Origin: Macrostomum lignano
Lineage: Eukaryota
DNA length: 64,000 nucleotides
Reading direction: 5' to 3'
NCBI GenBank assembly: GCA_002269645.1
Contig: NIVC01002323.1
Coordinates: 62,001-126,000, forward strand
Shown here: piece by piece, positions 1-64,000 of the stretch
Layout of the letters: every line of letters begins with the position of its first letter
Position numbering within the stretch: position 1 is the stretch's first letter
Made by a program: the position numbers and the translations under genes
Notes under the pieces: generated by a model
The model's database searches: none
The model's input: only the letters and a program-made list of their open reading frames with translations
Told to the model about the DNA's origin: nothing

Positions 1-683
1 TTTTACAAGATTTTATAATAACAATTTAACGATTCTTAGTGCTCATTAAATAATCATCTTTCTTGTATCTTTTATTTGCTGTTGAAGTGAAAAGCGTCTG
101 AAGAGAAAGAAGTCTTTAAACAAATACTAGCTGTCATGGGGTTTTTCAATTCTCGCAATTATAAGGCAAATGGATATGATGAAGAAAAAAAACTTGACAA
201 CTGAGAGGCAAGAACATAAAGTACAGGGCGCCAGTCAAAATTGCAAATGAAAAAGAGATATTTGAAAGCAGGGGTTGATAAAAAATGATAAATACATAAA
301 AAAGGGGACCATGCAGGTACATGTATAAAAACTGCTACTCTAGTAATAAAAGAACAGGTGGCAGCTATTATCGACAGCGTCCGATTGCTAACAGTAAGAC
401 AGGAAGACCAAAATAATAAATGGTAGAAACAAGACGTTATGAGCCAGCAGTGTCAACATGGCGCATTACTGAAAAAAATTCCTGCCAAAAGTAGAGGGCC
501 AAGGGCTGCAGACCAATCACAAGGATGTTAGCAGAACACGCAGCGAATGGCAGCAAATTCTGATAAAACGGGACTCCATCCAGCAAGCTCCGAAGAGCTG
601 CAGAACTCCAAGGACTTCGAGCGTAGACTGCAGCTGCAGCACAAAATCGCGCCATTCAGCTACACGGTTTTAACTTCCCAACA

Positions 684-1822
684 ATGAATCAACTGCTGGC
701 ATTCCTAACAGTTGCCTTGACAACAACTTCTGCTGCTGTCATCCTAAATGAGGTGCACAGCAGCAGCTGGTCGGGCGGTCAAATCCGCCACTTCCTCGTC
801 TCCTCCATCAACCAAGCCAGCGATGTGCTGCAGTGCGCTGCACAGGCTGCCAAGCACCTGCTCGCTCACCAGCTGCTGGTCTTCATCCCTCGAGACGGTG
901 CTCAGCAGCCCCAGTGCATCGTGGGTGAGTGAGTCCTGGCTGCATGCTCGATGCCTTAAACCTGATGAAGCTGCTCACCCAGCTGAGCTCATTCGCATTC
1001 CAGCAAACCGAAGTGGCGCTGTGTGTCGCAGACTGACGCCTCACACTCACCAGTCTCCGTGCTGCATCAGGGTGAGTAGCAAGCGTGCACTGACTCACCT
1101 GACAGCCAGGTAACTGACAGCACTTGCCTGACCGCAGCTCTCAATGCCTCACTGCAGGTGTTTGTGACGTCACTCAGCGACTGCTGGATCAGCATCCAGC
1201 GTCGGGTGGACAACTCGACAGACTTCTATCGCAACTGGACCGAGTACGCAGCCGGCTTCGGAGAGGGAGCCCACACGAACCACTGGCTCGGTGAGTGCAG
1301 TGCAGTGCGGTCATGACGGTATTGATGCACTTTTTGATAGCGCTGGCCTCCTGTGGCTGTGAGCTGCTCAGCATTGAGCTGTGCTTGACAACTGCAGGTC
1401 TGCGAGCTGTGCACTCTCTGACCTGGCCGTCTGGTCGAGCACTTCGCATGCGAATGAGGCTGTGGAATGGCACGGAGTTCTGGGCCGACTACTCCAGCTT
1501 CTCCGTGGCCAGCGAGGCCGACGAGTTCCGGCTGAGCATCTCGGGGTTCTCCGCCAGCCACCCTGGCGTTGGAGACTGCATGGCCTTCCACAATGGCATG
1601 AAGTTCAGCACACACGACAAGGACAATCACGCATCGAGACGGAACTGCGCCAAGAAGTTCCGCGGAAGTTGGTGGTACTCTGCATGCCACAAGACGAATC
1701 TAAATGGTTTGTACTTTTATCCGCCCGCTGCTTTGCACACGGAAGAGTTCGCCGTGGGAATCAACTGGTACTTTCCATTCGGCTTCCTATATTCACTCAA
1801 AGAAATAGAGCTGCTCGTCTGA
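684..1822 (+). CDS. Secreted fibrinogen-related domain (FReD) protein, copy 1, 4 exons, 311 aa
   Basis: Exons 684-924, 983-1071, 1110-1290, 1398-1822 with GT-AG introns of 58, 38 and 107 nt join in frame (936 nt). Hydrophobic N-terminus MNQLLAFLTVALTTTSA. FReD motifs IQRRVDNSTDFYRNWTEYAAGFG, HWLGL, FHNGMKFSTHDKDN, GSWWYSAC, NLNG, GINW. Confidence 0.92.
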
Positions 1823-2108
1823 GTGGAGTTTACTGGATTCTGGCTATCTTTTTGGAACCCGAATAGTATAGCGTTGCGTAATTTGTGCAACGGGTGCATC
1901 AAAATAAATAAATAAATAGCTCGTAAATACGAGAGTAAATAGCGAATCCAGATACGAAAATTAGCCGTACGTGCTTACAATGTCATGATTAGAAATCGAA
2001 GCCTAAAATTATGAAATATATATTTTATCAGTGTATTTTTTGCCTACAGTGTATTATTTATCTACAAATAGCATAATTGTAGATAAATAGTTGTGCTTAT
2101 AGCCGGCT

Positions 2109-4562
2109 ACAAAGGCAAGATCTCGGCGCCGTGGTGGAACCCGGAGCTGGGGAAACTCAGGCGGAAGGCCAAAAGCCTCCATCACAGTGCATGAAGACCG
2201 GGACCCTGAGGATTCTCTGGAGGATCAGGAGGACCCAGGAGCACATTCTTCCCGAGGGTATCCACTGCTAGATCGGAACCCAACCCAACAAGATTAAATC
2301 ACTCGTGCAGTCAGAACCTTCAAGCTTTTCTTATCTCCTGGTCCCGACGGTATCTACCCTGTTCTCCGTGAAGTAGCCAAGATACCCTCGTTCTTAGACT
2401 TACCCGCAATTTATCCAGCAGGCCTTTATCCAGCTGGGGTATGTGCCCAAGTGCTGGACTGAAGCTCGGGTAGTCTTCATTCTCAAACCTGGGAAGGGTG
2501 ACTACCAAAGCGTCAAGGCCTTCCGGCCAATTAGCTTAACGTCAGCAATGCTTAAGCTGACTGAGTGGCTTACATGTATTCTCTGGCGGCTGCTTTCTTG
2601 CGAACTGACAGCAATGCCCCTCAGCAATCATCAGCACGCCTTCCGTACCTGGAGGTCGACTGACAGCGCCCTGCATGCGATAGTCGAGAAGATTGAACGG
2701 GCGGTACTGGGTGACGGTTACACCCTGGCTCTTTTTCTCGACATTGTTGGCGCCTTCGACAACGTTATCTTTGAAACGTTTCAGAGGGCCCATCAAAATC
2801 GCAAAGCTCACGCTACCCTCATACGGTGGATCATGTACATGATCTCCAACCGTACGGTCACTGCCCAACTTCTTGGACAAACTGCCTCCGCCAGAGTCTG
2901 TAAGAGTTGGACCCCAAGGCGGAGTCCTCACCCCGACGCTCTGAAACCTGGTCATGGACGCTCTTCTGGGCGACTCCCGACCTGATCCCGTCTTCAAAGT
3001 CGGGTATGCTGACGACGTCACTGCCATTGTGGCAGGGCCGTCCCCCAGCACGCTCAGGGATCTGATGCAGAGCTTTATCCGCAAAGCAGAATCCTGGGCC
3101 AATGACAACGGTTTGGAACTCTCTGAGCCCCAAAGCTGTTGCCATTATGTTCACCAACCGAATACGCTGAATAAGGCCTCTGCAGCTATTCGGCAGAAAT
3201 ATTGTCTTCTCGCAACAGACCAGATGTCTCGGGGTCATACTAGACCACGGCTCAACTGGTCCTTCCACGTGAAAGCAAAAGCCAAGCGTGCCTCAGCCAT
3301 CCTGGCCCAGCTCGGTGGGCACTTGGCACTTCCTGGGGTTTATCCCCAAAGCGGCTTTGGTGGATCTACACTTCCGTGGTTAGACCTTCCATTAGGTACG
3401 CTTATGTTGTCTGGGTCAGCGCCACCCAGGTCAATAGCCATGCAGATTTGCTCAACACGATCTAGGGCAAGGCGTGTAGGCTTATCTGCAATGCCACCAG
3501 GTCCACGCCCTTTGCTGGGGCCTTCCTTGATCTACCGCCACTCGACCTCTTCGTCAGGGGTGAGGCGGCTAGAGCGACGCGGTGTTTACTTGATGCCGGC
3601 TTCGAATTCCTCTACATGAGGGCAGGTTGAGGGCACCTGCTAAGCGGAACCTCGTCCCGCATAGCGACCTGTGCATCAACTTTCTCAACGAGTTTCAGGC
3701 CAATCGCGTCTTCACCGATGGCAGTGCCTCAACGCTCAACCTGAGACAACGCTACTCCGTAGCTATCGACCCGCGTGACACCATCAATGACCACTAGAAC
3801 CCTGGTGAGCTCCATTGCTACACCGACGGTTCTAAGCAGTCAGTCAACACCGGCTTTGGTGTTGGGATCTTCCTGAACGGGCGGGTCATCGCAACCCACG
3901 CTCAGTACACTGGGGTCAACTTCAGTGTCTTCCAAAATGAAGTTCTCGCCATCAGCTCTTGCAATACAGAGCTTCTCGCCACTGGCGTATCCGGTAGAAC
4001 ATCATTTTCCATTCGGACAGCCAAGCTGCCTTGTACGTCATCAGTAGCTGTAGTACCAATTCTGCTACAGTCCTCGACTGTCAAACTCCTCAACATGTTG
4101 GGTTCCACCAACAAAATCACCCTTAAGTGGGTTCCGGGGCATGTGGGGATCCGAGGGAATGAGTTGGCTGACGCCCTTGCAAAAGTTGGTGCCTCCGGCT
4201 TCTCTCTCAGTCCCGAACCCCTTGTCCCGATTCCTGGCTGTGTCATCGACTCGCGCATCAAAGCGTGGATCAGGACACAGCACCGCTCGACCTGGTCGAA
4301 TTGTATTCCATGCAGGCAATCCAGAGGCGCTGTCCCTCATCCCTCTCACCAGCTCCGGAAGCTCCTCTTGCGCCTCTCGCAAAGAGACATCCGGGCTGCC
4401 AACATGACCCTCTCAGGTCACGACTGCTTCTCGAGGCACCAGTACTTGCAGGGCAATACCACCAACGTCATCTGCAGTTTTTGCAACTCAGGTGACGAAA
4501 CCGCTGAACATTTCGTCAGCATCTGTCCCGCCTTCATGCGAGCCAGACTCACTTACCTTGGG
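2109..4562 (+). mobile_element. LINE A, 5' part: 5'-truncated non-LTR retrotransposon (RT + RNase H + C-terminal Cys/His motif; R1/LOA-like), frameshifted
   Basis: PWWNPEL (~2130), FRPISLTS, QHAFR, FLDIVGAFDN, GYADD, RNase H CYTDGSK and WVPGHVGIRGNELADALAK, CSFC..ETAEH...C. Homology with the FReD2 3' flank (gtgcttatagccggct) stops at 2108, marking the 5' edge. Clade assignment is from motif recall only. Confidence 0.88.
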
Positions 4563-4710
4563 TGTGACGGTGGACTTTTCTTTGTGCCACCCCATTTTTG
4601 ATAAGTCTATAAATAGACCTGGTGCGCGTTAGAGGGCGATACTTGTTTTCTTGGTTTTGGCTCAGTTAGGAGCCTTGGACAATCAATCTCATTCTTATTT
4701 ATTTACAAGA

Positions 4711-6072
4711 ATGCAACATGGTGGCAGCGGTGCGGGCTCGAAGCACCCGTACCACCTGCGTTCCCAAGACGGGGCGCTCGGAGAAGGCTCCGAAGACAAT
4801 GCTGAAGAAGCCAGCGGAATCCAAGATTCAGCTACGCTGGAGGGCGCGAATCTGATGGAGACAATGAAGATGCTCCTGACGCACCAGAGTCAGCAGCTAC
4901 AAGAAATGACTCGCGCGCAAGAAAGGCAATCAGCATTTTACCTGGAGCAACTGGCTCGTCAACAAGCGGAGTTCACAAGGCTCCTGGCCGAGTCTAAGCC
5001 ACGACCACAAGCAGCGGAGCCCAAGCTGTTTAAGCTGACGGACTCTGATGGCATCGAGGCATTCCTGATGACCTTCGAAAGGGCAGCGGCATCATGTGGA
5101 TGGCAAAAGTCAGAGTGGACGATTCGGTTGGCACCGCTACTGACGGGCGTTGCGCAGAGCGCATTCCACAGTCTGACGACAGCGGCGAGCGCGGACTAGG
5201 ACTTGGCAAAGGCGACCATCTTAGCGAGATACAACATCGGCGAGGAGACCTACCGACAGCGATTTCGGTCTTTGCGGAAGGCGCCTGAAGAGACCTTCCA
5301 GGTGTTCGCAACGAAGCTCGAAGACATGTTTGTCCGATGGATGACAGCTGGGCTGGACGAGGATCAGAGAGAGGAACTGATAAGTGGCGACTCCATCGTC
5401 AGGCAGAAAGTGCTTCTGGAGCAGTTTACGGACTCTCTGACAAGATGACTCCAGGTGTGGATGCGAGAGAGAAAACCGAAGGACATCAAAGAGGCTGCGA
5501 AACTGGCCGATGACTACGCAATGGCAAGAAACAGCGACAAGGGCGGCGGAACACCAGGACACCCGAGCCAAGAGACCGCTGAGGGGGCGACGGCGTCCAA
5601 TGCTATGGACAAACAAAGGACGATTCAGAGACCGTAAAGCCTAAAGCCTAAGATTAGCTGCTTTAACTGCGGAGGCCCTCACAAGAAGTTTCAGTGTACC
5701 AACAAGCCCGCCAATGTCTACTTGGCCTCAGAGGAAAATGCTATGGATGCTGCTTCGGGCAGGTTCATCACCGGACATGCGGATGGCAAAGAACTGCTTT
5801 TCCTGATGGATACTGGAGCTGATCGAACTACGATTCGGCGTAGCTGTCTACCTGAAAACATTAATTGGACAGGACATCATGCACTATTGCGCTGTTTTGG
5901 CGGCGACCTACACCGTCGTCCAATCGCTAAAGTGGAGCTGCACCTAAAGGGCTAAAATACGCTCGTAGAACCACTGAGGTTTGTGTGGCTGACTCACTAT
6001 CCGTAAGCGCGCTGGTTGGACTGGATTTGATTAGCCAGCTCAAGTTGGGGGGTGGAGACGCCCCGAGTACAG
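4711..6072 (+). pseudogene. gag (SCAN-like capsid, zinc knuckle) and aspartic protease of the Gmr1-like element
   Basis: IEAFLMTFERAA..WTIRLAPLLTG, ETYRQRFR, LEQFTDSL, WMRERKPKDIKEAAKLADDY, knuckle CFNCGGPHKKFQC (~5658-5697), protease LMDTGA and ALVGLDL. In-frame stops at 5197, 5446 and 5953, plus frameshifts. Confidence 0.88.
4719..4732 (+). promoter_or_regulatory. Primer binding site, tRNA-Leu-like
   Basis: TGGTGGCAGCGGTG directly after the 5' LTR, complementary to the 3' end of eukaryotic tRNA-Leu (..CACCGCTGCCACCA). Confidence 0.75.
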
Positions 6073-6419
6073 GGGCCCGTGCTATAGAATACTCTTAACT
6101 CCTAAATCCTTAGGAGTGTCCTAACTCCTAGCTCCTAGCTGGCTTTTCTGTGCTATAGAATCAAGAGTAAATTTTAAGAGCTAGGAGGCTCCTTAAGGAC
6201 GTTAGGAGACTCCTGGGTGAATTTAGGAGAACTCATTAAGGTCCGTGGCATGCTATAGAATTAGGAGAGGAAGTCTAGGAGCTAGGAGCTAGGAGCTGGC
6301 TTTTAGGAGTCATTCTAGGAGCGTGTGTCCTATAGAATGAGAAAATTTCGCTCCTAACTCTTGACTCCTAAGCAAGAGTTCAAGGGCCAATTTTCACTCT
6401 TAGACAAGCTAGGATTATA

Positions 6420-6610
6420 ATGTTTTCGGATAGCGAATCGGATTCTGATGAGGAAGGAGTCAATGATAGACGCCGTCGACAATTTAAGGCAAGAATTAAT
6501 ATTTTTGAAGAAGATACAGCCGAGAGTGCTATGCGTTTTAGACTTAACGATATCCAGCTTTCAAGCCTAACAGATAGAATTCGACACAGAATCGAACATC
6601 CAACATCAGT
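6420..6610 (+). pseudogene. Truncated 5' stub of a second, divergent Harbinger transposase
   Basis: MFSDSESDSDEEGVNDRRRRQFKARINI..FRLNDIQLSSLTDRIRHRI aligns with MLSDSETDSGDEGRANNRRPRQFKDRINF..FRLNENQLSNLTNRIRDRI at 6965. Confidence 0.8.
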
Positions 6611-6964
6611 GTGTCCTAACAAATTCCAACATTCCAATATCACGTCTTGCCACATAGCAATCTTCGCATCTTAGTTATGGTTGTACTAAACGCACCAAAG
6701 AGAACCTCTTTGCGTGCAGCGACGGCTCTCACAAATGATATTTTTTGAGCAATTTGCATTTTCACTCCTGAGATTCAATCCTTAAGGACCGTAAATTTAG
6801 GATTGTGATATAGCACACAATTCTCTATCATCCTTAAACGATTGCGCAACACTCCTTGAACACACCCCGACTCCTAGGCTGCACTCCTTGCAAGAACTCC
6901 TAGCTCCTAGCTCCTAGTCAAAAGATCAAGGGCTGGGTAGTCAGTCTTAGAACTGCTAGGAGTG

Positions 6965-8137
6965 ATGCTTTCCGACAGCGAAACCGATTCAGGAGATGAA
7001 GGAAGAGCCAATAATCGACGACCTCGACAATTTAAGGATCGGATAAATTTCCTCGACGACTTTCTCGATGAGAAGGCGATGAGAAGGCGTTAGACGACTT
7101 TCTAACTGCTTCGCGTTTTCGGCTGAACGAGAATCAGCTTTCAAACCTAACAAACCGAATTCGAGATCGAATTGCGCACCGGACACCCTGCAACTATGCT
7201 TTGAGCGCCGAGCAGCAGGTGCGACTTTCAATTCGGTTTCTGGCCACGGGAGCAGATTACGGAACGATTGGAGACGCGCATGGAGTCTCGAAAAGTACAT
7301 TTTTTTTCTACACTTCATCGCTTCGTCAATGCTGTGAACGAGATTTTGTATTTCGAAGTGGTTGACTTTCCAATTGATTTTGGCGCTGTTGTTGAAGGAT
7401 TTAGAAATCGAGGTAGGTAGGACCTCTTATTTTCCGAAACGAAGTGCATTCATTCCGTGTTTGAGACTTAAAATTAAATGTTTCGAACATGATTCCTACT
7501 GCACACTTCAGCAAACTTTCCATGCGTCTTCGGCTGTGTAGATGGCACCCACATCGACCTTTTCCGTCCTTTCAACAACGAAGAGCAATTCGTCAACCGA
7601 CATGGTCGCCACTCTCTCAACGCCATGGTTGTCTGTGGGCCGGATTTCAAGATCTATTTTGCGTCTGCAAGGTGGCCCGGTGCAGTTAGTGACGTCAGAG
7701 TTCTACGGAATTCACATCTGGCCCAAAGGCTCAGAGCTGGATGGCGACCCTTTCCCGGGGCTGTGCTATTGGCAGACTCTGGATATTGGAATGACGAATA
7801 TCTCATTACGCCTCTACTGAATCCTCAGACTGATCAAGAGCAAAGGTTCAACAATGCGCACAAGGCGACGAGAAATATAGTCGAGTGCACTATTGGAGTT
7901 CTGAAGCAGCGATTTCGTTGCCTTCTGCGACCTCTTCAAGTGCAGCCCGTCTTTGCGGCAAATATTTTTCGGTGCTGTGTGGTTCTTCACAATCTGGCCC
8001 TCGAACAATGGCAGCCTGAACTCGACCCAGCTGTAATCATGAACTTACTGGAGCCTGAAAACAATGAGGACGCAGCAGCAGATGAAATCATTGTCAACAA
8101 CAATGGTCGCCGGGAGCAACTAGTAATGTTGTTTTGA
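6965..8137 (+). pseudogene. Harbinger DDE transposase, 2 exons, disrupted
   Basis: ALSAEQQVRLSIRFLATGADYGTIGDAHGVSKST. Intron 7413-7511 (phase 1). Then GCVDGTHI, HSLNAMVVC, WPGAVSD, LLADSGY, FNNAHKATRNIVECTIGVLKQRFRCL. Early stop ~7091 and an extra T in the run at 7300-7307. Confidence 0.9.
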
Positions 8138-8727
8138 ACATTTAGACGTTTGAACATTAGAACATCTATCCACTTTCCTCTCTCCCCTCTCCCTCTGTTC
8201 AACTCCACTCGACCTTCTTATGTTATTGTAGTGGTGCACAGCGCACGATAAGATAAACATAAGCACCTTACTCGTACACGTGGAAAACTATTTTAGAACG
8301 TGAGAAGCACAGCAGTGTGCAGTTTCAGTTACGTATTTGCTTTTCCAGCAAAACTCCCTGCTTCGATCTTTTTGCTACATTTGCGTGTAACTGAAAATGT
8401 TTTGAGGCTACTAACTACTGCTTTCCAAGTGACTGAGCGCGCAACTCTTTCTGCTGCTGGAGCTTTAGGGTTAATTTATAGCCATTATGCTTATTTGTTC
8501 CTTGGGTCAGTATACCGATCTAGCTCGTAAAAGCAAGAAAACAGACAAGTACGAGTACAACTGTGTATTACACGTTTTTTGACTCCATTATTTTATTCCA
8601 GAAGAGCAAAATCTTGACAGAACAGCAGCTATGAAAAATGCCTTCAAGAAAATCAGAAACTGCAAATTAAGAGCAGAACTATCATTTCAAGACCAAAAGC
8701 GTCACTTCTTTAGTCATTTAGTCTTTC

Positions 8728-11700
8728 TTAACTCAAAAATAGGCTCGCAGCCAAATTCCCAGCCTCCTCGTCATCGATATCTTTGGGCTGATGCAATTCG
8801 CGCCGCAGCTTTTCTGTCTCTAATTCGAGCTTCTGGCAGCGCAGTTCGGATTCCCGAAGTTCCATTCGTAATTTCATCAGCTTCAGCTCACGAACTTGCT
8901 CGTCCCATTCTAGTTCTTGCCGCTGTCGCTTCAATGTCCTACTGCAGCCGGTGCGATCAGTCATCAATAGATTTTGTGTCGAAGAGTCTGAATTGATTTG
9001 CTGCTGCTGTTGTTGTTTGCGGAAGGTGGTCTAGGACTGCCTATGCAGGCAGTCCAAGAACCTAGCCACCAGATCGCCATCGGCCAAGTCCTCCAGTTGG
9101 TGTAGGTCCGTCGCGTGCCGAGCTCCGGCCAGGGCCGGACATTCGAGGAAGTGATCCTTGTCTTCTAAGAGGTCGCACCGGAGGCATCTGCTATCCTCCC
9201 TAGTGCCTATTCGGTGCTGATAGTACGCCGTAGAAGGATCGTGACCGGCACGCATTTGAGCTATGGAAACCTGAAGCGCGCGAGGGCGAGCAGGCATCGA
9301 GGGGGTCTTGCTGTAGACCCGCTTCAGCCGGTCATTCAGGAGAGGCTTATACTTGATGAGACGGCGTATGCGGCTTCGGGCGGCCTCGATGTCGATCCCT
9401 AGAGGGTCCTGGGGGAGCAGACAGGCGTTCTTTGCCTCGGTGTCGGCTCTCTCGTTACCGGGAGTCCCAGAATGACCTGGGATCCACTGTAGGACCACGT
9501 CGGCGTGGCTCTCCACCTGCGTCAGCTTGCGCTTGAGCGACTCGAGCAGAGGGTTCAGGGAGTGCTGCCGACCTTTGAGCGCCGCAATGGCCGAATGGCT
9601 GTCGGTGAGGATCAGGGCAGAGTCCTGCTTAGTCTCAAGGATGTGGTCCAGGGCGAGGTGCAGAGCTGAGAGTTCAGCTTGGAACGAGCTACACCAGCGC
9701 CCGGTAGCAGCTCCCTCAATCCAAATCACCTGGCCCGAAGTAGGGGCGACTGCCACACAGGCTGCCCCTCCATTCTCCGTTCCTTCGGATGCAGATCCGT
9801 CGGTGAAATAGGGATCTTGCGGTCGCCCCCTGATTTAATGGTGTCTTCCGTCGCCGACCGCCTGGTCTCTGGCGGATCGTTCCTGGAGATCGGCTGAGTC
9901 AGGTGTTCGCAAAGGGTGACCCGATCCTCGATTCTCGGAAGCCAGGGCTTGTTCTGATCCAGTTCGATTCCCGGCGTGGGCAATGCAGAATCTGCTCGGA
10001 TTCCAGCTTGGCTTGATCCCGGAGACCTTTGTTGGCTTTGAGCCTGCGCCGGCCTTGGTCTTCGCAAAGGCTGCGCCAAGGGTCGTGGGCTGGCCGCCGG
10101 AGGGCCTTCTCGACAGCCAGCAGGGCTCTTCTGTGTCCTTCAACGGAAATGGGAACGGTTCCGAGTTCGAGGTAGACGGCCTCCTCTGGAGTGGATTTAG
10201 GGAGGCCGGCCACGATTCTGAGCGCTGCCCGTTGAGCCCGTTCGAGTTCGTTCAACCGGCTTTTGGATAGCCAAGGTAGCCAGGCCGCAGCCGCGTGCTA
10301 TATGACGGATTCGACCATGGCGGTGTACGTACGCATCAGCAGCTTGCGGTCCCAGCCCCAGCTCCTTTGAGCTAGCGCTCTCACGATGTTGGTGCGCTTG
10401 GCCATCTTTTCTTTGACCGTTTTGACTTGTTGAGCAAAGATGAGTCCACGGTCAATCCAAATACCGAGGTATTTGAGCGACTCTGTGAAGCGAAGTTGGG
10501 TGCCGGCTAGACGGAGATCAGGTGGCCGGTCTAAGTCGGCCCGGTTCCTAGAGAAGAGGCACGCCTGGGTTTTAGCTGGATTAACCAAGATGCGGAGGTC
10601 TCTGGTCCAGGTTTCGATGAAGTCCAGGGCGCTCTGCAGCTTACTGGTGAGGTTCTGAAGGCTACTGTCTGTAGTCCATAGGCAGAGGTCGTCTGCGAAT
10701 CCTCCAAGTTGAACTTCAGTTTCAGGGAAGCCAGTCCAATCATTGACGTAAAGGAGGAATAGAACCGGGGAGCACACCGCTTCCTGGGGAACTCCACTGG
10801 TGATACGGCGCCACTTCCCGGTGGTGTTGCCGATTTTGGCACAGATTGTTCTACCTTCCAGAAAATTGGCTAGCCAATGCGTCATACGATCGGGCATGTC
10901 TTCGTCCATCATCCGATTAATGAGCTTGTCGTGCCAAACCGTGTCGAAGGCTTTGGAGCAGTCGAGGGCGGTAGCCGCGGTCTTGAGGGGAGGTTTGCGT
11001 TCCCACCCATCTTGGATCGATTGGACCAGACGGGCGACCTGCTCCTCACAGCTGCGGCCTCTTTGGAAGCCCGCTTGCCAGTGTTTGAGGATGTTGAAGG
11101 TCTCAATCCAATGAAAGAGGCGGTCTAGGACCATGCGTTCCATAATCTTGGCGCAGATCGATGTGAGACTGACAGGTCTATAGCTATCGCAGCTCTGCGG
11201 GTCTTTACCGTCCTTCAGGAGGGGCACCACTATAGCTTGTTTCCAGATGCCAGGGCAGTGGCCAATCCTCCAGTTACGGTTGAAGAGTTTGAGCCAGGCT
11301 TCCGTCCAGCTTTCTGGCAGGTGCTTGAAGAAGGCTGCCTCTATCTTGTCCGGCCCTCCTTTCTTGTTGATGTCCAGGTGGTCGATAGCTCTCACGAGTT
11401 CACTCTTGGTGAAGGGGGCGTCATAGTCGCTGGCATGCGGGTGATAGGCACTCAGACGATTGGAGGTGAGTTTCTTGTAGCGGCGATCACCCGGTTGTTG
11501 GTCGGGTCTGCAGACCTTGGCAAAGTGTCTGCCAAACGCTTCGGCCTTTTGTCTGCTGCTGCTGTTGCTCTTGTTGTCGCTCTTGTTGCTGCCGTTGCTG
11601 CTGCATGGTCTACTGTTCAGCAGGGCTCTCTGGAATCTCTAGTTTTTTAACTGCAGGCGAGTCGCGACCAAGAACGTCAAGAATGCAGGCCTCCAGTTCA

Positions 11701-12223
11701 GTCCATTTAGCAGCAAGGGTACCTTCGGCACCTGTCTGTCTCAGCTTGTCCCGCTTCATCTGGAGCAAATCATGAAAAGTAGTAAATTATAAAGTGCGGA
11801 ATAAATTCACTAAAAAATATAAAAAATCCATACTGTATGGAATTAATTCTTCTGCAACGATATGCATTTTCGAATAAAATTTTCTAGCAATTTGGCTCAT
11901 ACTGTAGTCTTACATTTGCATCTACATTGAAAGATAAAGCGATAAGAGTACAAGCTTCGACTTACCAGCACATTGCTCTTCATGTTGCCCCACACCTTAT
12001 CCCGCACATATTGCCAGTCCTTGCCTGGCGGTGTCGGATCGAAGCCGAGCTGCTGACGACATTCAGATATCAGATTTTTCCACATTTCTATCTTGCTATT
12101 TTTGGTTATAGTTGTTGAAAATGCACCAAAGAGCACATCTTTGCGCGCCGCGATGGCCTTTACAAAAGCTATCTTTTGTGCGACTTGCATTCTTGGTTCG
12201 TCAGTGTATGCAGGAGTGTGCAC
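8728..12223 (-). pseudogene. Harbinger Myb/SANT-like DNA-binding protein, interrupted by LINE B
   Basis: Exon 1 (12223-11966): RKDVLFGAFS..KIEMW..WQYVRDKVW, donor GTAAGT. Exon 2 from 11759: KRDKLRQTGAEG..ILDVLGRDSPAV, stop at 11612-11610, then polyQ split by the LINE and resuming at 9009 into a coiled-coil end at 8728. Confidence 0.85.
9010..11552 (-). mobile_element. LINE B: 5'-truncated I-group-like non-LTR retrotransposon (RT + RNase H), frameshifted
   Basis: KAEAFGRHF, GPDKI, YRPVSLTS, QAGFQRGRS, DCSKAFDTV, GVPQ, FADD, YLGI, RNase H SSFQAELSAL and LTDSHSA, WIPGHSG, C-terminal CxxC..H..C. Short (CAA)n tail. Likely TSD ctgctgctg at 9001-9009 and 11553-11561. Confidence 0.9.
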
Positions 12224-12447
12224 TTAGGAGTTTGATATAGCACGCAAATTTTCTGACTCCTCAACCATTGCGCAACACTCTTAGGACCCACCTCACTCCT
12301 CAGCTGCGCTCCTTGAGAACAACTCCTAGCTCCTAACTCTTTGACTCCTGAAATCTATAGCACACAGAATTCATGCACTCCTAGCAAAGAGCACTCTTGA
12401 CTCCTAGCTCCTAGCTCCTAGCTCTTAATTCTATAGCACGGGCCCCA

Positions 12448-15279
12448 GTGCTTGGAAGAGAGACACGCGAGGGGGTCCACGGCCAACCCCTCTCAGCCAA
12501 TGAGAGAAAAGGGGTGGGTGCGCCGCACCGCCCAATGCCCCAGTCAGAGGGGGACGAGAGGCTTTTCGCGGAGGGCATCGTGGCTAGCGGCCTTAACCAG
12601 ATCGATCCGAAGCCGGCTGGCAAAACAAAATCAAGAATAACTAGAGCCCAAGCGCGTAAACAACGGAAAGAGTACAACAAAACGAGACAAGAAACTGCAA
12701 TGCGCCCTATAACATTGGATTACGAGGCGGCCCTACAAGACGACAAGGAGTTGCAAGCAGCGGTACAAACCAACGACTTGGTGAAGGAAAGCCGCGGCAG
12801 ACTGTTTCGGCATCAAGCAGCTGGAGAGGACCAACTGGTGCTTCCGAAGGCTCTGCGTGCTTCGTCTACGAAGGACTTCGTAGCAACGTGCGACAAGTGT
12901 CAGAAGACGGCTCGAGTCCCAGGCAATCACAAGGTACCACTAGTCCAAGTGCCTGGAGTGGAGGAGGCCTTCACCAAAGTTATCATCGATATCAGTGGAC
13001 CGTATACGAGGACTGCGAGTGGTCACCAGTACATCCTGTCGATTATCGATGCGGCTACTCGATTCCCCGAAGGAGTCCCGCTGCGAAAGATCGACGCTGA
13101 GTCTGTAGCGAAGGCATTGGTGGACTGCTTCGTGAGGACTGGATTCCCGAGGGAGATCCAGAGCGATAAGGGTACTAACTTTTCATCAGCACTGCTGCAG
13201 GCCCTGTACCGGTGTACCGGGGTCGAGGGCATCCAGTCGACGCCGTACCATCCGCAAAGCCAGGCGTTGGTGGAGAGGTTCCACGGCACTCTCAAGAATA
13301 TGTTGAGGAGACTACCAGCTCGCGAGAAAAAGAAGTGGGACCAGTACCTACCGTATCTGCTGTTCGCCATTCGGGAGGTGCCCAACGAAACAACTGGCTT
13401 CTCCCCATTCGAACTTTCGTATGGACGCACTGTGCGGGGACCGCTAGATCTACTGCGGCAGACCTGGGATGAGCAGCTCTCCGAAGAGAAGAAGGACATC
13501 ATCTCGTTCGTGCTGGCTCAGAGAGACCGACTGCGGGCTGGCCAGGAAGCGGCACGGAACAGCGAAGAGCTAGCACGGAAGCGTCAGAAACTCTGGTACG
13601 ACCGGCAGTCGCGGGAACGAGAGTTGCAGCCCGGAGATCAGGTGCTGCTGCTGCTGCCATCGTCATCCAAGAAGCTTCACGCTGAATGGCGCGGTTTCTA
13701 TGAAGTACTGGAGAGGTGCAGCGATGTGAACTACCGGATCCGGATGGGCCCTGCGACAAACACGTTTCATGTCAACCTGCTTAAGAAGTACAATTCACGA
13801 GAGGCGGTTTTGATGCAGCTTCCAGCGGCAGCTACGAGTGCTCCTGAGTTGTCCGAACATCTGACACCTGCCGAGAGGGATCGTCTCCTGGAGCTGGTGC
13901 AGGACTTCGCGGGCGTCTTCAGCGAGACCCCGGGGAGGACTGACCTAGTGGAGCACCGTATCCGGACGACATCTGACCGCGTAGTGCGCATCCGGCCGCG
14001 ACGGGAGCCGCAGGCGCATCGGCAGGTGCTCCAAGAGGAGATTCAACGCATGCTGGACCTCAGGGTGATCGAACCATCTGACAGTGACTACTGCTCCCCG
14101 GTCTGTCTGGTGGCCAAGAAGGACGGCTCAGTCCGGTTCACTGTCAACTGCAAGGCGCTGAATGAGCTGGTGGCCTTCGACTCCTATCCGATGAAGAACA
14201 TCGAGGACCTACTGGAGCGGGTCGCCAAGGCCAAGTTCAGATCTAAGCTAGACTGCTGCAAGGGCTACTGGCAAATTCCACTGTACCAGGATTCAAAGCG
14301 ATTGACGGCTTTCGCGGCCTGTGGCAAGCTGTATCAATTTATTGTGATGCCCATGGGCTTAAACTGCAGCAGCGCGACGTACCAGAGGCTCATGGACAAG
14401 CTGTTCCAAGGGCTGGACAACACGGACTCCTACATCGATGACATCGCCGTGTTTAGCGCGACATTCGAGCAGCACGTCAAGGACCTGAGGGAAGTATTCG
14501 GTCGCCTTAAGGCTGCCGGTCTAACGGTGCAACCCCGAAAGTGCTACCTGGGCGGCAACTCTGCTGACTACCTGGGTTTCAAGCTCGGCGGAGGTGAGAT
14601 CGGTACAAGCGAGGACCGAGTGCGGACAATCACGGCGCTGGCTCAGCCCCGGACCAAGGCTCAGCTGCGATCTGTGCTCGGAGTGCTCAACCACTACCGT
14701 CGGTTCGTGCCCGATTACTCAGAAAAGGTGGCGGCCCTGACGGACCTCACGAAGAAGTCGGCACCCGATGACCTGACGGCGGCCTGGGGAGAGCAGCAGA
14801 CGCGAGCCTTCGAGACTGTGAAATCTCTGCTGGCGAGCGAGCCGGTGCTGCGCGCGCCGGACTACAGTCGGCAGTTCACCTTGGAGACTGACAGCTCGGA
14901 GACTGGGATCGGCGCGGTGCTAACGCAAGAGTTCGAGGACGGCATCCATCCCGTGCTATTCGTATCTCGGCGGCTGACTTCGGCGGAGCGGAGCTACGCG
15001 ACGATCGAGAAGGAGTGCCTCGCCGTGCGCTGGGCGGTCGAGAAGCTGCGGCACTACCTGCTAGGCCGCCGGTTCGTCATCAAGTCCGACCATAAGCCGC
15101 TGCAGTACCTGCAGATGGACCACGCCAACCCACGACTCCAGCGGTGGGCCTTCTATCTGTCCGGCTATGACTACGAGATCCAGTACCAGCCAGGCGAAAG
15201 CAACACGGTGGCCGATGGTCTCAGCAGGATCTGGGCTAGGGACCGACCAAGTGATTTAGTGACCGACCAAGTGATTTAG
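12448..15279 (+). CDS. pol remainder: integrase, then reverse transcriptase, then RNase H
   Basis: rve core (IDISGP, IIDAATRFP, QSDKGTNF, TPYHPQSQALVERFHGTLK), RT (YPM, KLDCCKGYWQ, MPMGL, YIDD), RH (LETDSS, ERSYATIEKECLAV, SDHKPL). The His-His half of the IN zinc finger appears deleted in frame (LPKALRAS..CDKCQ). Removing the Harbinger restores DAPST|VLGR in frame with the protease. Confidence 0.92.
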   Translation: MLGRETREGVHGQPLSANERKGVGAPHRPMPQSEGDERLFAEGIVASGLNQIDPKPAGKTKSRITRAQARKQRKEYNKTRQETAMRPITLDYEAALQDDKELQAAVQTNDLVKESRGRLFRHQAAGEDQLVLPKALRASSTKDFVATCDKCQKTARVPGNHKVPLVQVPGVEEAFTKVIIDISGPYTRTASGHQYILSIIDAATRFPEGVPLRKIDAESVAKALVDCFVRTGFPREIQSDKGTNFSSALLQALYRCTGVEGIQSTPYHPQSQALVERFHGTLKNMLRRLPAREKKKWDQYLPYLLFAIREVPNETTGFSPFELSYGRTVRGPLDLLRQTWDEQLSEEKKDIISFVLAQRDRLRAGQEAARNSEELARKRQKLWYDRQSRERELQPGDQVLLLLPSSSKKLHAEWRGFYEVLERCSDVNYRIRMGPATNTFHVNLLKKYNSREAVLMQLPAAATSAPELSEHLTPAERDRLLELVQDFAGVFSETPGRTDLVEHRIRTTSDRVVRIRPRREPQAHRQVLQEEIQRMLDLRVIEPSDSDYCSPVCLVAKKDGSVRFTVNCKALNELVAFDSYPMKNIEDLLERVAKAKFRSKLDCCKGYWQIPLYQDSKRLTAFAACGKLYQFIVMPMGLNCSSATYQRLMDKLFQGLDNTDSYIDDIAVFSATFEQHVKDLREVFGRLKAAGLTVQPRKCYLGGNSADYLGFKLGGGEIGTSEDRVRTITALAQPRTKAQLRSVLGVLNHYRRFVPDYSEKVAALTDLTKKSAPDDLTAAWGEQQTRAFETVKSLLASEPVLRAPDYSRQFTLETDSSETGIGAVLTQEFEDGIHPVLFVSRRLTSAERSYATIEKECLAVRWAVEKLRHYLLGRRFVIKSDHKPLQYLQMDHANPRLQRWAFYLSGYDYEIQYQPGESNTVADGLSRIWARDRPSDLVTDQVI

Positions 15280-15318
15280 AGACTGACCAAGTGATTTAGA
15301 GACTGACTGAGCGATTTA
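15241..15318 (+). repeat. Four 20-bp tandem repeats overlapping the pol stop
   Basis: gac(c/t)gaccaagtgatttag(t/a) three times plus one degenerate unit. Confidence 0.85.
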
Positions 15319-15434
15319 ACTTTTATTCAAGTCATTAGTGGCCAAGTTTGCATTGTTTTTTGTAAGACATATCCGAACTTTGCGTGACCCTGCGATTGAT
15401 TTTTGGCTTGCGATTTTTCCGGCTTCGATCTTTT

Positions 15435-15443
15435 GGTGGAGGG
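15435..15443 (+). promoter_or_regulatory. Polypurine tract of the LTR element
   Basis: GGTGGAGGG immediately before the 3' LTR. Confidence 0.65.
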
Positions 15444-15604
15444 TGTGACGGTGGACTTTTCTTTGTGCCACCCCATTTTTGATCAGTCTATAAATAGACC
15501 TGGTGCGCGTTAGAGGGCGATACTTGTTTTCTTGGTTTTGGCTCAGTTAGGAGCCTTGGACAATCAATCTCATTCTTATTTATTTACAAGAATGCAACAT
15601 TGGG

Positions 15605-15898
15605 CCACACACATCAATTACTGCAGCGAGTAAAACCGAAAATTTCAATCAGCTGAGACAACGCTACTCCGACGTTGTTCCAGGTCCAGATAGCATGAGA
15701 GCCAGAGAGCATCATGCGCTACCTCCAGGCCACCCGCAGGGCTGAACTCTCCTTTCCAGTGAGCACCATAGCTGCTGCGACACCAGAGACCTCCCTGGGT
15801 GGCATGGCGCCAACCCTTCGTCCATAGCGACGCGTCGGCCGTTCAGGGATCAGTTATATATGTGCTCTCTGGAAAGGAGAGTCAAAGACAAAGTCAAG
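15605..15898 (+). mobile_element. LINE A, 3' remainder after the LTR insertion
   Basis: Resumes LTYLG|PHT as in the second copy (48572-50074). Ends in a degenerate agtcaaagacaaagtcaag tail resembling that copy's (AAGTC)n tail. Confidence 0.8.
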
Positions 15899-16878
15899 CA
15901 GCCTCAACAACAATAGCTGTTAAACGTCGATCCAGCATCAACCATCAAGGATGGACTGATGAAAATTGGCACAAGAATTAGCACAGCTTTGCGACCTGGA
16001 GAGACTACTAACAACAGTAGCAACAGAGAGGCTGCAGCTTCACCAAACAGATCGAACAGAAAGTCCATGCCTAAGGAAAACACCAGCAAGGCAAACAGCA
16101 GCTGCCCCGGTGCTGCTGAATCAACCTGTCGCCAAGCCGCTGCTGGTTTTAAAACTGGTTTTGCGGAATTATAGTTACCGGAGCTGCATTTGAATACTAA
16201 TTATCGTCTTTCTTGTATCTTTTATTTGCTGTTGCAAAACATCTTGTAGAGACGGACAAGCACTTGAAGGGAAACAAGTCTTCAAACTGCTGGCTACTGT
16301 CATTATTTTTATTCCTAAATTTGCTCAATTTGGCAAGTTGATTTGATAAGGAAAAAGAAAAAGGCTTGAGAAATACCAGGCGAGAAGAAAAAGCCTACGG
16401 TGACATGCCAGTCAAAACTGCCAGTGAGAAAGGGTTGTTGACAGCAGGAGGTTTATACACAGCTTAAATTATCAATTCTGTAGAATATGATGATTGCTAA
16501 AAAAGCAAGTAATACGAGTAAACTAATAAAAAATGCACTTCAGAGGCCAGATGCTCCTATAACAAATTGCTACGCTTGTCATAAAAGGTTTCTATCATGA
16601 CAGCTTCACTAGCTTCGACTAACACAGAAGAGCTAAAAAATAATCAATAAAAAGTAAAGATCCAACAGTGTCAGCAAAACAACATATTCTTGGCACAAAA
16701 AGAGGGCCAATAACAAACAAGGATGTTAGCAGAACACGCAGCGAATGGCAGCAAATTCTGATAAAAACGGGACTCCAGCAAGCTCCGAAGAGCTGCAGAA
16801 CTCCAAGGACTTCGAGCGTAGACTGCAGCTGCAGCACAAAATCGCGCCATTCAGCTACACAGTTTCAACTTCCCAACA

Positions 16879-18017
16879 ATGAATCAACTGCTGGCATTTC
16901 TAGCAATTGCCTTGACAACAACTTCTGCTGCTGTCATCCTAAATGAGGTGCACAGCAGCAGCTGGTCGGGCGGTCAAATCCGCCACTTCCTCGTCTCCTC
17001 CATCAACCAAGCCAGCGATGTGCTGCAGTGCGCTGCACAGGCTGCCAAGCACCTGCTCGCTCACCAGCTGCTGGTCTTCATCCCTCGAGACGGTGCTCAG
17101 CAGCCCCAGTGCATCGTGGGTGAGTGAGTCCTGGCTGCATGCTCGATGCCTTAAACCTGATGAAGCTGCTCACCCAGCTGAGCTCATTCGCATTCCAGCA
17201 AACCGAAGTGGCGCTGTGTGTCGCAGACTGACGCCTCACACTCACCAGTCTCCGTGCTGCATCAGGGTGAGTAGCAAGCGTGCACTGACTCACCTGACAG
17301 CCAGGTAACTGACAGCACTTGCCTGACCGCAGCTCTCAATGCCTCACTGCAGGTGTTTGTGACGTCACTCAGCGACTGCTGGATCAGCATCCAGCGTCGG
17401 GTGGACAACTCGACAGACTTCTATCGCAACTGGACCGAGTACGCAGCCGGCTTCGGAGAGGGAGCCCACACGAACCACTGGCTCGGTGAGTGCAGTGCAG
17501 TGCGGTCATGACGGTATTGATGCACTTTTTGATAGCGCTGGCCTCCTGTGGCTGTGAGCTGCTCAGCATTGAGCTGTGCTTGACAACTGCAGGTCTGCGA
17601 GCTGTGCACTCTCTGACCTGGCCGTCTGGTCGAGCACTTCGCATGCGAATGAGGCTGTGGAATGGCACGGAGTTCTGGGCCGACTACTCCAGCTTCTCCG
17701 TGGCCAGCGAGGCCGACAAGTTTCGGCTGAGCATCTCGGGGTTCTCCGCCAGCCACCCTGGCGTTGGAGACTGCATGGCCTTCCACAATGGCATGAAGTT
17801 CAGCACACACGACAAGGACAATCACGCATCGAGGCGGAACTGCGCCAAACAGTTTCGCGGAAGTTGGTGGTACTCGGCGTGCCACAGGACGAATCCAAAC
17901 GGTTTGTACTTTTATCCGCCCGCTGCTTTGCACACGGAAGAGTTCGCCATGGGAATCAACTGGTACTTTCCATTTGGCTACTTCTATTCAGTCAAGGAAA
18001 TCGAGATGCTCATCTGA
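16879..18017 (+). CDS. Secreted FReD protein, copy 2, 4 exons
   Basis: Exons 16879-17119, 17178-17266, 17305-17485, 17593-18017. Collinear with copy 1 at an offset of 16195, same motifs, intact frame. Confidence 0.92.
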
Positions 18018-18805
18018 GTGGAGTTTACTGGTTTCTGGCTGTCTTTTCGGAAGCTGAATACTAAAGCGTTGCGTAATTTATACAACAGTTGCGTTAAAAA
18101 AATAAATAACGAATCTAAGTACGAAAATTAGTCGTGCGCGTATATGATGATTTGAAATCGAAGCTTAAAATCATTTACTTTATTTTATCAGTTTCAGTGT
18201 ACATTCGCCACTAATCTCACATAAAATGTAAGATAAAAATACATAAATAGTTAATAATGGATAAATAGCTGTGCTTATAGCCGGCTTTTAAATTAAAGCG
18301 CACAGGAAGCACAAGACGTTGACTAACTGTTTTTAAAAGTTGAAATTTGTTCAATAAAAAAGCTCAAGAATGAACTAGAGACAGTTTAACTAGAGTTTGC
18401 AATCGAACAAAGGATCTCATCATGTTGTGTAAAAAGGACAAAAAAGTACACAATATTGATGGGGGTAGAAAATGGTTCAGGGGGGGGGCTGACGGTAGTG
18501 TCTCAGCTGAAGTGATGCTTTTTTCTGTTGTTTGTCAGATTTCATTAAACTCTGGCCACAGATACTAAAATAACTAGATGGGCTGTATGCTTAGTAAAAC
18601 AGCTTTCTACTATCAGTTCAGTAGCAAAGAAGAATACATAAGCTATTTTATAAAAGCAAGGCAGCTGAAATGACTTTGATAAGTTTAGAAGGCCAAGCTT
18701 GCAGGCGTAAACAACTTGCTAATTGGTTCAGAAATAATGTACATTTAGCCTCTGAAATGTACATGGCAGCTTTAGGCTGGAATTCCGAGTTAAGGCAAAA
18801 AAATT

Positions 18806-18960
18806 GGGGTGGGGCGGGGCGGGGGTAGTGTGGAAAGGCGCGGTTGGAGGTTTAAGTGGGGGGGGGTAACCACGCGAGCAGCCTATAAAACCAGAGCGGG
18901 GGTGGGTGCGCGCGGGGCAGAGAGACGGAGGGGGAGGGGGAGCGACGGGGGGAGAGAGAG
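18806..18960 (+). promoter_or_regulatory. G-rich island: G-quadruplex/GC-box motif and TATA-like box
   Basis: GGGGTGGGGCGGGGCGGGGG at 18806-18825, TATAAAA at 18884-18890, further G-runs to ~18950, in an AT-rich background. Function not shown. Confidence 0.4.
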
Positions 18961-19217
18961 TACGCACGGAGTACAAAGGCGCCAGGGCAGGGGGAGAGCG
19001 CAAAGGAGCGGTGCCCGACCGGTCATTAACAACCGTAAACGTCACTCCGTGAAGGGGCACGCTTACGGGCAATAAATGAACCTTGGCTTTAAAAATACAT
19101 TAAAATGCTTCTGTTTAACTTGCTACTGAACTGAAAGTAGCTTACACGCAAATGTGCTGAGTGGCCCAACTAGTTATTCTAGTATCTGTGACTCTGGCCT
19201 GCAAGGCCTTTTGCACT

Positions 19218-19985
19218 TCAAGGTTTTAAGGGAAGCCAGGATCGACGCGGGGCCGAAGGACACGGCGGCAGCGGCTTCTGCGGCGGCAAAACCTGAACAG
19301 GCGTTGCTGCAGCTTCCGCGTTCCGCTTCATCCGCGGCGGCGGCACCGGAGCGGCGGCGGCTGCGCTATTAAAATAATTCTCACGCAACGCATCAAGCGA
19401 CTCGTGCGCAGACTCGCGCTTGCGTCGTTCGTCTTCAAATTTGGCGTGCGAGGCGCTCGCCTCGGCTAGTAGGCGCGAGCGTTCGAGCTCGAGTTCGGCG
19501 CGTCGACTTGTCGCCGATGCCAGACCGATCGATAGGCGATGGATTTCCTGGCGAAGAGATTCGACTGAATTTGATGGAGATTCGAGCTCTGTTTTAGTTG
19601 CATTTCCGGTTTCAATGGCACTTCCGGTTCCAATGGCACTTCTGAATTTACCGGTACTTCCGGTTGCACCGGTACTTTCGGTTGGACCGGCACTTTCGGT
19701 TGGACCGGCACTTCCGGTTGGACCGGTACTTCCGGTTGCACCGGTATTTCCGGTTTCAATATTGCTACCAAATCCAGCTTTTGTACCACTATTTTCTGTT
19801 TCCACTGAAAAGTTAGCTGTTGCTCCTAAACTATTTAATTCCTTCAAGTAGCGGTGCACTTCTGCCTGAAGATGATCAAATTCGTCCGATTCTCGCTGCC
19901 AATCAGCGCGCTGACGCTGCCAAAATTCTAGCCACTGCTGATTAGCCAGGGATAGCTGCGCAAAAATGAGTTGATTGAATAGCAT
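19218..19985 (-). CDS. Orphan 255-aa ORF: coiled coils, short Gly-X-Y-like repeat, Ala/Pro-rich tail
   Basis: Open ATG-to-stop frame. TGATGSTGPTGSAGPTESAGPTESTGATGSTG segment. Heptad-like stretches (LRQEIHRL..LELERSRLL..ERRKRE). No family recognised. Confidence 0.55.
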   Translation of the reverse strand: MLFNQLIFAQLSLANQQWLEFWQRQRADWQRESDEFDHLQAEVHRYLKELNSLGATANFSVETENSGTKAGFGSNIETGNTGATGSTGPTGSAGPTESAGPTESTGATGSTGKFRSAIGTGSAIETGNATKTELESPSNSVESLRQEIHRLSIGLASATSRRAELELERSRLLAEASASHAKFEDERRKRESAHESLDALRENYFNSAAAAAPVPPPRMKRNAEAAATPVQVLPPQKPLPPCPSAPRRSWLPLKP

Positions 19986-20114
19986 AAATGTTCAATTATC
20001 TATATTTAATAATCAATAAGAGGAGCAAAATATACCTTAGGGGAAAAGTTGAAAGCTATTAAAAAAGCTGTATAACTGTTAAGTTAGCCATAAAGCTTTT
20101 TAATAGCTTGAAGT

Positions 20115-20365
20115 AGGGTTGGTGTCCAAATGGAGCTCTCTAGTTGGCTGGAGTGGGGTGGGTGTCCAAATGGAGCTCTCTGAATGGCTGGAGTGGGGTG
20201 GGTGTCCAAACGGAGTTCTTTGAATGGCTGGAGTGAAATGGTTGTCCGAAGGCAGCTTTCTAATTGGCTGGAGTGGATTGGGTGTTCAACTGGAGCTTTC
20301 TTATTGGCTGGAGTAGTGTGGGTGCCAAATGAAGCTTTCTAATTGGCTGAGGTAGTATTAGAATG
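20115..20365. repeat. ~40-bp tandem repeat, ~6 copies, several with CCAAT on the minus strand
   Basis: Unit ~gggtgtccaaatggagctctct(a/g)attggctggagtggggt. Confidence 0.8.
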
Positions 20366-20432
20366 ACTCACATCAGCATTATCTTTTAACAGCTTTTCCA
20401 ATTCCTGGGATTCAAGAGAATCGTTAGATGGT

Positions 20433-20723
20433 TCAGCGGTTACGGCGAGACGTTCTGGTGACGACTTTGACTGAGGATGCTTCTAGAATAAAGAGTTGAT
20501 ATTGATTGTTAAATAAAATTTTCAAGTACTTACGACTTAACCAGGACTGGGTAAAGTTTTTAATTACCTTTAATTCAGACGCCATCAAAACATCTACCAG
20601 CTGCATCACAGAAGCTGCAGTCTCTTTAGACTGAAACAAGCTACTAATTTCGGATTGCAGCAGAGAGCGTCCTTTCTCAATAATTTCTTTTTCCGAAACT
20701 TTCGAGGCTAGACTGGAAGACAT
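20433..20723 (-). CDS. Orphan 96-aa ORF (possible 51-nt in-frame intron gtaagt..ttctag)
   Basis: ATG-started helical-looking sequence MSSSLASKVSEKEIIEKGRSLLQSEI. No homology recognised. Confidence 0.35.
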   Translation of the reverse strand: MSSSLASKVSEKEIIEKGRSLLQSEISSLFQSKETAASVMQLVDVLMASELKVIKNFTQSWLSRKYLKILFNNQYQLFILEASSVKVVTRTSRRNR

Positions 20724-20825
20724 TTTGCTTGCTGAAATTCATTATGGATGCGCTTTGATTTGCAATTATGAAAATCTTGCATCGTAAATTCTCATTTAAA
20801 GTAATTTAATCCTTAGAAGACGAGA

Positions 20826-21240
20826 ATCTCACCCCAATATAACCAATAGAGCCGAAATCTCGCCCTTAAGAGTCAGTAGATCCGAAATCTCACCCCTAAG
20901 AAGCATTAGATCCGAGATCTCACCCCTAAGAATCATTGGATCTGGAATCTCACCCCTAAGAATTATTGGATCCGAAATCTCACCCCTAAGAATCATTGGA
21001 TCCGAAATCTCACCCCTAAGAAGCATTAGATGTTAAATCTCACCCCTAAGAAGCATTAGATCCGAAATCTCACCACTAAGAAGCATTAGATGATAAATCT
21101 CACTCCTAAGAAGCATTAGATCCGAGATCTCACTCCTAAGAAACATGAGATTCAAAATCTCACACTTTAGAAGCATTAGATCCGAAATCTCACCCCTAAG
21201 AATCATTGGATTCGAAATCTCACCCCTAAGAATCATTAAA
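20826..21240. repeat. 30-bp minisatellite, ~13 copies; reads as an (ILRGEISDPM)n decapeptide on the minus strand
   Basis: Unit gatccgaaatctcacccctaagaa(t/g)catt(a/g). ORFs 21033-21317 and 20829-21026 share a frame, separated by a single TAA. Confidence 0.85.
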
Positions 21241-21575
21241 AATAATTTATTGCTTAATAAGTAAATTAAAAGATTTAATAAACAAACTAGCAATAGCGAA
21301 TACAAAATAGTCATCAAATTATCAATCAGTTAATGTTTATAAAGCTTTTAAAATTGATTGGCAATCAAAAGAATGCAAAGTACCTTTCTAAATAGCAAAT
21401 TTAATCAGATTAGCGGATGAAGGCTAAAAGTCACAGCCAGCAACAAATATCACCAGGAATTGACTTCGAAAAATACATTATCAAATGTTACATGTAAATT
21501 GCAACCATTAATGCGAATGTGTCCACATGTGTCAATGTTGAATCAATGTTCAATTTTGGGAAGCTGCAATCTTCA

Positions 21576-21739
21576 TCAATATGATAGTGCCGAGGGTGGC
21601 AGAACTTTGTACGGATTGAGAATCCCTTGGGGATCCAGCAGTCGCTTGATGCCCGCCATCACGGATACAGCTGTTGGGCTCTTGCAGTGACCTGCGGATG
21701 GCAGAAATAGTGCTCTGACTGGCTGACTCTGTCTGTCTA

Positions 21740-21806
<67 letters not shown>

Positions 21807-21877
21807 TAGTGTCTGTCTGTCTGTCTGTCTGTCTGTCTGCCTGTCTGTCTCTCTGTCTGCCTGTCTGTCTGTCTGCC

Positions 21878-21949
<72 letters not shown>

Positions 21950-21962
21950 AGTCAGTCAGTCA

Positions 21963-22017
<55 letters not shown>

Positions 22018-25000
22018 AGTCAGTCAGTCTGCCTGTCCGCCAGCCCTCACCCAGATACGCGCTCCGCTTCCAGCCCAGGCCGTGCTCAGCGCTGATGGAG
22101 CCCCGCCGCCGGGCCAGCCAGCCGTAGACGAAGGCCTCCACGCGGGGCCACAGGCCGCAGGCGGCAGCCCCGGCCGGATCCGCCGTCACCACCAGGTGCA
22201 AATTACCGTCGCCAAGGTGACCAAAACCGGCCACGCGAATGACGCAATCGAGCTGGCCGAACTCGGCTCTGGTGGCCAACACAAGCCGCTGCATGTCCAG
22301 CCTGTCGGACACTGCCGCATCGAACTGCATGTAGCCGCCGGCCGGTCCGCAGTCGGCCACCAGCGCCTCAAATGCGCGCTCTCTTAGCGCCCAGATGGCG
22401 CCAAATTGGCGCGAATCGTTTGATATAACGGCGTCGATGGAGCCGGCGCTTTCTGACGAGATTTTGTCATACTTTAAGTGCATTTTTTATCAACCTCTGA
22501 TCCTACATGTATGACCGATCTGTATATATCTCTACAAAAATCTCTAGATCTATAGATCTATAGATCTCTATTTAAGCTTTTGAATATGAATCTAAAAGTC
22601 TTTGGAGAGGCATATAGCTCATTATAAAACCTGAAGATCGATAATGATAGTCTCTAGATATCACTACTCAATGTCTCTAGATCTTTCTAATCAATGTCTC
22701 TAGATCCTTCTTATCAATGTCACTAGATCTCGCTAATCAATTTATTTAGATCTCTCTGACCGAAGGTTCTAGATATCTCTAATCAAATTCTACAGATCTC
22801 TTTAATAATGTCTTTAGATCTTTCTAATCAAGTTCTTTAGATCATGTCTTTGGACTTGACTGATATCTTCTATATACCTCTATCTAAATGTCTAGATTGA
22901 TTGGTCTAAAATCTATATCCTACGTTCGTACATCCTTCCAGATACGAACCCTATCAACTTCATAAAGTGCCCTCCTATACACGGTTACTCACCATGGTTG
23001 AGAGATACCAGGCATTCCAAAAACTTATCCAACTTGCCGGCATCATTCGAGCCGCTAGCATCGCAAGAGGCGGTTTCAACCAGGGCGTAGAACTCACTGC
23101 TGCCGCTAAGCGGACAATTCAGTTTGAGATTATCAGACACGGCCGACATAGTAGCGGCGTCCATGACCTCAAATGCGGACAAAGTCTCGGCCAGGGTACT
23201 GCGAGCGGCCGAGAATAGATGAAGCACCGACTGCGGATATTAAGATCATGGCGGATGATGCAGAGGAACTTGAACCCTAACTCTATTCTGGAATGGCAAC
23301 CCAGGAGTTCAAGGCAACTCTTAGGATTGCTGGACCGACTGACTATCTGTGGCTTTCACTTCTAACCCACGGCTCAGAGGAACTGGTTGATGTCATCCTC
23401 TGACCTTGACAGACAGTTAAGTGCCCAGTGTGACCTTTGGGCACTAGCTCGTTGATAAGACCAACCCCTGTTTCGATTTCTACATTAGTTTAGCCAGTCC
23501 CCAGGGCACAGGGAGTGTACATGCCTGACGGTTAGAAAGACTACAAGGCAGGGGTCAGGAAACTTTCTACCAGATAAGAGTGGAAAGGAGAGGGAATGGG
23601 GGAGAGAGGAGAAAGAAGAGACGACAGAAGAGAGAAAAGAGAAATGAAAGGAGTAGAGACAAGAGAAGAGATCAGAGGAGAGAGGAGAGGAGAGAAAAGA
23701 GAGGGAGAGAACTGAGAAGACACAAACCCTGAGCGGGCCGGATTGCTATTGTGACATTTCAAAGATCCCGAGGGGGTTGGATAGAGGCTCCGCTGGACGG
23801 AGTTTGCCGACCCATGGTCTAAATCGTTGTACACCCTGTGTGCGCACTCAGGAGTCAGCGGAATGGCGGAATTGCCTCAGCGCTGTTTGTAGGACGATGT
23901 CGCCGAAGGCGTTGCGCCAGGGTGCTGGCAGAAGTTTATTTTCTTTCTAAGAAACAACGAACACCCATGGGCAAACCTGAAAGCTATCGCAGCCAATCAG
24001 AACCAACCGGACATTAGCAGGCCTAGGCGGACACGCCAACGTCACTTTAGTCAACACGCCCAGCGTGCCTTCGCTGCCAATCATCAGCTGTACCAGCCTA
24101 CTCTCGTCCTCGTTAACTCTACCGCAGTCAATCAACTCTCCGCTAGCCAGCGCAACACGAACTGAGCACGAAGCGAACCGTAGCGTAGCACACGAATTCC
24201 GCCAGCGTTGGTGGATAAGTTGCCGCCAATCTGGCAGCTACCTTTAGCGGCAAGATCTAGCGGCACCAGTGAGACCGTGCTCAGACAGGTGAGAGTCCAG
24301 ATCGGCCAGTACGCAGCCCGCCTCGGCAACCACTAAGCCTGCCACGGCGTCAATCTTGGAGTTCGATTCGAGTTGAGTAAAAATTATGACAAACTGACAT
24401 AGAAGCTAGATAAAACTGACATGGAGTGAAGCTAGATAATGGCGACAAATTGACATGAGTGAAGCTAGATAATGACGACAAATTGCATGGAGTGAAGCTA
24501 GATAATGGCGACAAATTGACATGGAAGAAGAAAATGATGGAACAAGATGGAGTGGCAGATAATGACATGGAGTGAAGCTAGATAATGGCGACAAATGACA
24601 TGGAGTGAAGAATGGCACAAATTGACATGGAAAGAGATGGAGACAGGAGTGACACATGGAGTGAAGATGATGGCGACAAATTGACATGGTGAAGATGATG
24701 GCGACAAATTGACATGGAGTGAAGCTAGACAATGGCGACAAACTGACATGGAGTGAAGACAATGGCGTCAAATTGACATGGAGTGTGACAATGGCGTCAA
24801 ATTGACATGGACATGGAGTGAAGAGTAAAGACAATGGCGTCAAATTGACATGGAGTGAAGACAATGGCGTCAAATTGACATGGAGTGAAACTAGATAATG
24901 GCGACAAACTGACATGGAGTGAAGACAATGGCGACAAATTGACATGGAGTGAAGATGATGGCGACAAATTGACATGGAGTGAAGACAATGGCGACAAATT

Positions 25001-28000
25001 GACATGGAGTGAAGACAATGCGACAAATTGACATGGAGTGAAGACAATGGCGACAAATTGACATGGAGTGAAGACAATGGCGACAAATTGACATGGAGTG
25101 AAGACAATGGCGACAAATTGACATGGAGTGAAGACAATGGCGACAATTGACATGGAGTGAAGATGATGGCGACAAATTGACATGGAGTGAAGATGATGGC
25201 ACACAAACTGACATGGAGTGAAGATAATGGCGACAAACTGACACTACTCAATGTCTCTAGATCTTTCTAATCAATGTCTCTAGATCCTTCTTATCAATGT
25301 CACTAGATCTCGCTAATCAATTTATTTAGATCTCTCTGACCGAAGGTTCTAGATATCTCTAATCAAATTCTACAGATCTCTTTAATAATGTCTTTAGATC
25401 TTTCTAATCAAGTTCTTTAGATCATGTCTTTGGACTTGACTGATATCTTCTATATACCTCTATCTAAATGTCTAGATTGATTGGTCTAAAATCTATATCC
25501 TACGTTCGTACATCCTTCCCAGATACGAACCCTATCAACTTCATAAAGTGCCCTCCTATACACGGTTACTCACCATGGTTGAGAGAGACCAGGCATTCCA
25601 AAAACTTATCCAACTTGCCGGCATCATTCGAGCCGCTAGCATCGCAAGAGGCGGTTTCAACCAGGGCGTAGAACTCACTGCTGCCGCTAAGCGGACAATT
25701 CAGTTTGAGATTATCAGACACGGCCGACATAGTAGCGGCGTCCATGACCTCAAATGCGGACAAAGTCTCGGCCAGGGTACTGCGAGCGGCCGAGAATAGA
25801 TGAAGCACCGACTGCGGATATTAAGATCATGGCGGATGATGCAGAGGAACTTGAACCCTAACTCTATTCTGGAATGGCAACCCAGGAGTTCAAGGCAACT
25901 CTTAGGATTGCTGGACCGACTGACTATCTGTGGCTTTCACTTCTAACCCACGGCTCAGAGGAACTGGTTGATGTCATCCTCTGACCTTGACAGACAGTTA
26001 AGTGCCCAGTGTGACCTTTGGGCACTAGCTCGTTGATAAGACCAACCCCTGTTTCGATTTCTACATTAGTTTAGCCAGTCCCCAGGGCACAGGGAGTGTA
26101 CATGCCTGACGGTTAGAAAGACTACAAGGCAGGGGTCAGGAAACTTTCTACCAGATAAGAGTGGAAAGGAGAGGGAATGGGGGAGAGAGGAGAAAGAAGA
26201 GACGACAGAAGAGAGAAAAGAGAAATGAAAGGAGTAGAGACAAGAGAAGAGATCAGAGGAGAGAGGAGAGGAGAGAAAAGAGAGGGAGAGAACTGAGAAG
26301 ACACAAACCCTGAGCGGGCCGGATTGCTATTGTGACATTTCAAAGATCCCGAGGGGGTTGGATAGAGGCTCCGCTGGACGGAGTTTGCCGACCCATGGTC
26401 TAAATCGTTGTACACCCTGTGTGCGCACTCAGGAGTCAGCGGAATGGCGGAATTGCCTCAGCGCTGTTTGTAGGACGATGTCGCCGAAGGCGTTGCGCCA
26501 GGGTGCTGGCAGAAGTTTATTTTCTTTCTAAGAAACAACGAACACCCATGGGCAAACCTGAAAGCTATCGCAGCCAATCAGAACCAACCGGACATTAGCA
26601 GGCCTAGGCGGACACGCCAACGTCACTTTAGTCAACACGCCCAGCGTGCCTTCGCTGCCAATCATCAGCTGTACCAGCCTACTCTCGTCCTCGTTAACTC
26701 TACCGCAGTCAATCAACTCTCCGCTAGCCAGCGCAACTTCCAATCCACGAACTGAGCCGCGAAGCGAACCGTAGCGTAGCACACGAATTCCGCCAGCGTT
26801 GGTGGATAAGTTGCCGCCAATCTGGCAGCTACCTTTAGCGGCAAGATCTAGCGGCACAGTGAGACCGTGCTCAGACAGGTGAGAGTCCAGATCGGCCAGT
26901 ACGCAGCCCGCCTCGGCAACCACTAAGCCTGCCACGGCGTCAATCTTGGAGTTCGATTCGAGTTGGGACAGTTTTAGAGTAAAAATTATAGTTGTGACAA
27001 ACTGACATGGAGTGAAGCTAGATAATGACGACAACCTGGCATGGAGTGAAGCTAGATAATGGCGACAAATTGACATGGAGTGAAGCTAGATAATGACGAC
27101 AAATTGGCATGGAGTGAAGCTAGATAATGGCGACAAATTGACATGGAAGTGAAGAAAATGGCAACAAACTGACATGGAGTGAAGCTAGATAATGGCGACA
27201 AATTGACATGGAGTGAAGATGATGGCGACAAATTGACATGGAGTGAAGATGATGGCGACAAATTGACATGGAGTGAAGCTAGATAATGGCGACAAACTGA
27301 CATGGAGTGAAGACAATGGCGTCAAATTGACATGGAGTGAAGACAATGGCGTCAAATTGACATGGAGTGAAACTAGATAATGGCGACAAATTGACATGGA
27401 AGTGAAGACAATGGCGACAAACTGACATGGAGTGAAGACAATGGCGACAAATTGACATGGAGTGAAGATGATGGCGACAAATTGACATGGAGTGAAGCTA
27501 GATAATGGCGACAAACTGACATGGAGTGAAGAGTAAAGACAATGGCGTCAAATTGACATGGAGTGAAGACAATGGCGTCAAATTGACATGGAGTGAAACT
27601 AGATAATGGCGACAAACTGACATGGAGTGAAGACAATGGCGACAAATTGACATGGAGTGAAGATGATGGCGACAAATTGACATGGAGTGAAGACAATGGC
27701 GACAAATTGACATGGAGTGAAGACAATGGCGACAAATTGACATGGAGTGAAGATGATGGCGACAAATTGACATGGAGTGAAGACAATGGCGACAAATTGA
27801 CATGGAGTGAAGACAATGGCGACAAATTGACATGGAGTGAAGACAATGGCGACAAATTGACATGGAGTGAAGATGATGGCGACAAATTGACATGGAGTGA
27901 AGATGATGGCACACAAACTGACATGGAGTGAAGATAATGGCGACAAACTGACACTGAGTGAAACAATGGCGCCAAGGAGACATGGAGTTCAAGGTGTGAA

Positions 28001-28622
28001 GAGTGAAAGAGTGAAAATAATGTCGACAAAGAGCCAGACGTGTGGATGAATAACAATGACAACAAAGGAACACTAATTTCTTTAAAGTTCACTTTCCCAG
28101 ATGCAAGGATTCTCTGAAAAGAAGGAATCACGAAACTCCGCACACCTCAAGCACTCGATTCATTCTGCTAAGCGACAAAACCAGCTCGTCAAACACGGGC
28201 ACGCCGCCTCCAGCCAAGCCGGTGTTGCCTCCCTGAGGTACAACAGCAATCCTGCGCTTCTGGCAGTGCCGCAATATTGCAGACACCTCCTCCGCGCAGC
28301 CCGGCCTCAGCACGTGACCACCCTGACCTCGACAATCTCTCGGCCAATCAGTGTTAGCCGCAAGAACCTCAAACGGATCCGTGATCACATGATTCTGACC
28401 GATAATATCAGCAAATACAAGCAGATCTGCCGGTTCAATGCGACTGTATGAACTGCGACTAAGACTTCGACCATCTGCACTAATCGGAGGATAAAGCGAG
28501 GACGCTAGCGGTGGCAAATTTGAACTTAACCGCAAAGTCGACGATGTGCTCAACTTGACCGCTGCGGCAGCCACCAACACGCCGCGGCGATTAGGTGCGA
28601 TGGAGCGCAGAGTCTGCGACAG
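21576..28622 (-). CDS. D2HGDH: D-2-hydroxyglutarate dehydrogenase (FAD-linked oxidase); start codon not located
   Basis: Exons 28622-28146, 26944-26558, 25811-25574, 22452-22051, 21691-21576 join in frame (1620 nt). Motifs [93 protein letters not shown]. Confidence 0.9.
21725..22035. repeat. (TCTG)n microsatellite in the last D2HGDH intron
   Basis: Directly visible. Confidence 0.97.
22662..25245 (-). pseudogene. Tandem duplicate of D2HGDH exons 2-3 and their introns
   Basis: Near-identical to 25242-27955. Duplicate exon 2 (~24344-23977) has +1, -1 and -9 indels giving a stop. Duplicate exon 3 (23230-22993) is intact with one silent change. CACT microhomology at the junction. Confidence 0.85.
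24390..25245. repeat. 30-bp minisatellite (34-bp variants), array 1
   Basis: Unit gacaaattgacatggagtgaagacaatggc. Confidence 0.95.
26996..27955. repeat. 30-bp minisatellite, array 2 (same family as 24390-25245)
   Basis: Same unit and same terminal sequence ..cgacaaactgacact. Confidence 0.95.
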
Positions 28623-28782
28623 CTGCAGATTATGATTAATTGCATGTGAGCTTTAATACAAACTTTAGTTTATATTAGCTTAATATTAAATTTGAATATA
28701 AAGTGGTCTCGTTGCTTTCTCAAACCTATGACAGTGTGAACACGTGGAGCCATGCTCTGCTTCTGCTTCTACTGAGTCTCAT

Positions 28783-30158
28783 TAAATCTAGCCGCTGTTC
28801 TGAATCTGCCTTTAAATCTGCCACTGTTCTGAATCTGCTATTGAATCTGCCGCTGTTCTGAATCTGCCTTTAAATCTGCCACTGTTCTGAATCTGCTATT
28901 GAATCTGGCCGCTGTTCTGAATCTGCCATTAAATCTGGCCGCTGTTCTGAATCTGCCATTAAATCTGGCCGCTGTTCTGAATCTGCCATTAAATCTGGCC
29001 GCTGTTCTGAATCTGCTATTGAATCTGGCCGCTGTTCTGAATCTGCTATTGAATCTGGCCGCTGTTCCGAATCTGCCGCTTTTCTGAATCTGCTATTGAA
29101 TCTGCCGCTGTTCTGAATCTGCCTTTAAATCTGCCACTGTTCTGAATCTGCTATTGAATCTGGCCGCTGTTCTGAATCTGCCATTAAATCTGGCCGCTGT
29201 TCTGAATCTGCCATTAAATCTGGCCGCTGTTCTGAATCTGCCATTAAATCTGGCCGCTGTTGTGAATCTGCTATTGAATCTGGCCGCTGTTCTGAATCTG
29301 CTATTGAATCTGCCGCTGTTCCGAATCTGCCGCTTTTCTGAATCTGCTATTGAATCTGCCACTGTTCTGAATCTGCTATTGAATCTGCCGCTGTTCTGAA
29401 TCTGCTATTGAATCTGCCGCTGTTCTGAATCTGCTATTGAATCTGCCGCTGTTCTGAATCTGCTATTGAATCTGCCGCTGTTCTGAATCTGCTATTGAAT
29501 CTGGCCGCTGTTCAGAATCTGCCATTAAATCTGGCCGCTGTTCTGAATCTGCCATTAAATCTGGCCGCTGTTCAGAATCTGCCATTAAATCTGGCCGCTG
29601 TTCTGAATCTGCTATTGAATGTGCCGCTGTTCCGAATCTGCCGCTGTTCTGAATCTGCCGCTGTTCTGAGTCTGCTATTGAATCTGCCGCTGTTCTGAAT
29701 CTGCTATTGAATCTGGCCGCTGTTCAGAATCTGCTATTGAATCTGCCGCTGTTCTGAGTCTGCTATTGAATCTGCCGCTGTTCTGAATCTGCTATTGAAT
29801 CTGGCCGCTGTTCTGAATCTGCCATTAAATCTGGCCGCTGTTCAGAATCTGCCATTAAATCTGGCCGCTGTTCTGAATCTGCTATTGAATGTGCCGCTGT
29901 TCCGAATCTGCCGCTGTTCTGAATCTGCTATTGAATCTGCCGCTGTTCTGAATCTGCTATTGAATCTGGCCGCTGTTCTGAATCTGCTATTGAATGTGCC
30001 GCTGTTCTGAATCTGCTATTGAATGTGCCGCTGTTCTGAATCTGCTATTGAATGTGCCGCTGTTCTGAGTCTGCTATTGAATCTGCCGCTGTTCTGAGTC
30101 TGCTATTGAATGTGCAGCTGTTCTGAGTCTGCTATTGAATCTGCCATTGAATCTGCCT
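28783..30158. repeat. 29-30-bp minisatellite built from gaatctgc sub-repeats
   Basis: Unit tgaatctg(g)ccgctgttctgaatctgc(t/c)att. Confidence 0.95.
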
Positions 30159-30660
30159 AAACTTTGATGGGATTTCTGAGTCATGCAGCATAACATTCAA
30201 ATACCATACCTAAATTTAGTAATTTTACGAGTATATTGAATAAGCAGTTACACTGTATATGGTTAGTTCTGAAGCAAAATCCATGCAAATAAATTAATGG
30301 AATAGAGTTCTATTACTGCCTTTAAAAACGAAAAGTAATAAAAATCATATAAAATTCAATAAAAATTTGCGCTAGATTATGAAAAAAACTGCAAAAATTG
30401 TAAGCAACACGCACTCATCTGGTGCTTGCGCTGGGCTTAAAGGAGCCATTGAAGTTTGAACAATTTATTCTTAAATATTATCGGCACCTGAATATACTAG
30501 ACTTGAACAGAAAATTACTACTGGGTACAAAAACCCAGTTAGGGACATTGCATTTTTATTACTTTTCCTCGGTCAGATAACAGGTATACAGATAAGCGTT
30601 CACTTGTTTAACCTAAAATAAATATTAATAATGATACGACTATTAGCCTACTCGTTTACT

Positions 30661-31737
30661 AAGTAGTAAATTTCTGGCGCGCAGGTTTTTTGCGTAATTT
30701 GCGTAGACGAAGTTGGCCACTTTAGGCGTCTGGCCGCGCGGCTTTTTGCCGGCGCGCGAGCCAGCGAACAGTTAGCACTTTCCGCCGGGCAGCAGTGTAA
30801 GATAGCGATATGTGTAGACTAGATGCGGTAGATCAGTGAGATTAGGAACCCCATCAGTTGTGCGTCCCTCTCCTCAGTTGTGCGTCTCTGGGGAATCCTT
30901 TAGTTGTGGGTCTGTGGGGAATCCCTCCGATCCTACAGTTGTGGGTCTGTGGGGAATCCCCTCTGATCCCACAGTTGTGGGTCTGTGGTCTGTCCGACAG
31001 TTGTGGGTCTCCCCCGATCCTACAGTTGTGGGTCTGTGGGGAATCCCCTCTGATCCACAGTTGTGGGTGTGGGGATCCCTCCGATCCTACAGTTGTGGGT
31101 CTGTGGGGAATCCCCTCCGATCCTACAGTTGTGGGTCTGTGGGGAATCCCCTCTGATCCCACAGTTGTGGGTCTGTGGGGAATCCCTCCGATCCTACAGT
31201 TGTGGGTCTGTGGGGAATCCCTCCGATCCTACAGTTGTGGGTCTGTGGGGAATCCCCTCTGATCCCACAGTTGTGGGTCTGTGGGGAATCCCTCCGATCC
31301 TACAGTTGTGGGTCTGTGGGGAATCCCCTCTGATCCTACAGTTGTGGGTCTGTGGGGAATCCCTCCGATGGTAGTCTGGGTCTGTGGGGAATCCCCTTGA
31401 TCCACAGTTGTGGGAATCCCCCCGACCTTTCAGTTGTGAATGCGTGCTCGTGATAAATTTTTGATCTTTCAGATGAGCCTGCGGGGAATTCCTAAATCTA
31501 TAAATAGTGAATCGAATACAAGCTCAGCTGACAAACCTGCAGTTCAGCACAGTCCAGACCGACCAAAGAGTCGGCATCGTCAAGCGCGGCACCAGAGGCG
31601 GCAAAGACGCCCAACTGCAGTGGAGACAGGCCGCAACGGCTGGCTGCCCAGACTTTCAGTTCGGCAATGGAAGCCGCCTGAGCAGCAATCCTCGCATCGC
31701 TGCTGCCATCTGGCAGGGTGACAACAATTGGAGCCAT
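30661..31737 (-). pseudogene. FAU-like gene (ubiquitin-like FUBI fused to ribosomal protein S30), degenerate second exon
   Basis: Exon 1 (31737-31537): strong ATG context, ubiquitin-like MAPIVVTLPDG..SIAELKVWAASRCGLSPLQL..GAALDDADSL. After acceptor 30818 come LLPGGK, SLAR (shifted frame) and RAGK..[8 protein letters not shown], matching the FUBI/S30 junction GG|[20 protein letters not shown]. Several small indels and a TAA at 30774-30772. Confidence 0.6.
30853..31437. repeat. ~33-34-bp minisatellite
   Basis: Unit tcctacagttgtgggtctgtggggaatccctccga. Confidence 0.93.
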
Positions 31738-34346
31738 GGTTGCTTTGATAGGCGAGTGTTAGCTTTGAGTTGATGAAAAATTAGGATTCTTAACAGTGAT
31801 GTTGGTGATAGCGGCCTGGGGCTGCATGCAAAGACATTAACAAACAGTAAGGTAATTAATCTTCTATTTTCACATACAGACAAAGAAATTTTTGGTATAT
31901 CCAGTCATAATGTTAAATAAATAAATCTGAAGTGCTTGGGTAGTCAAGACTTTTACATTATCATATACTTTCTATGTTTAGTGGCTTACAAGACTATGAG
32001 ATATAATAACCTTAAAATAAACATCTCAATGTAAATATGATAGATATTATGCTATGTAATTTTATTATATGCACATAAAATTTATAATATTTATTGTAGG
32101 CCTAGTTGGAACAAAAAAACAAAACTTGATCGAAACTAAGATATTAGGCTTATTAGGCAAGGTTTATAGCTCATATTATAACTTTTTAGAATACATAAAA
32201 TGCATGTTCATTTACCAAGAATTTTTTCAACTATAATAAAATATGATTTAAAAGACAATAAATTTATCTATAGCTATATGGTTCAAAAAGATATGGTTAC
32301 TAATTCAGCATCTTGGCTCTAGATTTATTATGCCAAATTTAAAGTTAATTTTATATAATATAACTTTGCAACTTAGAAAAAAGTTTTTTATCTTTATAGT
32401 GGCTATGTTTTGGTACCCTAGTTTGTTTTTTATGCCTCAGCCATAGTCAGAAAGGTGGCGCAATGCGCTGGAACAATTTTTGATAGATGATCATATGCTG
32501 CCTGTATGCCATCTATGTGCTGTCTATGCGCCATCTGTAGGCTGTTTCTTCTCTGCACTATTTTTGTGTTCTTACCTGCAGAAACCTGCAAGCAGTTAAA
32601 ATATTTTATCAAAAATAAACTAGACATATGTTGAATTAAATTTAGTATTTAGATTAAAAAAAACAAAAAACATAATTTTAAAAGGAAAAGGGCACCACAC
32701 AACAAAGTTTTGTATAAAATATTAGAGGTTAAACAAGTGTAAAATATTTAGTTAGGCATGAAATATGTTGATTTTTAGTCTGGGCATGATTTATGATTGA
32801 TTATAAAAAATGAAAATTTGCAGCATATTTAAATGTAGTAAACATAGTACAACTATACTACTACAGGAATGGAAATTGTCAACACTACATTTTCTCTTTC
32901 TTTCATTTTATAATATGCATATAACATATTGCCTTATTGATTTTGCAATCATTTAGTATACTTTTATTATTTTCCGAGTTATTATCAATGACTACTAAGA
33001 CATGAAAAGTAAGCAATGGCAACTATACTATTAATGAAACTTGCAATATATGTATAATATCAATAATGAAAGTAATGAAACAAGTTTAAAAAAGAGAAAA
33101 AGGCAAAGAAATATACACAACCTTACAAACTGGTTAAAGCAAAAAAGGTTATGAATTCACCAAATTGTAGTTAAAGTTGTGATTACATTGGGGTTGAACC
33201 ACTATGAAATATGTTATAACTTGACAATAAAAATAGCTCCGAGTACCCTTTACTCAGAGTACCCCTGCTTTATTATTAAATAGCAAAGGATCAATGCTGT
33301 ATGTCACTGCCAATAGTGTGTGTCTACATAGCAATAAGCATTATTATAGAGAAACTGCCAATTAAACAAATAAATGTATATAAAACTAAACATTGTTAGA
33401 TATTTGCTTATTATTTATTTGTTTAATAAAACAACACTTTTGGCAAAAAAAACCTATTTTTACCAAATTGATTTTCTACCTTTTTTATCTAAGTAGTTCT
33501 AATGATTGAAGATTAAAAAGTTTATATAGACCTACCAAAACTTGAAAAAGTCTCATCTCTATGCTTTAGTTTAATATTAACTATAAAAATCAATCATCAT
33601 AAAGAATCTCCTTATCTTAAAAACCTTATTGGCTACATTCCATGGTTTGGAAGGCAACATATATGCCAGGATCCCAATATATAACAAGGGTACTTGCCAT
33701 TTTTAGCGTACATATTAGTATACATCTTGATATATGACACAGCAGAAACATTGTGTCAATGATACATTTATAATCCTAGTATACAAACAAAGTCATACTT
33801 TTGGCATTCTTTTAGTTTACAATCCTTGAATTGATAACAATCCATATTAGAAAGATATAAAATACAAAACATGTTTTTAATTATAAACTAGCAATCGAAA
33901 ACTATAACATTACAATACAATATTCTTTATTTTTTAGTCATTAAAGGATCTAATGCCAACTTAACTAATACAAAAAAATGTTACAATATTTATGTGAGCA
34001 AGTGTTTGACAAAGAAGATTGTATAATTATAATTATATATCTATATTGGTTTATATTCATTTAAATAGTATAATTTTTTAAATATATACAAATGATTCAT
34101 TGTAAACCAAAATTAAGTAGGCCTAGGTTTTTTTATCATTTCATATTTTAGAACTGTTTGTTCAATAGGACCATATATATCTACTTTAGTTTATAATCAT
34201 CTAAGTGGCAGAAAATCAGAAATACATATAGCCATAGGCCCTAAATAATGATGATTTGTAAATCAAAAGGCAAAGTAGATAAGCCTATAGCTATATAAGA
34301 TCCTATTTATCAAATAATTTAAGATATAAAATCACTAGTAACCCCT

Positions 34347-34818
34347 AGGCCTACCTTTAGTTTATAATCATTTATATGTATTTCTGCTATTTTAATGATC
34401 ATAAACTGAAGTCTATAAATAGGCCTTGGATCCTGGAAATAATAGCCTAGCCTAAGATAGAAAAAAGTTTGGCATTCATTCCTTCCTTTGGGCTTCTATT
34501 CTATTTACCATCATTTTTTACATGCATTACTTTTGGTTCACAACACAATCCCTATGTAATTTTCAATTTAAGTGATCATGGCTTGCTCGAAAAAAGCAAA
34601 CATTGTTAAACTAGGCCCTAGGGGCCTAGGGTGCTAGGCTTATTCATTTTACTAGAAAAACTGAATGGAAAAGTCAACCTATAGTATAATTTTTCCCATG
34701 CTATGGCTATAGCATGGCAACAATGAGGATCATAGGCCTATATATCTACTTCAGTTTATGTTATGATCATTAAAATAGCAGAAATACATGTAAATGATTG
34801 TGAACTAAAGGTATGCCT
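34347..34818. mobile_element. MITE-like remnant with ~80-bp imperfect inverted arms
   Basis: 34347-34426 matches the reverse complement of 34734-34818 (core tgtatttctgctattttaatgatcata). Confidence 0.55.
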
Positions 34819-35373
34819 AGGCCATAGTCAGGAAGGTGCCCATTGTTATGGAAAATTGAAAACTCATGTAAAGTCCAAAGTGTCTCTAACCTAATTATTC
34901 CAATGCATTTGGTATAGGGATAGGCATATAATCATAACATGCATGCATCAAGCCCAGGGCCAGGCCAGGCCAGGGTCCTTAGCTAGAAAAGCAAAAAGGA
35001 AAAGCAAGGGCAATACCAATTTATAAAAAAATGTTACTTTCGATCACAAACATCAAAGGAAGGGCACCACGTCAGGCTTAAAGACTGTATAAAACAATGA
35101 TAAATAAAGATAAAAGATGCATAGAGTTGGATTGCATTATAAAAGATTGCATAAAATTCCATATCAATTTTCAAACCAAGGGGAAAACTGAAAAAGAGTT
35201 TACGCGTAAAAAAGCTGTGCTGCAGGATTTAAAATTAAATTTTAAACAGTACAAAAATTGTTTTACTATAGGCTTCAGTTTAATATGGTATTACAACAGG
35301 ACTTCAAATATTGTTTTACCAATTGCGTAATTAAAAGTTTAAAGCCGGTTACGTGAGTGACAGAAATCTATTA

Positions 35374-36179
35374 AAAACACTGTGTGTCAACTCAAAATAA
35401 AAAGTGGTCACCTATTTCGCTCGATTCCACACATAGAATGCCGGTTTCGCCTCAACATCCTTCACTAGGCTGCTTAAAAGCTATACGCCTGTTATGTCTC
35501 AAATCGATGCAGGGAATATGCAGTACATGCATATCTGTTATTGAAAGTGAAATACGCTAAAAACTTTTCTGACGTTGGAAAGAGGAATGAACGCAAAATA
35601 TGTGTAATAACGGATGCCCTAAAAAGGAAAAGAAACCAATCAACAAAAACAGATGGAACAGTGGATGGGATCATGATGAATCCAGGGATAAATTTTCATT
35701 TCCATTCCCCGATTGCTGCTTGCATGCTTTTTTCTGAATCCAATTCAGAAGTCTGCATCAGTTTGTCCGATGGTGTTTAAGGATACACAATTCAGAACAC
35801 CTGAATACGGTTGTGTATTGTAGCGCATTTTTAATTGCATGACATGGTTGTTAGAGTTCAGAGTAGAGAGTGAAGACGAAGTCGTTGTTTGGTGGCAGCT
35901 ACATTATGTACGTTACCAACGTCTATCGACGTCGATGAAAGTATGTGCTTTTACATATTGCATCCGCGGATAACGATGTCATACGTCAGTGCAATGTAAA
36001 AGCAGCTATTTGTCAAAGATGTCGACAGTATGCCCACATTCTGCATCGATTTGTGAGACATTAGCAACTTTAATCAACCTACTAGTGGAGCAATAATTAG
36101 CTAAGGCAAAGCCGGTCCATCAATGCGTGGAATCCAGTGAAAAAAGGTGACCACTTTTTGCTGACACATTTTTGTGTTT
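35374..36179. mobile_element. Non-autonomous DNA element with degenerate long inverted termini
   Basis: aaaaagtggtcacct..gattccac..ccggt at ~35397-35445 mirrors ~36115-36160; tcaaatcgatgcag is also mirrored. No TSD identified. Confidence 0.55.
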
Positions 36180-37334
36180 TTATGTAGTATCTTTCAGATA
36201 GGCCGTTAGGCCGTTTGATTCAGCTACTGACAAAAAGTAAGTTTGGATCGATAAACTTACTTTTTGCAAAGTTGATGGCAACTTTTCACACTCACGTCGC
36301 AGCAGCGCCAATGCATGCAGGACTCAATCATACAGTATCCATGCTGGATGCACAGCAGCTAATTAGGGGGCTGCTGTGTCCTATGTACATGTGGATAGGG
36401 ATTAAGACCAGCGAGTGTTATATATGAGTATACATGTACGAATACATATGTATGTACCTACATGTAGTAGCTCATGAATTGGCAAGAAATTACATGCAAC
36501 AATAAACAATAATTAACACCACTGCACGTCACCCTGAAAACTGCCAATTATACACTTCCGGATGATGATCTTCCATCAACGCAACATTAGACTGCACGTA
36601 CGTACATGTACTCTTAGATGTATTGGATGCCATAATACAATTTTCAGTTAAATTCAAAGCAACATCCAATTAAATTGGTTGATGTATGTATACGAAGCCT
36701 ACATGTAGAAGAATATCCATGCAAAGAATGTGATCATTGCATCAAGTCTGGAAGCTTTGTTTGGTTAGCAAGATACACAAATCATCGGCAAATATTAGCG
36801 TCAATTCCTCTCCGAAAGTATCAAAACTTCTATGCAAGCAGATCGAAGATCTCGCGCTTTTCCTTTATTATTTGCCCAACAGGGATTTTTCACTTCCGTG
36901 ATCCCTGAGACACCAAAGTCTAAGTTTCATGTCTTGCATTGTCTTCGCTACCCGTACCACATCTTGGTGCTGGCGTCCTTGGTGCTGTACTGCATATATC
37001 AGCTCTGTCCCGCGCTATTCCAGTTTAAATCAAGTGTATTTTAAAGTTGCTTTTAATTTAATGCTCCCGCAACAAAGTCCAAGATCTTCCATCCATATTT
37101 GTAATCAATTCTTAACAACCACGCTCGTAGTATTCTGTAAAAAATCATTGTTTAAACGAATTGCACAGTTCGAAAACTCGAACAGAGCCTTAGATCGGAT
37201 CAGCCTTATCAATGGTCACTAAAAGTTACCTTAATGAGTCAGTATTCGAAGCCAAGAAGTAGACTTATCATTTCGGCGTAAAGGTCTAGTTTTAACCTTC
37301 AATAACGTTCCCAGTAGCGCATGGCTTTTAGACT

Positions 37335-38473
37335 TTAGCGGACAAGAATCTCGAACTCCTGCATCGAGTAGCCAGCACCGAATGGAAATTTCCAAACGAT
37401 TCCATTGTTAATGGCGGTTTCCAGCGCCTCAGGTGGGTTGTAGTACAAACCATTAGGACTGCACATGTAGCAGCTTGAAAACCACCAGCCTCCTTTGTAG
37501 TAGGTGCTGCAGTGACCTGAACTACCATCGTTGTCAGAATCTAAGGTGCTGAACATGGCTCCATTGTGCGAAGCGAGGCTGTCGTACATCGCGGGATGGC
37601 TGCCATGGAAACCGGAGACATTCAAACGGAACTTGTCGGCCTCGCTGGCCACGGAGAAGCTGGAGTAGTCGGCCCAGAACTCCGTGCCATTCCACAGCCT
37701 CATTCGCATGCGAAGTGCTCGACCAGACGGCCAGGTCAGAGAGTGCACAGCTCGCAGACCTGCAGTTGTCAAGCACAGCTCAATGCTGAGCAGCTCACAG
37801 CCACAGGAGGCCAGCGCTATCAAAAAGTGCATCAATACCGTTATGACCGCACTGCACTGCACTCACCGAGCCAGTGGTTCGTGTGAGCTCCCTCTCCGAA
37901 GCCGGCTGCGTACTCGGTCCAGTTGCGATAGAAGTCTGTCGAGTTGTCCACCCGACGCTGGATGCTGATCCAGCAGTCGCTGAGTGACGTCACAAACACC
38001 TGCAGTGAGGCATTGAGAGCTGCGGTCAGGCAAGTGCTGTCAGTTACCTGGCTGTCAGGTGAGTCAGTGCACGCTTGCTACTCACCCTGATGCAGCACGG
38101 AGACTGGTGAGTGTGAGGCGTCAGTCTGCGACACACAGCGCCACTTCGGTTTGCTGGAATGCGAATGAGCTCAGCTGGGTGAGCAGCTTCATCAGGTTTA
38201 AGGCATCGAGCATGCAGCCAGGACTCACTCACCCACGATGCACTGGGGCTGCTGAGCACCGTCTCGAGGGATGAAGACCAGCAGCTGGTGAGCGAGCAGG
38301 TGCTTGGCAGCCTGTGCAGCGCACTGCAGCACATCGCTGGCTTGGCTCATGGAGGAGACGAAGAAGTGGTGGACTCGACCGCCCGACCAGCTGCTGCTGT
38401 GCACCTCATTGAGGATGACAGCAGCAGAAGTTGTTGTCAAGGCAATTGCTAGAAATGCCAGCAGTTGATTCAT
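37335..38473 (-). CDS. Secreted FReD protein, copy 3, 4 exons
   Basis: Exons 38473-38233, 38174-38086, 38047-37867, 37759-37335. Intact frame. C-terminus SHNGAMFSTLDSDND..CSTYYKGGWWFSSCY..PNG..GIVWKFPFG. Confidence 0.92.
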
Positions 38474-39944
38474 TATTGGGAAGTTGAAACTGTGTAGCTG
38501 AATGGCGCGATTTTGTGCTGCAGCTGCAGTCTACGCTCGAAGTCCTTGGAGTTCTGCAGCTCTTCGGAGCTTGCTGGATGGAGTCCCGTTTTTATCAGAA
38601 TTTGCTGCCATTCAATGCGCGTTCAGCTAACATCATTGTGATTGGTCTGCAGCTCTTGGCCCTCTTCTTGTCATCAGTGTTGCACACTGTCTATACTCTA
38701 TAGAATCTCTCTGGCACTGTTCTTCCCGGAGCGTCAGTCAATGTGTCTACAAGTAGCTTTCTTTGTTTAAGTTAGAACCCCTAAATTTTCTACTCTAGCA
38801 AATTTGAAGTATACTTGCATAGCCGCTTGAGATGAGAACTGAGCTTTAGAGCTGTGCGGAGAGTTTGCTCAAAATTGTTGTTGGAAAATTGTTTTGTGTT
38901 AGGGGCAAGGGCGTTCACTGCTGCTCAAATCTGTCGTTCAATTCGTCTTTGTTTACCCCATCTTACAATATCGATCTAACAAAAATGCAAGGTTTTCTAA
39001 ATATTTTTTCTAACGCGGATGCACTCTTAATTTCTTTCCCGTCGTTAGGCATGTACACATGCCTACATTCTGAGCATCTAAGTAGTGCCGCAGTTTAGGA
39101 TAGACATGGATAAAGCTGATTGATCCATGTAGAGATGCACTCATGTTTCACTTTAGTTTCATTATAGAGCAGAGTAGAGTGATGTGTCCTTCAAGAGCAA
39201 AAGCTCGGGTCGTATATTAGTATTAAATAAATTATGCATTCATTCTGGCGTCGAAGGCACTATTTAATTTTTTGCGTCCTGAAGCAAATTTATTGATTTC
39301 CATCCTTAGACTTATTGAGTTCAGAAGCTTACGCCCAATTATTCACGTAGAACGTATCGGATATACCTTCTGCTAGCATATCAATGGTTTAATATTGGAC
39401 AGAGTCATGCAAATATATTTAAATCTAACATATACCCAGTCGACTAACACTTGAACCTAAAATATGAATCCTATATCCACGGAAGCCCGAGGGTTCTAAG
39501 ACATTTTCCAACTTCTGGGATGTATGTTTGCCGAAACACATTTGTCTAATGTAGTAACCAATAAGCAGCCAAGTGACAGACTGTCAATTTTGTGCTCACT
39601 CAAGGCTTTAAATTTAAAAGAGCTAATAACACGCAGTGGCCAGTTCCATTTGGAACCAGTTTCATGCTACTTGGTTACACACGAATTCACACGAATTTCA
39701 TGGATTTGATGAAGTTGGAACAATTCAATTTTAAGGGTAGCTTCAGGAATTTGTTGCTTTAAATATCCACAGGCAACGTTGGAAATAGAATAGCAAATGC
39801 GCAACAATAAAATTCAAGAAAAATGGAGCCACTTGAGAGCCACAAAAGAGAATACGGAAACTCAGCAAGAAAACATAGCAAAAAAGCAGAAGTAAAGTTC
39901 AGATCTGATCATTTCTCTACCCACATTTCTCAAAGGACTTCGCA

Positions 39945-41077
39945 ATGCATAAAGCACTGCTCCATCTGATTCTTCTGCACGCGATCAGTGTTTCAGGGCA
40001 GATTTCACTGCATGAGGTGCACAGCAGCAGCTGGTCGGGCGGTCGAGTCCGCCACTTCTTCGTCTCCTCCATCAGCCAAGCCAGCGATGTGCTGCAGTGC
40101 GCTGCACTGGCTGCCAAGCACCTGCTCGCTCACCAGCTGCTGGTCTTCATCCCTCGAGACGGTGCTCAGCAGCCCCAGTGCATCGTGGGTGAGTGAGTCC
40201 TGGCTGCATGCTCGATGCCTTAAACCCGATGAAGCTGCTCACCCAGCTGAGCTCATTCGCATTCCAGCAAACCGAAGTGGCGCTGTGTGTCGCAGACTGA
40301 CGCCTCACACTCACCAGTCTCCGTGCTGCATCAGGGTGAGTAGCAAGCGTGCACTGACTCACCTGACAGCCAGGTAACTGACAGCACTTGCCTGACCGCA
40401 GCTCTCAATGCCTCACTGCAGGTGTTTGTGACGTCACTCAGCGACTGCTGGATCAGCATCCAGCGTCGGGTGGACAACTCGACAGACTTCTATCGCAACT
40501 GGACCGAGTACGCAGCCGGCTTCGGAGAGGGAGCCCACACGAACCACTGGCTCGGTGAGTGCAGTGCAGTGCGGTCATGACGGTATTGATGCACTTTTTG
40601 ATAGCGCTGGCCTCCTGTGGCTGTGAGCTGCTCAGCATTGAGCTGTGCTTGACAACTGCAGGTCTGCGAGCTGTGCACTCTCTGACCTGGCCGTCTGGTC
40701 GAGCACTTCGCATGCGAATGAGGCTGTGGAATGGCACGGAGTTCTGGGCCGACTACTCCAGCTTCTCCGTGGCCAGCGAGGCCGACAAGTTCCGTTTGAA
40801 TGTCTCCGGTTTCCATGGCAGCCACCCGAGTCTGAGAGACTGCATGGCCTTGTGCAACGAATACGATTCAGACAACGACCTTAGGTCTCAACAGAGTTGC
40901 AGTATGCTCTACAAAGGAGGTTGGTGGTACGCAAATTGTCACTAAACCAACCCAAACGGCCTGTACTTCACACCGCCCTCGGCTCTGAGCACAGCGTCTT
41001 TTGCTTCTGGTATTAACTGGTATTTGCCATTCGGCTATTACTACACCATGAGGGAGTTTGAACTACTCGTTTCCTAG
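39945..41077 (+). pseudogene. FReD copy 4, probably pseudogenised
   Basis: Exons 39945-40188, 40247-40335, 40374-40554, 40662-41077. Different signal peptide (MHKALLHLILLHAISVSG). Short in-frame loss of the NGxxFST motif (MALCNEYDSDND). TAA at 40943-40945, followed by in-frame [23 protein letters not shown]-stop. Confidence 0.88.
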
Positions 41078-41479
41078 AATATACAAGTTATTTTTAAGTG
41101 TAAGTCAGAAGCGATAAACGTGGAGCTACAAATGGACATTGTGCGAGTTTCCAGCAGGAAAATTTATCGTTCTACGAGCGTATTTGTCGAAACATTTACA
41201 ATTTGCAAAGTTGGATTTTGCTGGATCTGTTTTTTTCTGAATGGATGCGATCTATTAGTAATGATGAAAAATACATTAACGAGTCACTGCCGTCACTGCT
41301 AGTCTATCAGATATGTTGACTTAGTGTTACCAAGTCTTACTTTTTTATTGCATTTCCGAGACCTAATGGAGAATTACTTCAGCTTATTTGGCTTGGAAAG
41401 TGATGATTGATGTGAGAGTTTTTATGCATTGGTAGAAGCGCAAGCTGTCGTAGATAGGAGATGGTAGATCCTTGACATT

Positions 41480-43282
41480 GCTGTCGTTTAACTGTTCTTT
41501 GGCCTATCTGGCTCTTCTATAACTTACCTGGCTCTTTTGTAACCTACCTGACTACCTGTCTCTTCTATTGCCCAACTGGCTCTTCCATGGCCTACCTGGC
41601 TCTTTTATGGCCTACCTGTCTCTTCTATGGGCTACCTGTCTCTTCTATGGGCTACCTGTCTCTTCTATGGCCTACCTGTCTCTTCTATGGGCTACCTGTC
41701 TCTTCTATTGCCCAACTGTCTCTTCTATGGCCTACCTGTCTCTTCTATGGGCTACCTGTCTCTTCTATTGCCCAACTGGCTCTTCTATGGCCTACCTGGC
41801 TCTTCTATGGCCTACCTGTCTCTTCTATGGCCTACCTGGCTCTTCTATTGCCAACTGTCTCTTCTATGGGCTACCTGTATCTTCTATGGCCTACCTGGCT
41901 CTTCTATGGCCTACCTGTCTCTTCTATGGCCTACCTGGCTCTTCTATTGCCAACTGTATCTTCTATGGCCTACCTGGCTCTTCTATTGCCTACCTGTCTC
42001 TTCTATGGCCTACCTTGTCTCTTCTATGGCCTACCTGTGTCTTCTATGGCCTACCTGGCTCTTCTATGGCCTACCTGTCTCTTCTATGGCCTACCTGTCT
42101 CTTCTATGGCCTACCTGTCTCTTCTATGGCCTACCTGTCTCTTCTATGGGCTACCTGTCTCTTCTATTGCCCAACTGTCTCTTCTATGGCCTACCTGTCT
42201 CTTCTATGGGCTACCTGTCTCTTCTATTGCCCAACTGGCTCTTCTATGGCCTACCTGGCTCTTCTATGGCCTACCTGTCTCTTCTATGGGCTACCTGTCT
42301 CTTCTATTGCCCAACTGGCTCTTCCATGGCCTACCTGGCTCTTCTATGGCCTACCTGTCTCTTCTATGGCCTACCAGTCTCTTCTATGGCCTACCTGTCT
42401 CTTCTATGGCCTACCTGGCTCTTCTATTGCCAACTGTCTCTTCTATGGGCTACCTGTCTCTTCTATGGCCTACCTGTCTCTTCTATGGGCTACCTGTCTC
42501 TTCTATGGCCTACCTGGCTCTTCTATGGCCTACCTGTCTCTTCTATGGCCTACCTGTCTCTTCTATGGCCTACCTGTCTCTTCTATGGCCTACCTGTCTC
42601 TTTTATGGCCTACCAGTCTCTTCTATGGCCTACCTGTCTCTTCTATGGCCTACCTGTCTCTTCTATTGCCAACTGTCTCTTCTATGGCCTACCTGTCTCT
42701 TCTATGGCCTACCTGTGTCTTCTATGGCCTACCTGGCTCTTCTATGGCCTACCTGTCTCTTCTATGGCCTACCTGTCTCTTCTATGGCCTACCTGTCTCA
42801 TCTATGGCCTACCTGTCTCTTCTATGGCCTACCTGTCTCTTCTATGGCCTACCTGTCTCTTCTATGGCCTACCTGTCTCTTCTATGGCCTACCTGTCTCT
42901 TCTATGGCCTACCTGTCTCTTCTATGGCCTACCTGTCTCTTCTATGGCCTACCTGTCTCTTCTATGGCCTACCTGGCTCTTCTATGGCCTACCTGTCTCT
43001 TCTATGGCCTACCTGTCTCTTCTATGGCCTACCTGTCTCTTCTATGGCCTACCTGTCTCTTCTATGGCCTACCTGGCTCTTCTATGGCCTACCTGTCTCT
43101 TCTATGGCCTACCTGGCTCTTCTATGGCCTACCTGTCTCTTCTATGGCCTACCTGTCTCTTCTATGGCCTACCTGTCTCTTCTATGGCCTACCTGTCTCT
43201 TCTATGGCCTACCTGGCTCTTCTATGGCCTACCTGTCTCTTCTATGGCCTACCTGTCTCTTCTATGGCCTACCTGGCTCTTT
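41480..43282. repeat. 20-bp minisatellite, ~1.8 kb
   Basis: Unit tcttctatggcctacctg(t/g)c. Confidence 0.97.
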
Positions 43283-43771
43283 TTTGGCGTATGACCATAT
43301 TTTACTTACTTTACTACTTCAAACAAGTAGACTATTTCGTTTCAGAATTTATTTGGAAAAATCTCAGCCCAGAAAAATTAAGCCACTGATCAAGTCTAGA
43401 TTGCTCATCGCATCATACACTACTTCTACGTAGGCAGACAAAAAAGTTATAATAATTTCGATTGAAAGGAGCTTGATGCAGTTGCAGTACAAGGCACTAG
43501 GCATAATTTGAGTTATAAAATTGAGTCGGCATTTATCATACAATTTTGAATTTGATGCAATGGCCAAAATTAATACAAGGCATTAGCATTCTCATGATAA
43601 AGCTGGCAAACCGTTGAGTACAGTTGCAATGGCGGCGGGCGAAGCAAAACAGATTAGCAGAGTTTGGCTCTTTCTCAAATAAAATTTTTCTTATGACCGA
43701 CCAGGGGGATTGCGACTGTGACTGCTGCTGCGAGGACTGCGACTGCAGCAGGTGCTGGCTGGTCCGGTGAG

Positions 43772-44760
<989 letters not shown>

Positions 44761-45432
44761 GTACACTCAAGACTGTGAGTGCACTCGAAAATTTTGCTTC
44801 CAGGTGCCTGCGTTACATCTTCTGTTGCGGTTGCGGTCGCTAAGCGATGAAGAGGCGAAATAATGAGCAACTAGAGTTTCATGACTAAACAGTTTAGAAA
44901 AATATTGATTTAAATGATTGCTTAGAACTTCGTTTTTAATTTTAACAATTTACCGCGGATTATTTGTTTATTCAATACTAGTACAGACAGTTAACTTTTC
45001 TATCTAAATTTTTATCCAGGAACAGTATATCAATTTTTTATTTCTGCAAATTAAAACTTTACGTATTGGGTTAGTAAGTAAAAAGTACAGTAAAGCTACA
45101 CTTAGAAATTGAATAGCTTGTTGGTTGTCAAATTTTAGCAGGCACTACCTCATGCCAGCACTGGTAAGCGCTATTTTTAGACAGAAACAAAAATGCAGCC
45201 GCTGTCTGCAAGTACAGTTGGCTGCACAATCCTGTTGGAGTTTACACTGCCCACGGGTGCACAATATGCACTTGGGGTGCAGCGGGCTAGAGCAGATAGT
45301 ATTAGGCTTTGGGAATTCCGGGTGCAAACTCTTGTAGAAATTTTTGCAAACGTTATTCCAGCATCTTCTTTTTAAAATCTATCATATGATTGTTTAACAT
45401 TGAAGTCATTATCTGCCAATAAAGTAAATTAT

Positions 45433-46845
45433 CTACCATATAAATCAGTTACCTACCATAGAAGTCAGTTACCTACCCCATAGAAGTCAGTTGTCTACCA
45501 TAGAAGTCAGTTACCTACCCCATAGAAGTCAGTTGTCTACCATAGAAGTCAGTTGTCTACCATAGAAGTCAGTTACCTACCCCATAGAAGTCAGTTGTCT
45601 ACCATAGAAGACTGTTGTCTACCATCAAAGCCAGTTATCTACCATAGAAGTCAGTTAGCTACCCATAGAAGTCAGTTAGCTACCATAGAAGTCAGTTACC
45701 TACCATAGAAGTCAGTTATCTACCATAGAAGTCAGTTACCTACCATAGAAGTCAGTTATCTACCATAGAAGTCAGTTATCTACCATAGAAGTCAGTTATC
45801 TACCATAGAAGTCAGTTATCTACCATAGAAGTCAGTTATCTACCATAGAAGTCAGTTATCTACCATAGAAGTCAGTTATCTACCATAGAAGTCAGTTACC
45901 TACCCCATAGAAGTCAGTTGTCTACCATAGAAGTCAGTTGTCTACCATAGAAGTCAGTTACCTACCCCATAGAAGTCAGTTGTCTACCATAGAAGTCAGT
46001 TGTCTACCATAGAAGTCAGTTACCTACCCCATAGAAGTCAGTTGTCTACCATAGAAGACTGTTGTCTACCATAGAAGTCAGTTGTCTACCATAGAAGTCA
46101 GTTACCTACCCCATAGAAGTCAGTTGTCTACCATAGAAGACTGTTGTCTACCTTCAAAGCCAGTTATCTACCATAGAAGTCAGTTAGCTACCCATAAAAG
46201 TCAGTTATCTACCATAGAAGTCAGTTATCTACCATAGAAGTCAGTTATCTACCATAGAAGTCAGTTATCTACCCCATAGAAGTCAGTTGTCTACCATAGA
46301 AGTCAGTTGTCTACCATAGAAGTCAGTTACCTACCCCATAGAAGTCAGTTGTCTACCATAGAAGTCAGTTGTCTACCATAGAAGTCAGTTACCTACCCCA
46401 TAGAAGTCAGTTGTCTACCATAGAAGACTGTTGTCTACCATAGAAGTCAGTTGTCTACCATAGAAGTCAGTTACCTACCCCATAGAAGTCAGTTATCTAC
46501 CATAGAAGACTGTTGTCTACCATAGAAGTCAGTTATCTACCATAGAAGTCAGTTATCTACCCCATAGAAGTCAGTTACCTACCATAGAAGTCAGTTACCT
46601 ACCATAGAAGTCAGTTACCTACCATAGAAGTCAGTTATCTACCATAGAAGTCAGTTGTCTACCATAGAAGTCAGTTGTCTACCATAGAAGTCAGTTATCT
46701 ACCACAGAAGTCATTTATCTACCATAGAAGTCAGTTATCTACCATAGAAGTAAGTTACCTACCATAGAAGTCAATTATCTACCGTAAGAAGTCAGTTGTC
46801 TACCATAGAAATCAGTTGCCTACCATAGAAATCAGTTATCTACCG
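45433..46845. repeat. 20/22-bp minisatellite, ~1.4 kb
   Basis: Unit taccatagaagtcagtt(a/g)(t/c)c. Confidence 0.97.
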
Positions 46846-46997
46846 AAAAAAATCGCGAACACACATTTTATTGTGTTCAAATATATCCAGATTATTGCAA
46901 CTACAGTTTATTTGGTTATTTTACTTTACTCTTCTTTCGGGAGTCAGATATACATGAATAATATAGTGTTGAAGACTTCAGGTAAAATAACTCTTCT

Positions 46998-49900
46998 TCA
47001 AACTTGCCGAGTTGCAGACTGTTTTCTGCAGCACTTGCACTTGAAGATGTAGCAGAACCATCTGAAAAATCAATATTTAATTTATTAATTATTGGAGTAA
47101 TAAAATAGCTTAGTGTAGGCTACAGAAATTAAAAAACAGTTCCAAATTAGACTCCTGCTTACCTGCAGAGGCACCACCTGCAGCACTCGTACTGTTCGCA
47201 GCAGCCGTCGTTTGCTTGCTGATTGGGCATGCTTTGATTCCGGGTGATTTCGTACGATTCCAATTGAGAGTCTACTTGCAAGTTTGCTCAACTTGATCGG
47301 TTGAGTGTCTCAATATGCCCCGTAAGTATACATATATAGCGTTACTGTAGTAGGTACTACTGTATGACATCAGTGCCTAGTGATCCATTTTGAGAATTCC
47401 TCCATAAAGGTAGTACCTAGAGCCTGTTTGCTTGGTACCACTCCTTCTTCGTATTTTTTTCCATTTTCCGCTTTTAATCATAATCAACAAATGAGCATAG
47501 TCTCGAATAATAGCTTTATTGTTAGAGTAATCATCATAGAGTGCATGCGTATATAGCTATACTTTGGGATTCCCCAATGAGCTAAAAATAGAATTCTGAG
47601 TACGCGAGAATCATAACGGAGCTGTAGTATATAAATATTGAGAATAATGCAGCAGTAATCGGTATTACAGTTCAGAATTTCATGGCTTTCGACTCTTATT
47701 ATCTTCATCAGGTTTTTTGAAGCATTCGCAACAGAAGATTTTGCAGAGCCAGCTGCAAAATTTGAAGAAACATAGATAGGCATCAGATAATTAGATAAAC
47801 AAATTTTCTATCTGGGATGAGTAAATAGTGGATTGCTAATCTAGTTAGTAGGGCGATTAGGTAGTTGGGTAATCAATAAATAATACGGGACTTGACTTCA
47901 TAGTTTGCGATATTGTTGAAAACTTACTCGATGAACCAGTGCCTTTTATTTTCGTTGTTCGTAGCGGTTTGATCCATCATATTTGTGAAGCAGCAGGATC
48001 GTAGCTCGCGTGTATGCTGGCAGAACAAATCCGAAGATTTCAACCGAATAGTAACTAGTAAATCTGATCACTTGAACCTTTACAGTTAAATGCAGTAGAC
48101 TGCAATAGACTACTAGGTAGAACCCGGTGATAAAATTGATTTTGACGTCATTACCACACTTTCTTGTGCGTTTTCATGTGAACTGTGAATTTCTTAGCGC
48201 CTCAAAACACAAACCCACCGACATTTGTCTACCGAAATTTGTCTACCGAGTTTGTCTACCGAGATTTGCCTACCGACATTTGTTCACCGACATTTGTCTA
48301 CCGAAATTTGTCTACTGACATTTGTATACTGACATTTGTATACTGACATTTGTCTACCGAGATTCGTGCACCGACTTTTGTGTGCCGACATTTATTTACC
48401 GACATTTGTCTACCGATATTTGTCTACCGACATTTGTCTACCGATATTTATCCACCGAAATTTGTCTGCCGATATTTGTCTACCGACGTTTGTCTACCGA
48501 TATTTGTCTACCGACGTTTGTCTACCGACATTTGTCCACCGACATTTGTCCACCGACATTTGTGCACCGACTGACTTGACTTGACTTAGCTGCAGGGCTG
48601 TCCCGGAGGGGACACAGCGGGAAGGCGCGGGCGCCCATTCCGCTAGTCCCTGAACGGCCGACGCGTCGCTATGGACGGAGGGTTGGCGCCGCCCAGGGAG
48701 GTCCCCCAGTGTCGCCAGCAGCTATGGTGCTCTCTGGAAAGGAGAGTTCAGCCCTGCGGGTGGCCCGAAGGTAGCGCATGAGCTGATTAAAGTTTTCGGG
48801 TTTGCACGCTTCAGTAATAGATGTGTGTGGCCCGAGGTAAGTGAGTCTGGCCCGCGTGAAGGCGGGACAGATGCTGACGAAATGCTCAGCGGTTTCGTCA
48901 CCTGAGTTGCAGAAACTACAGGTGGCGTTGGTGGCGTTGCCCTGCAGGTACTGGTGCCTGGAGAAGCAGCCGTGACCAGAGAGGGTCATGGTGGCAGCCC
49001 GGATGTCTCTGCGCGAGAGGCGCAAGAGGAGCTTCCGGAGCTGGTGAGAGGGCTGAGGGACAGCGCCTCTGGATTGCCTGCAGTTCGTGCGGTTCGCCCA
49101 AGTCGAGCGGTGCTGAGTCCTGATCCACGCTTTGATGCGCGAGTCGATGACACAGCCAGGAATCGGGACAAGAGGTTCGGGGCCGAGAGAGGAGCCGGAG
49201 GCACCAACTTTTGCAAGGGTGTCAGCCAACTCATTTCCTCGGATCCCCACATGCCCCGGAACCCACTTAAGGGTAATTTTGTTGGCGGAACCCAACACAT
49301 TGAGGAGTTTGATACAGTCGAGGACTGTAGCAGAGTTGGTGCTGCAGCCACTGATGGCGTGCAAGGCAGCTTGGCTGTCCGAATGGAAAATGATGTTCTT
49401 ACCAGTAACGCCAGTGGCGAGAAGCTCTGCAGTGCAGGAGCTGATGGCCAGAACTTCATTTTGGAAAACACTGGAGTTGACCCCAGTGTATTGAGCGTGG
49501 GTAGCGATGACCCTCCCGTTCAGAAAGATTCCAACACCAAAGCCGGTGTTGGCTGACTGCTTAGAACCGTCGGTGTAGCAATGAAGCTCACCAGGGTTCC
49601 AATGGTCATTGATGTTATCGCGCGAGTCGATAGCTACGGAGTAGCGCTGTCTCAGGTTGAGCGTTGAGGCAATGCCATCGGTGAAGACGCGATTGGCCTG
49701 ACACTCGTTGAGAAAGTTGAGGCACAGATCGCTATGCGGGACAAGGTTCCGCTTAGCAGGTGCTCTCATGTAAATGAATTTGACGCCGGCATCAATTAGA
49801 CGCCGCGTCGTTCTAGCCGCCTCACCCCTGATGAAGAGGTCAAGAGGCGGAAGATTAAGAAAGGCCCCCATGCCAGCAAAGGGCGTGGACCTGGTGGCGT

Positions 49901-50526
49901 TGCAGATGAGCCTACACGCTCTGCCTTGGATCGTGTTGAGCAGGTCTGCATGGCTTTTGACCTGGGTAGCGCTAACCCAGACAACAGAGGCGTACGTAAT
50001 GGCAGGTCTAACTACGGAAGTATAGATCCACCAAAGCCGCTTTGGGGATAGACCCCAAGAAGTGCCAAGTGCTCGTGCACCGACATTTGTCCACCGATTT
50101 TTGTCCACCGACATTTGTCCACCGACATTTGTCTTTCAACTTTTGTCTACCAACGTGTTCCACCGACATTTGTCCACCGACATTTGTCCACCGACATTTG
50201 TCCACCGACATTTGTCCATCGAAATTTGTCCACCGACATTTGTCCACCGACATTTGTCCACCGATTTTTGTCTTCCGACATTTGTCTACCAACATGTTCC
50301 ACCGACATTTGTCCACCGACATTTGTCTTCCGATATTTGTCTACCAACGTGTTCCACCAACATTGTCTCACGATGTTTAACCCACCGACATTTGCTAAAC
50401 GACGTTTGACCGCCTGATGTTTGCCTGCCGGTTTGTCTACCGATGCTACAACATAATATTGCATGCAAGTTTGTGTACAAATAAGCATGCGACCATAATC
50501 CTGTGCCCAGGCCAAGGGCTCCAATG
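46998..50526 (-). CDS. Putative orphan multi-exon gene(s) with cysteine-rich tails
   Basis: Phase-compatible AG/GT-bounded open exons: 50526-50441, 48054-47928, 47752-47680 (stop), 47274-47163, 47061-46998 (stop). No start found and no family recognised. Confidence 0.4.
48216..50445. repeat. 14-bp minisatellite (48216-48571 and 50075-50445), split by a LINE insertion
   Basis: Unit ccgacatttgtc(c/t)a. Confidence 0.93.
48572..50074 (-). mobile_element. Second, 5'-truncated copy of the LINE A family; intact RNase H-containing ORF end (48669-~50070)
   Basis: 10-bp TSD GTGCACCGAC (48562-48571, 50075-50084). (AAGTC)n tail. Open frame with CYTDGSK, WVPGHVGIRGNELAD, CSFC..H..C. Closely similar to 3330-4562. 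Confidence 0.93.
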
Positions 50527-50984
50527 CTGAGGATAATTATTTTATGTCGTAATGGCTGATGTATTTGAAAGCAGGTACTTCCCCATGGCTATATCAGGAA
50601 ATTTCGTACACAGTACACAATGATATGTACTAATTGTTAATTTCGTGTTTTTCCAAATCGACATCCACCATTAGTGTAAAGCGACTTGATGCTATAATGA
50701 TCATCACTCTTTCAAAATTCATTTTATTATAGTTCAATTAGAAAAGCTAAAAAAGTAAATTGAAAATTGCACAGTGACCGATACAGTTTAAAAATAGAAT
50801 GAGAAAAAAAGTATAGTGCACAATATTTGTACGCAACAAGCGCGTTAACGGGGTAGTACAGTCTTGGCAAATCCGCACCTCATGACTATTTTTAGAAACG
50901 TGAAGAAAAATAAAGAATTTTATTCTCACAACTAAACTGGCTTGACTAGTCTTGAAATATAAGGATTAAACAGTTGAAATAATC

Positions 50985-51510
50985 CTGTTAGATACTCTAA
51001 CTATTCCTGTTAGATACTCGAACTATTCCTGTTAGATACTCGAACTATTCCTGTTAGATACTCGAACTAATCCTGTTAAATACTCGAATTATTCCTGTTA
51101 GATACTCGAACTAACCCTGTTAAATACTCGAACGATTCCTGTTATATACTCGAACTATTCCTGTTAGATACTAGAACTATTCCTTGTTAGATACTAGACC
51201 TAATCCTTAGATACTAGAACTAATGCTTGTAAGAGACTAGAACTAATCCTGTTAGATACTAGAACTAATCCTGTTAGATACTCGAACTAATCCTGTTAGA
51301 TACTAGAACTAATCCTGTTAGATACTCGAACTAATCCTATTAGATCCAAGAACTAATCCTGTTAAATACTCGAACTAATCCTATTAGATCCAAGAACTAA
51401 TCCTGTTAAATACTCGAACTAATCCTGTTCGATACTACTTGACTTAATCCTATTAGATAACTGAACTAATCAATGTTAGACAATTGAACTAATCCTGATA
51501 AATACTTCAA
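50985..51510. repeat. 22-bp minisatellite
   Basis: Unit tcctgttagatact(c/a)gaacta(a/t). Confidence 0.92.
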
Positions 51511-52639
51511 ATGATCATGTTAGATAGCCTAATAAGCATTACGGAGTCATTAGTTTAGATTGGTTCTATATTAGAATCTCAGAAGTTCGTTTTTCAGTTG
51601 ATGATGGATTAAGCCCAATCAGAATCTCTTTGCCTTCGATACCTCGGGCTCTCATCTGGGCAGAGGCACTTGCAGCAGAATATGAAGCACAGGAACCTGA
51701 AAAAATCAAGCAAAAAGATGAATTGCTGATCTACATGTCCAGCAATTGTCCCCGTAACCTCTTACCGGAAGAACCAACACCTGCAGCAGTCATCGCAGCA
51801 GTCATCACCGGATGAATACTGATCAACCATAGCGACCGCAAACAGTTCAACTCAAAAAATGATATTGAAACGCAAAAAGGAGCAAAAAATGCCCTTTAAT
51901 GTTCTTTGAAAATTCTGGCATATTTATACACAGAGGGAAATCTGTACTACCTTCATAATAGAAATCGAAAACTGCAGCTCGTACCACCGAGTTACAAACT
52001 TAGTTATGATTGCTACTACCGCGTTTGAAATCTGCTGTAGCTGCTGTGTGGGCATTTGCATGCCCAACGTGGATAATAGTATTAGGTAGTACCGCGACTC
52101 GAAATCCGCTGAACTCGCCGCAGGAAGGTCCATCGAAATTTTTCGAGACATCCCTTGGGGTGCTCCAAGCGTCTTTCCTGTTCGTTCTGGTGCTTGACTG
52201 AGTGCTGCGGGCTGTTCTTTCTTTCAACGAGGTCTTTCCGAGTGAATCGACATCAAACGCTCCAGCTTGTCGAAGGTGCAGACGGTGAGCCAGAGGTACA
52301 AGAGGTTAATGCGCTTGAAGCAAAACACCAGGTCGAGGCCTGGTCCTAGACCTGTACTAGCTGCACAGAGAAAGGTCGTGTGCGTACACAATGAGGCGGA
52401 CATGGGCCAAGATGCAGGGCTGGTGACCGAAGCTTTCGCGAGGCCAGAGGCTCGCTGTCGCTGAAGGGTGCCGTTAAGGCTGACTGCAGGCGTTCGAGGT
52501 CGAACGTATTGGTGCAGTTCAGAAGATTTAAAATGCTGGAAGCCATCACTGATCTGCTGTGAGACCCTCGTCAGGAGTTTTTCATAGGAGTTGGTCTGTT
52601 AATTGGAGATTCGGGCATTGATTTCATCGCGACACGCTG

Positions 52640-54555
52640 GCAGTGCTCGGAGACCTGAACGCAGTTCCGCGGAGATCCGAGCGCTCGCCCTTTGTCGTGA
52701 GACGCGAGAACGCCAACACCGATGCGCTCGAGAACCTGCTTGACCGGCTGGACCTAGTGTCCATGAGGAGACTGGCGCAACTCGATCATGCGCTGTTTCG
52801 CACTCGCGAGCGCCGCCGCATCACCAACTGCGACACCATGGCTCCACTGGCTCTCCGGTCAGACCACCAACTCCTGCTCTGCGACTTGCGGCTCCACGAC
52901 CGGATCTATCGACCGCCAAAGCAGCTGTCACGGCACCCTTGTTAAACGCCCGCGTGAAGCGTCAATTCGCGGGCGCCTTCGTCGGTGCGCTTGAAGCCCA
53001 GCGCGAGGCGAAGTATTCCGACATCAGCACCGCCGTTAGAGCCGCTGTAGAGCAGACGGTCTCGCTGATGCGGCCAGCGCAGAAATTGCTGCCTGTCTAG
53101 CAGAGCGATCCGACCATCAGGCAAGCGCGACTCAACATCGAGTGACTCCGCAGGAACCGGCGGCCCACGGGCGACGCTAAAGACGCGTTTGAGCGCCTTC
53201 TTGACGAACGGCAGCAGGCCGCTGTCAACGACGCCGTCAGGTCCATCACTGCAGCCGGCCCTGACGTGAAGAGCCACGCAGTGTAAAAAGCGCGTGGCGC
53301 TGAACCTGGCCGGTGACACCCCAGAGGATCAGAGGAGCGAATGAATAAATTGCGCGACTTCTTCGCCGGCATCGTGAACGCGCCCGCGTTGCCGCTGTCC
53401 GCCAGTTTTGCGCTCCCACTGGGCACGCCGCTCCCAGCTGAAGAGGACTTCTGCATCAGCCCAGTCACCACGGAGGATATTGTACCGTTCGCTAGGAAAT
53501 CACCAGGCGGCAAGGCGCTCGGCCCCGACGAAGTCCCGGTCGAGGCCCTGCGGCTCCGCTGTGTGGCCTCCCAGGTCACAGGCGTCATGAACCGCGTGCT
53601 CGCCGGCGCTCCTGCGCCCACCGAGTGGACCGTCGCACACATCGTGCTGATCCCGAAGAAGGCAGGGACAACGCGGAAAGAAGACCACCGCGGATCTCGC
53701 TAATGTCCTGTACGGCGAAGCTCTTCAACCGGCTGCTGCTCGATCGCCTGCAGTCGGTGCTGGACCCGTACCTGCGGCACGAGCAGAACGGATTCCGGCT
53801 GCAACGCGGCACAGTGACACAGATCCTCGCACTCCACCGTGTCATCGAGGAGGCGCGCATCCGCCAGTCTACGCTGATCATTGTCTTCGTTGACTTTCGA
53901 AAGACGTTTGACTCGGTGTTCAGAGCGTCGCTTCCCTTCGACCTTCGAGCCTACCGGGTCCCGCAGCAGCTAATCGACCCTGTATTGCGATACTCGAGCT
54001 GCTGTGGTAACGGCGGACGGCCTGTCTGACCTGTTCGATACTTCATTAGGAGTTCTGCAGGGCGACACGCTAGCACCGTTCCTCTTTGTGCTGCTGCTGG
54101 ACTGGGTGCTTCGGACCGCACTCCCCTTGGCTAACGACGGCTTTCTGCTGCGCAGACGCATCGGTCGCCGCCACGGTGAAAAGCGCCTAAGCGTGCTTGG
54201 CTACGCCGACGACCTCGCCCTCCTGTCCTCGTCCTTTGAAGCCGCCCAGCGCCAGATCGACAGGCTGGTCGAGGTGGCATCGAGCGTCGGTCTGGTTGTC
54301 AACACACTGAAGACCGAGGTGCTGACTGTGCCGGCCAACATCCCAGCGGACCTGACATGCCGCGGCGCAAACGTATAGACGACCCCGCCCCCACGCTGCC
54401 AGTGGTTCACCTACGGCGGTCTGGTATCCCACGTGGAGGAAGACCTCCGGCGGCGCAGAGGACTTGTCTGTGTGGCCTTCCGTTCGATCCGAGCCGTCCT
54501 CCAGTCCAAAGCACTGGCCGACCGTCAGAGGGCTCGGCTGTGGCAGGCGGTGGTT
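52640..54555 (+). mobile_element. Degenerate RTE/RTEX-like LINE (endonuclease remnant + RT)
   Basis: LGDLNA, SDHQLL, GPDEVP, IVLIPKK, RISLMSCTAKLFNR, EQNGFR, FVDFRKTFDSV, GVLQGDTLAPFLF, GYADD. Many frameshifts and stops. Confidence 0.88.
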
Positions 54556-54638
54556 TAACTATTATGCAAACTCCAGTTCAAGAGCATATTGGATAGCTAA
54601 TCTACACATATCCAATTGTAAAGTAAGGTAATTAAGTA

Positions 54639-57600
54639 CGAGGGCTGAGCAATAAGTTTCCGGATGTGCATAGTTGAGAGGCGGCTGACAAAATCTGACA
54701 CCATAGGTGTCAAGTACATTATATAAGTACAAAGTTTGCAAAGTTTCAGACGCACTGGTCATATATAGCCAGTGCAGCACACAAACCAAGCTAGCATACC
54801 CACCCTATCTATCAAATTCACAATGGAGCTCGCTCAATAGGAGTCATTTTAGAGCAATTGATGAGGACGCACTGTTTTCCAAATCCCGCGCTAGCACATG
54901 GGCTCTAAACTTACTAGTCTACTAACAGTGGGCAGTGGGCATTTTTATCCTTTTTCTGCGAATTTTCATAGAATCCATACTAGATATAATGTTTGGTCAT
55001 ACTAGTAGTCATAATAACATAGGCGCAGCTTTTTGGGTCATAAATAATCGCTTTTGAAGCTGGTCTGACAGCCACCTGCGCCTCACTCAGTGTTGAGGCG
55101 GGCGCCAGATGGTCTGAGGGGATGCGAATGATAGCTTTTTTCTCATCATTTTGACAGGTCATCAAGATTTATGAGGTCAGGGCCTATTGTTCGTGTTCAC
55201 TCAAGCGTGTGAAAGTTTTGACAGCTATGCGTTTTACCCCTAAAAGTACTTTGGGATTAGCGATTAGCGAATTCTCCTCATTATCTTCACTTTCTATTTA
55301 ATAAGAGCTTTCTAATGTATATTTTTTCATTCATTTTTGTCAATTCTACGCCAAAAGTCATAAATCATTTTGTTGCGATTTCGATTGATTTATGGCCGCA
55401 CCTGTCATGTTTTTACGACCCCGAGGGAACTGATAGGATCTCCCGGTCACGTGATTCTGGGTAGCAACCAGCTTAGCCAATCAGAAAATTCGACGCTCAT
55501 TTTAACAAATCGGCTCAGCCAATTAGAATCGACGTGTTCCATTATAACAAACTGCGGTCCAGTTGGCGGCTATTTAACCGGTGTTTTTGGCCCGCTCGGA
55601 CGGCACCTTTCCGGGTGCTACCCCCCACCTTTCTGGGTGCTACCCCTGCAAACCTTCTTGCGACCGGGTGCCGGCTCCACTGGCCAGGAATCGACCGTCG
55701 TTTCTTGATCCCCGGATTGCGACTCCCCCCCCCATCATCATCAAGGACGAATCCCCCCGGTCATCAGCAGTGAACATCAAAGTGAAGAGCATCACCTGCT
55801 AGCTATCAGCGAAGATTGTGACATCAGCATCATCCCGGGCCTACAGCTGCGAAGAACTAAGCCGATTCGGTCACTGTGGATTACCTGGTCTCCGGCTGTT
55901 GAGTTTCTGATTGGTTGGGTGAGAGGCTGCCTAGACTTGCTTGATTGGGTGATTCCTTATATGTCCCCTGTTTCAGTAGCTGGATTAGGCGCACACTTTT
56001 GCTCACTTTGTTCAGTAGTGCTGTAATCGAGGCAGAAGTCATTCAATAATACTGCTAGTAGTCTGAAACTCCAATTCAATCTGAGGTGTGAAGTGATCTA
56101 AGGTGAAGGTTAAATCTAAAAGTTATTTTTATCGTTTTTATTTCTTTGTTCGCCGATGGCTCAGATGTTAGCTAAGCTAGTAGGCGCCGGTCACAGTGGA
56201 CCAATGGCAAGGCAGTTCTCAGTCGATCAATCTATCAAATCAGTGAGCAAAACTGCCAAAAGTGCAGAATCGGCTCCAGAGGTGTACTCTGTGCACTCTA
56301 GGTTAGCCAAGCGGCTCAGGTAATGAATCATGCGGTCTCTGATGTTCGAGTTAGCCTATCATCAGCGCTAGGAGAGGCTAGTTGGCGCGTTGAAGGCCAA
56401 AAGTACAATTCTTCGTATTTAGCAATGTAATAGTACATGTAGCTACCCCATAGTCTCGCCACTGCAAGAATCCCCTGCACAAGTCCCCTCTGTACCTGCA
56501 TGGCCAATGCGATCTAGTCCCAGCAGTGTCCCTTAACATCGGCTATGACTTCGAGATTGACAGCAAAAAGACACTAGTTGGCAGGTAAGTGCAAAGCCCC
56601 TTCTAGTCGGAAGCCCGATTTCGAGAGTCCCGGTGTGGTTAGCCAGGACGTACGGCCTGGTGGCAGCGAGTTAGCTAATCTGCGGATTAACTAATTTCTA
56701 CCTTCAAAATTCTCCCTGCTCGTCTCTCGCTGTCCCTCTCTTAGCTATAGGACCTAGACTGCTCGCCACACGATCAAGCTACCATGGGGCTGACCATCTG
56801 ACAGGAGTGGGGGGCCAGGACTCTAATTGATTTATTTCTGAGACCTGAGGCCTGAAGGCTTCCCCACAAGGGGGCCGAAAGGTCGAAACCCATCACAATG
56901 ATTTATTTTCTGCGGCAGCAAGAAAGTCTTGAGCGATTGCAAGGAGCTTTTGGGGATGAAGCACCTTCTAGATCGACCGTTTTTGACTGGTTTGCCGAAT
57001 TTCGACGCGGCAGGCAGAGTCTGGATGATGAGGAGCGCAGCGGCCGGCCTGTCTCCGCAACGACCAAGTATACTGTTGCTGCTGTCCGGGCCATGGTTGA
57101 GGTCACAGTCACTGTGGCCCAGATAGAGGCAGAGTTGGGCATCTCATCAGGATCCATCAGGACGATCCTGCATTCACAGCTCAACCTGAGCAAGATTTCT
57201 GCATGCTGGGTGCCTCATCAGCTGGCTCCGGAGCAGAAGGAGGCTCGGGTGACCTGGTGCCGCACCATGCTCGACAGATTCAACGGAGGCAGCTCAAACT
57301 CGGTCTGGGATATCGTCAGTGGTGACGAGTCCTGGATCTATAGTTTCGACCCGGAGACTAAGCAGCAGTCGGCCCAGTGGACTCCAGTTGGCGGCACCCC
57401 ATCGTCCAAGCTTCGGCGAGAGCGCAGCGTGGCGAAGCAGATGGTGGCCGTTTTTGTGGCGAAAACTGGTCATCTGGCCACGGTTCCACTCGTGCAGCAG
57501 CGCACAGTCACCGGTGACTGGTACGCTAACGTTTGCCTGCCAGAAGTGCTGAGCGCTCTCTCCAGGCGTCGCCCAAGGACTCGAGCTCGGGGCATCCTTC

Positions 57601-57968
57601 TCCATCACAGCAACGCCCCGGCCCACAAGGCTCGACAGGTGGCGGAGTTCCTGGCCGGAGAGCGCATTCAAGAGCTCGGTCATCCACCCTACAGCCCCGA
57701 CCTGGCCCCTGCGACTTTTTTGTGCTTCCACAAATCAAGTGCTGGATGCGTGGAATCCGCTATGGATCACCAAAGCTGCAGTGGAGGCCTTCACCCGGCA
57801 TGTGGAGGAGGTGCCTGCTTCAGATTGGTCCAGCTGCTTCAGCAAGTGATTTAGGCGCATGAAAATTTGCATCGAATCTGCTGAAGAGTACTTTGAAAAG
57901 ATGTAAGTGTTTTTTCTCTCTAACTATTTCTGTCTGGGCACATCCGGAAACTTATTGCTCAGCCCTCG
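54639..57968 (+). mobile_element. Mariner (DD34D-type) transposon, inactive, enlarged by a 2-kb insertion
   Basis: 31-bp TIR cgagggctgagcaataagtttccggatgtgc at both ends. TA TSD (54637-38, 57969-70). Transposase 56898-57906 with RSGRP, WVPHQL, SGDESWIY, YSPDLAP. HSN replaces HDN, with frameshifts and a stop near the 3' end. N-terminal LNRSHFRA stub at ~54835-54858. Confidence 0.93.
54859..56895. mobile_element. Unclassified ~2-kb TGATG..CATCA element (solo LTR-like) inside the mariner transposase
   Basis: 4-bp duplication CAAT (54855-54858, 56896-56899). 5-bp terminal inverted repeat. Removal restores ..FRA MIYF. No coding homology recognised. Confidence 0.6.
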
Positions 57969-58270
57969 TAAGTTTGGAGTGATTTGAGAGAATGAAAACT
58001 CTAAAGGGAACATATTAATAACAAAGTTGTCGCAATGCATTATTAATTAGTCCGCAGTTTTATGAGTAATTATTGGGAAATTCCTGGATGTATTTATTAT
58101 AGTATCGTAAACAGTATTGTTATCAATCATGTCTGCACGTCTATGGTTGATATCTTTAATGGCTTATTTATAGACGTAGTTTAAATAGGGTAGAGTTTAC
58201 TGATTTATAAAAATTTTAAATGAAACACAACGATCAAAAGTAAATTTGACAAGCAAAATAAAAGTACATT

Positions 58271-58549
58271 ATGTCTTCGACCATCAAACCAACTACAGCC
58301 GAACAGTTCGACTTGGAGTACGTCAGCAAGCGCGCGCTACAGCCCGAATTAATCGAACTAAAGTCCAAACCATGGACCGATTGGATATTCCCAATCGGTA
58401 ACGTGGTCCTCTGCGTGATTGTTGGCATATTCACGGTCGTCGAGTTCAACTGGCGCTTGCGTAGGAAACGTCAAGCCGCCGCCAAAGAGGTGAAAGAGTG
58501 CAGGTACTTGGATCCCATGCCAAGCCAGGCTGCTTCAAAGGAAGAATAA
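58271..58549 (+). CDS. Small single-pass membrane protein, or terminal exon (92 aa)
   Basis: GC-richer ORF in AT-rich DNA. Hydrophobic WIFPIGNVVLCVIVGIFTVVEF followed by basic RLRRKR. Confidence 0.5.
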   Translation: MSSTIKPTTAEQFDLEYVSKRALQPELIELKSKPWTDWIFPIGNVVLCVIVGIFTVVEFNWRLRRKRQAAAKEVKECRYLDPMPSQAASKEE

Positions 58550-59334
58550 GTTTCTTTTAACTTGACCATATTGCACTATAGCATTCTAACCATTTAAGCA
58601 AGTGGAATGAAAGTCAATATTTTTTCGTGATTACTAGTTAATTATGCTGTAACTATAATATATTTCAATGCATTAGTATGCTTTGATTCTAACTTCATCG
58701 GCACCAACCAGTACAGAAACTTTTTGATTATCATTGTTTTTTAAGCCGGACAAATTATTGTATCATCTTAGCCATCAGAATAAGGTTACTAGACCTCCTA
58801 CATGCATGTAGTGGTGAATTCTTTACTTGATACTTTGGTATATGATAAATATGAAGAAACGATGACGTGGAAAATGATAGGTTTTATTCAAATAAATGTT
58901 CATGTACTATGTACACGTAAGCTGCTCTGCTTAGTAATTTGTTGCAACATTACGGAAAGGTATATTGCTTTTAAAAATGCGCAGGTTCCGCTTTTTAGAC
59001 ATATAATACGCTAGATGTGATATAAAGCTGCACTTTTAAAAAAGTATCTAGATTTTACTGCATTTATAAACGCTAAGCAATCTATGTTACTCATGAAGTT
59101 TCTTATTCTTCGAGTTACAAATGGATATTTAAACTGATCGCTACTTTATATTTTCGCTTTCAACACAACAAAAGTTTTTTTACAAAGCCTAATATTTGTC
59201 AGAATAATTAATAGACCTTAATAGATTTAGCAGAAAATGTAACTTATAGGAAATTTTTTTAACTTTTGTGGGCTAACATAAGATCATTAGTCAACCCTTT
59301 GATTTGAAGTTTAAATTTGGTCATCGAGTTCTAA

Positions 59335-59595
59335 GGGCCTTTTCATATTACCAATTCCAGAACCAGAATCGGTTCGGAATTCCAAGAAAAAGCGCAGTAT
59401 AACTATTAAACTCTGTTAATATTTGACTGCCTTAACAACCTAACTTAGCACAATTTTTCACTTTCTTCTTGGCGATTGTCATTCAATAATAAAAACTTTA
59501 TAGCACGTATCTCCCTCTAGTTATGGAGACAAAAAGTTATACTTCACAAATTGGTTCTGGTTCTGGAACCAGAGCAAGCAATATGAAAAGGCCCT
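59335..59595. mobile_element. Tourist-like (PIF/Harbinger) MITE, 261 bp
   Basis: TIR gggcc(c)ttttcatatt; TAA TSD at 59332-59334 and 59596-59598. Confidence 0.75.
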
Positions 59596-60189
59596 AAGAC
59601 TGTTGTTTTTTAAGCGTTTTTAAAAATCTGACCGAAGTCACGCGTGGGTGGAGACGGAGGCGGGCGAACTCGCAGTGTCAACACTGCCGGGTTTCTAATT
59701 ATTTGTCTATTTAGTCTAAATAATACTAAATCTAATACTAAATATTTCTTACGCTAACAAATAGCTATAAAACAGTAATCCTGTAATTGTAGGCCTATCT
59801 GCTATCATAGGACCTAACGGCTAACGCTGACAAATAATTGTGTTAGATAAGCCTTCAAATTTATTTAGGAAATTAGCTACTACTAAGCCTACTGGACTCT
59901 AGACTATGATAAGACTAGTCAGTAGGTCAGTAATCTAGTATGGTGTCACAAGCCTAGGTAGCCTAGGCTGCCCTAGCCTAGTACAAGTCTTGGATCTACT
60001 AGGCTAGGCTAGGCTAGGGCTAGGCCTAAACAAGATTTTTTTTAATGGTCTAGTCCTATTTCATATAGTCCATACTAAAAATGGTTTGTAATTTGTATTG
60101 TCCTAAATTTTAAAACTTTTAACATTTTACTAGGCCTAGTATTAGTAAAAATTATTGTTAAAAACTTAAATTATAGGCCCTATTAAGTA

Positions 60190-60934
60190 TGTAGTGTCTA
60201 TTTGTCCAGCTGAGCTGTATAAATAGCCATTTTTGTTTCTTTTCCGGCTGGCCAGACAAATAGCTAATGTCATTATTTTCCAGCTGAGCTGGATAAAAAG
60301 CTGTTGTCGTTAGTTGTCTGGCTCAGCCTCTCTCTCCTTCTCCGGCTCTCTACGCCTGTCTTTATCTCTAGTTCCTCCATCTTCAAAGTGTGCCAGCAGA
60401 CTAATGACCTGCTTAATCAAAGCGTGCCATGCAGAAATTTAAAGAGTTCCTAATTTCAAATCATTATCTGGCAAAATGGCGAAAGGAAATTACATTCATG
60501 TTTTTACATTTATGTTTGAAAGAATGAAAACTGCATGTGGCATTTTAGTGCAGATATATTTACATTTAGGTAATATATAAGCATATAAATGTATTTATGA
60601 ACATGCAGAACTTACGCGAATTCGGCATTACAATTGTCAAACAGTACATAAGTTGCATAAGTTGGTTCAAAGTTCCAATCACTGATTCAACTTATCTGAA
60701 ATATCTAGGCCTATACCCAGATTGAGTCTTAAAAAATCTTAGAGTTTCTAAAATACTACAAAGTCTTTATTTGTACATGTACATGTACATATATGACTCA
60801 GCCCAACAAATAATGACAATAGATATTTATCCGTCTCAGCCAGAAAAATAATGACATTAGCTATTTGTATGGCTAGCCAAAAAAGAAACAAAGATGGCTA
60901 TTTATACAGCTCAGCTAGACAAAATGCCACTATG
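60190..60934. mobile_element. Mutator-like MITE, ~745 bp
   Basis: ~110-bp imperfect TIRs (agctgagctgtataaatagccat..caaatagctaatgtcattattt). tattaagta(t) is duplicated on both flanks (9-10 bp). Confidence 0.65.
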
Positions 60935-63349
60935 TATTAAGTATCATGTTTTTAAAGGTATGGTTAAATTTTGTTTATTTTTTGATGAAAATATTAATGA
61001 TATTTTAAAACACCTTTGTTTCAAAACCTTTTTTTGATTTAGTAATCTTAACTCATGAAAATCAAAAGACTTTTTATAAGAAATTTTCGGTATACAATTA
61101 ATTGATTTTTTTACATCATACTTAGAGACACGGCCACCATTTCTACAAATTTTTGGATTATAAACATGGCCGCTGTGTTTCTAATAGTGCCTAAGTCTAT
61201 ATTTATAGGCACAGCCAGCTCTAATATTATATTAAGCTTTAATATTATAGACTTTGTCTCTAACCATAGTCAGGATCATGCTATGTGTGCGCTCGAAGCT
61301 ACCCCAAAATTTTTTTTGCAGTGTGCGCCAGGTACGCCAGGCAAAATGCACAAATGTGCCAGGTGCGCCAGTCTTAAATCCTAATCCTAATGTAAAAAAA
61401 ATTGCAATATACACAAAATCACAATATATTGTAAGTTGTAACGTTTCGTGTAATTGCAAGTAAAGATTATAAAGTTGAAGATTTGAAGATTTATGTTTTT
61501 AATTTCAAAAATAAAGAATAAAAGGAGAAATAAAACACAATTTAGAGAATATTTTAAATGAAGCAACGGTTGTCAATTGTCATAACAATATATTTGTGAA
61601 ATCATTGTTAAACTTTGTGCAAAATTTCATGCTTCATATACTTTATGTTCTTTGATTTTGTCTTTCGCAGTGGTCGTGGCACAGCCTCCTCCAGTGTGCG
61701 CCATGCAGGGTGCACCAATTGTATATATGCCAAGGTGTATGCTAGAAGACCCTTTCAAAATTTTGTGCGCCAAGTGTATGCCAGCTGTCCCGAATGTGTG
61801 CCAGAATTTCCAGCATACATGACATGATCCTGAGTGTGGGTCTCTAATAGTGCCTAAGTCTATACTTATAGACACCCATCGTCAGGAAGATGGCCTTTTT
61901 CACAGAAAATTCCATCACAAAAGGGGGTTAAACGTGCACTGCGCTGGCACATTCTGGCACAATAGCAGGCAAAAGAAAAAAATCCGGCACAGTATGGCAT
62001 AAAACAAAAAATTGACACAATTTGGTGCAATACAAAAACTTTTGACAAGACAATATTTTCTTAAACAAAAAAATGCATGTTGTTTCTTTTTATTAGCACT
62101 TTTTGCCAGTGTATTGATGGCTTTTTTAAATTAATACATTTTAATATTGTATTTTCAATGAAAAAGATTCAAATACATGTTTTTATGGTATTTTTAAGCA
62201 GAAAGTATGGTTTTTTGTGTTTTTTTTTAAATTTCCAACATAGCACAAGCAAACTTATTTGATAGGAATAGTTCTAGTGCACAGCATGATCAAACTTTTT
62301 TGATAGGATTTGTTCCAGCGTAGGCATGCCATGATCCTATCTATTGATAAACATAGCTAGGCTGCTGTGTCTATAATATTAGAGCTTATAGACACAGTGA
62401 GTTGGCAATTGTGTCCATATAGTATAGGTCTACTGATGTACATTTAGCTAATATAAGATTCTTGTTCTTGTATATACTACTGCACAATCTAGACCCTGGG
62501 GGGGGGGGCATACATGTGCAACATCCAAAATTTGGTCAGCTATGCAACTTAGTTTTAACAAAAAATGTGACAGTTTTTGGCCAAAAATGCAACTTACATG
62601 TAAAAGATATGTCTCTCTCCCTTGCTGCCTTCTGATTGGCTCTCCATTTTCACCTCTCTCTTTAGTTGTGCACTCCATCCCTCTCCTTATTATCTTCAAT
62701 TCAAACCCCCCTGCAAGTTAATGTTCTATAAATATATCAGTTTGGGCCATGCATCCATTTACTGTTCCTTACTGCTCTTTTTCTCTCTCAGTATCAATTA
62801 GTTTTCCCTCAGAGTTAATTAAGTATTAACTCCAATTAAATAGTCTTTAGTTTAGTTTTTAGTCTTATTTTCTTGACACTTATTAAGGCAAAATGCCTCA
62901 TTATCTACTTAGTACTACTTGGGTATTTATTTGGGTGGATATGGGTGGAAAATATAAATTATAAAACTAATACTAATATAAAATAATATAATGTTAACTT
63001 TTTAATTCATATTTATCATAATTTTAAATTATCTATTAATTTGTTAGCGTTATATAGGGAAGGGGCTTAGGGAGCTAGTGTAGCCTCCCTTCCCTCCAAT
63101 TGCCTAGGGGGGTAATGATTGAAATCTATTGTATGGAGGCCATTAAGCTATATACCACTTTCTGTTCTATCTTTTATTATCTTGTCTAGGTACATTTGAA
63201 CAACTTTGACTCTGAATTCTTATCTTGTCTTATTTCTTCTCTCATATTACTCTTGATGAACTCAATCATTGTCTTAAGGCCCTATTTAGCATGTTTTACT
63301 AGTATTATTATTACTATCCCTCTTCTCAATAGAGGGCAAGGGGGGTTTC

Positions 63350-63895
63350 ACAAACTCAAAATATCACAATGTCGAAAGCACCCTCTTTCTCAAGATTGAA
63401 ATTTCATAACATCAAAAATTCAAATAGCAACCACTTTCACAAGGTTGAAACTTCATACGGTCGAAATTTCACAAGGTCAAAATTTCATAACATCGAAAAC
63501 TCAAATAGCAACCACTTTCACAAGGTCGAAACTTCATATGGTTGAAATTTCACAACATCGAAAACTTTAGCAAGGGACTTCATAAGGTCAAAATTTCACA
63601 ATGTAGAAAACTACCGTATGGTTCTTAACTTCTTGTTATATTAAATTTTCGACGTTGTGAAATTTCAAGCTTATGAAGTTTCGACCTTGTGAAATTTCGA
63701 CTTAATGATATCTCTTGCTAGAGTTTTCGGTGTTGTGAAATCTTGATCTTGTGAAATTTCGACCTTGTGAAAGTGGCTGCCATTTGAGTTTTCTACATTA
63801 TGAAATTTTGACCTTGTGAAATTTCGATCTTGTGAAGTTTCGACCTTGTGAAATAATTTACTTTTCGACGTTGTGAAATTTCGACCTTGTGAAAG
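63350..63895. repeat. Foldback-like imperfect palindrome built from ~16-bp tttcacaaggtcgaaa repeats
   Basis: Repeats face one way in 63350-63610 and the opposite way in 63645-63895. Longer sub-blocks are also mirrored. Confidence 0.75.
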
Positions 63896-64000
63896 CACCC
63901 CGAGGGCAATCCCAAATGGAAAAATCCTGAGTATGCTAGTATAATTAGTATTCACTTAGTATTAATTATATTTTTTTATATAGCTAAGAATTATTTATTT

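Follow-up and report, generated by a model that had tools for sequence, protein, structure and literature searches.

In the human red/green opsins, RHD/RHCE and the protocadherin clusters, paralogues diverge very little in part of the gene, in the introns as well, and strongly in the region that determines functional specificity, and for such partial concerted evolution with divergence peaks both theory and cases have been described (PMC3924837). In these families the boundaries are abrupt, and the paralogues lie next to each other in tandem or inverted order, within a range of tens of kb. The "mosaic divergence" of tandem HMA4 paralogues (bioRxiv 10.1101/2025.10.29.685298) is of the same kind. 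Conversion confined to one domain within an immune lectin-like cluster is known from the KLRC/NKG2 paired leukocyte receptors (PMC3210942), in which the ligand-binding domain is homogenized and the signalling part stays distinct. In lophotrochozoans, the FREPs of Biomphalaria glabrata, a multigene fibrinogen-related lectin-like family, are reported to be diversified by gene conversion and point mutation, with conversion proposed to act partly somatically; in FREPs of the gastropod type (VIgL), the FReD is preceded by one or two IgSF domains (PMC12074976). In ficolins, this position is taken by a collagen-like (G-X-Y) region (PMC13358205).

Here we describe a 64,000-nt stretch of the Macrostomum lignano genome (the window) with four FReD genes, designated c1 to c4, in which a nearly invariant core is followed by strongly divergent 3' ends (tails). 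The abrupt boundaries, the neighbouring tandem or inverted copies and the uniform introns match the cases listed above. However, the protected part at this locus is the whole 3' third of the gene together with the 3' flank, rather than a small peak around a few sites, synonymous sites in it are saturated, and at least six tail lineages occur on one core. This kind of gene-family evolution is well known; the pattern is new for the gene family and the phylum. The polarity is opposite to that of KLRC/NKG2, and, in contrast to the snail FREPs, conversion would here remove diversity from the core, the tail diversity being old, germline and conserved. Somatic cassette assembly of the VLR/Ig type was also considered and rejected, as nothing in the sequence speaks for it.

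The FReD genes of the window

Self-BLAST and tblastn searches identified exactly four FReD genes, the structures of which are as follows.

684..1822, + strand: FReD gene c1, 288 aa (hand-built model, translated; Pfam Fibrinogen_C E = 3.7e-50)
684-924, 1004-1071, 1158-1290 and 1398-1822, + strand: exons of c1, separated by GT-AG introns of 79, 86 and 107 nt
16879..18017, + strand: FReD gene c2, 288 aa, a whole-gene duplicate of c1
37335..38473, - strand: FReD gene c3, 288 aa, with c1/c2-like 5' flank and signal peptide
39945..41077, + strand: FReD gene c4, with 5' flank, signal peptide and tail (type T5) all its own and a core that is probably a converted patch
489..683, + strand: upstream/5'UTR block of c1, with counterparts at 16717-16878 (c2) and 38474-38669 (c3), ~92-94% identity; c4 is without this block

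The assignment of these genes to the FReDs, made in a preliminary description of the locus, was confirmed by both sequence and fold. Pfam model PF00147 (Fibrinogen_C) matched residues 92-286 of c1 with 171.2 bits (cut-off 22), while c3 scored 171 bits and the truncated c4 123.4 bits. Ficolins (M-, L- and H-) and tachylectin-5A were the best sequence and fold matches; ficolin-1 was found with E = 1.4e-39, a TM-score of 0.72-0.75 and ~38-41% identity over ~175-190 residues. The top Foldseek matches of an AF2 model were all FReDs, with M-/L-ficolin at E ~3e-18 and TMt 0.72-0.75. This model is of moderate quality (mean pLDDT 57.9; 78-92 in the B subdomain, with 80-92 for the blocks of residues 131-200, and 47-61 in the P subdomain). 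The first 110 residues are unreliable, as is part of the P subdomain, and the use of the model was limited to assigning the fold and to locating the break described below within a strand. Residues 1-110 had pLDDT below 40, and the N-terminal ~100 residues gave no alignment to the canonical A subdomain; alignments to PDB entries began at residue 97-112, and SDCWIS stands in place of GGGWT. Possibly, the FReD begins with a degenerate A subdomain.

When c1 was aligned to ficolin-1, FST-HDKDNH, C231...C244-H and NLNGLY were present, so that the Ca2+ motif (FST-D-x-D-N-D), the Cys231-Cys244 pair and CH/NGLY of the ficolins are kept. The Ca2+, disulphide and NGLY motifs were conserved across the tails, whereas the pocket aromatics differ between them: the positions of Tyr271/Tyr283 in the M-ficolin pocket (PMC13358205) are occupied by F/F in c1, F/Y in c2, I/A in c3 and F/Y in c4. 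Furthermore, the c4 tail has lost GMxFS(T). Neither a collagen Pfam match nor G-X-Y repeats were found in residues 1-110, so the genes are not ficolins, and Fibrinogen_C was the sole Pfam match at E <= 0.01, which means that IgSF domains are absent and the genes are not FREPs of the gastropod type.

UniProt model P0020 equals c1 from DVLQC to the C-terminus, except for a 7-residue insertion, AELIRIP, that results from an alternative intron-1 acceptor. The total intron length of 203 nt given earlier was not reproduced: our exon model yields 79+86+107 = 272 nt, and the UniProt models 194-251 nt, owing to alternative in-frame acceptors, the competing sites being 982/983 versus 1003/1004 and 1340/1341 versus 1397/1398.

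A nearly invariant core that includes the introns

The part shared by the four genes, and the inverted repeat that it forms between c3 and c4, lie at the following positions.

748..1522, + strand: core tract of c1, which starts in the 3' part of exon 1, takes in all three introns and ends in the first third of exon 4
16943-17717, + strand: core of c2, identical to that of c1
37635-38409, - strand: core of c3
40012-40786, + strand: core patch of c4
37594..38409, - strand: arm 1 of the c3/c4 inverted repeat, with a length of 816 bp and 99.1% identity to arm 2 (c1 coordinates 748-1563)
40012..40827, + strand: arm 2 of the c3/c4 inverted repeat, with a spacer of ~1.6 kb to arm 1

A MAFFT alignment with segment counts revealed that positions 815-1522 (c1 coordinates, 708 bp) are uniform in all four copies, with only four variable sites. 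Over this stretch c1 and c2 are the same, and the differences are private to c3 (1271 and 1315) or c4 (844 and 963). Two of the sites fall in 272 intron nt and two in 436 exon nt, the introns thus being as uniform as the exons (p = 0.64). The near-identity of the four paralogues across their introns, followed by collapse, had been noted in the preliminary description, which set the start of the core at ~815; this value holds for the stretch common to all four copies, but for most pairs the tract starts at ~748, since positions 748-814 occur as two haplotypes, c1/c2 versus c3/c4.

The flanks of the core behave quite differently. Between c1 and c2, no difference was found in 811 positions (712-1522; ln P ~ -63 at the flank divergence of 7.5%), although outside the core these two genes differ at 14/182 positions in the 5' flank, 19/257 in the tail and 35/177 in the 3' flank, i.e., by 7-20%. 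Upstream of 748, c4 is unalignable with the other copies (38/64 differences in the signal-peptide exon and 112/195 in the 5' flank); between 748 and ~1530 it shows 7/779 differences, and downstream of ~1530 it is unalignable again. In c3, 15/195 differences from c1/c2 were counted in the 5' flank and 4/64 in the signal-peptide exon (6-8%, the level of c1 versus c2), and its core is ~25 times less diverged from that of c1 than the 5' flank they share (2/708 versus 15/195). The introns differ at 0/272 (c1/c2) or 1/272 positions (c1/c3 and c1/c4) compared with 7.7-57% in the non-coding flanks (Fisher p = 2e-6 to 1e-52). Since the core is almost without polymorphic sites, max-chi2 and run-length probabilities were preferred to a Sawyer-type test. 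The breakpoint raised in the preliminary description is present, with a max-chi2 of 484-539 for pairs that include c3 or c4 and 163 for c1/c2, against a null maximum of 27 in 200 permutations.

The preliminary description had proposed two origins for this arrangement. According to one of them, a recently amplified 5' module recombined onto older 3' ends; in the form considered here, this module extends from the promoter to the middle of exon 4 and was fused once to each older 3' end by chimeric duplication or unequal crossing-over alone. The gene c3 fits this scheme, because it shares promoter, 5'UTR and signal peptide with c1/c2 and its similarity to them ends only at the 3' break, so that one crossover in exon 4 suffices. 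The own 5' end of c4, however, requires two breakpoints, i.e., a patch; c1 and c2 are whole-gene duplicates that are 7-20% diverged on both sides of their difference-free stretch; the core of c3 is far too similar for its 5' flank; and the endpoints vary between pairs. We therefore regard this origin as quite unlikely. Nevertheless, as c3 shares the 5' flank with c1/c2 at the 6-8% that also separates c1 from c2, its chimeric structure could have started with one unequal crossover or chimeric duplication, but the much lower divergence of its core calls for a later event anyway. We also rejected the idea that a transposon (Helitron or Pack-type) captured the core, since each core belongs to a complete FReD gene and is joined in frame to the cognate exon parts on both sides.

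The uniformity of the core might also be an artefact, diverged cores having been made alike by assembly collapse or by multi-mapping reads during polishing. Assembly is difficult in M. lignano, a neopolyploid rich in repeats, and a 0.8-kb repeat exceeds a short read, so that polishing could erase copy-specific SNPs. Yet the four copies lie in four unique contexts and in both orientations, private SNPs persist in c3 and c4, the boundaries are sharp and differ by pair, and polishing cannot turn ~45% divergence into 0.3%. Moreover, UniProt models P0020, P0005 and P0021 match c1, c3 and c4, albeit possibly from the same source assembly. An artefact thus appears very improbable, even though short-read polishing of the 0.8-kb repeat could have somewhat exaggerated the near-zero divergence of the core.

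The genes c3 and c4 are arranged head-to-head, and each of the four copies lies in unique, TE-rich flanks, with no segmental duplication reaching past the gene. The GC content is 54-57% in the core introns and 32-40% in flanking non-coding DNA, and GC3 is highest in the core (78%), lower in the tails (60-73%) and lowest in the signal-peptide exon (38%). With the flanks as the sole comparison, this enrichment fits GC-biased conversion, but it could simply stem from codon usage or gene-body composition.

Divergent tails and their relatives

Two tails that serve as reference types below are located as follows.

1523..1822, + strand: divergent tail of c1, type T1, comprising the last B-subdomain strand, the P subdomain and the C-terminal strands
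37335-37634, - strand: tail of c3, type T4; the same tail occurs in P0005 and P0028

The identity drops sharply at 1523-1531, at SEAD(E/K)FRL in exon 4, exactly where the preliminary description had placed the change. Over 1523-1565, c1/c2 differ from c3/c4 at 14 of 43 positions, and the tail types differ from each other at 97-112 of 241-253 aligned nt over 1566-1822. Identity past the break is ~56-60% for DNA and 49-57% for protein between tail types, compared with 90.5% (protein) for the tails of c1 and c2. The 3' ends of the shared stretch are staggered, being found at ~1523-1531 for c1/c2 versus c3/c4, at ~1563 for c3 versus c4 and at 1638 for c1 versus c2; in protein models, the stretch shared by the c1 type and P0003 ends approximately at the HNGM codons. 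The break lies within a predicted beta-strand (residues 193-200 of the AF2 model) and not at a domain boundary. From a motif alignment to fibrinogen gamma, we take it to be ~10 residues ahead of the start of the P subdomain. The equation of the divergent part with the P subdomain stands insofar as the Ca2+ motif, the Cys pair and the acetyl-pocket tyrosines all lie downstream of the break, but not as to the boundary itself, which is in mid-strand.

Between tail types, pS reached 0.69-0.87 (saturated) and dN 0.32-0.45, with pN/pS of ~0.3-0.4, and for the c1/c2 tails dS was 0.20 and dN/dS 0.20. The tails are therefore old and under purifying selection rather than fast-evolving, and diversifying selection was undetectable in them.

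Beyond the window, UniProt models join the same core to at least three additional types of tail, which gives at least six tail lineages in all. One of the models, P0026, is a mosaic of a P0003-type distal tail and a P0027-type proximal tail. A sister subfamily, B (P0006), has tails 51-63% identical to those of subfamily A, to which the shared core belongs and the tails of which are 49-68% identical among themselves. In protein models, core identity is 96-100% among A and only 70-71% between B and A. At equal tail distance, the 70% core of subfamily B thus gives a picture of an unconverted core. This family-wide incongruence of core and tail derives from predicted protein models, some of them mis-spliced.

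Introns that are more conserved than coding sequence are a classical signature of the conotoxin and snake-venom PLA2 families, and the four genes could accordingly be recent whole-gene duplicates whose 3' ends diverged very fast, by targeted hypermutation or accelerated evolution as proposed for those toxins, or were overwritten from distant donors. However, c3 and c4 are unalignable with the others in their 3' flanks too, and c4 also in its 5' flank and signal peptide, so that divergence extends beyond the coding tail; pN in the tails is well below pS, and dN/dS is as low as given above. Furthermore, tblastn and self-BLAST revealed no isolated pieces of tail or core as possible donors in the window, and subfamily B shows an unconverted core at the same tail distance. 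Such rapid change of the 3' ends is hence hardly credible.

The truncated copy c4

In c4, five codons are deleted at ~40858, and a TAA stands in frame at 40943-40945, ahead of the original stop (TAG, 41075-41077). Judging from its reading frame, c4 is therefore probably a truncated gene or a pseudogene. These defects were absent from the preliminary description. UniProt model P0021 stops at the same codon, and P0005 (c3), P0020 (c1) and P0021 (c4) reproduce the genomic copies, P0021 including the c4-specific Q>L and stop, although the models may share the assembly.

Despite the defects, the core of c4 is perfect, and this bears on a further explanation, namely that extreme purifying selection on core and introns, e.g., due to an overlapping element, preserves the core with no recombination. 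It is true that conservation at the protein level is intrinsically somewhat higher in the core than in the tail (70% versus 51-63% between subfamilies). On the other hand, c1 and c2 agree in the core at all 272 intron nt and at every synonymous site, with 7.7% divergence in their promoter/5'UTR block, and the subfamily B core is 30% diverged in protein. An Rfam scan of the whole window matched no family, and no sign of structured RNA was seen in the conserved introns. Taken with the intact core of a defective gene, these data make selection of this kind extremely improbable.

Gene conversion as the probable cause

The internal patch in c4, the patching of c1/c2 between diverged flanks and the staggered ends favour the other origin proposed in the preliminary description, in which gene conversion homogenizes the core and divergent modules are retained. 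Accordingly, we consider it likely, as a whole, that the four genes are old paralogues encoding secreted proteins of essentially one FReD, and that a core tract of ~0.7-0.8 kb has undergone interlocus gene conversion, i.e., partial concerted evolution. The C-termini would then not be "swapped", as had been suggested: the core is overwritten and the tails do not move, a single chimeric duplication being possible only for c3.

With regard to mechanism, we infer that a break in the core of one copy would be repaired with another copy of the cluster as template, whatever its orientation, and that such ectopic, non-crossover conversion may repeatedly overwrite the ~0.7-0.8 kb tract between copies. 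Tracts would halt with the loss of identity at the onset of the anciently diverged 3' part, and purifying selection on each tail (the Ca2+ motif and acetyl-pocket residues) would remove conversions that overrun it. The expected outcome is a constant N-terminal/B-subdomain core combined with several old, distinct P-subdomain tails.

With ~0.3% divergence on one side and synonymous saturation on the other side of a boundary that is a few bases wide, the locus is an unusually clean natural case of domain-restricted concerted evolution. As at least six tail lineages repeat the pattern, it could help to study how conversion-tract boundaries are set.

Function and practical consequences

We found no paper on this family in Macrostomum; the genes form a previously undescribed FReD family in a regeneration-model flatworm, and its members differ at residues that set ligand choice in M-ficolin. 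They may be lectins, and a role in immunity or allorecognition, as put forward earlier, is conceivable but purely conjectural. It is also conceivable, though unlikely, that the identical core is kept because subunits from different paralogues co-assemble via N-terminal/B-subdomain surfaces into oligomers with mixed P pockets, yielding a germline combinatorial lectin repertoire. In such a case, conversion would preserve the compatibility of the interface, and tract overruns, exemplified by P0026, would create new proximal-tail combinations.

For work on M. lignano, caution is advisable in annotation, read mapping, RNAi and the design of in-situ probes, as probes or short reads from the core cannot distinguish the paralogues. 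Only the 3' UTR and the final ~300 coding nt are gene-specific.

Gene copies and the near-identical core

Self-BLAST with c1, the first FReD gene, as query retrieved exactly four copies in the window, and tblastn with all family proteins found no further family fragments in it. Exon models were built by hand and then translated, as listed below.

Window coordinates of the four FReD genes
c1: 684-1822, forward strand, exons 684-924, 1004-1071, 1158-1290 and 1398-1822, 288 aa
c2: 16879-18017, forward strand, 288 aa
c3: 38473-37335, reverse strand, 288 aa
c4: 39945-41077, forward strand, 242 aa, premature stop

The UniProt predicted models of Macrostomum lignano reproduced these genes: P0020 equals c1 except for a 7-residue alternative-splice insertion; P0021 equals c4 from DVLQC on, with this insertion, the Q>L change peculiar to c4 and the c4 stop all present; and the tail (the divergent 3' part) of P0005 is identical to that of c3. 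Introns of the hand-built model total 272 nt, not 203 nt as first described, and 194-251 nt in the UniProt models, which use alternative in-frame acceptors. At the same positions in all copies (c1 numbering, used hereafter), intron 1 (925-1003) has an alternative in-frame AG acceptor at 982/983 (+7 aa, AELIRIP) and intron 3 (1291-1397) has one at 1340/1341 (+19 aa), with UniProt models differing in which they use.

The preliminary description of a core nearly identical even across introns held up on alignment with segment counts. Over 815-1522 (708 bp, including 272 nt of intron), c1 and c2 were the same throughout, and c3 and c4 carried two private differences each. Identity collapsed abruptly at 1523-1531, again as first described, with 14/43 differences between c1/c2 and c3/c4 over 1523-1565; tail types differed at 97-112 sites in about 250 nt, and their protein identity was 49-57%. 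A Max-chi2 breakpoint scan gave chi2 values of 484-539 for pairs with c3 or c4 and 163 for c1/c2 (null maximum about 27), and placed the boundaries at 748-750 and 1526-1530, the 3' one lying at 1558 for c3/c4. The shared 3' stretch ended at 1522 in all four copies, at 1563 in c3/c4 and at 1638 in c1/c2. Among the UniProt models, P0003 retains c1-type sequence to about HNGM, and P0026 joins a P0027-type proximal tail to a P0003-type distal one. Although short-read polishing could have removed a few core SNPs, an assembly artefact is an unlikely source of the identical cores, as each copy lies in unique surroundings of its own, rich in TEs and satellites, both orientations occur among the four, the cores retain private SNPs, and the boundaries are pair-specific.

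Probable origin of the core by gene conversion

We consider interlocus gene conversion the probable cause of core near-identity, in preference to drift, constraint or simple fusion. Homology between c1 and c2 spans 519-2108 with nothing beyond, and the two are whole-gene duplicates. Differences between them amount to 14/182 sites for the 5' flank, 19/257 for the tail, where dS is 0.20, and 35/177 for the 3' flank; over 712-1522 (811 bp) there are none (ln P about -63 at 7.5% divergence). The promoter region, part of the signal-peptide exon and the tail of c4 are all its own, so that its core (40012-40786) is an internal patch with two breakpoints, the signature of non-crossover conversion; these two breakpoints rule out one crossover as its origin. 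Within the core, introns and exons did not differ in uniformity (p = 0.64), and compared with the core introns the non-coding flanks were much more variable (Fisher p = 2e-6 to 1e-52); together these results exclude protein-level constraint as the cause. The internal patch in c4, the 0/811 between diverged flanks in c1/c2 and the staggered ends all favor one of two alternatives raised initially, conversion of the core with old tails kept.

The other alternative, a 5' module recombined onto older 3' ends, may have contributed to c3 but cannot explain c4 or c1/c2. The promoter, 5'UTR and signal peptide of c3 are common with c1/c2 at 6-8% divergence, which equals the level separating c1 from c2; therefore, its 5' half could go back to a single older event: a long conversion, or an unequal crossover that produced a chimeric gene. 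Shorter conversions at a later time would have reduced the c3 core to 2/708 differences. Genes c3 and c4 lie head-to-head, their 816-bp arms being 99.1% identical and separated by about 1.6 kb of spacer, and such inverted geometry favors intrachromosomal conversion. The core is rich in GC: its introns have 54-57%, the flanks 32-40%, and GC3 is 78% in the core compared with 60-73% in tails and 38% in the signal-peptide exon. Such enrichment would fit GC-biased conversion, though it is not decisive.

Concerted evolution that is confined to one domain, and from which a divergent specificity region is protected, is well described in opsins, RHD/RHCE and protocadherins, which show the same kind of pattern as the M. 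lignano cluster (PMC3924837). Tandem paralogues with mosaic divergence are comparable, as are KLRC receptors, with reversed polarity. For snail FREPs, gene conversion has been invoked and is said to generate diversity (PMC12074976); these carry IgSF domains, whereas the M. lignano FReDs do not. We found no paper on this FReD family in Macrostomum. The present case is a very clean instance of a known process, in which the gene family and phylum are new, not the mechanism.

Protein architecture

The initial FReD assignment was upheld, since all four copies matched Pfam Fibrinogen_C far over the cut-off (c1 E = 3.7e-50) and the closest solved structures were ficolin recognition domains (Ficolin-1 E = 1.4e-39), against which the AF2 model gave TM-scores of 0.72-0.75 (Foldseek). 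The N-terminus is hydrophobic. As neither a collagen-like nor an IgSF region was present in these proteins, they are of a FReD-only, secreted type, and not ficolins or gastropod-type FREPs. Residues 1-110 did not align to the canonical A subdomain and had pLDDT <40 in the AF2 model; in c1-c3 (window 684-~1180) no A subdomain or oligomerisation domain was recognisable in them. They contain 5 Cys, plus one more at the FReD start, and a long helix (31-59) was predicted with low confidence in the N-terminal third.

Tails and putative binding pocket

Between tail types, pS was saturated (0.69-0.87) and dN was 0.32-0.45, in agreement with the retention of old 3' modules proposed earlier; dN/dS, a check suggested at that stage, was 0.20 in tails where measurable. 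The tails are thus old and constrained. Their divergence continues into the 3' flanks, which rules out exon-targeted hypermutation. About 25 UniProt models split into subfamily A, whose constant core (96-100% identical) is carried by at least six tail lineages, and subfamily B, a sister group with a different core.

Subfamily A tail lineages and subfamily B members
A: c1/c2/P0001; P0003/24/26; P0004/25/27; c3; c4; P0023
B: P0006, P0007, P0029-32

Tails of B were 51-63% identical to those of A, within the range among A tails themselves (49-68%), whereas identity between the B and A cores was just 70-71%. Such a mismatch in depth, seen in the UniProt protein models, is the core/tail incongruence that the preliminary description had proposed as a test. 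Subfamily B P0006 and P0029-P0032 are at least 90% identical to one another, with differences concentrated in P-subdomain loops near the Ca2+ motif and Cys-Cys loop (CM[AG][IRH]C, DI-xxx-SCSA-x-[YF]K, WY-xx-CH), which may reflect diversifying selection at the binding site.

The break sits inside strand 193-200 (EFRLSISG) of the predicted structure and, by motif alignment, at what we take to be Y274-R275-L276 of fibrinogen gamma. Yee et al. in 1997 reportedly placed the start of the gamma P subdomain at Gly287, about 10 residues downstream of the break on this presumed numbering. Hence, the variable part, originally equated with the P subdomain, is predicted to include all of it but also the last B strand, together with the C-terminal strands. 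Intact tails keep the Ca2+ motif (FST-x-D-x-D-N-D), the Cys231-Cys244 pair, and the CH and NGLY motifs. The acetyl/sialic-acid pocket of M-ficolin requires both Tyr271 and Tyr283 (PMC13358205); the top PDB match, 2wnp, is the Y271F mutant of this protein, which fixed the alignment column of Tyr271.

Residues at the M-ficolin Tyr271 and Tyr283 positions
c1: F265, F277
c2: F, Y
c3: I, A
c4: F, Y
P0003: Y, Y
P0004: E, N
P0023: Y, Y
Subfamily B: Y, Y

Since these positions vary, the tails plausibly differ in putative ligand specificity. Lectin activity itself is putative, and the immune or allorecognition role suggested at first would be hypothetical. The first account of the four copies overlooked a defect in c4 (window 40856-40945): an in-frame deletion of 5 codons has taken GMxFS(T) out of the HNGxxFST motif, and a premature TAA follows at 40943-40945. 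Because the frame stays open beyond it to the original TAG (41075-41077), inactivation looks recent. The c4 core is still perfectly homogenised despite the defective gene.

Surroundings of the genes

The space between the FReD genes is filled with transposable elements, and large satellite arrays lie directly 3' of c4.

Transposable-element ORFs and repeat arrays
9031-11395, reverse strand, non-LTR RT ORF plus RNase H ORF
12448-15279, forward strand, LTR-retrotransposon pol ORF (RT, RNase H, integrase)
56898-57854, forward strand, mariner/Tc1-like transposase ORF
21728-22037, (TCTG)n array, related to the (TGTC)n array
41552-43281, 20-mer satellite CTACCTGTCTCTTCTATGGC, x87
43772-44762, (TGTC)n array, ~1 kb
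45398-46844, second 20-mer satellite, x71

Long ORFs across the satellite arrays were rejected as genes, being repeat artefacts. Retroelement-like sequence at ~2110-4562 begins exactly at the end of the c1/c2 3' homology (~2109); its 3319-4562 portion recurs inverted at 50072-48831 (89.9% identity) and overlaps an RNase H-domain ORF (48831-50114 region). A tandem duplication of ~2.6 kb occupies 22662-27955 (22662-25245 vs 25242-27955, 93.5%), each unit terminating in the 30-mer minisatellite GAGTGAAGACAATGGCGACAAATTGACATG. Finally, a 255-aa ORF (19218-19985, reverse strand) gave a weak, sub-threshold match to an intermediate-filament coiled coil (22 bits vs cut-off 40) and probably encodes a coiled coil or low-complexity sequence.
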